Shown in pieces: positions 1 to 64,000 of a stretch of DNA of 64,000 nucleotides. Position numbers and translations under genes: made by a program. This stretch comes from Neodothiora populina (taxonomy: Eukaryota). Under the pieces are notes generated by a model. The model had not been told where the DNA came from and searched no databases. It saw only the letters and a program-made list of their open reading frames with translations. The stretch's first letter is position 1; every line of letters starts with the position of its first letter. The stretch is taken from assembly GCF_041146345.1 (NCBI RefSeq), contig NW_027191413.1, positions 1,364,001-1,428,000 of the forward strand, given 5' to 3'.

Positions 1-68
1 AGCAGCAGCAGCAGCAGCAGCCTCCGAAACCACAGCCACCACAACACCCACAGACACAGCGTTCTTGA
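1..68 (+). CDS. Possible C-terminal end of an upstream gene (QQQQQQPPKPQPPQHPQTQRS*)
   Basis: (CAG)6 at 3-20 is followed by an open Q/P-rich frame to TGA at 66-68. The window edge truncates it, and it could be a non-coding microsatellite. Confidence 0.35.
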   Translation, partial: QQQQQQPPKPQPPQHPQTQRS

Positions 69-1586
69 CAAGTATTGCAGGACTAATTACCTTGGCGTAT
101 TTCTACGAATTCACGACGCTAATAGTTGGCATTGTTGAATATATGCCTCTTCCTGTAGCCTTCACCAATATCGAATGAGTGATTATTTCTTGAAGCAAAA
201 TGCGTATTGACCGATGATGACTTGGATAAATTGCTTTCCCGAAATCTTGCGGATCTTTGCTAAAAGGGGACTGATTGAAGAGAAAGCCGTGGCTGAAAGG
301 TCCAGGCGTCTTTATGGTACAATGTATGTGGAGGTGTCGGCTTCAGACACGGGGAAAACCCACTTCGTATTTGCAAGAGCAGCAGAAAGTCTTGTAGGGT
401 CGATGTGCTCTTAGGCCTGCTATGCCAGGCAGAGCGTGTGTGATCGTGCCAAGCGTGTCCGAGTTGTCCAGTGAATAGTTGAACGAACTAGCCTCCTTAT
501 ATCATGACTATCCTGACACACTAGACTGTCTGCTGAGTATCAGTTGTAAAGCAGAGTTACCTACCTTAGCCATCAATCTCGCGCAGCAGGAAGCACAGAC
601 GCACATGCGGCTGGGAAGCTGAGTTTAGCGTGCGTCGCTTCCGGAGCTTGACTGCATTGGTGAAACAAGCTGGTCTTGTCTGCATTTTTGTGTGTAAAGA
701 ATGCGCCGTGTTGGCTGGACTTTTGAATGCGGTCCGTACTAACTGTACTTGACACGCACCATCGCAAGTGCACGCTCAACCTGGTTTCTGGCAGAAGGGT
801 CGAATATCACCCCCGATTCTCCCGACCCGCGATAATTACAGTAGATACACTGCAGAGCAAACCTCCTAACACTAACCACCGACTACAGTCCCTGGCTGCA
901 CTACATTTGGACATGCTTCTATTCATCCTGGCGCAGATTACATCCTGCCTGTGAAAACCCCCTTGCAGATTGCAATCCCCGGTGATACCGAGCACGGACT
1001 CGAGACGTTGAAAGTACACACGCTTTACACCACTATCTTGCGCGCCAACAACCAACCAGATAGTCGGATTGTTGAAAACAGAAGAGGGCAAACACCCAGG
1101 AGCATCATCCAGACGTCGGCCGATGGACCTTGTTTAATCCACGCTTTTCCCTCTCATCAGTCCCAGGTCGCGTCAGATTAAGCGTCACAGCGGCCCTGTC
1201 CTTTGCCCTTTTCTTTTGCCATAGACTGTCTTGTCTGTCTATTCGTTAGATTACCTCATTGCGAAAGCATCGAGTGCCACGACCACCACCGCGAAGTCAG
1301 CTTAGCACCTTTTTACCCTCGCTGCACCTTTGACGATTATCTGTTCCGAAGGCGCTTTTTCTTGATTGTCTTACCTGCCTCCCAAGATTGTTATCGATTT
1401 CCTGATCCGGATGTCACGCGCCTGCCGTCTCTCTTGACTCGAATTTCTCGCCCGCTCGTTCAGTCAAACAATTGTTGTTTCATCGGGATTATTCCACCTT
1501 CCTTCGTGGATTAGGAAGACAGGAAGTCCCGGACGCACATATCATTCCGCTTTGAATTGCCTCGACCACAACACCAGAATCCAATC

Positions 1587-4500
1587 ATGACGCGACCAAT
1601 CGTGGTGAGAGCCGGTATGCATCCTTTGACAGGACCCTTGTTTCACCATGTCTGTGGCCTGTACGACTGACACAAAGTCCAGATACGCTCGATCTCCAAG
1701 GCCAGGACTCCCCCTCAGCCAAGGATCATAGTCAACACAACCTCCCTGCCGGCACCGGCAGCAATCAATTAGGTCCCCACCAAGCAGCAGAGATACGCCA
1801 TGTGCAACAAGAGCGACAATCGGAGGAATTGAACCTCCAAGACGCATGGAATCAAGCTGTCGACGACCAAAACCCACAGTCACCGTCGCAATATAGAGCG
1901 GGAGTAGAAGACTCGGCACACGACGATCGATTCCACTCACAGCATAATGGCACGCACAACCACCAAGACGGCGAACACACCGACGACGAAGACCCTGATC
2001 AAAGCGAAGAGGACGACGACGACATGATGGACAGGATGTCCTCGTCCCCGAGTATCGACGATGGTGCGTACCAAAAAACACTAGAAACACTCCCCTGGCC
2101 TCCGAGGTCCTCCTCTTTAACACCTTCTTGCGGAACATTCAACCGTTCGGCAACTTCCTCATTGGACTCATATCCTTTCGTGAATCAGCCAGAGCATCTG
2201 CCTCTGACCATGTCGGATTTCAACCACGACATTGGACCGCTCACTGCGGAATCGCCCATTTCAACCATGCGATTGCAGGATTCTTCCCCTTCTACCCATT
2301 TCCTCTCGCGCTCCCCTTTATCTTCAGACTACAATTTTCATCGTCATCATCTCTATGGTGAGTATGCTAGCCACGAGGACGACTTTGACGGACACGGCAA
2401 CGACGACGACTTCCGCGGCGATGTCAAAGAATTTGAGATCCATAACGACGAAGGTTATGTTGAGAATGACGAGGTCCAACCTGCCCCGAACTCCGGACAG
2501 AGCCCCGAGACAACAACACTTGCCAAGCCCACAGAGCACCTCACTGCTGCCTCTATTCACTATCTGACAACACTTCGTCCGGGCTATCTACCAGGTCCGA
2601 ACCTCATATGCGAACATGTCCTTTCCGACAGACATGCCATGGCCGAGGACGACAGCGATCTCGATTCCGCATCTAATGGCTCAGCCGAGTCCTCATCCTC
2701 GTGGGCAACTGTCAGCGATGATAATAGCACTGGCGAGCTGGACAGCTCAAGAGATGATGACTTCGATGACCTTTCTTTCTACACAGACGAGCGATTTGTC
2801 GATTCTGGATGGGGTGGCGAATGCTTACGAGAAACAGAAGACATAGATTTCGACTTTGTGTATGCGCTACACACATTTGTGGCTACCGTTGAGGGCCAGG
2901 CCAATGCCACCAAGGGTGACACCATGGTTTTACTTGACGACAGCAACTCATACTGGTGGCTCGTCCGCATCGTCAAAGATAGCAGCATTGGTATGTCTTG
3001 TGCCCCAGGAAGCTACCGTCCCTCCGCATTTCATCTGACCCAGACCCGCACTAGGCTATCTACCTGCAGAACACATCGAGACACCCACCGAACGTTTGGC
3101 ACGGTTGAACAAACATCGAAATGTCGATCTTTCCCAGGCGATGCTTGGCGACAACATGGAAAAGTCGAAGAATCCGCTCAAGAAAGCCATGCGACGGCGG
3201 AATGCAAAGACGGTCCAGTTCGCGGCTCCCACCTATGTCGAAGCTTCCGACTATGAATATGATACCGAAGATGAGGAGAGTGCTCTGCTGGCAGATGCAT
3301 ATAACAACGCCTCAGCACAGGGAGAGGAAGGCCCCGATACTAACCATGCAGAACATAGAGAGCTCGGCGACGGCAGTGACGAGACCAGATCCAGAATGTC
3401 AGATTCAAGTGGCAGTGACGACGCGAAAGACGTCAAGCCGCCAATCGAAGAGCCTCTTGGTAGCCCGACTCTTGTGGACTCTACTGGTATCATGGCGGAT
3501 CTCGCTTACGACTCGGATCCATCCACTAACACTGATATAGAAGCTGCACCACTCAAGTCTCGCAAGGGCACTCCTCGAAATGCGGATTCATTCCTCAAGG
3601 ATGACAGCGCAGAGCCTCGCAGGATCACTCTGACACCAAATATTCTTCGTGATGACGGAAGCAGCATGTCTTCTCTGGAAAAGACACGGTCTACCAGTTT
3701 TGAATCAGTAGAGAAAGTGGCGGCTCCACCAGAGAAGGTCAAGGATGAGAAAAAGAAAAAGGAGAAGAAGCAGGGTATGCTCAGCGGCTTGTTTCGATCT
3801 AAGAAGAAGGACAAGAAGGGCAAGTCAGATGAAGATGGCGCAGGCGAGACGGAGAAGGTTTCCGGCGAGCATTCGCGTCAAAACTCGGGCCAAACTTCAC
3901 CTGTCCTCGACAAGAGCATGTCCAACCCAGACAAGCGAGGCAAACTTCAGAAAACTCAGCCCGCGCCCAGCAATGGAAACATGATGGCAGCAGCACCGGC
4001 AGCAGTAGCAGTAGCACCAGTATCATTCGAGCCTGCTACGCAACAGACACAGCAGCACACTCAATCATCACAAGCACGGGCAGAAGAGCCCCCAACGCAA
4101 TTCTTTGCAGAGCTCGAAGGCTCACAGGTCGCTTATGAGGCACCTACTGGCCAAGAGGAACAGATCAGAGATATCCAAAGCAGACAAAGCACGCGAAGCC
4201 CGGAAGCGCAACCGCAATTGCAACAGTCCAGCTCCATGGCTGCTTTGACCGCCATCACCAACAGGATGAGGCCCAACTCGGATGAGCCTCAAATGAAGAA
4301 GCAGAAAGTCAAGAAAGCAAAGCAAAGAGTCGAGCTCGACGATTTCGACGCGCTGTCAGAGGAAGACGAAGACGAAGAGGAACCGGAACGCCTCTCGGAA
4401 AGTCCGGTGGACATCAACCACAACACGTATATGCACGGGACTGAGGCGGTTCACATCCCCATGAACATTGAAGACCGTGACAATTCCACGCCGGGCCAAC

Positions 4501-5297
4501 AAACACCGGATGAGCGAGCGTCAGAAGATGATGAGAGGACTTCTAGTCCGAGCATGATCGATGTGCCGACAGAAGGCAACCATCTGGACGAGGAAGCCAA
4601 GCAACGCTCTACTACAAACCTTTCCGAAGGCACCGAGACGACAGACGACGATCCAACCCCTGTTCCATCAGGTCCTCAGTCTCCAGCAGGAGCGATGTTT
4701 CAGCCTTGGCAGTCGGGTCTACCTCACCTGAAGCACGCTCCTACGCCGCCTCCAGCAAGATCTGCGCCTTTCCCGCCAGCAACAAAGGCTCCACAGCAAG
4801 GCGAGGAAAGTATGCAGCGATCCGTCGTCACACCGTCACAAGCATATCCCCGCAGGGCACCCTCATTGTCCTCGACAGCATCGACGCGGCCGTCTCCTTC
4901 GCCTTCGCCTGTATCAGCGACGGACAGTGCTGCATCCAAGGGTTCCTGGTCTGACGCGTCTCTGCGAGCTTGGCTCGACGGTGGCGAAGGCAACGACATC
5001 AAGGACATGCTGGTCGTGATCCATGATAAAAGCAACGTTCAGCCCGTTAGCAGAGACCATCCACTGATGCAGGGCCTGTGGACGCAGGAACGTTCAACCT
5101 GTTCGCGCATGATGGGCGAATTAGATGGCCTGCTCAGTGGCTTTCTGGGAAAGAAGCAGTACCGTTCGAAAGGTGGACTGTTTTCCTCGGCGTCTAAAGG
5201 AGTTACGACGACAGCAGCAGCAAGTGGTGGTGATGCGAACAAGCCGATTTCATCCATTGGCAGTACCACAACCACTCCACCTGTCGTCGGTGCTTGA
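1587..5297 (+). CDS. teaC: SH3-domain cell-end marker / polarity protein, Tea4/Bud14/TeaC family
   Basis: The spliced model starts MTRPIVVRA|DTLDLQ (intron 1615-1682). The SH3 domain reads DIDFDFVYALHTFVATVEGQANATKGDTMVLLDDSNSYWWLVRIVKDSSIG|YLPAEHIETPTERLARLNKHRN (intron 2991-3054). There is a KTVQF PP1-binding-like motif, an in-frame intron at 3487-3540 and an optional 774-nt intron at 2064-2837. Confidence 0.88.
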
Positions 5298-5773
5298 ATC
5301 GAGGAGACCTGAAGGTTTTCTAGAAAGTATGAATTCATACGCGAAGCACACGAAAGCTTGATATTATTAGTTGTGTTCTTGCTTTTCTGTTTTTTTTGAT
5401 ATCCCCCACTGATCATTCAGTTTTTCATGGTTCCTATGACAAGGGACTGTTCATGTACTCTACATATACCTTTTGCCTCCGCTATCGTTCGGGATCCAGC
5501 GGCATAAACATGATGAGGTATCACCAATATTATATGAGTTTGGGAGGCTTTTCTTCTCCCTGAAGAACATCTACATAATGAGAGAGAGAGATAATTGTTC
5601 TTCGCTTTCCGGTCAATGTCATCGTTGACATCATAATCAACACCGCTCAGACCTCTTATTCCTCTTATTTTCTTCATTCCACTCCCGGCGGAGCAATGCC
5701 AGATAAGCAAAAGCGAAATGAAAAAGAACATAGAAATGGTGATAGGCATCGCCAAGGAAGAAACAACGACATC

Positions 5774-5933
5774 TGCACGAACGCTCAACGAACGACTAAT
5801 CAAAGGTCAATTAGGTCCTCGTTCAATTCCTCAATCGACAGTCGATGGCTCCATGACGTCTAGTCAATGACTTGCTAGTATAGGACTGATGCATCCTTAT
5901 TGATGTGTTGATAACGACGAGCTTCTTCGTGCA
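5774..5933 (+). mobile_element. Degenerate copy of the TIR + 22-bp-array element (copy 1)
   Basis: Left end TGCACGAACGCTC and right end GAGCTTCTTCGTGCA are imperfect inverted repeats. Internal GTCAATGAC/GTCGATGGC units are present. Confidence 0.5.
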
Positions 5934-6272
5934 TGTAATACACTGCTACCAACTCCTATTCCTATCTGTCCGGAACACGTAAGACCATCTATGTATGCGG
6001 TAGCTCGTACAGACATGTATCGCTCCTTTTGTCCCTGTTCATCTGAGTGGGTCACAAACACCAGAATGGTGTAAAAGTAATCGTCTGGGGTGGGTTTTAT
6101 GCGATCCTCGGTAGAAAAAAGCGAGGATGAAATAGAATAGGCTCGGCCCGCGTTTGTTTATTTTTTCTGTTCTTACGTACAGTACACAGCCATCCATGCT
6201 AGTTGATATGAAGAAGAAGCAAGACATGAAGGAAAAAAGAGACGCCTTTCCCCCCATCCAAGTAGTCTCATC

Positions 6273-7915
6273 TCATAACGCGCGCGAAACAGCCTGTCCG
6301 AAGACTTCATGAGTGGCGGTCAACAGATCGCGTTTATTCGACGAGGATCCACTCGTGCTCGTGAACTGCAGATTGCCTGTACTGCACCAGTTGTTGACGG
6401 GCAGACAAGACAGGTACTTGCACCACGAGCAAGTCGTGTTCCACACGTAAAAGTTCTTGAGCAGCAGGATGAAGCCGACGAGGGCGCCTAGCAGAGCGAG
6501 TGCGCGCACGATCCACCATACCCACCACATGCCTCGTCTGCCCTTGAAGAAGCCAATGGGCTGGCGGATGAAGTTCTGAATGCCTTGATTGGCTGCGTCG
6601 GGAGTCCCGCCCGTGACGCCGGCGACTGACGAGTAGGGCGGCTCGTCCTCGCCGGTGCGTCTACGAAGGGCGTTTGGAGAACGTAGAACACAGACGCCCA
6701 GAACGAGGCCCATGGCGAAGCCGCCGATGTGAGAGAAGTTGTCGAGTCCCGGAAGCAGACCGAGGACAAAAGAGATGATGACATCGACCAGGATGAAGAG
6801 CAGATCTTTGACCGGCGAAGGTCGCTCGCGCCATGTGTAGAGCAGCTCGAGCAGGGTCAATGCCAGGATGCCGAACAGAGATCCCGAGCAACCCGTCGAG
6901 GCTATACCCGTCGCTGCGAAGTTGCCGCCAAGGACAAAGCCGAATATCCCAGAGGCGAAATAGACAAAGAAGAAACGGACTGCACCGATGCTGAGTTCCA
7001 TGTCGCGACCCAAGGTGAGCTGGAGCAGCAAGTTGAATCCTATGTGTACAATGCCTGCATGAAGGAAAATGGGCACGATGAAGCGGAACCACTGATCTGG
7101 CGCGGGCGAGTCGTTGATGCTGCCACCAGGATGCGGGTTGGGGACGCCGGAGAAGCCACAGAGATCACTCAGGGTACAAGAAACACTGTCTCCGGTGGTC
7201 GAGGTGGCATTGGGGCAGGGCCAGCTGATGGTCGTTGTGCGGTTCTGAATGTTTGCCATGTTGTGCATGCAGGGGACGTAACGCGCGCCCATGTTGATCA
7301 AGACGTACGGCGAGGGCCCGATCATGGGATTGAATTGAGGATGGATCTCGATGGGAGATTTGGTGAGAATAGCTGATTGTCAGGTGTCAGTATGTGGCCG
7401 AAGGATTGCTTCCCTGGTTCGAAACTCTCACCATTCTTCACCATCTCGGCGATAAAGACGCATAGTTGAATCAGCGACAGTGTGTAGCAGACCCAAGTGA
7501 TTCGACCACTGAACCATCCCTTCTTCTTTCCACCCGTTGCGGAACCACGATCCCGGCCCCATTTCCGTCGCTGCCTCGGATCTGCGTCTCTCACAAAAGG
7601 ATCGTCGTAGACCGGGGTTATGACAGGGGCGGTACTGGATTGTGAGGAGTGTTTGTAGTTGTAGGGTCGCATGGGCACGTCGTCTGTCTCGTCAAGGGGC
7701 CTTCTCCCGTCCAGCGGCGAAGGCGAGTCTCGGTGATATTCGGTATCCGGGTATTTCTGCTGTTCATAATATGCGGGATACTCGAATCCAGACTCGGAGG
7801 GTTGATGCTGTGGTAGTGCAGGCAGCGGCGCATCTTCTCTGCGGTCGTAGCCATAATTGTTGTTATCGTTGTTGTAGTATGCGTTGTTGCTGCCATGGTA
7901 GTTGAACGACGCCAT
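6273..7915 (-). CDS. Rhomboid-family intramembrane serine protease
   Basis: Motifs seen: QWFRFIVPIFLHAGIVHIGFN, catalytic STGCSG, and LDNFSHIGG. Multiple transmembrane helices. The intron at 7373-7431 joins MVKN|AILTKSPIEIHPQFNPMIGPS. Confidence 0.92.
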
Positions 7916-8751
7916 GTTTGGCAGGCGCTGTTGCGTTGTCACGAGCTTTGGAGTATTACTGTATTACTCTACGGCGGATTGTTTCCTGCTGTCTTGCTCG
8001 GGAATGGATAAATAAATGAATGGAAGAGAAACAGCGAGCGTGATGGTGTTGATGCTGGCGCGTTTGTGGGGGTGGCGGAGGTAAATGGTGGGTTAATGTA
8101 ATGGGGCTCAGCAACAAATACGGTATTGCACCAAGCAATCGTTGTCGTTATGAGAAAGTCAGTGTTTGACGGGCGTGCAAGAAAAAAGCGAATGTGGACC
8201 AGCCACACACGCCTTGACTGTTTGTGTCTTTGGTTGAAGCGGTCAAGTAGGAGAAAGAATGAACGACCGGCAAGATCAACAATGCACGATGGATGGATGG
8301 AAAGACGCCGCGTCAGTCGTGGCTGGGCGTGTGACGACAATAAAGAAAGAAAGATGTGGTGGAGGTAATAGTAGTAGTGACGATGATGAATGAGTGATGG
8401 GTCTGTGGGTAGATACGAGACCAACTAAAGCTGAGCTGCCGATGATGACGGATTGGTATTCGTCGGAGTCTTGTCTCTCTGCCTTATTGTTGTAGTGTAC
8501 AGTAGTGTAGAGAACGGTACCTGTACCTTACCAGGTGTACAATTCTATAAAAGTGTCAAACCACCGCCCAAATTTGCTGCTAGCGACGATCTTAGTCTGC
8601 ACCAAGTAAAGCGTCAAGCGCCGGCCCGAACCAAGCCTCCCATTCCTACAGCTTTTTTGATCCCTTTCCGTGTTCTTTCTTCTACCACTGCTGTGCTGTA
8701 CACTACTTCCCTGCCACTCCGCGTTTCAGCCTGCCGCTGTGCGATTCAGCG

Positions 8752-8968
8752 ACATAGAAGCTCGTTTTTAGGTAGTGACCACCTAATGAATAGTCAATGA
8801 CTGTCTAAGGTACTGAAGAGTCGATGACCCTTTCATGAACGGTTGATAAGTCTTTAATCAAGGGTCAATGATTTCTCAATGACTAGCTGATGACTACTCG
8901 ATGAATTGTCAATAACCCCTTAATGACTACTCCGTAAATGGTCAATGACTCAAACGAACTCCTTTGTA
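8752..8968 (+). mobile_element. TIR + 22-bp-array element (copy 2)
   Basis: Left end ACATAGAAGCTCGTTTTTAGG, right end TGACTCAAACGAACTCCTTTGTA, with an internal RGTCAATGAC array. Confidence 0.65.
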
Positions 8969-9102
8969 CTATACTGTACCTTATCCATTTGTTATCTCGC
9001 ATCCACAGAACGGACTGGATGAACGCACTGATATAGAACACCTTCGGCTTCTCGACTCGATCTAGAACAGAGAACACTGCAGTCGAATGACACGCGTGCT
9101 AT

Positions 9103-9350
9103 TGTACCGAGGAACTCGTTATGAATCATTGACCACCTAGTTACCGGATAGTGATTGTAAACCCATTGACTAGTTATGCATTGGGATTTCATTGCCTCTT
9201 TACTAGAAGTTCGTTGCCTTTTCACTAGAAAGTCGTTGCCTCTTCACTCGAAAGTCATTGCCTCTTCACTCGGGACTCGTCACCTGTTCAAGGGAAACTC
9301 ATCGACCATTTATCGAGAAGTCATTAACTAAAATCGAGTTCCCATGTACA
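9103..9350 (-). mobile_element. TIR + 22-bp-array element (copy 3, opposite orientation to copy 2)
   Basis: Left end TGTACCGAGGAACTCGTTATGAATCA, right end TAACTAAAATCGAGTTCCCATGTACA. Four near-identical 22-bp units (AAGTCRTTGCCTCTTCACTMGA) lie at about 9190-9272. Confidence 0.65.
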
Positions 9351-10220
9351 TTGTCATCGCGTTTGCGATACGACCAGGATCACATTTCTTTGACAACAGC
9401 TATTGCCGTCTTATCGTCGTATTCGTACTATATCTATATTGGCCCCCGAATCACCTTATACCCACTAAAACTGGGGAACCACGTGTGCGACGGACACCAA
9501 CATCTCATCTCCATGTTTCATGCGTCTGATCTATCATGATATCCGTATATTATATAAGGTAGGCAGCCATGTGGTTTATTGACGTACCTGCCCCCTTGGC
9601 GCTGGTCATTGCACAAGTCGTCTTTGTGAAGGTGATCACTGCAACTCCAAGTGAAATTGAAGACCTGAGACAGGTGTCAAACGCCGTTGCCTGCAAACAC
9701 TGAACAGATCTCTTCGCTCGCCTATCTAGACGCTTACAGCCTATTTTTGGCACACGAGAGCTCATTGCCGCTTCGCCTTTCTCCCGATCACCTTACCTTG
9801 CTGTACCGAATCCAAGGTATGCATATAAGAATATGCTCCTCTGCCTAGGTACCTTACCTCTGATGCTGCAATCCTGCACAAACACCGCTGAGCATCACCA
9901 TCGGCTACACTAGTCTACCCTTGTCGTCTATCTTGTCCCCGTGCAAAGTGCCGCTCACACATCATCACTACACACTGCCTCCTGCAATCCTTCTGCTGCC
10001 ACAGGATGAACTGTGCCGACCATCCACGCTTCCTTGGCAGAGACGATCTAACAAAGGCTTAATTAGTCGTGTATTTGTACGAGTACATGACTCTACCGTG
10101 GTGCTTCTCGACCTACTGTACTCTGATTCTACCCTTGTGCCTACAGTGCGAGACATGACCCTCGTCGTCTTGTTACACTTTGCCACTAGTAACGCTTGAC
10201 TTTGTCTTTACCACTGTGCC

Positions 10221-11960
10221 ATGTCGCAAATTAGATCTACAAGTGACACTCCATCATCCGCTGCCAATCCTGCCGCAGAATCTACACAGCACACTCAATC
10301 CCCGCCTGCGACTACTATTACTCACCATACAATCCTCGATCACGCAGCTTCCGCCTCGTCGTCGAGTGATGCACAATCGCGAGGCATGCTGCAGCCAGTC
10401 GTAGAAGACGCCCACCATGGCAGCCCTGTCGACGTTGTAATGTCTTCTCACACTGAATCAACCAAACCCGCTGCGACCGCCGATCCGTCGTCTGAAAATG
10501 ACCAACAACATCTTTCTGCCTCCTCTGTACCTGATCACGGACCTGGATCCGCGCCCGTGTCTGCACCTTCCTCCCCACACGCAAGACCCCCACCCTTGCC
10601 TGTTCAATCGCCTTCGTCTGCGGCACACACGGTCGCCAGTCCACATCACACTGCCAACTCGTCTCCGCGGTCGCCCACTCTCACCCATTTGACCCCCTCT
10701 CCATCAGCAATGTCCAACGAGGAGCCTTTGTCGACGGACACCCTACCCATCCCGCCCGCTCCAGACACCACCGAAGCCGAACAGGCCTTTCACCAGGTTT
10801 TCAACAATCCAAACGCCATCGAGGCTGCTCAGCGCGACGATTTCTCTGATTCAGGTTACTCCGAGAGTGTAGTCCAATCAACTAGCACATCTTTGTCTTC
10901 GAGTGTGAGAGATTTCGAATTCGAGAATGGTATCTACATACTGCGACGCTGCCGTGCTGACTCGCATGCTAACTCACTATCCAGGACGGAGATATCATTC
11001 CTACAAAAGTGGTGTACGTAGAACTGCCTTCTCCTTGTAGGTGACCCAGGACGACACGCTTGCTGACGCTAGATACTACCAGACCTACCTTTTGCCGAAT
11101 GACGACGCGGAGAACGAGCGGGAAGACATGAAGCATGCGACAGTACTTACCGCCTGTGGTCAGCAATTGCATTTCGCCCCGTTGGACGTAAATCAACCAC
11201 AGCAGACTCGTGTCCTGGACATGGGCACAGGAACAGGCATATGGTGTGTGGAGATGGCGGACAAATATCCTTCAGCCGACGTCATTGGCGTGGACCTCAG
11301 TCCTCATCAACCTGACTGGGTACCGCCGAACTGTCGCTTCGTCGTAGACGACATCGAGGTAGAGTGGTTGCATCCAGAGAACCACTTCGACCTCATACAT
11401 GCTCGACACATGGCTATCGCAATCAAGGACTGGGACCACGTCCTCTCGTCTGCCATGGCTGCATTGAAACCCGGAGGGTTCATCGAATTCTGCGAGTTCA
11501 GCTATATGCCTGCCTCCGACGATGGGACTATGACTCCCGACAACCAGCATCTACACTGGACTACTCTAGTGCGCGAAGGCCTGAGAAATGTCAACGTCGA
11601 TCTGCACTCTGCCCTCACGCTCAGAGCAAAAGTTGAGCGGGCCGGATTCCAGAACGTCGTGGAGCATATTGTCAAAGTCCCCATTGGCAGCTGGCCTGCG
11701 AATCAATTGTTGAGGAAAGTTGGTATTTATATGCATGCAGTCCTCTACGACGGGCTTCAAGGTTTGTTCTTGTCATCTCCTCGCTGCCAATGACAGTCAC
11801 TAATTGCGTCCAAGGTATCGCCATGGGTCCGCTCACCAGAGGCCTCGGCTGGCGACCGGAGGAAGTGGAGCTTCTTCTTCCCGGCGTCCGCAAGGACATA
11901 TCAGATCCATCGATACATACTTACTATTCCCTGCATATCATTTACGGACAAAAGTCATGA
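10221..11960 (+). CDS. LaeA-like / TAM-domain SAM-dependent methyltransferase with a long Pro/Ser-rich N-terminus
   Basis: Motifs seen: SLSSSVRDFEFENG|RRYHSYKSG|TYLLPNDDAENERED, VLDMGTGTGIW, GVDLSP, VPPNCRFVVDD and LKPGGFIE. Introns at 10930-10984, 11014-11082 and 11762-11814. It ends YGQKS*. The true start could be ATG 10710. Confidence 0.9.
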
Positions 11961-12970
11961 ACAGATTGGATTGTCACGCTAAACGCTCCGCTCCTTGGCC
12001 AGCCTTGTCGCGGCCGTACGCAAATTTGCCATTCCGTCAAAGGATCCGGAGCAGCTTCCTATCACACTAGGGACTATACCGACGGAGTTCGCCAGTGATG
12101 GCGCAAGATCTTGCATTGCCTGTATTGGACCGAATTGCCAAGGACCTCATGCGCGGATGTCATCTCACGACAACGCTCTGGTGTAATTACGCCACCCATC
12201 GGACGGCGCAGCCAGAACGAGGGCTCATAATCCTGAACAAGATCATGTCTGCGTCGCTTAGGCGATGATAGCACACACAACCTCGGTCCGAAGCAGTGCT
12301 GCAGCACTTCCATATTGAGTTTATGTAGCGACCGAGCGCTACAGGGCTTTACAGGGTAACTCGCGGCCGGGGCCGGGGTGAGCCTGTGCGTATCTCGGAT
12401 TTCTCACCTGTTTTGCGCATGGACCACTATGTAAATTGCGGGGCCAGCAGCAGACAGGACAAGCGCCAACCCAAAGCGAGGAACAAGTCCTCCTTATCGC
12501 GTGCGAATCACACTATCGAAACCACCGTGTCGGGTCCCTCATGAGCACATGTCGCTATGTTCTATGCCGCGCTATGTGAAAGTACACTCACACACTATAT
12601 TGACATGCGGGCCTAGAGCGCGGGCTGCGTGCTGCTCAGTGCCTCCCACGCGAGTGCAGCTTATGGTACCTTGGCCCCGTACTTTATGCTCTTGGCCATC
12701 GATTGTCAATCCCAATCGTATCACGTACATACGTGGGATGCGCATCCTACTTACTCTCTGGCAAGCTCTAACATTCGTGCATTGTCCTGGAGGATCTGTT
12801 TCTGCGTTTTATGCAATGTTTGTAGGACGATCGCAAACAATTTCCAATATACATTGATTGACAATCCTTGTTCGATCAGTACCATTGGGACGGGTCCTCT
12901 ATCCTCAACCTCTCACAAACGCGACAGGCATCACGACTGGGTCAGAACGTGATCTCGGACCCCACGTGGT

Positions 12971-14782
12971 ATGGCGCCGGTTCCATCTCCTTCGTCGGTC
13001 TCTCGCCTAAGTAGGCTGTCGGAGATCATTTCTCGCAACTCGAAACTTCTCAATTCCTATTTGATCGACAAGCAGCTTCCACAACCCAGCTTCGCGATCG
13101 ATGCGCCGACGGATGGCATCGTCATCGACAAAAGTGCGCAGAACAGGACAGAATTGGAACATGCCAGGAGAGAATTAATCAGCGCGACAAAGGAGCTTCA
13201 CGATTTGAGTGTTGGTCCTCGGGAAGGAGTTAGAGATTTGGCATGGCGCGTAAGTACATGCTCCTCTACGTTGACTTGGGATGCATCTCTCCGCATCTGC
13301 TTCTATCTATTGGCTCATGCTCCCAATGGTGGCATGTTACACACGTACCCCAAGCTTCGTCGAGTCGCGAAGGGGGAAGACCTGGATTCTCTACTTGTGG
13401 ATGTCCGCGTACATGCGCGAGTGGGGACCGTCACCAAGGGTCCCTTCGCCATGGCTTGACAACCTCATTCGGGTAGTACTGTATGCTAGCGGAAGAGATT
13501 GTTGATGGAAGGAGGCACCCACACAGTCACCATTCATATAATCACAACACACACGATGGGCATGCTCCTGAGCCTTCTGTCAGCTTACCCATTCATCTCC
13601 CAATAGTTCAACGATCAACTCTCGCTACACTTCATCTATCGCTTTGGGATTGCTTCTGCATTCGAGCCTGGAACAACAATCACATTCTCTGAGCTCGCGG
13701 CTCGTACGAAGACGCCATTGCACGACCTCAAACGCCTCGTTCGTCACGCCATCACGAATCGGATATTCTCCGAGCCCACCAAGAATACTATTGCGCATAC
13801 AGCTACCTCGGCGTTGCTCGCGCGCGACGAAGATACTCAAGCATGGGCAGGTATGACGCTCGAGGAGTTCTGGCCAGGTTCGACAAAGACGGTTGCCGCC
13901 ATGCAGAAATGGCCTGGGTCTCAAGAGCCCACGCAGACTGGACTCTCCTTAGACGTTGGCGAGGAAAAGGGTCTCTGGGACGTTGTCACATCGTCGCCGG
14001 CGCGGATGAAGCGATTCGGGATTGCAATGAAAAGCTTGTCTGAGGGCGAAGGCTTCGAGATTACGCATCTGGTCAATGACTATGATTGGGCAAGTGTAGG
14101 AAAGGCTGCTTCGTCAACGGCGGGAGACAACAGCAGACCAAAAGGCACCGTCGTCGACGTTGGCGGCTCGTATGGTTACGCATGTGCTGCCATTGGTGCT
14201 AGATTTCCTCATCTGGACTTTATCGTTCAAGATCTTGCTCGCCTCTATGCTCACATTGATCCCATGGAAAAAGTCCCGGCAGAGATGCGCGACCGCATAA
14301 GTTTCTCCGCTCATGACTTTTTCAACGATCAAGACCCCACTGAAGTAGGCCATGCAGATGTATTTTTAATCAGATGGTGCATGCATAATTGGAGCGATAA
14401 GTATGCCATCAAGATACTACGAGCACTGGTACCCGCATTCAAGAAAGGCGCCAGAGTAGTCATCAATGACGGTGTATTGCCCGAGCCCAAACCGCTCGGT
14501 GGTAGCTGGACAAGCTCTGCAAAGCTCACTCATGATGCTGCTGCTGCTGCTGCTTCTGATAAAATCGGTACGGAAGAGGCATCCGAGGACGTAGACGCGG
14601 ACTATAGGTCCGACAAGAGCATGCGCGACATGGATCTCATCATGCTCCAGGGTCTCAACGCACGAGAGCGCGATCTAGGCGAATGGCAGGACTTGTTCCG
14701 CGCCGCGGATGAAAGATTCGTCTGGAAGGGGGCCAGGCGGAGTGGACGCATGTGGGTCCTCGAAGCCGAATGGAGCGGATGA
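12971..14782 (+). CDS. O-methyltransferase (fungal Methyltransf_2, OmtA/COMT-like)
   Basis: Motifs seen: VVDVGGSYG, FIVQDL, AHDFF, RWCMHNWSD and NARERDLGEWQDLF, plus an N-terminal dimerisation region. A 357-nt intron at 13250-13606 joins DLAWR|FNDQLSLHFIYRF. Confidence 0.9.
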
Positions 14783-15016
14783 ACGCAGGTGCAAACTTGA
14801 CTTGAAACGAGGATTCGTCGACCCTCTACTTGTCTCGTCAATGGCTTTTGTTTTGCTTTGCTCTATATCTCACCATCCTCAGGGAAGTGGCTTTTTCGCG
14901 CACATGGTTTGTCTCTGCCATAGCCATCTAGTCTTTTGAAGATGAGCTTCTTTCTTCTACGCCTCGCTGTGCTACTTTGCTCTATTTCGCGAGATTGTCC
15001 GCCTAATCACACACTG

Positions 15017-16236
15017 TTATAAAGCTTCAGGTTTACTACCAACGTCAGTGCTCGCGCCATCCTTTACATTTTCCTTCTCAACCTGCTCAACTTTGAGTTC
15101 CTGCTCCTTTCTCATCCGCTCTTCCTTCTCGGCCGCACTCCTTTGCTTCCTCCTCTTCTCCTCTCTCTCACTGAATCTATCTCCGAACAAATCAAAGCCC
15201 TGCCTCATGACGATAGTATACTTTACCAATTCCTCCATGCAATCAACAAGCCTATCTCTATTCCCACTAGGTAGCATTCTAGAGCCGCCCAACAACCCCA
15301 CCTGATCTCCTTCTTCCCTCCCATCAACCTCATCGGCATCCGTAAACTGCGTATAAGCCATAGGAACAGAACTCTGATTCGGAACAACAAACATCCTCAT
15401 CCAGCGTCCCAGAATCCTCAGTGTATTAACACTATTGAAGCTCTGCGACCCACCCGACACTTGCGCGACGGCCAACGTCCTGCCCTGCGTCGGGCGCACC
15501 GAGCCCGTGGATAGCGGAATCCAGTCGATCTGGTTTTTGATGATTCCTGTGATCTGCCCGTGTTGTTCGGGACTGATCCACACGTGGCCGTCGGACCATT
15601 TTGACAGGGAGCGCAGTTCTTGCACTTTGGCGTCGTTGTGCGAGATGTCGTCTTTCAGCGGCAGGTTGTGGGATGAAAAGATGCGCACGTCGGCGCCGAG
15701 GCGGTGGAGGATGCGCGCCGCTTCGTAGGTCAGGAGTTTCGAGTAGGATCTTTGTTTTTGGGTTACTTAGCTTGCAAGCGCTGGGAATCTTTCGACTTGC
15801 GGAGTATGCGAGATGCCGAAGGCGCCGAAGGCAGGCGGGCGGGCGGGCTACAATGATAGAAACAGAGAGAGATAGAGATGGAAAAAGCAAAGGAGTGGTG
15901 AACTCGAAAACAGGACTCAGAAATTTTCACGAACCTCGTCCTCAAGCTCCCATAAAGCATAAGAATCCTAACCCTCTGCCCCGTCTTTCTCAGATCCTCC
16001 TCGGCCATCTTCAGCGCCGTACTCAACTCCAATTTCGCCACCCAATCATTCTCCGCCACCTCGGGCTCGAGCAAAAACGGCCGATACGTCGCTCTGATCT
16101 CCGCATCGTCTTCTGACGCAGAGATCGCCAGGCTGCGGTCCAAGTACGCTGCGTCCGGCTCGAGTTCGACGTGCGTTCGCATCGCGGATGTGTTGTTCAG
16201 GTCACCTTGACCTGTTGGCGCTGACGAAGCGGACAT
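15017..16236 (-). CDS. arsH: Arsenic resistance protein ArsH (NADPH-dependent FMN reductase / organoarsenical oxidase)
   Basis: Motifs seen: [25 protein letters not shown] (intron 15750-15934), [55 protein letters not shown] and [11 protein letters not shown]. An in-frame upstream ATG lies at 16404. Confidence 0.93.
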
Positions 16237-16724
16237 TTTGGTCGTGGAGAAAGAGCAATAGTGGATATATATATCTAGAGTCGTAGTCGTCTTTCGAGGA
16301 AGAAAGGAGACTCTGCTCACAGATCTGGATCGAACACCGCTCGTTGCTGCGCTGGTGCTGAAGATCCTAGATGCGTAGAATGGTCGCTGCAGCAGGGGGG
16401 GCATGGATCAGGTGGATTATAGAATTACAGGTCGCTTATGCGTACTCGATAGTAAAAAGTACGCGAGAGAGGGAAAATGACGGATGAGAAGAGATACTTG
16501 ACTTGGTCTGGCATGTCACTGCTCTTACCTTCGATATCTGCGATGCGCGGCTATGTGTGGTGCGCTGCTGCTCCACTCTCTCAGCTGCAGTGATGGTCCA
16601 TTATACCTTACGCAAGACGTTAGAGTGCGCCGTGTGGATATGACACTGCGGCGTCATGATTGGCTCGCTCCGCAATCGAGGCTCCCGGGGCGTTGTTTAT
16701 AAGCACCTTGATGGCATAGCACAG

Positions 16725-16968
16725 ACGCAGGGGAGCTCGTATTTTGGTCAATGATCCCACAATGAATATGCATTAGCTCCTCACATGAATGGTCTTCTAT
16801 TCTTCGAAGACTCACTAATGACTGATCAATGATTCCTCAATGAGTAGTGAACGACTAGCGCGTGAATGTCAATGAACCCTTGACGGATAGTGAATGACCA
16901 CCTGCACCCAGTGAATGGTCAATGACTGCTTAGAGAAAAGTCGATGACTAAAAACGAGCTCCTTTGTA
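16725..16968 (+). mobile_element. TIR + 22-bp-array element (copy 4, best-preserved TIR pair)
   Basis: Left end GGAGCTCGTATTTTGGTCA matches the reverse complement of right end TGACTAAAAACGAGCTCC(TTTGTA). Internal TCAATGA array. Confidence 0.7.
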
Positions 16969-17167
16969 TATCGATAATCAGCCCTGGTTATTTGGAACAT
17001 ACGCACCTTTACTCTACGGCCTACGACGTGATCATAAGCAGTCCGTGTTTCACATATCATGAAGGTCAAGATTCGTGATTCATAAGTCGTCATGTTCAGA
17101 TGTTTTTTCTACCGCACGCATGTACTAGCTAGAAACTCATTTCCAAAAAAAAAGTGGCTGGTGCAGC

Positions 17168-20100
17168 CTAAGTGTAGACTTCCTCCGTGAATGCGTTCAG
17201 TCCGAGACCCTCCTTGGCAATGTCTTCATCCTTCAAGAACAAGAGAGGCATCTCGACCAGAGTGCCTCTGATACGAGACAGCACTTCTTTGACCTCCTCC
17301 ACACCTCCAGGAAAATCCTCGGCCACGACATGGCCCCACTTCCATGTACTTGGTTTCTCTTTTCTGGGATCTTTGCCTTCGGCACCGTCGCCCTTGTCGT
17401 CGTCGTCTTTCTTGTCGTCTTCCTTCTCCTCCTTGTCCTGCTTGAAGAAGCGCTCAAAGTAGTCATCATACTGCTTCCAGGTTCTGACCTTATCAGTGGG
17501 GACGGGGTGGAAGACTTGTTCGAAAGATTCAGTGTTGGTACGAGCAGTGCCGTACCAAAGACTTTGGAAGTCGTCTTCAAGAGGATCAACGACGGCCTCG
17601 TCTTCACGACTGTTCCAATCGTACTCGTTGGGCACTCCAATAGGTTCGAAGTTCTGGGTCGGCTGTGTAGGGTCCTGAGGTGGCAACAGACCTACGTGGG
17701 GTGTTAGCAAACGCACGTAATATGTGGGTTGTTTTCGATTGGACTTACCAAGATGCTTTCTGAACAGCTGGCGACGCAGACTGGCAGCGAATTGAGTCGC
17801 ACGCCAAGGGTTGCCAGCCATGGAGCTGTCTATCTCACGAGGGTCCTCCACGCGAATAAGGATTTCGGAGTCATGGTCTCCAAGTTGAGAACGATCGTTA
17901 AGGTTCGCAGATCCGCAGAGCACAATTCGATCGTCGGCGATGAGGATCTTGCTGTGAACATACAGCTCCTCTGACACGAAAGCGTCAATCTCATCAGTGG
18001 TTCCGTCTTCCCAAGGAACATTGCGGATATCCTCTCCGCCAAGCATGTAGCACTCTGCGACACTATCCCAGCGTCCACTACTGCCGAGTCCTTGACGTTC
18101 ACTCATACCTCGAGTCGCCTCTTGGTAACGATCATACTGTCCGGAAGAATTGTCGTAGTTCGTGTCAGCTCCTTCATTATCATTTTCGGCATCCGCTCCG
18201 TATCTTTGATCGTAACCGATTCGAGCATTATCGTAGCTTACACCACTGTCCTGTTCTGCTCGTTTCATTGCGCTGCTAGAATTGATGCGGTCGTAGTTGC
18301 GAAGGTTGAAGAATCGGATATACTGCATGGGATCGATTCCTTCACCTGCGATTGTCTCCATGATGGAGTACCCGCCACGATTGATCGAGTTGTATTGGAA
18401 CTCCATGATTGCGCGAGTGCTCAGTGCATCATCGGCCCTTAGGTCTCCCGCAAAGGCGGGTATAGCTGGCATCACGATGAACATCATAAAGCGCTCGTTA
18501 TTGCGTGCCTGCGTCGTTGATCAGTATTCATCTATACAGAAACTTCCTCAAGCCCACTTACAGCTCTGATGATACGCTCTGTAATGGCGGCACCAATCTT
18601 GTTCTTGATAGGCTTCTGGTCATCCACTGTAGCTGTGATAAAGAACTGGTTCTCAATGTAGATAAAGTGCTTGCTGTCACGAATGGTCTCGATGTACGCG
18701 TTGGCAATCGAGTGTTCGACTGGGGTGCCGTGACTCCATTTGGCACAGCTGCGCATGATCTGACAAGGAATGCCACCAAGATCACCCTGGTCTTCGCGGC
18801 CGCCCCGGGAAACACCAAACTCGTCACCGATTTGCTCCCTAGCACCTTCAAAACGGTTCATGAACCTATCGCGCATGGTTTCAGAACGGGGCAAATTAGG
18901 ATCAGGCCCCTCGCCAGCAGTGGGTTCGGCGTGGTAGACGTGATCTATGATGCCCACTCTGCTCTCTGGAGGATAGAGTTCGGAGTAACGATCATCCTGC
19001 CTGGAAGAATACTTGGACTTGTAGAGAAAGTTCCAGCGCTGAGCGAAATGCTGTTTCAGGTCTTCAACAACAGGTCCTCTCAGACTGATGGATAAGTCAG
19101 ACCAGCCCATTCGCGAGTTATAAGTACGGTCCAGCTTGTTGTTCTGCCAATGAGCTACATCCTGAAAGTCCATAATACGGGCATTGTTGTAGTCCTGGCC
19201 AGGGAATATGATTCTCTCTAGGTCGCTTGGGTGGGCATCGGCAATAGAGTGCTATAGTGTCAACACACTTTGCTGTCAAAGAAGGATCAAGGTGCAGACA
19301 TACCTGGTTCGTATCCCACCTTCCGTAACATAAATCGATGCCACCCATGAACGCAATCTCACCGTCTATAAGGCACAGCTTCTCGTGATGGGCCCAGTAA
19401 AGTACAGTCTCCTCATTTACACCGTAAATTGCCTTCAAAGCATCCATTGGTAATTTCGATGCAGTTGAAGCTGTCAAACCTTGTTCTTGCACTTCAGACC
19501 AGAATTCGGAAGCAAGTGCTTGCTCGTCGGGTAAATGGTCAGGGTGCCTGAACACGGCGATATTGGGATGGAGGTCCTCAAGTTCATGCTTCGTGTGGGA
19601 CGATGATACTGATACAAGAGTTCAATTAGCGGGCTGGCCTTTCAGCGTGTGCCGTCGATGTTTGGATCTAGGTCCATTCGAAGGAGGATAGCTGCAAGTA
19701 TATCCGCAGGTCGAGGTAGAATGGCATGTAGAAGATTATCTATATAGCTTTAAGTGACTTACGAGTGAGAGCTTGAGTAACCTATACATTTTGGTAAGCG
19801 CAAGTGTTCACAGTCTACAGAATGGACCAATCACAAACCTCTTTGTAGACAATGATGTTGACTTTGACTCCTCGCTCGGCGGCAGCTTGGAGCATGCGAT
19901 CGACACGGTATTGTTCGTTCTTGGCAGGAGGGCGGCGAAGGTAAAGCTCCGGAGACAGCCACCCTACAAGTAGACAAATTAGTCTCGATTCTCTGTAGGC
20001 ACATACGCTTAGATATAAAGCCCAGCACGTACAATCGAGGATCCATATAGATTCCCGTGCTCTTTCCAATGCCATACTCACAGCCCACATGTAGCCGCAA

Positions 20101-20786
20101 GCATCGACAAACCATTTGACATCGTTTCCTGCTCGTTCTGGAGCGAAACTTTGGTATCTGTGAAGACTCTGTGCGTGTGCACCATCGGAGCATTCACCAC
20201 TGGCACTAGTGTGGGCATGAGTTTCTTTTTCTTCGTCACTAGTGAAAGCTCCCTTGATGTCATTTCCTATGTTGTGAACGGCCTCATGGACCTTATCGAA
20301 GATGAAAGACATTCTGGACGCAGGAGAAGCAGATTCGGGAGCAGAGGTTGTAGCAGGGTTGTGAGGAGTTTGAGTCTGCGAGAAAGGAGAAGATGGAGAA
20401 GCAGAGTTATGATATGTTTGAGGCTGATAGGAATACGGAGCTGGACCGTACTGTCAAACATCAGAAGACTACACGACACAGCGGTGTACATGATATGAAT
20501 GACATAAGGGCAATAACATGAAACAGGCGCCAAGCAGAGTTATATGATGTAAAAAATATAAGAGGCATCGGAACGGAACACCATCGCTTACTGCTAACGC
20601 GGCCTCATGCTGCTCCACTCCGACTTGCACAGGCGGGGGCTTATGCTCAGTGCCCGGAGTGAGCCCAAACATGCCCAGTAAGCCTCTGGCTGCTCGTGCT
20701 GAAGATTCGGTCTGTCCATCGTCCAGAGATTCGTGGTAATCGCCATATGCCAAGTGCTCATCGTGTTCATCATGAGAAGAAGACAT
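17168..20786 (-). CDS. Phospholipase D (non-Spo14, fungal PldA-like)
   Basis: Two HKD motifs: WAHHEKLCLIDG and LYVHSKILIADD...GSANLNDRSQLGDHDSE. Also ILDWWLSPELYLRRP and IYIENQFFI. Multi-exon, including a ~19-nt micro-exon (VTQALT, ~19761-19779). The first exon from ATG 20786 splices in phase to YGPAPY...SRMSFIF. Confidence 0.92.
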
Positions 20787-21106
20787 GCTGTTTCATGTTC
20801 AGACGTCTGGATGTTTTGCCCCGCAATTTTGAGGGGTACACAGGGTTCCCGCCGCCTTACGCTTCAAATGGGAGAATCTGTAAATAAACAGACTGAAGCA
20901 AGACAAAAGGGCAGAGCAATGGTCCTACTTTTGTGGCATCTCAGCCTCTAGCCAGCGCATGGGGACGGAACAACAATACCGAGCCGCGCATTAGTGGAAC
21001 CAGTACTGATAATCCACATCGTGCGAATCATAATGATTGCGAAGCTGCATTCACCTCTCGATTCGTCTTGGCGCTCCGGCGCCGGTGCTTCGAGGCTCTT
21101 TCCTGA

Positions 21107-21389
21107 TACAAAGCACCTAGTCTTTAGTCATTGACATCGAGTAGTCATCAGAAACTCACTGACTATTCATCAGGTATTCATCAGCCATTCACTAGGGACT
21201 CAACAGCTATTTAGCAGAGAATTCAGTAGCTCTTTATCAGAATTTCAGTAGTTATTCTTCGAAGACTCACTGACCGTCCATCAGAAATTCAATGACTAAG
21301 GTAAGGTATTCATCAAAACCCTCATTAAGTTTTCATCAGACTCCTCGACCATTTATTAGAGTCATCGACCAAAACTGAGCTACCTTGTA
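21107..21389 (-). mobile_element. TIR + 22-bp-array element (copy 5)
   Basis: Left end TACAAAGCACCTAGTCTTTAGTCA, right end TCGACCAAAACTGAGCTACCTTGTA. The internal array of TCATTGA/TCATCAG units is in reverse orientation. Confidence 0.65.
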
Positions 21390-23889
21390 GTCCACAGAAG
21401 CAGTGGAACAGCTCTGATATGCATCCGGCGAAGAACATCTGCATTGTCTCCAATATTCAGGCCTCATATTCAGCGGATGTGACATAGCTTGTTGGGAGAA
21501 CAGTGTATTCTTGCCTGAGCATTGACGGCGTTCATCTCGTGTATTCGCCTTTGTCGTCGCTAGATCTCATTTCTGAGGCTGTGAAGAACTACTGGCTGGA
21601 TGTGCAAGATCATGTCTGAGCGGCTACTTTACTCGATCTCAAGATCATTGAAGTCAGCGGCTGCAATGCAGCTTTGGCATTGATAGTGTCTCTCGCTCTC
21701 TCTACAGCGGTACCGGGGTTCGCGTGTAAGATGGATGGTGCGCTCTCCACGTCCAGCGTGTCTCAATGATTAGTACTGATCTTGGGGAAGGAAACCACAA
21801 CATTTGCAAGAGGAGCACATCTGATTCCTGACGCAACGCATAGAATGAAGTACCGTGTGTACCGTAGATTACCTTACTCTACTGTGCGATGTAGTCGGGG
21901 ATATACTGACTCAGGGAAGATACCTACGGGTATGTGGGTCCTGCTGCCGTTGCTGCTCGTGACTCGACCAAGCAGCGCTACACTTTCGTCTGTCTTCTCC
22001 CCCAATTTTCCCCGTACATACTTGTTGTTTACTATATCCCTTCTTCTGTGCCATTAGTCTTGACCAAAATTTCTATCTTTACACGCTTTAGCCCATTCGT
22101 TCCTTTACCCCGCGGGACCTCTCAGCCCCTCCTCGTCCGATTCTCTGGCGAGCAGGCTGCTGCAAGTTCACAGTACAGTACCTGTAACATTGACACCTGC
22201 ATCCCACAAATCCTGGTACCGTGCGTCTTTGTTGAGCCTTCCGCATCTCACCTGAGGCGCTGCTGCAAGCGTCATATATTGCTATCTTTGGATTACCAAG
22301 TACCTTACAGTAGCAACAAAGGTTGGAAATCCGATGTCCGCCCTTCTCCTTCAGAAACGCACGTTTCAGAGCACTGCATGGAGAGTCATGACCCATCTTG
22401 CCTTGTTTTGGCCATTGCATCTATTACAATTCAACCGTACACTTGCACTTTTTGTGGACCCCCGGCCTCCAAGGTCAATAGTGCGTAAAAGCTCTATAAG
22501 CACGAGAAAAGACTGAGTGGGACACCAAATGATATACCAGAAATAAACACCGCGTACATATCGAACGAAGGTCGGTATGACCGGCTGAATGTTGAATGAG
22601 CTGATAGGCACCGGGTAATTGCTGACGGACTTACTGCCAATTGCAATTCGGAAGTACGCCAGATCTTGGGGGAAGGGTAGAGCAGAATGGAAACATGCAC
22701 GCTGACTCCAACACAAGTGTGCATCTTCAAGGTATATGTTGTTGATATACTTAGCGGTGCATTTCTCCACACTGCTTTTGTTTTGAGTATAATTGTGGAG
22801 GAGAAGCTCCCTCGCCCCCTCTCTGGCCCCAGAAGAATAGCAAACAAGGATTATGTGATTATTGAGCAGATACAAAGTGAAGATTAGTCGACAACTGGGT
22901 GGACGCCACATGCTTGTTCAATGAAGGCTCAGCGAAGAATTGAACATACTGTACGTCGAATGAAGAAATTGCATGAAACCCAATGCGAGTCGAACCAAAG
23001 TCATATAATAATAGGGTTGGGTGAAGTTGGGTGAAGGCTCGCTCCCCCCCTCTCTTTCTCCCCCTCGCAATCCAGGGTCCGGCGGTAAGCCAATCCCAGT
23101 CTGTCAATAACTGGAGGCTGTTGGTCGCTTGCGCATTCCATATCCCCCTAATTCCAATCAACCACCCCGATCGCCGACTCCCGCTTGTTTGACATTACCT
23201 CGTATACGGGATATCTGTACAGCAGAGTACTGTGCAGTACAGTGCAGTCCAGTCCAGTACCTCTCTACCTTGTCTAATAGCAGGGTCATCTTATCACTCT
23301 ACCTTAACCCGTCGCTCTCAATCCCATAAATCTTTTCATTCGCACTTAATCGCACCTTTGGCACATGCTGTCGTCATCCCAACCTGCTGCACGCTTCCTT
23401 TGCAGGCTCACAGCCGAGCTCCAACACTCGCTGCTCTTGCACCCCGACTAATTCCACCGATATAACATCACTAACGTCGCCATACGCGAGCTGAACGACA
23501 GAGACAGCAACACCATTGTCCCTGTTCCATCTCCAAGACCATCATCGTCATCATCATCATTTCCTTCAACAGCGTCCTCGCCATCAACCTCGCCACTCCT
23601 TTAACCTAGACAAAGCTTCACCGCACCACCTCCTTTAATCACTTTTGGCAGGCACGCGTGACTTGGACAGCCTCCACGCATACCTTACCTTGTTCTACGA
23701 TCAAATCCTACCTTCTTCGCCCTCCGCGAATGCCATTTCTCACGACTGGGACTAGTGCCCAGGCCTAATAATCACGATACCAGACCAAAAAACACGTCGT
23801 CTCTTGGATTTGACACCTAGCTGGCATACACTGCCTAATAGTCATCTGCCTCACGAATATACCCCAATAATAAAACAAAACACAACAAC

Positions 23890-26800
23890 ATGGGCCTTAC
23901 CACTGAAGGGCACGAGGCCTCGGGCGCCGACCCCCCTCCTCTCCTGAACAGCCTCGGCATCCCCAGTAATAACTCGTCGCCTGTCCCGCCCAGCTCGACT
24001 CCCAATGGCGATCCAGACAAGTCGCTGGCCTTGCGACAACACAGAACGCAGGGCAGCCGCGACATGGTGGCAGACGCTGCGGTCAATGGCCAAGAGCGCG
24101 TGGGGAGGAAAAGCACAGAAGATGGGCGAGAGATGGCAGCCCGAGACCAGTCACGGCCTGACCCTGCTCGTCGGCCCAACGACAGATCCAAGATATGTGG
24201 CAAGTGTGGAGAGAGTCTCACCGGTCAATTCGTGAGAGCGCTCGGTGGTACATTCCATCTCGAGTGTTTCACATGTCATGTCAGTCTTCATCTCTGCTTG
24301 TGCGCAGTGGCATTCCCCTGTGCCTGCGATCCATGCTGACTCAAGTGTTTAGGACTGTGGTAAAATCGTCGCCTCCAAGTTCTTCCCCGTACCCGACCAT
24401 CCTCCGAATCAGTACCCGCTGTGCGAAACGGATTACTTCCGCCGATTGGATCTTCTCTGCCACGCGTGTGGCGGTGCGCTACGAGGCTCTTACATCACAG
24501 CTCTGGACCGCAAGTACCATATCGAGCATTTCACCTGTTCCGTGTGCCCCACTGTCTTCGGTGCGCAGGACAGCTACTACGAACATGAAGGAAACGTCTA
24601 CTGTCACTACCACTATTCCACCAAATTCGCCCAGCGCTGTAATGGCTGTCATACCGCCATCCTCAAGCAATTCGTCGAGATCTTTCGCAATGGCCAGAAT
24701 CAACATTGGCACCCGGAGTGCTACATGATCCACAAGTACTGGAACGTGCGACTGCATCAGGGCGGGCCACTCACCGCCGAAGAGAAGAACATGACGGAAG
24801 AGGATGCCACCGAAGACATGCGCAAGCTGGTCCGGGAGAGCGAGGAACATGTCGAAGAGAAGGTTCTCTGGATCTGGCGCACCTTGTCAAGCTTTGAGGA
24901 GAAGTCAGCCACCTGCATATCGGACATGCTGTTACACGTCAGCAACGGCGCATACATGGACGGCGTCGTGGCAGCTAGGAAGTTCATCATGCACGTTGAC
25001 CTTTTGTTCTCTGCTGCAGACGGTCTGGATCAGACACTCAGCGCCAACACATCCAAAGGTCTGTCATACTCTAGAGAAGCCAAGTTGCTGTGCAAGAAAG
25101 TCGTCGCCTTCTTCCAGCTCCTCGCCGAGTCCCAGGAAACCGGTGTGCGAAGGCTTGGTGTCACCCAAGAGCTACTATCTCTCGTCACAGGTCTGGCACA
25201 CTACCTTAAGCTGCTGATCCGCATATGCTTGCAAGGTGCACTCAAGCTGGAGCGTGAGACGTCAAGCCAGGAGGGACTCACACATTTTCTCGAAGACATC
25301 GGCACCCTGGATGAGCGTCTCGAGATCGAAAACGAGAAAGACTCGCGTTCAGACACCGAGGGCTACGTGTCGAGGACAGCCGATAACTGTGCAGTTTGCG
25401 GCAAAGCGGTCGAGGACAAGTGTTTTGCTCTGAAAGACAAGAGGTTCCATGCTTCGTGTCTGACCTGCGCAAAGTGCAATCGCCCTGTCGGCATCGAAAA
25501 CATCATCGAGACACGGTGGGACGAAGAGTCGAACACGGTCCTGTGCGACAGGCACGCTCCTCCGAACGCCATTGCTGGCTTCACCCAGGTCACACGCCTC
25601 CAACAATATGTGCATCTCCTCCGAGTCGCGCATGCCAGACTGCTTGCTACTCTCCGTACCAGTGGCGCTCTACCACACACATCAGGTTCGTGGATAGTTC
25701 CATTTTCGATGAATATCTCTCATTTGCTTACTACAACCACAGATGATCCGAACTTGACTGACTATGACTCGAATCAAGGACATCGCGTATCACCCAACGG
25801 CGCAGCCTCGGGTCCCCAGCCGCTTCGTGCAAACACCAGATCCAAGTCATATGCTGGGTCGACGAGACGTGAGCAATCGCCTTCTTATGAGCAGACGCTT
25901 GGAGACATACGTCGCCTGCGCTCGACAAGAATGGACAAGCAGGTGTCGACGACAAACCGAAAAGCACGACACTCACGCATCATCGACGGTCCAGAGGGGA
26001 TGAGCACAAGCACAGATGCTGACGGAAAGAGAGAACGCCGCATGACTGGTGGCTTCCAGATCATTGACGAGTCTGATAACCAAGGCGACAACCGGTCATC
26101 CCAGTTGAACTTCGGAACAGGTGAGGGTATGACACTGGACGATATTCCACGATTGGTACAAGCACAACAGACAAGAGAGCAACGGCCGAATGCATCCAAG
26201 TACGCCCGCGGACAAATGGTGCCACAGGAGCCCAAGGCCCGACTGGTGGCCAATGGACACAATCGACACATTTCCGAGGACCAAGAAAACCTACACAAGC
26301 CCGAAGGCATCAACCGCACCAAAAGATACTTTTCCGAACTATCAGCCCTGGAGTACTTCATTGTGCGTCACGTTGCCGTTTTGTCGATGGAGCCGTTGTT
26401 GGAGGGCTTCTTCAATCAAGAAGAGCTTCTCGACCTTATTGAGACCAAACGGCCGACCTTCTGGGGCAAGTTTGGCAAAGCTTTCCAGAAGAAGGACGAG
26501 GGCGGCAAGAAAAAGAACGCCAAACGGGGCATCTTTGGCGTTGCGCTTGACCAACTCGTCGAGAGGGATTATGCCGAGTCAACAGACGGCGTCGGGCCTG
26601 GCGCACTCCGGATCCCGGTGCTGGTGCAGGACTCCATCTCCGCCATGCGCACGATGGACATGTCTGTCGAGGGTGTGTTCAGAAAGAACGGCAACATCAA
26701 GAGGCTCAACGAGGTCAAGGAGGAAATCGACAACAAGGAAGCCGTCGATGTCGATCTTACCAAGGAGAACCCCGTGCAAGTAGCGGCGCTCCTGAAGAAA

Positions 26801-27789
26801 TTCCTCAGAGACCTCCCGGATCCGTTGTTGACATTCAAGCTACATAAGCTCTGGATCACATCGCAGAGTAAGTCTCGCATGCTACATTGCTCGCTTTGGC
26901 GTATCCTGGCTGACATATTCAATAGACATCACCGACGAAGATCGTCGCAGACGCGTGCTACATTTGACGTGTTGTTTGCTTCCCAAAGCCCATCGCGACT
27001 GCATGGAAGTTCTCTTCGCTTTCTTGCAATGGGTGTCCTCCTTCTCACACGTTGATGAAGAGACCGGTAGCAAGATGGACATTCACAATCTCGCTACCGT
27101 CATGGCACCGAACATCTTACATCTTGGCAAGAAAGATGTGCCGCTGGACGATAACCTTCTCGCCATCGAAGCCGTACACTCGCTCATTGAGTTTAACGAG
27201 TACATGTGCGAGGTAAGTTTCCCGCTTTCTCATGTGCATTGACTTTGCTTGCAAGTAGCTGACTATATACATCTTGCAGGTACCCGAGGACCTGTCCATG
27301 ATTCTCAATGACTCATCCCTTTTCTCCGCCAGCGCAGACATCACAACGAAAGAAATCCTCAAACGCTACGGAGACCGAGCAGCACTAAAACCATCTCCTA
27401 ACCTCAATGCCAACGCCGCTGGTGCAGGAGCCACCAATCTCGGCGGAGGTCCAGCAGGCCTCCCTGCACAGAATGACCCCACCTCAGGAGGAGTGACCAA
27501 TTCACCCTCTCAACGTTCGCGGGACGGTCGTTCCAGTACGCCTGTGGTCACGAGAGTAGACAAGGACCCCGAGCAAGCCAGTGCATGGCAGAATGAATCG
27601 AGTGTCAGACACGTCGGCGCAGGTGGCGGTGACAGTATGGCTCCTCCCACACAACCATATGCTCTCGGGTCCAAAGCAAACCTGAGCGCCGAGAACGCCT
27701 CTGTTCAAAGCGGGACTTCCCCGACCAGGAGTTCATACCACAGGAACTCTGGGTACGACAAGCCCAGACCTATGGGCGTGACTTCGTAG
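23890..27789 (+). CDS. LRG1: LIM-domain Rho GTPase-activating protein (Lrg1/Rga1 family)
   Basis: Several LIM zinc fingers (CGKCGESLTGQFVRALGGTFHLECFTC, CHACGGALRGSYITALDRKYHIEHFTC) and a RhoGAP domain (VEGVFRKNGNIKRL, AALLKKFLRDLPDPL, SKMDIHNLATV). Introns at 24280-24352, 25686-25742, 26868-26925 and 27213-27279. Confidence 0.92.
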
Positions 27790-28847
27790 TTTACACAAGT
27801 TCAGCCAAGAAGAAAGTGAAAAGTGATTTTGTCCAAGTACTTGTGTTTACTATGTGGGCAGCGCAGAAGAGCCTGGCTGGCTGGCTGGCTGGTTGTTTGG
27901 CAAAAGGAGCTCAAATCCAAATGGTTATTTGTGTATGTTGGGGATACATATTTTCTGCTTCCGTGCCCTTTTTTTCCTTCTCTTTTTTCCCTCTCTCTTA
28001 TTTGAAGCCAAATCCCTTTTTCTCTCACAAACCCTCTGCTTCTTACCTCTGTTTCTGTTCTCTTTCTCTTCTTTTGTTCCCTGACTATCCACGGGCGGGA
28101 CGCATGGATGGCTGTACGGAATCTACTTGTCCCTTTTTCTTCTGTTTGATGTGTTTGTTGTCGGACGAGGACCAGGAGGGGAGAAGTGCGAGCGTGAAAG
28201 GGGGAGAGAAGGTGTGTTCGTGTGTGTGTGAGCGAGACAAAGTGTGAGAGAGAAAACGTGTGTGGTATGGAGCGTGTATGCATGTGTTTCTCTGTTCTTC
28301 TGTCTTCTTTTTGGCCCCTGCTGGAGTACGTATGTACGTACCTTGTCTAACTACCATTTTGACGCGAGAGAGAGAGAGAGACTGTTCTTTTTTTCTCTGC
28401 GAGAGGAGCTCCGTTCTAGCAATTTTCGAGGAAGAGAGGACAATAAAAGACTCCCTCCCCTTCAGAGGGGGATGAAGAATTCGAAGAAACTTTCCAGACA
28501 TTCGTGGGTGTATTGCTGTTGTTGAATATTCATGTGCAGGCGAATCACATTGTTTTTCAAGCATGACACATTGAATTTCACTTCCTCCGTCGTCAAGAGT
28601 CTTTTTACTGACGCAAAGATAGGAGCAAGAATCAGAAAAGGTCATTGTGATTTGCATGCTTGCTTCGACCTGTGCGTTCTCTCTGTCTTATCTATAGATT
28701 CCTTGCCAGTATGCACCCAATACAGTATGCTATGAAAAGATCCGAAAGGACTGATTCATATCTCCACGCTCCATGCTGTGTTCAGTAATTCCCGATAACG
28801 TGGTGAATACTGCTCCAACGACCGCCATTTGTCAGCAACACAACGTC

Positions 28848-29833
28848 TCAAGCCTCCGGGGCAAAGTCAGTGCTTGGTCTGGCAGATACACTCGACTGAG
28901 TCTCGGCTTTGGGAGGATGCTTCGTGTTCTCAGCAGCCAGATGTTGAGCCTGAGCGGCAATGCCACCTTTTTCAACATGACCATGGACCCTGTGCTCAAA
29001 AGAATGTAAGGTATTGGCGTCAGCCTGAGTGATCTGCAGAGGCTGCTTGAACATCTTCCACTCGGCGTCATAGGCAGCAAGATGGGAAGCAAGCTCGAGT
29101 TGTGGAGGTAGCGCACAAGTGTGTATGATCGGAGTAGGTTGCTCTGCAGCTGCTTCGTGGTCAGAGTCAGATTGGTCTCGCGCTACCCCCAATCCGTTCT
29201 TGAAAGCCAAAGACTCGATCTGACTCGTGACGCCTTTCTTCTCGACGTATCCCAGAGCTTTATACTCGAGTTCGCGAACCCTCTCCGCGTCTGCCGCAGT
29301 GATGCTCTCCGATTCCTTGAGCACCTTCATCCAGATCCTCCCAGCAGCCTGCCAGAACTCACGTTGCCTATCGAGCTGCGACTGCTCATCCGCACTCGGT
29401 ATTTGAATAGCTTCCAAACTCGCACTTGGTGCTTGAAAGACAGCTTTAGAAGCCATCTTCTTCTTCTAGTGGACCTTGGCATTCCTGGCAGCCAGACGCT
29501 GCGCATCACTGGATATACTGTCTTTCGCGGGCTGGAAGTCTTCTCCGACAACGCGCCCCTCGCATTTCTTCAAGTGGCTCGCCATGTCCATCGTCATACG
29601 CTCCGGGTGCTCCTGCATTGGCATTGTAGAGCAGGCTTCTTGGGCGGCTTTTTCAAAATTTTGGTGTTGCTGTCAAGTACGACTTGGGGATGCTGTGGAG
29701 GGAGGATAAGATCTACCTGCTCTTTGGTGAGTTGGCTTTGCATCTTCGCTGCTTCGGAACCTTTGGATGGACCGCCTTCGAGCTTCGCCACTGTGGACAC
29801 GTCTTGAGCGGTGAGTTCTGGTTGATAGGACAT
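28848..29833 (-). pseudogene. SMP (seed maturation protein)/LEA-like repeat gene interrupted by an in-frame TAG; pseudogene or recoded gene
   Basis: Repeats resemble fungal SMP proteins: EGGPSKGSEAAKMQSQL, SISSDAQRLAARN, ITAADA...KKGVTSQIESLA and ITQADANTLHSFEHRVHGHVEKGGIAAQAQHLAAEN. A putative 47-nt intron lies at 29670-29716. TAG at 29466-29468 is in frame with the downstream ORF. Confidence 0.6.
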
Positions 29834-30394
29834 GGCTGTCGATGAAGTGTACGAAGATTTTATGATGACTACTTATGTTGACTTTGATGAAGGATGGCAC
29901 TTTCGACGTGTTCGGTTGTAAAAAAGGGGGTTAAGCCTCATAGATGTCATTTCTGCTGATGATTCATATCAATGCTGCTGGTCATCGAAGACTAACGTGT
30001 GTGGAAAGAGCTACCCACCAGACTGGATAGGCTTGCCCATGTTGAAAAGTCGCCAATACAATCTGCCATTCAAGATGATAAAAGTTTGCTCGACCTAAGA
30101 ACTCGAAACAAGGGGTCATGTTAAAACCTTTCCCTACTCCGAAATATGCTCTCCTGGAAGTGGTGACCGTGACGAAGACAAAGTACATGAATTGAGATGC
30201 ACTCGGGTTGATCAGGTAGATTGCCATTGGATCGAGATAAAAGTCCTTGTTGTCATCGATATGAACATGATTACTGGATATATGACGAGCTATCAGCCTG
30301 ACATATCTTCTCGCAGTCCATCTTCCAAGATTCCCCGTACCGCCGTCGCTATGAATATTTTCCGTCCCGCTTCCTTGTATGTGGTATCAATAGT

Positions 30395-33103
30395 CTAAGC
30401 TGCAGAGGGGGTAGTCTGAGCATCTTGTAGTGCTTCGGGTCGGTACTTTGTGAGCAACTTGGTAACAAATGGTCTAGAGTCGTCATCTGAATGCAATCGT
30501 TAGGGCAGGTCATGCTATGAGGCTTCGGATAACTTTACAATTCTTATACAGTTCCTCCAAGGCATCAATGCCCATTTTCTTGACTGGAGGCCGATACATG
30601 ATGAGATATCTGCAGCTGTGTGTTAGCACGATGCCACAAACCCTGCAGAGAGAACTTACGTCAAGGCCAGAACCACTAGCTGTACTCGTTCCGGATCTGA
30701 GGCTAATCTCACCACTCTGTTGAGGGCATCCTCATTTAGCGCGGGCACCTCACTCAAGAAGCGAATCAACAGGTTGCGATCATTCGACTCGATGAATGGC
30801 ATGATACCATCGAGAGTCTTGAGCATCCACTTCTCGTAATGCTCAGGCACATATTCGGCCTTCGGCGATGACTGTCGCACGACACGGTCGTTGTACCACT
30901 CCTCATTCAGCCACGCGATAGCCACACCTATACGGCGGCGGAAGTCCTCGATGACATACATGTACAGAGCATCTCTGATCGCGTTGTTGGGCGAAAAGGC
31001 CGCTTTGACGACGCGCGAGGATTCTCCCTTGATAGAAGTGTCTTCTAATCCGGCCGACGCCCGAGTAGCGAGTCGCGTGACTACAGTGATCCAGGAGTCT
31101 CTATCACCACCAGCTGCGATGCTGTTGAAACCCCTTGAATGTGATGGTTTCGCCGGTGCTGTTTGATCTAGATATGCTAGGTTCTCGAAGACACGGTTGA
31201 TGGCACCTTTACTGCACTCTGCCGTCTCCTCTGGGGTAAGCGGCGGGGGCGGGGGTAGATTGAAGGGGCCAAGAGCAACTTGCTCGGCGGCTTCCTCTGT
31301 AGGGGCTTGGTCGAGATCGTTGAGGACTTGTTCTGTGTCTTCGAGTCCAGGCTCGTATTCGTCGTCTTCTTCAGCAGGGCCTGCAATAGGCGCTGTGCCA
31401 GTTGCAGCTCGTGCTGCCAGGGCCGCATTTGCCGGAGTCGGTCTGGAAATCTCCAGGTAACGTGCCCGAACGGTCTGATAGAACACATGTTAGTCATATT
31501 GGACGTCTAATCAAAGAAACATGCAACGCCCTGGAAAGGAACGGAAACGCTCTGCACTAAGTATGGAAACGAGCTGACTTTGCAAAAAAACGCGCTGATG
31601 GGGCACGGATGAGGGTTGCAATGCATACATTGATTGCGTGGTCCATCTTTCCTTTATCTATGGAAGCCAGGAGCGGAACCACGATACTTTGGAGGATATT
31701 CAGAGGTATCACATTCACGTCAAAGCTCTTCAGACCTTGCTCTCGGGTAAGTGTGAATAGTTGGGCATAGCTGACCGGTCCAGGAGGTAAGGAAGGGGGT
31801 TGTAATGCCTGATTGATCGGAGGCACTTGTGCGTCTACACGTTGTCTCTTGGCCTCGGATAGACCGTCGGTCGGCTCGGCTGGCGCAGGTCTCTTACGGT
31901 TGTGATCTTCGAGAGCCTCAGGCAAGGAGTGTCTTATACGATCAATGCCTTGTTGTATACGACCTGCCATGGGATGTTGTGGGTTTCTGTAGAGAGTCAG
32001 CAGAGACACAGGAGTCCGTATAGATACCGACCACGTACTTCTTGATGATATTGTTCAGGAAGGTCATGGTCGTTCGTGCCATGGACCGCACTACGACCTT
32101 TGTCTTCATCGTCACGGGCGCAGTCTGAGCCAGCAAGAGAGGGTTGAATGAGAGGACAGTGGTGACGATCTTGATTGCAATAGAGGCTCTCAGTTTGACG
32201 AGAGATCCCAAGCAATTCAGAGTCGCGGTCACAAGTAATGCATCACTGCCGAGAGTGTCAGGATTAAGCATAGAATTGATGTGGTGAGATCCTGACCTGC
32301 TGTTGTCCTGCAATACTCCGAGCAAGCGATCGAGCAGGCCTGAAGCCTCGGCTTCGAGATTGTTTGGCGGTATCACAGGATGGTCCCGGGGCACCAGTGC
32401 AAGAGAGATTTCATTCATGTCCGGTCGCTAGAAGATGGTCAATTCAAGGAAACACACTTGGCTGTTGGGGTCACACGCACCCTCGGATCTGCAATGAGGC
32501 CTGGGGTTTGCGTCTGCACGACTTTCTGTATGAATTTGACGCAACAAATGCGCGCGCCAGGGGGTAGACTATCCATTCTTCGTAGTATGCTGGACTTGAT
32601 GCCAGCCATCTTCTGCCACGACTGGGCGTCATTTGGATTCGAGATACTGCATGGCAAACATAAGACTCCAATATGCATCATAGGAAGATTTACGTCATCA
32701 CGACAAGTGAGATGCCACAATGCATCGTGTCATGCTATCTACATGGATAGGTGGTTATGGGATATACTCACATATGGCGGAAAACAAGAGGGTATATGCT
32801 TGCGGCAGTCTGTATGACGCTTTTGATCACAGAGATATCTTCATTCGGATTGTCCAAGAAACCCTTCAGCGTGTCCAGTACTATCAGACTTAGGTTCTGC
32901 TTCTGGTCTGAAGCAAGCACTGGCGAGGCAAACGTCTCTGCGAAGAAATCGGCACCCCATCTTCGTAGCTCCAAAATGGCATCTGCGCCGACGATGCGGA
33001 GCAATCCTGGGACAATCTGGGGGTAAAGAGCTGGATCGGCAAGAGCGAGGTTGCGTGCGGCGTTGAGCTGCTTTATCGTGTCTGCGATGTTTTGCGCAGC
33101 CAT
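30395..33103 (-). CDS. PTA1: mRNA cleavage/polyadenylation complex subunit Pta1 (symplekin family)
   Basis: Motifs seen: QLNAARNLALADPALYPQIVPGLL, VKFIQKVVQTQTPGLIADPR, LEAEASGLLDRLL, DFRRRIGVAIAWLNEEWYND and LIRFLSEVP. Seven introns: 32647-32771, 32428-32480, 32246-32296, 31987-32038, 31475-31628, 30610-30659 and 30487-30538. Confidence 0.9.
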
Positions 33104-33635
33104 GTTGAACGCAGTTCGGGGGATGGTACGTCTATCTGACGAAACGTGCAGCTTCTATTGCGACCGCATCAAGCGAATCGACGTCGAAAGAGCTGAAGCT
33201 ATCTTCTGTTGTTGGTGAATCCTTAAGGATGCGGCTTGCACATCTTCCACGATCAGGCCTGGGGATGGGTGTTTTGCTTAACGACTTATTCTTTGCAGAG
33301 TAGACGTTCGAGATTGAATGCGATGGCCGGGATTGCGGAGTCTGCTTGATCGAGAGAATGCTATGGTATCGTTGTCTCCCGCATCTATTGTGCCCGATTA
33401 CTGTTGTATGGGAATGTATGACGCGACTCAGTGACACCTGAGCTGTTGCCAGAGCTGAATAGGCAAATATAAGTACCGTAGTACCGATTTACGAGTCGCG
33501 CTCCGACCGAGGTATAACCGACAAGCCGCTGATTGATGATTCTAGGTATGGATGCCATGATAGAGGCAATAGCTGATCCCATAGTCAACCATATAAATTT
33601 ATTATCAGCAATACACAGATACACCACCATACAAA

Positions 33636-34026
33636 ATGTCGTTAGGAAGGTAAGCGGCTGCTGAGGGGCTTGAATTGGGTGTCACGTAGCTAACCAAGAG
33701 TATAGACAAACTCCGCAGGGATCTTACTATGATCGGTACAACCGCCCTACGGCATCACTCTACAGAGCCAGACAGCCATACCTCGTCAAGAATGCACTCA
33801 CCGGGCTCGGCATCTTTGCTTTTGTGATTGGAGTTTGTACGTCGGTCACTAGGAGAGTCATGATTTCTGAGCAACTAACCCTCCATCAGACTCATTCACC
33901 ATCAAGGCTGTCGCTCAAGACGATTTCGAAGATGTCGTGGTTCCGGATACCCCGAGACAACCCGCTACACAACAGCCTCAGATGTTGTCTGCAGCAGGGC
34001 CGGCGCCTGGGGTCAATAAAAAGTAG
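33636..34026 (+). CDS. COA3: Cytochrome c oxidase assembly factor 3 (Coa3/CCDC56); missed by the ORF track
   Basis: Three exons (33636-33649, 33706-33836, 33890-34026) give MSLGRQTPQGSYYDRYNRPTASLYRARQPYLVKNALTGLGIFAFVIGVYSFTIKAVAQDDFEDV..., which carries the RAR.PY..KN and V.QDDF.DV signature. Confidence 0.88.
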
Positions 34027-34388
34027 AGACCTTGCGCAGATGGAAAGAAAACGGAGTGGTTCTTTGGAGGCATAGCTGGGGCGCATGGAGTTACGGTTTC
34101 GTTCAAGCGAAAGATATCTTCTTGATAGGAATTACGGGTGTACGATACACAGTGGACCGGAGTTATCACCAATCATATTACATAGGTGACGCTAGTTCAC
34201 TCTACTCCCTCACCATCACATGGTCACTGTGCACATTCCGATCTCGTGCCCGGACTATATCGATAGACTCGTCTGCGAGATGAGAGAGAGAGAGTAAAAG
34301 CGATTGCTTTGGACCAAGAAAATCTTCCCTCTTTCATTCTTCCTATCAACGCTATATCTGTCTGCATCATGTCGGGTATTTGTACAGG

Positions 34389-35177
34389 CTAGGCCCACTT
34401 GTAACGGTTTCGGACAAAGTCCTGCTCGATAGGAATGGTACCATCTTGCAATTGCTGCAGCTTCTTTGCGTTCTGCTCGTAGTTCTCCTTCTCGTACTTG
34501 GCGATGGCGTGGTCGATGTTTGCCCTGGAGCCGGCAGGGACGTTCCACGGAGAGCCAGAGTTGAAGGTCCTACATAAAGTATCTCGTTAGTGAACCTTCT
34601 CCTGTTGATTTTCCTCTTTGCTGGCAACAATGGTAACGAGGCGTGTAATTCCTGCTCTTTCTGTTCTGCCTCCAAGGAGTGATATGAACGTACTCGGGGA
34701 ACTTGAGCTCGACATGTCTGGTCGAGGCCGAGTTGACGAAGAGGTTTCGGTCGGCACCAGCCTGCTCAAGAGTCTGAGAGCGGATGATGTTCAACTCTTG
34801 CCACTTCTTTGCCCAGTCTGAGTGGTAGCCGTCGATGACGCGAGTCCAGTATCTCTGCTCGTAGCTGCCGTCGCCGCGGAAGTGGAAGAAAGCAAAGGTA
34901 GCCGGGAGGAGGGAGATGCCGACCCAGAACTTGGCCTGATTGTAAGACTAGGTGTTAGCAGTTTTCTCTCTTTTTCTCAGCGATGCAACCGTGATAGCAG
35001 ATCATGTCGGTGGCTTGAGGAGGGTAACCATACGCCGAGCTTCTCCTCTGATGGACCGGCAGCAGCGTGCGAGTGAGTGTCGTGGTGGGCATCGTGGGCC
35101 CAGCGGCGTTGTGATTGTCTCGAGTATGATTTGGCGGCTTGAGCGCTACGCGCTGCGCTCCTCCTGAATGCCTGCAT
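34389..35177 (-). CDS. nuo17.8: NADH:ubiquinone oxidoreductase 17.8 kDa accessory subunit, mitochondrial precursor
   Basis: Mitochondrial presequence MQAFRRSAARSAQAAKSYSRQSQRRW, a His-rich spacer, one TM helix, then EQAGADRNLF and KFPE|TFNSGSPWNVPAGS. Introns at 34936-35033 and 34570-34693. Confidence 0.82.
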
Positions 35178-35326
35178 GGTTGTGTTGCGGACCAATGGCT
35201 TGTGAGGTCCGGTGGTGGTGCTTTTGGTATAGCCGGATGCGCTTCGAGGTGTGAGGTTCCCATCACAAACCTTGGCATGGTCATCAAATCTGCCAAGACC
35301 GGCTTGATCTATATGGGTCTGTATCT

Positions 35327-35504
35327 CACAAAGGAATTGTTTTTGCTCATTGACCATTTACCGGACAATCATCAGAGACTCATTGACTAGGTATTCATTG
35401 GAACTTGATTGACTGTTCACTGAAAAGTCATTGACTTCAACTAGAGGGTCATTGCCTACCTGTTGATAAGAAACTCATTGATCATTCATTGAGGAGTCAT
35501 TGTA
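35327..35504 (-). mobile_element. TIR + 22-bp-array element (copy 6, right-hand TIR missing)
   Basis: Left end CACAAAGGAATTGTTTTTGCTCATTGA is followed by a TCATTGA array with 11/22-bp period. Confidence 0.55.
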
Positions 35505-35646
35505 CTTTACCTATGCTCGTCATTTGCACAAGCAGCTATGCAGCCAGCCACAGAAGCGGGAACGATCTCGGCAAGGACCGCAACAGACGACGAGGCTCTG
35601 TCCAAGTTTCCAGGTCAGCCAAAGATCGGGGCATGTGAGACCTTGG

Positions 35647-35989
35647 TACACGAGGGGGCTCTTCGTGTTTAGTTAATGACTTCTCGAAGAAAGGTCGACG
35701 ACTTTTCAGTGAATAGTCGGTGACTTTTCATTGAATAGGCGACAAGGCTTCAGCGAAGAGGCAATGAAATCTTAGTTAAGAGGTAATGAGTTTACATTAA
35801 TGAGGCAATGGATTTCTAACGAACAAGTAATGAGTTTCTTATAAATAGGCAATGACTACTTGGCGAATGGTCGTTGACTTGTCAATGAATGGTAAATGAC
35901 TTCTCGCCGAATAGTAGATGACTCCTCAGCGAATGGTATATGACCAGCGTATAATGGTCAATAAAGCCTTGGTAACTCAAGCCTTTGTA
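35647..35989 (+). mobile_element. TIR + 22-bp-array element (copy 7, longest, ~13-14 units)
   Basis: Starts TACACGAGGGGGCTCTTCGTGTTTAGTTAATGA and ends CAAGCCTTTGTA. Example units: TAGTCGGTGACTTTTCATTGAA, TAGGCAATGACTACTTGGCGAA, TGGTCGTTGACTTGTCAATGAA and TGGTAAATGACTTCTCGCCGAA. Confidence 0.7.
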
Positions 35990-36529
35990 CTTATAGTAGT
36001 ATAGCTTCAGGTATCGTAGGCGATTTTACGGGCACAGTAGTAGCAAGCTCCAAAGACAGACTGGCCCTACCACATATCGTACTGCAGCACTAAACTACAG
36101 GTACTACAGGTACTACTACTGCTGTCTCGTACAGCAGGTACATCATCGTCAACCTTATCCCACCTGCACTCCCAGATTCCCTCTTTCCTCTTTCCCCCAC
36201 CCGTTTGTATTCATTTGCACTCTGACAAGGGAAACCCGCTTTGGATACTTGTGTATTTCATATACTGCACTCTCTTGGGGACTTCTCTCGTTGCACAAAA
36301 CACTATACTTGTAGCAACAACAAAAAAAGAGGTCTCAATCCACAACCACACCTGTACTTGTACCTACCTACCTTACCTTCCCTAGCATTTTGGGCCAAGG
36401 GCGTAAACGGCTTTCGAGGGGTGCGGCTGTAAACATAATCCACCGCATTGATTCCACACAACTTTCTCTCGCTACGAATAGAAGCAACTCTTTTTGGATT
36501 TTCTTCCACTCGACTTCTTGACCGACAAA

Positions 36530-39220
36530 ATGGCGGCGCTCGGAGAAGACTTGCTGCACGTCGTCAACAAGCTACAGGACCTTGTTTTCAACACCATCGG
36601 AAATGATTCGCTTGACCTGCCTCAGATTGTACGCCTGCCTGCCTGCCTTTTATTCCTGCCGCATCGCACTGCTGCAACAAGTGCAACAAGGCCGCCGCAG
36701 CCTACAGTAATCGCTAATCGCCAGAACAGGTCGTCGTTGGATCGCAATCATCGGGAAAGTCATCGGTGCTCGAGAACATTGTCGGAAGGGATTTCCTGCC
36801 TCGAGGAAGCGGCATCGTCACGCGGAGACCTCTGATATTGCAACTCATCAATGTCCCCAGCGACAGAGACGACCAGCCCGAGGGCGACGAGGTTCACATC
36901 CCTCACACTCCTGCGAGTGTAGCTGGTCAGGACGAGTGGGCCGAGTTTGGACATATTCCTGGTCGCAAGTTCTACGACTTCAGTGAGGTCAAGAGAGAAA
37001 TCGAAAACGAGACGGCAAGAATAGCAGGAAGCAACAAGGGTATCAACCGACAGCCCATCAACCTCAAGATCTACTCGCCTCATGTCTTGAGTCTCACTCT
37101 GGTCGATTTGCCCGGTCTCACAAAGGCACGTTCTTGTTATTGATATGGATTTATTCGAGGTCGGTCTGCGGCTAACAGTCTGCGCAGGTTCCCATTGGCG
37201 ACCAACCTACAGACATCGAAAAGCAGACTCGCAATCTCATTTCCGAGTACATCGCCAAGCCCAACAGTATCATCCTCGCTGTGTCGCCTGCGAACCAGGA
37301 TCTCGTCAACTCCGAGGCGCTCAAGCTGGCGCGCCATGTCGACCCCATGGGAAAGCGGACAATCGGTGTGCTCACCAAGCTCGATCTCATGGACCACGGA
37401 ACCAACGCCATGGATATTCTCTCGGGACGTGTCTACCCTCTCAAGCTAGGCTTTATCGGAGTGGTCAATCGATCACAGCAAGATATCCAGGGTAACAAGT
37501 CACTGTCGGATGCGCTGTCGGCGGAGAGAGAGTTCTTCAGGATGCACCCGGCATACCGAAACATGGCCACGCGCTGCGGAACACAATATCTCGCAAAGAG
37601 CTTGAACACCACCCTCATGACACACATCCGAGAGCGCCTGCCGGACATCAAGGCGCGCCTCAACACACTGATGGGACAGACACAGCAAGAGCTCGCGAGT
37701 TACGGCGATGTCAAGTTCACTGGCAAGGAGCACCGCGGTTCTCTGATTCTGCAATTGATGACACGCTTTGCTTCTTCTTTCATTTCATCCATTGACGGTA
37801 CCTCGTCCGAGATCTCGACCAAGGAGCTCTGCGGTGGTGCACGAATCTACTACATCTTCAATTCTGTCTTTGGCAACTCTCTGGAGACGATCGACCCGAC
37901 CACTAACCTCTCTGTGCTCGACATCCGCACCGCCATCCGAAACTCGACCGGTCCGCGACCGAGTCTTTTTGTTCCCGAGCTTGCCTTTGATCTTCTCGTG
38001 AAGCCACAGATCAAGTTGCTGGAAGGACCTGGCCAACGCTGTGTCGAGTTGGTGTACGAGGAGCTGATCAAGATCGGTCACACTTGCGGCTCAACAGAAC
38101 TCACACGATACCCTCGCCTACAGGGCAAGCTCATTGAAGTTGTATCGGATCTTCTGAGAGAGCGTCTGGGACCCTGCTCTTCCTATGTCGAGTCCCTCAT
38201 CTCGATCCAGCGCGCCTACATCAACACCAACCACCCGAACTTTTTGGGTGCAGCGGCGGCGATGAGCTCGGTCATCAACGACAAGAACGAGCGGGAGAAG
38301 GCGGCGGCCATAGCACAAGAGAAGCGCAAGCGCGAGCAGAGAAGACTAAAAGAACCGAACGGAGTCAACGGCTCCGAAGGACAAGAAGGCGGCGAGGAAG
38401 AGCCTGCAATCGAGGCACCGGGCGAGAAGGCCGGCTCCCTGCCCATCAGAAGCCACCTCAACAACAGCAAGACTTCGCGCAGCATGTCTCCGGCTGTGGG
38501 ACGACCGGGCCAGTCGATCCAGCATCACCACGCGCACAGCAACGGCACAAGAGCCGGCTCACCGCCGCGCTTCGGCGCCACTGGCAACTCGGCAAAGGAC
38601 AGTTTCCTCAACTACTTTTTCGGCAAGGACGGCGTCGGCGGTCTGCCCCCCAACCCCAACGCTTCCATGTCGTCGTCGATGGGTGGAAGCAACAGACATG
38701 TCAGTCAGAACATCGAGCCTAGTTTTGCGGCTAGCATCAGGAGAGGTGACACGAGGGTTCCCGATAGACCTGTGTCTAGACAGACGGAGCATACAGGTGG
38801 GGACGACATGTATGCCGAGGAGTATCCAGACACTGGATTTGTGAGTACTGTCGCTTCTCTTCCTGCTACGTTTCATTTCACTAACTTCCCCCGTTGCAAC
38901 CACAGCCCCTGGCAGACGACGCCCCAGCTCTGACAGAGCGCGAAGCCCTCGAGACGGAACTCATCCGCCGGCTCATATCATCGTACTTCAACATCGTGCG
39001 CGAGACCATCGCAGACCAAGTGCCCAAGGCAGTCATGCACCTGCTGGTGAACCACACAAAAGACGCCGTGCAGAACAGGCTGGTGACGGAGCTGTACAAG
39101 GAAGAGCTGTTCCAGGAGCTGCTGTACGAGGACGACGCCATCAAGAGCGAGAGGGAAAAGTGCGAGAAGTTGCTGTCGACGTACAAGGAGGCAGCCAAGA
39201 TTATCGGAGAGGTCTTGTAA
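36530..39220 (+). CDS. DNM1: Dynamin-related GTPase Dnm1 (mitochondrial/peroxisomal fission)
   Basis: Motifs seen: [65 protein letters not shown] and a GED domain. Introns at 36629-36729, 37126-37187 (GC-AG) and 38841-38905. Confidence 0.95.
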
Positions 39221-41217
39221 GATTTTTTTCTTTTCCTTTCTGTTCATTGGTATGCAGTAGAAAGGAAGACTTTATGTGTATGGTTGTGTGATGTGCTTCA
39301 GGAGGAAGAGAGAGGGGGGGCGTGTTTTCTTTTTCTTTTTCTTTTCTCACAAATGTACGATTCTCTCTTGTCAGACAATGAAAAAAAAAACCTCCATCCC
39401 ATCTCCATTTATTCATGTCTCTAGCTATGTCTCTCTTTTCACGCGTCTTTCGTTTCTCGTTCCTGTCTGAACATCTCCTCTGTTTGCCTGTTCTTTTTTC
39501 CTTGAAATGTTCAGCTATCTATCTCGGACAAGGCACTCCCATCTACAGTAGACTCAAGGGCAGAACCAATGAAGGAAACATTGAAGGAAACAATAAAAGA
39601 CAGAGAGAAGAGAATGAAAACCACGACATACTACACATTATATGAAACATTCCATGACTCTATGAGACGAATAAAGAAGGACAGGAGGGCGAGGAAGAGA
39701 GACAGATCGGAACAATACTATCTGCTTCGGAGACGGAGAAAAGAGAGTCGACAGAGTAGTTCTTTGGCTCTAGCTAGATACGGGGTTGATCAGAAAAGAA
39801 AAGAGATGAGACGAGGACTTTATGCTCACGATCAAAGCCAAGTCCCATCTTACTCGGACGTCAAGTTCAACTCAAGTCGACTATCAAGTCCAACTCAAAA
39901 AGTCGAACGTCAAGATTGAGGTGAGAGGTGAAAGTCAAGACCCGAAATCAAGGTAAACGTCCCAACCAAGTCCGAGGCTGAGATCAAAGCGAAACGTCGA
40001 GATACGAGAAGACGATCAACCAGGTGGCGGCTTCGCCCCCATATAGACTGCGCGCAACGGTACGAGATCAGAAAGCATGCCAATCACAGAAAGAGAAGGA
40101 CCGTCGATGACGAAGAAACAGAAAGGACGGCGATGCTACCATGTCTTGTCTCATTTCACCTTGTCTTTGTCCATAGACTTATTAAGTCCTAGAAGGTAAA
40201 ATAAGGAAAGCACTATAGACAGCAAGATAGACAAAAGCCTGGACGGAAAGCATATCACCTCTCCCAGATCGTCAAATAACAATGTAACAATACAGTGGGA
40301 AGAAGGTAAGAGAGAGCGGGGGCCCGATGTGTAGAGGTACCTTACCTCAGAAAAATAGATCATCTTGGGAAGGTACAGTACGGTTTGGTTCACGGTCATG
40401 ATTGGGTTTACTGTGACAGTGGGCATTCAGAGGGAAAACAAGAGTGAGGTTTACCATGATAGTTGGGTTTTACAGTGATAATGAGCATCAGAATTGAAAA
40501 GGAAAGGGTGGGTTCGTGTGTTGGTTACCTTACCTTACTCTTGTCTCCTACTGGACTACCCAAGGTACCTTAGCTCAGGCACTAGGTGTACTGACTCGGG
40601 CTTTTCTGCGCCCTCTTTCTCGAGGAGAGTCGAATCTAGCCTTCGCTGTCGCGTCTGCATAGAGCGCTTTTCGATTCACTTCTCGCTTGGATCAGACGAG
40701 ATTTCTGGTTGTCTCGGTCTTTCGAGCTCTTCTCTCGTTTTTATCTTCTTCTTCGGTTCTTGTGGGCAGAGAGAATTTCCATGTCTTGGGCAAGGTAGAA
40801 TGAATAGAAGAAAAAAGGGCTTCGTTTCGGGAACAATTATATCAGCCTTTTTCCTTTTCTTTCTTGCTCACTTCCTCTCTCTGTCTCTCTCTGTCGTCTT
40901 CTTTTTCTCCCCCTCTCTCTCCCTTGGACTCTTTCTCTCAATCTTGCTTACTAGTAGGCGAACTAATAGAAGAACGAAAAAAAAACAAGAACAAGGGTTT
41001 CTAGGTTTGCGCATGTTGATGTGGGCGTGTGTGTATGTATAAAAGTGATTTCTTTTTTGTTCTTTACATTTCTCTCCTTCTCAGCCTCTCTTCCCTACTC
41101 GAAAAACACCTCCATCGTTGAGGTCGGAGAGGGTTGTTTCACTAGTTGTACAGAGCGCAGGATAAATTGGGGGGGGGGGGGTTCGCTTTCATTTCGGGAG
41201 GATTATTGAACATTTGT

Positions 41218-41796
41218 CTATGCTGACTCGGTGCTCTTGAGCCAAGCTTCGAGGTCGAAAGAAGGAGAGCTGAAGTCGGTGTTGGCTGGGAAATGAAGGG
41301 GTCAGCATAAGGACGCTTGTGCGGTTCGCGGGGGGTGCGACAGAGACAGGACAAGGCGGCGATTCGACACGGGCGCGCGCAGTTTTCTGTGCTCAGAAGG
41401 ACTGGAATGGCGTGGGAGAGGCGGAGAGCGAAACAAGATTTTGTCCTCAGACGGGCAGAAACATACCACTCGACTTGGACGACGAGTCCTTGGGGGCGTT
41501 CTTTCGTGCAAACTCGGCCTTTGCCTGGGAGATCAGGGACTGCTTGCGCTCATACTCCTGGGCGTTCTCTCTGAGCTTGTCGGCGGCGGAAATGGAGGCC
41601 TGGTGGGAGAAACCGTAGGCGACACCGAGAGCGAGCGCTGACCAGCGGAAGACCTGGGAAAGATTGTTATCGACACGTTCAGCGCCGGGCGGCGGCGGCG
41701 GCGCAAGTGAATTGACAGACGCAGCGACACGAGACACCGAGTCAATTGACTTGAAGGACGGACAGAGAAACGTACGTTGACACCGGTGGAGGTCAT
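41218..41796 (-). CDS. ATP21: Mitochondrial ATP synthase subunit e (Atp21/Tim11)
   Basis: Reads MTSTGVN|VFRWSALALGVAYGFSHQ...EYERKQSLISQAKAEF...SS|ANTDFSSPSFDLEAWLK, with a GxxxG-like TM segment. Introns at 41654-41775 and 41286-41466. Confidence 0.88.
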
Positions 41797-42696
41797 TGTG
41801 AATTTGTCAAGAGAGCTTGATTCCTCGTGAAACAGGGCGACAGATGGGGAGAATTGACGAGCGCTATCTATCGCAAGTCAAAGAAGAGGAGGAGGAAAGA
41901 GGAGAAGAGAGGAAAAAAGGGTGGATCGGTATTGCTGGTTGAATTGTACAGAGGAATGGGAGGAAGTACAGGTAGAGTAGAGTAAATGGCAGCAAAGCAG
42001 TCTTTGGGGATTTGGCCTTCTGCGCTATTGCGGCTCCCCTTCCTGGCGTCACTATAACAATAATACTGCACAGCTACACTATCACTAATTACTACTTTCT
42101 TAATACTCTATTCTCTCTCTCTCTTTTCCTGTCCGTCTCTCTCTGCCCCAGCCTGAGCTTCTTCTGCCTCCGTTGGCCGCCCGCCCGCCAATCAACCCAT
42201 CAAGCGAAGCAATCCACTCCAGCGACCAACCAGATACAGCTACGACACTCGCACTCGCCATGTCGGAGGCAGGATGCCGGCTTTCCCCGTTCTTTCCCTC
42301 TTTGCATGTCTTCCAGTGTTTGCACCGATTGCATCTCACTGCACAGGTCGTGTTTGCATACACTTATACACTTGAACACTATTGTTGATACATGTCTTAA
42401 TTATACATGCGAAGCTCTCGACGAACAATACATTACCTCACCTCGTCGTCGCCATATGTCTTCACAGCAATGAGAACTAGCTTCCTCTTCCTGTCAAAAC
42501 AATCGCCCTGTACTCCGATCAATTCCAAAAACAGAGAAGAGCTTATCAGGACGAGCAGCAGGTCTGCCTACCTCTGATACTAAAACATCTAAGCTTGCTT
42601 TGTTCATCCCGACGCTTGCAGCAGCAGCAGCGTTGAGCCATCAGTCGACTATCGAGCACAGAGAGGAGAGACTGGAGAAGAAACAAGAAGAGCAAG

Positions 42697-44784
42697 ATGT
42701 CTTCCTCTCTCCAGGCCCGCAAGGAGGAGATCCTGGCCAAAAAGGCCAAACTCGCCGAACTCAAGCGACAGCGTGAACTACGACAGCGCGAATTCAGCTC
42801 TCATCGATCGAGCGTGGGAGAAGGATCAGACATCCCTTCGCCCACTCCATCCCGCGCCAACAACCGCGCAGAGCTCGACAGCTTGATCTCGAGCCTCGTA
42901 GATCGACCGGGCCGCGAAGATTCACCGCGCAGTCGTCCCAATTCCCTCATCAGTCTAAGTCAGCAGAGCTACCAGGAAGGCGCAGACAGTCCCATCCGCC
43001 CGAGCACCGGCACTCTGTCACCTGCGCCCCTGACTACCACAGCCACGCAGACATTGGCCTTTGCACCGCTGACCACCGTCTATGATCTGCCTGCCTCGCC
43101 GAAGCAGCAGGTCATCACTTACAGCAAGGCCGTCCAGACCTCCGACGACTGGCCCGCCGAGAGACCAAAGACCCGCGATCACCAGTCCGCTTCCGAGGAT
43201 GAAGACCCTCCGACGCCCTCGCGCACCCGCAAGCGTTTGAGCAGACGAGAAAGAGAGCGCGACGAAGAGCTGAGACAGAACATCCGAAAAGAGATCGAAG
43301 ATGAACTGGCAGCTCTCAAGTCGTCAGAGCAGGACACGAAGCCGGAAGGCAAAAGCAAAGAGAACTTCCCCGCCCGCACTCTGACCAACGATGAGCTGAA
43401 CGCCGTCACCGCCTCTGACGACTTTTTCGATTTCGTCGAGCGCTCCACCAAAGTCATCGAGAGAGCGCTGGACGAAGAGTACGATGTTCTGATAGACTAC
43501 GCCATGAGAGGTCTGGGCGGCCTGGACGACGATGACGACGACGGCGGCGGCAACACGCGCACAAAGAAAGGCCGTCGCATACGAGAAGTTCACCAGTTTC
43601 AGGACGAGCGTTGGACCAAGGGTCGAATGATTAGTGATCTCGACTACTCTCTCAAGTATCCCGAACTGCTCTTGACCTCCTATACCAAATCTGCCGCCTC
43701 TGCACAGAGTGCTCGAGGCCTGGCTCTGATATGGAACTCTCACATGCCATCTCGACCCGAACACGTCTTCGCCGCGACAAGCGACATTCTGACTGCACGC
43801 TTCTCTCCCTATCATCCAAGCTTGGTGCTCGGGGGCACTTATTCAGGTCAAGTGTGTCTCTGGGATATCCGACAGCGCTCGCATGACGGTGCCCCTGTCC
43901 AGCGAACCCCACTCGCCGGAGAAAAGGGTGGTCACGCCCATCCCATCTACAGTGTTGCAGTCGTTGGCACACAGAATGCCAGCAGTATCGTCAGTGTCAG
44001 CACAGACGGCACAACTTGTGCCTGGACCTTTGACATGCTCTCGAAGCCCCAGGAGTATCTCGAACTCATGTCACCACCTGGCAGGAGCCGGACTGACGAC
44101 ATTGCTCCCACTTGCATCAGCTTTCCTCGCTCTGACCCTACATATTTCCTGGCCGGCACGGAAGAGGGCAGCATTGTTCCTGTGCATCGTTATGATCGCG
44201 CCGGTGCGAAGGCAGGGGTCGATCTCAGCGTTTTGTACGGTGGTCACGCTGCACCTGTGACCGGTCTCGACTTCCATCCCAGCAAGGGCAAGGTTGATCT
44301 TGGAGATCTGGTCATCAGCTCTTCGCTAGACTGGAGCGTCAAGGTTTGGCGTGTCAAGCCACCGAGCACAGCAGTTGCCGACAGCGTCGTGCAGGCCGAG
44401 CGATCCATCCTCGACATTATGCGTGAAGACGTCGTCTATGATGTCAAATGGTCACCGACAAGACCAGGAATCTTCGGTCTTGTCGACGGTGCCGGCAGAT
44501 TGGAGATTTTCGATGTCAATGTGGACGTCGAGGTGCCTGTCGCTCGCGCCGAGCCCAGCCATACCAAGGGCGATGTCTTTGGCATTAAGAGTCTGAACAA
44601 GCTTGCTTGGGACAATAATGACGGAAAGAGAGTAGCCGTCGGCGGTCTGGACGGCATTGCTACAGTCTTCGAGGTCGGTAGTGATCTGGGTGGACCAGAG
44701 GTCAACGCCAAGGGAGATGACTGGATGGGCATGAAGCGTCTTGTGGCGAGACTGGACAAGAGCAGAGAGTCTGATGGACGGTGA
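42697..44784 (+). CDS. nudI: Cytoplasmic dynein intermediate chain (WD40; NudI/Pac11)
   Basis: N-terminal coiled coil QARKEEILAKKAKLAELKRQRELR, ITYSKAVQT, DFVERSTKVIERALDEEYDVL, and WD repeats (GGTYSGQVCLWD, SSSLDWSVKVW, DVKWSP). Single exon of 695 aa. Confidence 0.93.
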   Translation: MSSSLQARKEEILAKKAKLAELKRQRELRQREFSSHRSSVGEGSDIPSPTPSRANNRAELDSLISSLVDRPGREDSPRSRPNSLISLSQQSYQEGADSPIRPSTGTLSPAPLTTTATQTLAFAPLTTVYDLPASPKQQVITYSKAVQTSDDWPAERPKTRDHQSASEDEDPPTPSRTRKRLSRRERERDEELRQNIRKEIEDELAALKSSEQDTKPEGKSKENFPARTLTNDELNAVTASDDFFDFVERSTKVIERALDEEYDVLIDYAMRGLGGLDDDDDDGGGNTRTKKGRRIREVHQFQDERWTKGRMISDLDYSLKYPELLLTSYTKSAASAQSARGLALIWNSHMPSRPEHVFAATSDILTARFSPYHPSLVLGGTYSGQVCLWDIRQRSHDGAPVQRTPLAGEKGGHAHPIYSVAVVGTQNASSIVSVSTDGTTCAWTFDMLSKPQEYLELMSPPGRSRTDDIAPTCISFPRSDPTYFLAGTEEGSIVPVHRYDRAGAKAGVDLSVLYGGHAAPVTGLDFHPSKGKVDLGDLVISSSLDWSVKVWRVKPPSTAVADSVVQAERSILDIMREDVVYDVKWSPTRPGIFGLVDGAGRLEIFDVNVDVEVPVARAEPSHTKGDVFGIKSLNKLAWDNNDGKRVAVGGLDGIATVFEVGSDLGGPEVNAKGDDWMGMKRLVARLDKSRESDGR

Positions 44785-45326
44785 ATTTTGTGTGCCTGTG
44801 TCTTTTCTCTTCGTTGTGCTTTTTGTGCAGCTGGCGATACCGTTGATACCCCCTCATCCTCGTTCTCTTTTTGTACCGGTATATCGCCTTTTCCACCCCC
44901 ATTCGACTCCAAATATATACCCTTTCCCCCTTTTTCGCTTCTGTCCCACTATGACTCGTGTTGCACTCCTCGACATGAGCTTGCTGTACTCGTAGCTCTG
45001 GATTGTAATTTCCCACTACTTCCACAACAGTAGCTGAGACATGAAAGAAACCCCTTGCTTCAATGGACAAGTCACGCGTTTGTTTATGATGTCGGAACAT
45101 ATTCCTCCTGTGTCAAATCTATACACAACCTAGCTGACCTTCATTTCCCGACCTTCGCTACATATGTCCGTTGTTTTGTTATTTGGTGTCATTCCGCCAA
45201 GTCACTCTACACACTCTTTTCTTCCTTCCCCCTTTACTTCCATCTCTTTCGCTTCCCTCTCGATTGAATCTCCAACACACCAGCATCTCTACCTCTCCGC
45301 GTGCGTGCAGGATCCAGACATAGAAT

Positions 45327-46359
45327 ATGAAACCCTCCATCGCTGCCACCTTGGCATTTATCGCGCAACTAGCTCCTTTTTCAAGCCTCGTCGCGGCTCA
45401 GCAATCCACTGCTGCTGCTGCTGCTGCTCCATCTCTATTCTTCACATCTACGTCTTCTGTTGTTGTTGCTGGGCAGGATGCTGTGTTGGGGTATAGCGCG
45501 AGGGAGCTGGATGTGCCCGTTACTATCACTTTGCGTAAAGGTGATCCGAGGAGTTTGGAGACGGTTTCTGTTTTGACTGGTGAGTGATTGCTTCCTTGTT
45601 TTCCTCTTTCTCCCCCCCCCCCTCTCTCTCTCTCTCTTTCTCTTTCTCTTCTACCTAGACATTACTCCACCACTTCCTCAGATACACCCTCTCGCTATCG
45701 TCGAGAAGGTCATTTAATAACACGAACCTGCAGAAACCGCAACAAACGGCACCTGGACCTGGCAAGACCCCCCTTCGACACTCATGAACGCTCAAGACTA
45801 CGCTTTCGAGATCCAGCAGGGTGATGAAGTCAATTACTCTGCTGGGTTCAGTTTTACTGGCGGGTCTAACACTCCTAGTCCTCCTACTACTGCTGCTTCT
45901 TCATGGACGCCTGCAGAAGCTGGGTATACAATTACAACAACAGAGCCCTGCTCGACTTTAACGCAGACTCATGCGCCTGGTCGCGGTGTTAATGTGCCGT
46001 TCTATCCTGTAGTCCGGCTCAATGGCACGAATGGGACTCTTGGGACCGGAACGGGAGTGAGTCCGGGTAGTACGGCGACGGTGATTAATCCTGGTGGACC
46101 GATTAGGAATGCGACTCCTTTTTTTGTGCCTACTACTGCTTCTGCTTCTTCTTCTTCTTCTTCTTCTTCTTCTTCTTCTTCTTCTTCTTCTTCTTCTCCG
46201 CCAGGCGCTGGTACCACTTCTTCTCTTCTGGGAAGTAGTACGTCTGGGCCTGGTGGTGTTTCGTCTTCCGCCGCTTCTGCTGCTGGCGCTGCTAGATGTG
46301 GGTTGTTCTTCAATGTCGCTTTGCTCGTATTCGTGGGATTCTGGACAGGAGGGAGATGA
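45327..46359 (+). CDS. Secreted, probably GPI-anchored Ser/Thr-rich cell-wall protein with a Kre9/Knh1-like N-terminal domain
   Basis: Signal peptide, then VTITLRKGDPRSL...|ETATNGTWTWQDPPSTL...DYAFEIQQGDEVNYSAGF (intron 45580-45733), an S/T-rich stalk and a hydrophobic C-terminus. Confidence 0.8.
46141..46197 (+). repeat. (TCT)n coding microsatellite encoding poly-Ser
   Basis: About 17 consecutive TCT codons. Confidence 0.9.
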
Positions 46360-47434
46360 GGAGGAGTTCGCTGGGAATTTCGGTATTATTTTCTTGGGAG
46401 TCTTAGGTGTCTTTTGTAGTATTTGAAAGTCCGAGGGAAAGACAGAGAGGGAGTGAGCGAGCGAGTCATAACACAGAGAAGAGGAGTGATACCAAAAGGG
46501 GGGATATACTTCTTGGACGATGACGGCTTCGGTCCTTCTCCTATTGTTTTTGCTATCCTCCTTTTTCATTCCTTTTTCACTTTTCCTTCCCTTTTCTCTC
46601 TCTATAGTATGGGTGGTCCTTGTATGACCGGAATCGACGTAATGCTTCTATCCTCATTACTATTCCTAAGTTTCTGACTCACTGTCTCTGTTCACTTGAA
46701 GCATATATCCACGCTTGTCATGTCTGCACTTAGTTGTAGTATCTACACTTATCCATCGCATGTACTGTATATTTATTCATCACTCACGCGTTTCTATGGT
46801 CGTCTCCTAGCAGCGAACCACTCTTCCACTGACAAAACCCAGAGCTAGAGAATCTCACAGTGGGCACTAGAGTGATACTGCTGTATCTTACTGGACTCAC
46901 ATATAAATTCACAGTAGTCATTTCTGTCATCATGTATATGAGACAATCACTTCTCAGTCCCAGTCCACCAGTGAGGGCAGCGACATTGCCCAGAGAGAAC
47001 ACAGGAGATAATCGGCAGAGAGGACCTCTCTGTCACAGACCTCCTCGATACCCAGCCTTTAACACAGCTTCAACTTGAGGACATGGGCGATTACTTGTCT
47101 TTAATTGTCAGCAACGACACAACTCATGATCACGCGTAGGCAGCGCTACTGGCAGACTAGGTCTACAGGGCAGATGGCGTGAATATAATCGATACAAGTC
47201 CAATGCTGAACAGCAAAATTTATATAGCTGATATGAAGGGTACGCACCTGGACTCGGCCTTGCAAACAGATCACAGTATCCACCTCAGGTCATGGTTGAC
47301 CTTTCCAAATGAACCTGGTATGACGCAAAACGACTCTAGTTAGTGCATCATCATCATCATCATCCATCATCATCATCATTATTATCATAATGGTGTATAC
47401 TGTACTAAGCCAAGGCAAGACAAAGGCTGCCAGA

Positions 47435-47616
47435 TACAAACCAGCTCGGTTTTAATGAATGGCCCTCTGTTGAACAGTCAACGGCTGTCTATTGAGGAGT
47501 GAATGACTCTCTGTTAAACGGTCGACAAGTCTCTGATGAAAGGTCAATGATTTCTTGATGTTCAGCTAATGATCGCTCGGTGAGTATTCAATGAAATAGG
47601 AACGAGCTCTGTTGCG
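47435..47616 (+). mobile_element. TIR + 22-bp-array element (copy 8)
   Basis: Left end TACAAACCAGCTCGGTTTTAATGA, right end TCAATGAAATAGGAACGAGCTCTGTTGCG. Six to seven 22-bp units, e.g. GGTCAATGATTTCTTGATGTTC. Confidence 0.65.
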
Positions 47617-48167
47617 GTATCTTGTGGTCTGGTACGGTAAGCTCGAGGTGAAGTACTGTACAGTACCTATTTTACCTTCTTCCCTTGGCTTTCTTACAGT
47701 ACCTTGCCTTATTTACGGTACCTTGTCCAGCCTCCTTGCCCATAAAGAACTAAACTGAAGTAGTCGTACTGTGCAGTACTCCACTCTGCAACTCACTCTT
47801 GGAGAATATTTGATGAAGCGTCTGCCTTGAGACAATCCATAGCGGTGTCTTGTCACTTCGCCTTGGTCTACTTGGAGACTTTGCTGAGTTGTCTGCCGTG
47901 AGATTGTCTTTAGCATTCGCCTTACGAAGTACCTCTATATGGTACTGCTGAGGCTTTTGGGCGTGGGTAAGTATCTACGGCTGCTCTTGAGGCTTGAGTG
48001 TGGCTTTAGGCAGCTCTTTATTTTTGTTCTACTTCTTCCCTTCTGTTTCTTTTATGACGGTTGCTCGCTGCGAATCCGCAAGACATGTCGAAGTGCGATC
48101 AATGGATGATACTGCTCGGAACTCATTCTCTGATTACTATCGAGATCGCTTGCGATAGACCACAACC

Positions 48168-49432
48168 ATGACTTCATTGCTAGGACTCAAACCTCACCTC
48201 ATCCACTTCCTCAGCTCTCATCTTCCTCCCTCAATCCACTCTGTCCTCTTCCTCAAAACACACTCTGTCCTGCTCCCGATCCTGACATACTACACCCCAC
48301 CCTCTTCGCACTCATCATATTAGCTCAGTCCTTCCCGCCATCACAATCACGAATCCTGATAACAGCCCCCCTGGTGGGATTCGTGACTTTGCAGTTCACA
48401 TGTCACGAGTGGACGGGAAACACGGAGGAAAAAAGAATGGCTGCGGGAGCGGCGATTTGGGTTCTGAACTTCTCTCGACGTTGGTGTTTTTCCACCGCAA
48501 ATCCAGGCTTTCGACAATCGAAGAGAATGACTAATTCATGTCTAATCGCTATAGCAAGTACCTCATAGATCGACTGGTCAGAATGACACTAGCCCACGTC
48601 CTCAATGCGGGCCTGATTCACTACATCATCAGCACCCCCTTCGCTGGAGTTGCAGGAAGTGGCAAACAGCTCCACTCACTGAAAACTGCATCACTACGTG
48701 AGCAGTTCACATTCTCTGCGGTCATGATCGCGATGCAGTATCTTGGTCTGGCATTCATGGGGGATTGCTACAACGCGTTGGCAGTATTGCTCAATCTTGC
48801 TGAACCTCATCAATGTCGACCGCTTGTTGGAAGCCTCACAGCTGCGTATACTGTTCGCAACGCTTGGTCGTAAGAGGCGTTTCCGCAAACCCTTCTGCAT
48901 TGCTGCTTGTTACTAATGAATAACAGCGTTACATGGCATCAACTCTTTCGTAGGGTATATATATCCTCATCTGAAGCATTTTGGCCGACGCCTACTGAGC
49001 AATTGACAGACTCTTACCTGGCCAGGAAACACTCTAGCATTCGACATCTTCCATCTCCCCAGAAGATCCAACCTCGCCAGAAACATACGCATCTTCATAG
49101 CCTTCACAACCAGCGCCATACTGCACGCAATCGGCATGTATCTAGTTTCAGGCCAAGGTTTCCGCGTCAATATCCTTGTCTTCACCACTCAGCCGCTGGC
49201 AATTCTGTTCGAGCAGAAAGTCATTGCAGCAGGCCAATATTTTGGTTTGCGCGGTGGTTTGTTATGTCGTATGATCGGCTATCTGTGGACGTCTGCTTGG
49301 ATCCTGGGCTCTTCGAGCTTGTTGTGGAAGAAGGACGACGCGCGCTCTGATGGCCGCGTCTTGATGGTTCCCTGGAGACCTCATGATCTGATGGGTGTAG
49401 GTTGGCTGATGGATGCTTGGTCGCAGCGATAG
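48168..49432 (+). pseudogene. Wax synthase / MBOAT_2 membrane-bound O-acyltransferase, probably disabled
   Basis: The spliced C-terminal half reads CRPLVGSLTAAYTVRNAWS|VTWHQLFRR|TLTWPG...FIAFTTSAILHAIG...QPLAILFE...IGYLWTSAW (introns 48870-48926 and 48955-49009). The N-terminal part needs a frameshift near 48297, and the splice at 48480/48554 is out of phase. Confidence 0.65.
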
Positions 49433-49679
49433 CCGTCTCTGCTAAAACTTCCGCTCATTGTTATTCTATTGATAGATGAATGTCGACAATACTTGATAGC
49501 AGTGGACCTGTATGTGACATTTGGTAATAATGGTTGTGCCATCAATAAGGTATACAACGTCAGACTGGCTCGGTAAGGGAAGGTACGGTACCCCCTGTTC
49601 ACCTCTGCTTTTGGTACCTGCTTCTTCTGAAACATTGCGGTGCGATGGGGACCCTGTCCATTTCACATCATATTCACCT

Positions 49680-49780
49680 TGCTTTACTTTACTTCGCTTT
49701 ACTCTGTTTTGCTTTGCTTTGCATTACAGTATTCACTTTGCTTTGCTTTTTGTTTACTTTGCCTCACCTCAGCTTACTTG
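49680..49780. repeat. Degenerate pentanucleotide microsatellite (CTTTG/CTTTA)n
   Basis: Reads gctttactttacttcgctttactctgttttgctttgctttgc...ctttgctttgc. Confidence 0.7.
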
Positions 49781-49970
49781 GGTGCAAAGTGAGGCCCGCA
49801 TCAATACTACATGTACAGTGAAGTAGCAAGATCCCGAGACTCAAGTAAACGCTTGACCGTCGAGATATTTATGCATATCGCCTTGTGCTCCGTCAGCACA
49901 GCCTGCTACGCTACAGTGATCTGAAAATACATTGCTTTTCCTTTTCGATCGACCATTATACATGAATAGC

Positions 49971-50210
49971 TCAAGCATACAAGTCATCGTCGGCCGCCGC
50001 AGCATCGCCGAACCCGGCTTCATCATACTCGGCGTCTGCATCGACTGCTACCCCCTTGCCTTTGCCTTTACCTTTTGCTTTCCCCTCGTCGTCTTGCACG
50101 GGCGGTGCTTTCCCTTTGCCCTTTCCGGACCCGTTCAGTGATAAGTGGTCCGTCTTGATGATGTAGTCGTCGTCGTCGTCTTGGTCGTCGGGTTTGGTGG
50201 CGCGCACGCG

Positions 50211-50241
<31 letters not shown>

Positions 50242-53200
50242 CCGTTCGACGTGTTCCTGTGGCTCTGTTCCTCTGCTTGTCGTTGCGTCATCTGCGCTCT
50301 CAGCAGATGAGCCATCTCGTCCCTCATGGCTATGGCATTTGCGCGCTCGGCTGCAGCGGCGGCGGAGGAGGAGGAGGAGGAGGAGGAGGAGGAGGAGGTG
50401 GCGGCGGTCTCCTTCTCCTTGCCGCCCTCGAACTCCTTGCGCACGCGTTCGTAGTGTCCTAATTCCTCGGCGCTGACGGACGGCACGAGCTCCTTCTGTG
50501 CGCCGATGAAGTCTTCCTCGGCTACGACGACGCGCGTGTACTCGTCCGTGGCATAGTGGTCGAAGAAGTACGCGATGGATATGGCGGGTTTCGGAGGGCT
50601 CCCGGCGGCGGCGGCGGCGCGCTCGGCGTTGATGGCGGCGACACGGGCGTCCACGAGCCGCGCGGATCGTGTTATGGCTTTCAGCATTGCGTCCGAGCAT
50701 AGGGCGTAGAAGTCGGCTCCCGTGTAGGTGAATGGGAGGCGTTCTGCGATGCGCTTGAGGTCGAGATCGGGTGCTAGAGCGAATCTTTTGCGGGGCGTTA
50801 GTTGGTGCATCAGGTGGAGATATGGATGGATGGGTGAAAGCATCACTTACTTCCGCGTGAGAGCTTGGAGGATGTTTTGTTGCTTCTCATGAGTGTCGCT
50901 TACGCCAAGGTACAGCATTTTGTCGAATCGTCCCGGTCGCAATAGAGCTTGGTCGAGTAGATCAGGTCTGTTTGTTGCGCCGATGACAAAGACTCCACCG
51001 CCTCCGTCCTCACCATCGCTCATACCGTCAAGTTCCGCGAGTAATTGACTCACGATCCGGTCCATGACACCTCCACTGTCGCCCTGATTACCTCGCTTCG
51101 GTGCAACGGAGTCGAGCTCGTCGAAGAATACACAGCACGGTCTCGCATCTCTGGCTCGTTGGAACACCCTTCTCACGTTGGCTTCTGACTCTCCGATATA
51201 CATGTTCAGCAGCTCAGGACCCTTGACCGAAAAGAAATTGAGACTGAACTCCGTGGCGATGGCCTTTGCAAGAAGGGTCTTTCCTGTGCCTGGAGGTCCA
51301 TAAAACAGAATGCCACTGCGCTTCTTGAGACCCTTTGCGAACAGCTCGGGGCGCGACAGAGGCAGCTGAATCGTCTCAATCACGGCATCTTTGACATTCG
51401 CCAGCCCTCCGACATCAGACCATTGCACATTTGGAATCTTCGGTGCACCGATGGCGTCTGCGAAATTCTTGCGGGCATCGTCAACCGCCTGATCGAAATC
51501 TGCCGGCATGAGACTTGTTGTAGCGTCGCCCCCTGAAAGCTGTATGTCTCGGAGAGTGATTGTTTGTCCACGCGTAGATGATGCTAATGCGGCCAAAGCC
51601 TCGAGGCGTGACGTCTGATTGTAGAGCGCGCGCTCCGTGACGTCTACCAAGTCTCCTGCCACCAATGCCGCTGTCTTTACGGCAATTGAGGAAAGATCGA
51701 CTGATGGAGACAATGGGACACCAGTGTCGGCGATCACAGAACGCAATATGCCCTCTCGCTCTCCTTCGTCCGGCGCCGACATTTCTAGTTCCTGGGTGAA
51801 TAGAGCGCGGATATTATCTGGTATTTTGTCCACTTCGGTCGAGGTAGCAACAAGCACTCGGCAGTCAGCAAGAATATCCTTCAGAGCAGCAGCCATCCGG
51901 TCAGAACTGAGAGCTTCGATGTGACGTATGAGTAGGGCGGTGTTCTGAGGCCCGCATGTGAGTGCTCGTTCCGCTCTCATTTTGAGCAAGACTTCGGTCT
52001 TGTTGTCTCCCCCTCCACCCGCACCACCCTCAGACAGTGTCTCGTAAGCATCGATGGCGAAAAAATGCATGCCCAGGTCCATACAGGCCTGTGAGACTGT
52101 GTAGGCTTTTCCAATGTGACGCTGTGTAGATGTGAGTAGGATAGCAAGGGGAGGAAGGCTGAGGTAGGTGGCTCGCGGGCTCATGGCTGCCAGCATCAAT
52201 TCTCGGATGCGACGGCGAAGCTGTGAAACAAATGGCTTAGGCGGGGCGCGCGCGACAGACCGAGTCTTTTCTGTGGATGCCGGAGCTTTGTTGAGGCCCT
52301 GGTAGAAAGGCCAGACGTTACTCATCGTCGCTGGGAGTCTCTTCTGTTCTAGTCCGGATTGACCTATGCGTGTTCTGGACGGGTCGACAATGACCACCCC
52401 TCCCCATGCTCCCGCTTCCTCGGCACCCTGACCTTCATTGGCAGACGCCGGAGTTACGTCTCGAATCTGAAACCATGCCACCGCTGTTCTTTGGACCTGG
52501 TTAGTCTTGGGAAAGTCAGAGCCCATGGACAGCGGTCGAGACAGCAGGTCATTATTGCCGTTCTCTTCGTCAGCCCCACCTCCCTCATAGATGGCTCGTC
52601 CGAGTGTTTCATCAATGGGTATTGTCAAAAGATCACCGGACTTGACGACGCGTTGTTTTTGCTCGAAATAGTCTCGCAGGCCAATGAACAAGCTTGGCTG
52701 TATCGGTCGCTCAGTCGAGAGAGGGGTCGATATTTGGACCAGGGACACAGCTTTGGCGACGGGTGGCATCGAAGACGCCGACAAGCGCGACTTGAGATGC
52801 AAGGGTCGAGACGATGACATGTTCTCAGGCGCGCGGATGGCAGAGACGCAGATGTGGCTGGCTTCTCCCATGTTCGCGAGGAGGACGGGAGAGAGGTATA
52901 GCACTGCAGGCGCAGGAGCAAGCACTTGGCTGGACGAGATACTGTCTCTTCGGCCTGACTTGCCGCTGAGGTGATACCTAAGCGGAGGCTTGGGTGCGAG
53001 CGAATCGGGAAGAGCATAGAGTCTCACAGGTCTCCAAACATCGTTTCTTTGCGACCCTTCGTGATCCAGTCGAGCCAGTCCGAGGCTGAGCGGGTTCGAG
53101 ACAGAGGGGTCAAGACTTGGCTCGACTCTGACCCAGTCTCCCGAGAAGCAGCCTAGTTTAGCCAGAGCACTGGTCTCGACGAATACTCTGCTCTCTTCAT

Positions 53201-54407
53201 CCTCCTGACTCGACGGCTTGGGATGAAGCAGCGCATCGGGCACGCGCTGGAGCAGACCCTGGGTCTTGAACACCTTGGACTTCCCACCTTGTCCACCCCT
53301 GGAAGTTGCAGTCGTCATAGAAGAGTGCCCAGAGCCTGGAGTACTGATACCGTTCGCCAGCATACCGAATGGCCTTGGAGTGGACGAAGTGAGGGCAGAG
53401 GCGATGCCGGGGGTCTGCGAAGCAATGGCGGGCGAGGACAGGGAGATCATGTCTTCAAGATCATCGGAGAGATCTGCGTCTGACTCGTCGAGTGAGTCTT
53501 GGGTATCAGAAGTAGCATCGCCATCGTCGTCGGTTGCTGTCGCAAGACCATCCTCGGCAGCGGTGAAGAAGGCTTCATTCGAGGTTTCGTAGGAAGTGTC
53601 GTGCCCGCCAGCAGTGATGGCGACATTCTTCGAGGCGGACTTTGGGCGTCGATCGCTTCGGCTGCCTTGCGACACGATGACAATCCGCGTGCTCTTGGTC
53701 AGAAGACCCTGAGATACTGGTTCACAGGCTGCGACTGTTGCGGTGAGAGCAGGTGAAGTTATAACATTGCCGACGCTGACCAGCTGCGTGTCTTTCAAAG
53801 CATCTCTTACCATCTGCAGCCCTTGCTCCGCACTGACGGTGATCCTGGAGTCCAGCTCTTTCTGTCTGCGCTTGTTCCCGGATCTGAGACCATTAGTCGG
53901 CCTGGGAGGGGTGTCCAGTTGCGCATTAGTATTAGTGCCTGTGGAATCCGTCGAGGCAGAGGCCAAGGATACAAATAGCGTATCCAAGGCCAGAGGAACG
54001 ACATCGGCGACTCGAATCTCGACAGCAGAGCCAGGACGGAAAAGGCGGTCGGGAGCGTGGGACTGCAGCACTCGCGCAGCGTGTGATAGTATCGACACCC
54101 TCATGGAGGAATGGGGTAGTGCGCGGTGTCCTCTTGGGAGGCTCCGGCAAGGTAGGACAGTCCATTGTGCACTCGTCGCAGACAAGTCTGATGCGGTCGT
54201 CCAGACAGTGATGGCCATGTAGAACGTGACTCCTGGATCACCATGTCCGGCGGGCAGCAGATCGGCCACAAGGTCCTCGGAAAGGAGGGCGGTGTCTCCC
54301 TTGAGCTTACTGTCCAGATGAAGATGGCAGGAGATGAATGGCTTATCTTGTCTCCGCCGTCCCCTCTTGCGCTTGAGCGAACGCGGATGGGGGTCGTCAG
54401 CAGCCAT
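49971..54407 (-). CDS. PEX6: Peroxisomal AAA-ATPase Pex6
   Basis: Motifs seen: GCFSGDWVRV, IGAPKIPNVQWSDVGGL, GPPGTGKTLLAKA, VKGPELLNMYIGESEANVR, FFDELDS and DSGGVMDRIVSQLLAELD. The intron at 50785-50850 joins ALTRK|FAL...YTGADFYALCSDA. Confidence 0.96.
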
Positions 54408-55163
54408 TGGGACATGTAACCACGAGACGTCGTGGACTTTCTGGTCTCAAGTGAAAGAGACGATGTTCGTTGTCCGCTGTCCGCATGTGAAGTTGTCACT
54501 TGAGGCTCGGCCAAGCTTACCGAGGCAACAAAGCAGAGCTGATTAGGTGGGTTGGTGCGGAGGTATAAGGTGTTTACTCCATGGACGTGTCTTTTCACTT
54601 TGAGAATCACGGGATACCTATCCCTACATGTTATGGCATGGCTGCACGACCTTCTGCGCACCGCCGTGTCACGAGGAACTGTCCATTGCCAATCATCAAC
54701 AGCTGATAGGACAGACTGGGTGGATAATAAACCAAAGCATTCGCCCTCGGCCAAGTCGTTTGCAGCTCGGAGGTGATGCGGAGGAGACGATGAACGGACC
54801 ACCAGTCATTTTTAGTTGTTGACCATTTCTTCACTAATGGCTAAGGTATTCATCCAAGACTTACTGCATCTTCCCTGCTTAGACCAGTATGTTACCTCAG
54901 ATAGACAGGACCTGTTGTCATCTACAACACTCAAACTTGATATTATTCCGATGGTAGACGAGCACAAGCAGGATCGGTCTTCTATACGGTATTAGACATC
55001 GAGTCTGAATGTGCTTCCACTCTGCTGGCCTCGCTGAAAAGGGGTATCTTAAAAAAAACAAAAATGCAAGTCCCAGTAAATGTCAAAAGATGGCATGACT
55101 ACGCTGCCTCCTTCCCACTTCTTGTCACCTCGGGCTTCTTGGCTGTAGGACCATACCTCCACT

Positions 55164-58100
55164 CTACCAGTCGTCATCGTCTGCGTCGTCCTCTTCCTCC
55201 TCCTCCTCCTCCTCCGAAGTATCTCCCCGGCTGCTGAAATAGCTCTGGTCAATCGCAAAGATCCACTCACTCTTCTCCCTCTCCGTCTTTGTGGCAAATA
55301 CCCAAGCCTTCGTAGACCCATACACAGCGAAGACATGCTGGATCGCCGCTGCAGCTCGGTCGTGACCGTCTCGTCGTAACAGCTTGGCGATCTTCGGCGC
55401 ATGGTCGATCCTGGCATCGTTGAGGTTCAAAATGTTGATCTCGTCCCCGTCCGAGGTATGAATGTGAAGGTACGGTTTTCGGAGCTCGAGATAACGCTTG
55501 ACCCATCGAGTGTTGGTGGGATCGGGCGTGAGCAGGTAGCCTGACTTCAACATGTCTGGGTTCTTGCGCACCAGGTGAGACGTTGCGAGTGACAACACAG
55601 TTGCCGCGCTCTGAGTACCATTGGCCGCAAACGCGGCGCCGTTGGCTGGTGCATCAGTATTTGCCCTCGCCAGGATGCGCTTGCTCACGTCGGGCTTTGT
55701 CTTCCAGAGCTCTAATATCTTTTGCACAAGTTCTTTTTGTCTCTCGTCCAGAGTCTCACTTGTCGGGCGTACAGTATCGGGGTCGAGTTCCAGACTATCT
55801 ACTCCAAGTGCGCCACGAGCGACTTCTATCTCGGCCATCTTTTGCTTCTGTCTGCGGGTATCGATGAAATCGTGTATCAATGACACGCCACGAGGAGCCC
55901 AGCCTTGAAGCATTTCTTCGCCTTTGACATAGGTCTCGGACGTGCTCATCCGCCATAGATCACCGGATCGTTTGGACGGGATAGGTTTGACGGTGAGTGA
56001 GAAGATGCCGCTGGTGGCCCGCACGACGCGGGAGTAGTTGAATAATTGGGAGAACAACGAAGATTGGCGAAGGTAAGACCGACTCCTCATCTGTACCGCA
56101 AGATCCATGGTGAATTCGAGAGGCTCAGCAAGCCTGGTGGACGTCATGCTCCACATCAACGATAGCTTCACGTGGTAGTTCTCCGCTGTCGGTCGGTTGA
56201 GTAGCAACGACCCATGCGCACTCGAGTCCCAGTGTGCCACCAGGCGGATATTGGTCGAGTTGTCATCGTTACTCCTGATGATCGGTGGTGAGATGAACGA
56301 CAGTGGCACATCTGCCTGCTCTGAGCTGAGATCCGGAGCGTGGCCAGAGGGGTCCATGAGATGCAAGTTGCCCGCGCGTAGAGAAGTGATGTCGTTCCAT
56401 GGCAAGGTGCTACCCGATGTGTGCGTCAGCTCGATGACGACTCTTCTCTGAAGCCCTTGACGAAGTTGATATGTTCCGGGGTCTAATACGCCTCTTTGAA
56501 CCACTTCTACCGGCTGATATGTACCGTCTTCGCCAATCTCCAGGAGTTGTACCCTGGCGAAAACATCATGATGCTCTTCGTTATAGTATTCGTGCTCAGG
56601 TATACGAGAGTTGTTTCGGGTCATCTTGGGCCTAGGTGCAGCATCACGCATGTCGTCCCAACTTAGAAGCTTATCCAGATGCATCGATGTCACTCGAGCG
56701 AAGATTGAGACGCGCAGGGAAGAGTCACGAGGACTAGATAATGGAAGACCCATGCTGTGAACGCTGTCAAAGCGGACAATGCCCTCGTCGAATCCAGACA
56801 CCATTTGCGTACAGGTAGCGCCGTCCTCTTCGGAAATGCCAGGGAAAAAGAGCTGTGCATGCACTTCGGTGCCTTCCCTCTCGGGAAACCCAGCAAAGTC
56901 ATGCATAACGACATTGAATTTCAAAGTCGACGAAGGTGCCTCAGCCGATGACGGTTCCAGTGCTAGGCGGACAATACCAACGACGGTATTGGTGTAGGGT
57001 GAATAGACATCAAGCGTAAAGTCTTGGACACGGCACTCAAGCACAGCCGTTAGTGGAATGTCAGCGTCACCAACACGCGAATATTGCGGCAGACACGACT
57101 CCGAGAATGGATTGTCGAGACGGAAGTGTTTGATGTACTCCGGGCGATCGAGATATTGGTACATCTGACGCATAAGTCGGACTCGGGTACGCAGCTTCTG
57201 GATCGACCATAAGTGCACCACACTGTGTTTGAAATCTATGATTCGTATCGCCGCGCAGGGCTTGCGGGTAATATCCAGCGCTGGATCATTTTCGGACGAA
57301 ACATCGCTCAACACCAGGTCATAAGAGGAGCAATATGTATGTCCAGCGTCTGCCACAGTGAATTGGAAGGTAACGTCCTTGTCCATTTGTCGGCTCATGA
57401 CCTGGGCCTCCTTGAGAATTGCGGTGTTCTGAAGCACTGCTGCGGCCATTGCAACATATCGCTGTTGTCGCCAGTGATGCAGAGCAGCCCGCACGAGAAA
57501 CAGTTGCTTTTGTGTAAGACCTGTCTTCCTGTCAATCGGGTCGATAGCCGTCTTACGTATCTCCTCTATCTGTCGATCGTACTGCTCTTTTTGTGCTTGC
57601 AATTGCTTCTCCATATCTTCTTTCGCGGTCTTGAGGCTCTCTTCCATTTTGACTCTCTCCTCGCGTATTTGCTCGGCTTCTGTGGTCGGCGATTGAACCA
57701 TCTGCATTCTCTCTTGGTACTCTTCCTTTTGCTTTTCGAACTGAACTTGGAGTTCTTCCTTCATCTGCTGTAGCTTGTCGTCTTCTTCGCCGTTACGAGG
57801 TGTCGAAGGGACTGTGAGAGCGGTATCAAGAGAGAAGTTGTCCAATGTGCCACTTGACAGATACTTTTCTCTGACTGGGAAGGGAGACGACACAGAGTCG
57901 CTGTCGTCGTCCCCATTGAAGTCTAGTATACGGCTTTCAGGCCTTGCTTTTCGGACAGCCCGGACCTTTTGCAAGTCTTCAAACAGAACATCCAATTCAT
58001 CATCGGTCAGAGCCGAGATCTTTTGATCAGAACCGAGTACAGCCGATACAGCCTCCCTGCGCGCAAGGTTCCAATCTGATTCGCCCCTGCCGCCAAACCT

Positions 58101-60119
58101 AGGCTGGGCAGGAGAGTCAGCTCGCGATGAAAGGCCATCGATCTCATTATCAAAACGACTGATGTTGCTTAGTGATCGATCATGTCCCGGTCGAACGGAC
58201 GGCGATGCAGGCTCTCCGATCTCGTCTGCTGTCATGGAATGCTTGAGCAGACTGCCTTGCTCTGCCCTTTCAGCACGTGCTTCCTGAGGATGGTTGAAGC
58301 GGAATATGTGAAAGTCTCCCAGTATTATGCGGTAACCACTGTGTAATCGTTTCGGCTGAGTGACGACTTGGCCATTGACCATCACAGCTGCGTTGTCCTT
58401 GGGTAGTACTGTCACCACACCGTCAACGTTCTCGAAAACACAGTGATCATGAAGAATCTTGGATCCGTTCAACCTGATCTCTGCAGTAGTCGCGGTGTCG
58501 ACGTTGCCGACTGTCGTCGTTCCAGGCTTCAGGTTGTATACCAAGCACTCCGCAAGCAAAGGGTCATCGCTGAGGTTGACAAGATGAGGCATTTTCTTGG
58601 GTGTGGACAGACCGACAAAGCCCTTCTCGATGCTGATACCAAGCTCCTCCAGAGCAGCCTCGCGTTCCTTGTGAATGTGCTCGGTCTTCTCGAGTTTCTC
58701 CTCCCATGTCTGATTGAGATCCTGATACAATTTCTCTGACTGACTCAGCTGTTCTGCAATCTCAGCCTTGGAAACCTTGGTGACAGAGCCATCGACTTGA
58801 GTAATGGAAACCATCTGCTGCTCGAGGGGAGTATCCGGAGGATATGTCTCGCTGACAACACCACCGCTGTCTATTGAACCGCCGCCAGATGTCAACTTGG
58901 ACCGTAACTGTGCAAGCTCTTCCTTGAGCTCGCGAATCATTCGTGCATTCGCGTCCTCGTTCACCACGGCGTGGTTCTTGATGCGTTTCGCAGAGTCGGC
59001 ATAGCGAAGTGTCGACAACGTCTCGTCAAAATTGATGTCTGCAGGGGAGATTGCTGCTATCATGGCCGTCATGCTGTTGCCTCCCAGCGAGTCCTTCAAG
59101 AGCCAGGTCAAGACGGAGTCTCGATACGGCACCATCGAAGCATTCTTTTTCTTTCCGACAATCTTACCACTAGACAAATCGGCCAAGGCGGCAATGACAC
59201 GACCCAGAGTCGACAGAGATCTGTTGATCTCTGCTCCCTCCTTGAGACGAGCACCGGTTGCGCCAGTGGACTGAGCTCTTTCTGAACCCGCAAGATCGAC
59301 CAACGAGATCTTGGCAGCCTTTTCGGTGTCCATGCCAGTGTCAATATCACGGCGCTTCTGGCCGAGCGTAAGAGTAAATACAGCGTGGGATCTGGAACTG
59401 GTCTCGTTCATGTTGGTTGCAGCTACTGTACGAGCCTTGTTTCCTTCGTCCATCAGGTGCTCAATCTCTGCAAAGGATCGCACTGCCAGTTTCGCCAGAT
59501 CTTCGACGTAGGGACCGGTGGAAGGGTGCTCGCGGACTTTCAGATTGCCCTTGGTCGACGGATTGAGTAGATCGCGCACCCTCTCGTTGTAAATCTCGAG
59601 ATATGAGACCTCGACCGTGCAGGCGAGGTTAGCATCCCTCTGTGCTTCTTCTATTCGTCTGAACATATCTCTGCAAATCTTCGGAATCACACCCTCTTCT
59701 TCACCATAACCCATCATGGAGTATGATTTTCCGGAACCGGTCTGGCCGTAGGCGAAGATACAATTGTTGTAACCAGCAAAGGCATTGTCCAGCAACGGCT
59801 TGCCCAGGTCGGCAAAGAGGTCATCCTGTCCGGCATAGCTGGGGTCTTTGTTGTCGAAAGACCAATAACTCTTGTCGAAGGCGAAGTTCTTGGTGCCCTC
59901 GACGGCTGCCTTATTGGGTTTGCCTTTGGCATCTGTAATTGGGGCAGGAACAAGAATGGTCTGGTTGCCTTTCATCTGCACAATACATTTCGCCTTCCTG
60001 TCTCGCTCTGCACGCAACGTCAATTAAGCCTTTGCAACCATCAGCATTGTGATCCTACCTCGACTATTGAATGGTCGACACCTCACCACCACCTTGATAT
60101 TCCCACCGCCTGACGCCAT
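55164..60119 (-). CDS. uncA: Kinesin-3 motor (Unc104/KIF1, UncA-like) with FHA and PH domains
   Basis: Motifs seen: MASGGGNIKVVVRCRPFNSR|E (intron 60008-60058), GQTGSGKS, SSRSH, DLAGSE, EGAEINRSL, PHLVNLSDDPLLAECLVY, HIFRFNHP and a C-terminal PH domain. Confidence 0.95.
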
Positions 60120-60606
60120 GATGGCGGTGGTTCAGAACGAAAGAATTGGACCAAGTAATGCTTCTGATAGTAAGATTGAGGATATAGAAGAATCAAAACA
60201 TCAGCGTGTGGAGACGTCTCATAACATCATCTATGCACTGTGCTGGTCACGTATAGCGCTGTACTGTATTGTATACCTTACTTCGACAACACGAGTTATT
60301 GTAATCATAATGTTGATCCGTGAGCTTTTGAAACCGTCAGGGCAAATACCCCGGACGGATACGCATGACTTGGCGCCATCTACATACTTGTACAAGTAGA
60401 GTTAGGAGATGATTTCGAGGCGTGCTATACCCTTTCGGGCAGCAGGGAAACCAGTGCATTTATGCACATGCGCATGCGAGTATGAGTCGTCTTTTTTGTT
60501 TGGGATGACATGCATGCTGCTCGCTCTGGATCTACTGTTGTAATTGCTCGAATATAAAAGTCCGATCTCCAAGGGTCATAATCCAAACATTTTTCTCATT
60601 CAACAC

Positions 60607-62154
60607 ATGGCGGAAGAAATGTTCAGGCCTCCGATCAATCGCGCCATGCGGGTGCTAGATAGATCTTTTTTTCGAAAATCCGTTCCCATATCTGCTGCTA
60701 GGATCATCGATATCAAGACCATTTCGAAACTAAGATCCGAGCTGCAAAAAAGCAGAGACATTTTGTTCATTGATCGCTTGAGCAATATCCAGCCGGACCC
60801 AGTTGAGGAAAATGCCAAATTGGGCAAGAAGTGTATTTTGCTAAGACCGCAAGTGGACGACAAGGGTAGGCTCGAGGCGTGGTGGACATATTTTCTGATA
60901 ACTAAACTGATCAGTCAATAGGCGAGAACAAACCTTGGAGTCCTAAAGTCTCTGAACTCGAAGATGCGAATTTGATCAAAGTCATCCCCTATGAGGTGCA
61001 ACTAGACTATGATTACTGGACGTACCGTGAGTTTTGCCACTTTGGTATGTAATCGAATCCCTACTGAGTGTCAACACAGATGACATTGCTTCTGCGGTAC
61101 TACCCAGCTCAGAAGAGCACGATGAGATTCCATCCGGCTTCACATTGGTCGGACATGTTGGTGAGCAACAGATCATACTATCCATCTTCCCTCGAACCAT
61201 ATTCGACTAAATCGCAATTCAGCCCATCTTAACCTCAGAGATCAATACCTGCCGTACAAGAACCTCATCGGCGAGATCCTGATAGACAAGAATCCGGGCG
61301 TGCGAACAGTGATCAACAAGATCGACGACGTGGGCGAAGAAAGCGAGTACCGCACCTTCAAATACGAAGTGCTCGCGGGCCCGGACGACATGGACGTCGA
61401 GATCCGCGAAGCAGACTGCACTTTCCGCTTCAACTACGCCAAAGTCTACTGGAACAGCAGACTCAACACGGAGCACGGCCGCCTGGTCGACAGCTTCGCA
61501 GAAGGCGACGCCGTGTGCGATGTCATGGCGGGAATAGGTCCCTTTGCCGTGCCGGCCGGCAGGAAGAAAGTGTTCGTGTGGGCCAACGACCTCAACCCCG
61601 ACAGTTACGCGAGTCTGGCGGACGCGGTAAAGCGGAATAAAGTCGAGCAGTACGTGCGCTCGTTCAACGACAACGGATTCACGTTCATCAAGACGGCCGC
61701 CGCAGAGCTTCTCCGGACCGACCACAAAGTAACCATTACGAAGAAGCAATCCCGCACCGAAGCAGCCAAATCCGCAGCCCCTGCAGCGCCAGTCATCCTC
61801 AAAGAAATCGTCCAACCAAAGACCTTCCAGCACTACGTCATGAACCTCCCAGCAACGGCACTGACCTTCCTGCCCTCCTTCATCGGGCTCTACGCCTCCC
61901 CCTCGGACCGTGCTCTGTTGCCCGCTGACAGCAAAATGCCCATGATCCACTGCTACTGCTTCAGCACGAAATCAGAAGACAACGTGCGCGAGGGCATCGA
62001 GATCTGCCAGGAAGTCACGAGGCAGATTGGGTATGAGATCACGCCTGAGACGCCCGAGACGAGGGTCTGGGATGTCAGGGATGTCGCACCGCATAAGAGG
62101 ATGTTTTGCGTTACGTTTCGCTTGCCGGAGGAGGTTGCCTTTAGGGAGACTTGA
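60607..62154 (+). CDS. TRM5: tRNA (guanine-37-N1)-methyltransferase Trm5
   Basis: Motifs seen: FRPPINRAMRVLDRSFF, PSGFTLVGHV|AHLNLR, KVYWNSRLNTEH, DVMAGIGPFAVPA, ANDLNP, VMNLP and VRDVAPHKRMFC. Introns at 60866-60921, 61027-61079 and 61161-61222. Confidence 0.94.
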
Positions 62155-62947
62155 CGGCGCTTTTCTCCTATCATTCTCTCGCTCCGTGTCTGAAAACCGG
62201 AGACGTGGTTGATGCGTCTGGATGTGTCTCTTACTTGCTTGCGTCACTTCGACTGCTTTCGATTTGTCACCTAGGGCAGACAGGGACTTCGCAAGGTCAT
62301 AGCAAGCAGAGAGGAGAGAAAGGGGCTGGCGACACTCACGCCGCTGCGACCATAAATAACAGTCACTCGGCGGGATTACCTGCCCATTTGGTCTCAGGCG
62401 GATAAGCATGGTACATCTGCAAGGCCTTCTAAAAGAGACAATGCCGTGCCGAATAACGAGCAAGCTATAGATGAGAGGCACCGACAGATGAAGACAACAC
62501 AGGACATCTCCCGAACCAAAAGTAGAGGGACTCCAGAGATTAAAAAGAGTTTTGAATTAGTTATGCATACCACTAGAGTAGTCTTCTAAACCGCTATCGA
62601 AGAGGACAGCCCGATGAACAATGCAGAATGCCGCACGCAACAAAATGAGGTATCTGATTCGAAAAGGAGAAAATCAAGCAGATGAAAGGCGAGGTAGGGG
62701 AATATATGTGCGGTGCAAGAATATGGAAATAAGAAGAAGCGGCATTATTCCAATGAGAAGTGTGTTCAAGAAGAGAAAGAAAGAAGAACAGAATGCCGCG
62801 GAAATAGCTTCCTTGAAATCGGTATTTTCAAGGACGCCAAACCGTATAAAAAACTAAAAAGTCCCGTAATATTGATGATATTTTCGGGAGGGAAAGAAGA
62901 AAGAGAGGAAGAAGAAAAGTAAAAGATCATATCATCGTCAGATCATC

Positions 62948-64000
62948 TCATGTTTGGAAATCCCGTACGTCTTGCCGTAGGCCCTTGGTCCACTCGCCGC
63001 TGGTGCTATCGATCTGTGTCGGACTCACAGGATTGACGATGTCGTGACGGCTATCACTGTCCTTCGTAGTGCTGTTTTGAGAGGTAGTGCTGTTTCGAGA
63101 GATGTGTCCGTTGGCTGTGTGTGCATCGACAGACATGTCTGGCGAAATATTTCTTCGCTCAGCGAGTCTTTGTCTTTTCTCGTCGTCGCCTTCTGGCTGA
63201 TAGTTGTAGTCGTCGTTGCTGTGACTGTCTCTAGCAGGGGCATGGACTTCGTTTCCGGCATCGTCATTGTCGTCGTTCTCATCACAGACTATATCTTCGC
63301 ATCCAGTGGGAGTCCTGCAGACTTTGCGTGCCTCGAGGGGTACGGTACGCCATATGACCTCTTTAATCTCCTTGGCAACTTTCTCAATGGCGTCCATGGC
63401 CCAAATGACATCGAGGTGCTCGTAACCCTCGATGATCTTCTTGTGGACAACCTTGACGTGCGGCTCTCTGCCTCTATCAAAGCGTCGCAGCAGGCGTCTA
63501 CCGTCGACCAGGTCATCGTTACCGCACACCCATAGTGCTAGTGGGGGAAATTGCTCGTTATACCACGCGAATTGTCCTCTCTCTTCTTTCTTGTTAGACG
63601 GTACCTTCTCGATGTTGCCGCCCTCAGCGCCGATATCCCGATCTGGCGGCGGTCGTTCAGTGTCGGTTGTGTGGCCTTCGTAGTACTTTTGAACAACATG
63701 GTCTTCCTCTTCGTCTTCTTCGTCTTCCATCATCCATTCTTCACGCGTCGCTAAGATGCACTTCTGTTTGGCAAAGCACTCGCGTCCGAGCCACCAGCGC
63801 ATACTCTCGGCACTCACATACACCGGGGCAAATTGGAACATTCGGTCGCGAAGGCTGCGCTCCCAGCGCGTGTCCGTCCAATTGAACAGAAAGCTGAAGA
63901 CACGATAGCCCATGAAACCATAGATGCCAGCAGGGAGGATCTTATGCGCCTGCATCATCAGAGGTATGAAGGCGTGGATGCCAAAAATGCATCTGAACAT
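62948..64000 (-). CDS. Alpha/beta-hydrolase lipase / sterol esterase (Yeh-like), C-terminal part; 5' end lies beyond the window
   Basis: Motifs seen: FGIHAFIPLMM, FSFLFNWTDTRW, FQFAPVYVSAESMRWWL, GNDDLVDG (catalytic Asp) and YEHLDVIWA (catalytic His). Confidence 0.8.
   Translation of the reverse strand: MFRCIFGIHAFIPLMMQAHKILPAGIYGFMGYRVFSFLFNWTDTRWERSLRDRMFQFAPVYVSAESMRWWLGRECFAKQKCILATREEWMMEDEEDEEEDHVVQKYYEGHTTDTERPPPDRDIGAEGGNIEKVPSNKKEERGQFAWYNEQFPPLALWVCGNDDLVDGRRLLRRFDRGREPHVKVVHKKIIEGYEHLDVIWAMDAIEKVAKEIKEVIWRTVPLEARKVCRTPTGCEDIVCDENDDNDDAGNEVHAPARDSHSNDDYNYQPEGDDEKRQRLAERRNISPDMSVDAHTANGHISRNSTTSQNSTTKDSDSRHDIVNPVSPTQIDSTSGEWTKGLRQDVRDFQT

Follow-up and report, generated by a model that had tools for sequence, protein, structure and literature searches.

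Eight copies of a repeat that has terminal inverted repeats (TIRs) at its ends and is filled with a periodic array are scattered through the 64-kb window, the whole stretch of Neodothiora DNA that was analyzed, and they form a real family, which is an old DNA transposon of the non-autonomous type (MITE) in this fungal genome (Table 1). A first-pass annotation of the sequence had placed them with deviations of only 1–2 bases. As it had described, the copies occur in both orientations, and the copy at 35327 is without its right-hand TIR, the end at 35504 having failed the TIR profile. It had also placed the copies outside coding sequence, and none of them overlapped an ORF with a Pfam match among the 43 ORFs scanned. 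The copy at 5774..5933 sits between convergent genes and gave no match to model R1 at E ≤ 0.1. The copy at 9105..9348 lies ~135 bp from that at 8751..8968, in reverse orientation, and belongs to a separate lineage, while the copy at 16725..16968 has a sister on contig C2 (86% identical). A probable ninth copy, absent from the first-pass list, was detected by model R1 at 54806–54873 (E = 0.012; 2 scored units). The density of one copy per 8 kb estimated from the window holds in this region only; averaged over the genome there is roughly one copy per 250 kb, with a copy number of ~100 (estimate ~96).

Table 1. Copies of the MITE family in the 64-kb window.
Feature	Position	Strand	Remarks
MITE copy, degenerate	5774..5933	+	right TIR head kept, left TIR decayed; 3 scored units
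MITE copy	8751..8968	+	two TIRs, 8 units; nearest relative on contig C16
MITE copy	9105..9348	-	two TIRs, 8 units
MITE copy, subfamily A	16725..16968	+	right TIR equals the first-pass consensus
MITE copy	21107..21389	-	two TIRs, 7 scored units
MITE copy	35326..35504	-	without TIR at the 35504 end; 6 units; nearest relative on contig C16
MITE copy	35647..35989	+	13 units, the longest array in the window; both TIRs decayed
MITE copy	47435..47616	+	7 units; clear left TIR, weak right TIR
Probable ninth copy, highly degenerate	~54800..54930	-	between PEX6 and kinesin genes; limits approximate

The proposed 11/22-bp periodicity was present in all eight window copies, in which identity was 0.50 at lag 22 and 0.40 at lag 11, compared to shuffled means of 0.26 and shuffled maxima of 0.31 and 0.30, respectively, in 500 shuffles. 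Successive unit spacings were 22 bp in 139, 33 bp in 6 and 44 bp in 8 of 187 cases from 29 elements. An array detector, trained in part on the same window copies, recovered 8/8 window loci but nothing from 10 Markov shuffles, and the array pattern was matched 188 times in the genome versus once in the control. The units had been described as unidirectional and ~5–14 per copy; one direction prevailed (766 versus 222 unit matches) but not strictly, and 3–13 units were scored per copy, or 5–13 by length. At the extreme, up to ~21 units in a single direction fill the whole element. The array is a tandem amplification of a 22-bp unit in which the 11-bp palindrome from the inner part of the TIR takes turns with a degenerate partner: half A of the unit matched the inner columns of the TIR (r = 0.91) and also its own complement (r = 0.76). 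It has gained and lost blocks of 11 or 22 bp. Spaced at about one per helical turn, the units may well act as extra transposase-binding sites that were retained for aiding mobilization. Of the inserts within copies, two are single-copy in the genome, and one reading frame had no Pfam match and only Atlas matches below 0.9. An Rfam search of the element gave no match. The copy at 16725 showed a fold z of −3.7, led by the TIR stem.

The TIR is ~29 bp long, and its pattern was matched 23 times in the genome versus 0 in the control. By a profile derived from 34 ends that lie beyond the window, yet seeded with the first-pass consensus, 11 of the 16 ends proposed for the window copies scored above the 99.9th background percentile and three more above the 99th only, whereas two failed, the left one at 5774 and the right one at 35504. 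Terminal TA was well preserved (T in 58/68 and A in 65/68 ends), and no base beyond it was conserved in the 68 ends. The target duplication of hAT and Mutator elements is 8 bp or 8–10 bp, respectively. No exact 4–10 bp duplication outside TA was found in any of the 23 two-TIR copies (mean match 0.22 versus 0.25 for random pairs and 0/23 exact at 6 bp; 0.23–0.28 versus 0.24–0.25 and 0/23 at 8–10 bp). A post hoc bias in the bases beside TA (G/C at −1 in 48/68, pyrimidine at −5 in 51/68) agrees with a TA-centred target preference. In sequencing runs, among which all strong matches come from one sample, possibly the source itself, no contig joint skipping an element was seen, and TA may therefore be the element's own and not a duplication. 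Run X2 contained intron-skipping joints and one contig spanning 5774–5933, which was not used as evidence, and no RNA sequencing run was among those listed as containing the element.

The reading of these copies as an old non-autonomous transposon family was borne out across the genome. Subfamilies are collinear end to end but have unrelated flanks on seven contigs, copies are 81–91% identical to their subfamily consensus, and five array-less sister MITEs have the same TIR head. In subfamily A, 12 aligned copies are collinear throughout, with irregularities in common, and their flank identity of 0.24–0.25 equals chance (10 copies). The two-TIR copies (n = 23) measure 117–553 bp, 18 of them 181–283 bp, with a variable number of units. 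The MITE features present are TIRs, a short non-coding body and interspersed multi-copy occurrence with unrelated flanks. Whole elements, from TIR to TIR, gave rise to copies at unrelated places on many chromosomes, and the copies have decayed since insertion without detectable selection on the motif. Variation between copies was lower in motif cores (84/788) than in spacers (180/1053, P = 9e-5), a contrast that is partly circular because core positions were defined from data including the same copies, while private substitutions did not differ significantly between the two (30/788 versus 49/1053, P = 0.42; one subfamily, modest power). This combination agrees with a motif that was selected while elements transposed and decayed neutrally afterwards; homogenization within arrays could also have generated the core-versus-spacer contrast. 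RIP was rejected, as C>T changes had no CpA bias (43/402 versus 44/351, 21/187 and 19/160). An exact TIR scan of metagenomes gave no match, and literature searches found no published description of this family.

The most unusual feature of the family, invisible to the first-pass annotation, is its genome-wide clustering. Copies pile up in gene-dense domains of ~85–95 kb that hold unrelated lineages, as mapped from the 100 of 188 array pattern matches that were listed. There were 56 pairs 2–100 kb apart where 9.0 were expected, and none of 5000 simulations gave more than 23; at 100–300 kb there was no excess. Of the 13 subfamily A copies, 8 had a non-A element no more than 60 kb away, compared to 1.5 expected (0/20000 simulations), and the nearest relative was in the same cluster for 4/27 elements versus 2.8 expected at random. 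Different lineages hence co-occur in these domains, showing recurrent targeting or retention of copies there, whatever its cause. What is striking is that independent lineages share sharply bounded domains of ordinary gene-dense DNA.

Taking all observations together, the best explanation is an old MITE mobilized in trans, with a TIR-derived array and lineages co-occurring in domains, which we consider likely. The Tc1/mariner-type ends suggested earlier are plausible in view of the terminal TA and the lack of any other duplication, but neither an empty site nor a partner transposase was found. Elements of the IS630-Tc1-mariner (ITm) group generally produce TA duplications (PMC10045372), and an ITm transposase, inserting at and duplicating TA, probably mobilized the family in trans; it would since have been lost or have diverged too far to be found. 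The partner search in the same genome gave 4 DDE_1, 3 DDE_3 and 10 Tc5-HTH matches, none with the family's TIR or array, and 108 ORFs beside one-ended or long copies included no transposase family. The genome's pogo and IS630-type elements have TIRs unlike the family's, and a weak TIR-profile match (13.9 bits) lay inside a pogo element whose own TIRs differ. These partner searches give lower bounds for the families covered, and the zero counts for KDZ, piggyBac and Transposase_1 are uninformative, control genomes likewise having none. Two weak TIR matches 9.6 kb apart on C6 enclosed no element, and the one DUF3435 captain locus, on C4, had neither TIR nor array within 8 kb around it, so that a Starship was also rejected. 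hAT and CACTA elements typically carry several binding repeats near their ends, a point in favour of some enzyme other than an ITm transposase. Movement of the same MITE by such a non-ITm enzyme, namely a TA-duplicating PIF/Harbinger relative (PHISTA-like), IS3EU, hAT or an undescribed group, would agree with the failure to find an ITm partner, with the TA..TA termini that the family has in common with IS3EU (PMC10045372) and with the TA duplications described for fungal PHISTA elements (PMC12730594). We nevertheless regard it as unlikely: 23/23 copies were without a 6-bp (IS3EU) or 8-bp (hAT) duplication, MULE and DDE_Tnp_4 domains had 0 matches in the genome (a blank that is no proof of absence), and the sole hAT match and the sole, weak rve match had neither the family's TIR nor its array nearby.

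As to placement, we lean slightly towards domains that acted as recurrent insertion targets and not just as retention zones, which is the weakest step of the proposed mechanism; targeting might have proceeded through chromatin, 3D proximity or transposase held on resident arrays. In its most specific form, a self-attracting ('homing') MITE, the helically phased, TIR-derived palindromes would keep transposase on resident copies, and these copies would draw newcomers from all subfamilies into the same ~90-kb domains. Such behaviour would invert target immunity and be visible today as a fossil map of a compact genome in a fungus. This idea is tentative and rather doubtful, but arrays that truly attract new insertions would represent a new targeting mechanism. 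A stronger contender, although still short of an even chance, is passive clustering, in which elements landed everywhere and survived mainly where recombination is low or insertions are otherwise tolerated, such as in pericentromeric domains, and in which the array is irrelevant to placement. Unrelated transposase loci were mildly enriched within 60 kb of the family (5/15 versus 1.95 expected, P = 0.034), a finding that suits domains permissive to insertion in general better than specific targeting; the C6:83-140 kb domain contains a further set of short local repeats, and several MITE families are reported to co-cluster in Epichloe gene clusters (PMC3227409). Passive survival fits less well with the ordinary composition of the domains, as GC, CpG, CpA, TpA and long-ORF cover were alike in 28 cluster stretches and 20 control stretches (P = 0.11–0.99), the latter chosen at round coordinates away from listed matches and not a random sample. 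Core genes also lie inside clusters, and clusters do not number one per chromosome: C6 has two, and the telomere-to-telomere C8 has matches in two separate areas. Array-less sisters were within 60 kb of an array copy in 1/5 cases versus 8/13 for subfamily A, a difference that was not significant (P = 0.15). An arrangement of one cluster per centromere got no support from the contig layout. If Hi-C, centromere or recombination maps explain the domains, the family would become a fossil reporter of nuclear organization steering DNA-transposon targeting in fungi.

Clusters might instead be what single founders left around them by hopping locally in ancient times, scrambled later by array turnover. 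In favour of this, there are two adjacent sister pairs (C4:1032052/1037677 and C6:1430186/1433836), the majority of cluster members are unassignable singletons, and, within ~50 kb, secondary Sleeping Beauty jumps track both distance and Hi-C contact (PMC13607698). As 41/68 elements are without an assignable relative, those 41 could have hopped locally in the distant past. As an account of the clusters it is nonetheless improbable: the nearest relative was outside the own cluster for 23/27 elements, well-supported subfamily A sister pairs join C2 to C6 (99/98) and sites 2.85 Mb apart (97/95), and three scanned clusters of 15, 13 and 8 elements comprised 13, 12 and 7 lineages. The other interpretation offered at first, a chromosomal element that was domesticated as an insulator, replication origin or protein-loading array, found no support and is very improbable, also in a form in which the arrays would mark the domains for some host protein, perhaps one derived from a transposase. 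Helically phased palindromes and sharp domain limits would suit such a role, but private substitutions were not significantly rarer in cores (P = 0.42), TIRs decay at 34/558 and the distribution is patchy: the 20 control stretches had 0 matches, and the complete list at ≤1 mismatch places none on contig C13, which is 2 Mb long. In other fungi, model R1 had 0 matches in 80 dynamin-neighbourhood loci (920,394 bases), none of which kept the neighbouring gene needed for a true orthologous site.

TIR-bounded MITEs with internal arrays are already known, for instance miDNA4 of Xenopus tropicalis, a Tc1/mariner MITE described as carrying a variable satellite array (PMC12628747, PMC9659126), and as a MITE family the present one is chiefly one more repeat annotation. 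Like miDNA4 in those accounts, it is TIR-bounded and non-autonomous, has a variable-copy tandem array as its interior and leaves free arrays where copies lose their ends. Unlike miDNA4, whose monomer was proposed to be a captured pre-existing repeat, its unit is the TIR's own inner palindrome, with an 11/22-bp period, a fungal host and only ~100 copies. This captured-satellite element was the sole printed analogue found for a TIR-palindrome interior, which, at helical-turn spacing, is a clear example from nature of a MITE that has multiplied sites probably bound by transposase. Among fungi, EFT-5m, EFT-9m and EFT-14m of Epichloe festucae are degenerate Tc1/mariner MITEs with TA (PMC3227409), similarly old, co-clustered and without a parent found (140–540 bp, 62–70% pairwise identity). 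They are set apart by their description, which mentions no periodic interior, and not by consensus sequences; in Epichloe, the clusters are described as loci for secondary metabolites surrounded by nested transposons, whereas those of Neodothiora are core-gene domains of ordinary composition. Helentron/DINE-1-like and Foldback (Tetris) elements are likewise mobile carriers of internal tandem arrays (PMC9659126, PMC12628747). Foldback/Tetris was rejected, since the arrays described there are mirrored in long TIRs, while the present array is one-directional and the TIR short. Helentrons have subterminal repeats plus a 3′ hairpin, and a Helentron/DINE-1-like element was rejected because conservation here ends at the terminal TA (68 ends). 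The fungal Fot1/pogo-type Tc1/mariner elements Trem, Aft1, Tan1 and Pot2 resemble the family in TA insertion and in direct repeats internal to the TIRs, but are described with two 17-bp repeats per TIR (PMC2836289), whereas in Neodothiora the units, ~21 at most, fill the element.

The elements constitute a real and apparently undescribed MITE family, whose features of note are a phased array derived from the terminal inverted repeat (TIR) and an unexplained clustering in domains. The window (C6:1364001-1428000 of the 23.96-Mb, 18-contig assembly) carries genes of eukaryotic housekeeping types, as judged by Pfam matches among 43 ORFs (rhomboid, phospholipase D, LIM-RhoGAP, symplekin/PTA1, dynamin, PEX6 and kinesin). 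All eight copies proposed in the first-pass annotation were found there, and none overlapped a Pfam-supported ORF. The proposed 11/22-bp periodicity was also borne out (identity at lags 22 and 11 of 0.50 and 0.40, respectively, versus 0.26 shuffled, with maxima of 0.31 and 0.30 in 500 shuffles), and the unit spacing was 22 bp in 139 of 187 spacings from 29 elements. For the TIRs, using a profile built from 34 ends outside the window and seeded with the first-pass consensus, 11 of 16 stated ends scored above the 99.9th background percentile and three more above the 99th only; the left end at 5774 and the right end at 35504 failed. A ninth, relic copy is probably present at window position ~54800-54930 (E = 0.012). 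Outside the family, a 40-bp inverted pair was seen at window 22536-22575 and 45148-45187 (73% complementary, 22.6 kb apart).

The 22-bp unit consists of two related 11-bp halves (r = 0.73), of which half A shows self-complementarity (r = 0.76) and also corresponds to the ten inner columns of the TIR (r = 0.91), indicating that the interior is the inner TIR palindrome repeated in alternation with a degenerate partner. Since eleven bases are about one helical turn of DNA, sites at this spacing would sit on nearly one DNA face. By likeness to the direct repeats found inside TIRs of fungal Tc1/mariner elements (PMC2836289, in excerpt), the units may be transposase-binding sites.

Genome-wide, the TIR pattern gave 23 matches versus 0 in the control, a looser TIR pattern 82 versus 36, and the array pattern 188 versus 1, with 100 of the 188 listed. 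The part of this list with at most one mismatch, which is complete, yielded 48 elements and recovers 18 of the 36 elements of three fully scanned regions, corresponding to about 96 family copies, or one per ~250 kb. Comparison of 68 elements brought out subfamilies A, with 13 members on 7 contigs, and B, with 4 members on 4 contigs, and BLAST of the genome with a subfamily-A member returned 11 loci, every one already in the set. Twelve aligned subfamily-A copies (81-91% identity to their consensus, 76% pairwise) were collinear from TIR to TIR, with irregularities in common and block indels as differences, and the flanks of ten matched at 0.24-0.25, which shows that whole elements were copied to new sites. 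The TIR head also occurs in five elements of two array-less MITE families, one with three members of ~87-90 bp (70-77% identical) and the other with a pair of ~285 bp (84%). Near two copies that are short or one-ended (C15:278972, C3:1795003), sequences that look tRNA-like to the eye occur at a distance of ~170 bp or less.

Array-less relatives of the family and family copies enclosing inserts
Feature	Location	Remark
Array-less MITE, ~87-90 bp	C6:1588021-1588110	TIR head common to array family
Array-less MITE, ~87-90 bp	C15:690402-690488	TIR head common to array family
Array-less MITE, ~87-90 bp	C2:32147-32232	TIR head common to array family
Array-less MITE, ~285 bp	C5:492797-493086	TIR head common to array family
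Array-less MITE, ~285 bp	C5:829113-829387	TIR head common to array family
Family copy with unrelated gene-like insert	C4:1032252-1032547	Resembles Pack-type capture
Family copy with unrelated gene-like insert	C4:1037125-1037862	Resembles Pack-type capture
Family copy with unrelated gene-like insert	C16:1178970-1179650	Resembles Pack-type capture

Between-copy differences in subfamily A were rarer at core than at spacer positions (84/788 versus 180/1053, P = 9e-5), and private substitutions showed no such difference (30/788 versus 49/1053, P = 0.42; TIR 34/558). In this one subfamily, and with cores defined from overlapping data, we read the pattern as constraint on the cores while the element was mobile, followed by neutral decay; homogenisation within arrays is an alternative source of the core-spacer contrast. 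C>T changes in subfamily A showed no CpA bias, and thus no RIP mark. Domestication as a chromosomal element, also entertained in the first-pass annotation, was not supported, because private substitutions did not distinguish cores from spacers and a search with the family profile model (R1) of 80 dynamin-neighbourhood loci from fungi, 920,394 bases in all, gave no match at E ≤ 1; these loci belong to distant relatives (≤83% identity in dynamin) and keep the WD40 neighbour in 10/80 and the PTA1 neighbour in 0, hence include no orthologous site. Metagenomes scanned for the exact TIR yielded no match.

Among 68 strong ends, the first base was T in 58 and the next A in 65, with no conserved bases beyond this TA. 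Outside the ends, G/C occupied position -1 in 48/68 (P = 9e-4), and a pyrimidine stood at position -5 in 51/68 (P = 4e-5), both chosen post hoc from 12 positions. No exact 4-10-bp duplication outside the TA was found in 23 two-TIR copies, and exact duplications of 2 and 3 bp occurred in 1/23, mean matches being near the random level. This result is at odds with a 6-bp duplication as in IS3EU and consistent with the TA duplication made by ITm elements (PMC10045372, in excerpt), which PHISTA elements likewise make (PMC12730594, in excerpt); we infer that the terminal TA is the target-site duplication. The family works like a Tc1/mariner MITE and is a plausible member of that group. Its nearest counterpart among known elements is miDNA4, a Tc1/mariner MITE of Xenopus that carries a variable internal satellite (PMC12628747, PMC9659126), and old, degenerate, co-clustered fungal MITEs are already known from Epichloe (PMC3227409). 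No description was found in the literature of the family or of a fungal MITE from TIR-derived 11/22-bp repeats, though a deposited consensus could exist.

Unexpectedly, elements were concentrated in domains: 13 in C16:1125.8-1219.6 kb and none elsewhere in the 150 kb scanned, 15 around the window in C6:1351.5-1434.4 kb (114 kb scanned), and 8 in C6:76.9-160.2 kb (110 kb scanned), versus 0 in twenty 10-kb control stretches picked away from listed matches. An unbiased test on the 48-element list gave 56 pairs 2-100 kb apart versus 9.0±3.0 expected (maximum 23 in 5000 simulations), and 14 versus 16.6 expected at 100-300 kb. The nearest relative lay inside the same cluster for 4 of the 27 elements with an assignable relative (2.8 expected), and window copy 16725, of subfamily A, has its sister copy on C2 (86% identity, with 99/98 support); judged by such relationships, the clusters are not single-founder expansions. 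Eight of 13 subfamily-A copies had an element from outside the subfamily no more than 60 kb away (1.5 expected). An arrangement of one cluster per chromosome was rejected by telomere layout. Other repeats, mosaics of 50-225 bp (C6:83470-139780), form a second set that is confined to the C6 77-160-kb domain, and one of them adjoins a family copy.

No difference between domains and controls was seen in GC, CpG, CpA, TpA or ORF cover. As the cause of clustering, passive retention and chromatin or 3D targeting without a role for the array are both possible, to nearly the same degree. Against specific targeting, unrelated transposase loci were mildly enriched near the family (5/15, P = 0.034) and 41/68 elements had no assignable relative. 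Homing driven by the array seems rather unlikely, even if only 1/5 array-less sisters lay near an array copy, a result in its direction that is not significant (P = 0.15). Old local hopping, of the kind reported for Sleeping Beauty in the abstract of PMC13607698 (distance- and contact-dependent jumps within ~50 kb), is improbable.

Eleven transposase/recombinase families were searched in the genome and no partner with the family TIR or array was found, all loci having different ends or none; a young pogo pair, pogo derivatives, an IS630/Tc1-type element with 200-bp TIRs, a hAT relic and a Starship captain were rejected on these grounds. None of 108 adjacent ORFs (≥150 codons) near one-ended or long copies matched a transposase family. 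Unrelated inserts occur inside three family copies; the two examined were single-copy, and no link of these inserts to a transposase was found. A DUF3435 (Starship captain-type) gene at C4:1189556-1190921 lies ~25 kb past the last C4 family copy among the matches listed, with no family sequence within 8 kb. Other families have evidently been active recently, judging from the pogo-type pair (C6:2875-2877 kb and C14:1010-1013 kb; 1810 bp, 99.6% identical) and from three copies of a 775-bp pogo derivative (C16:219 kb, C17:958 kb, C14:1597 kb; 98-99% identical). The 3.05-kb element at C18:32757-35804, adjoining a WD40-repeat gene, has ~200-bp TIRs (90% identical) that extend into two convergent ORFs, one a 366-codon frame with no Pfam match in two scanned pieces and the other an open IS630/Tc1-type transposase frame (DDE_3).
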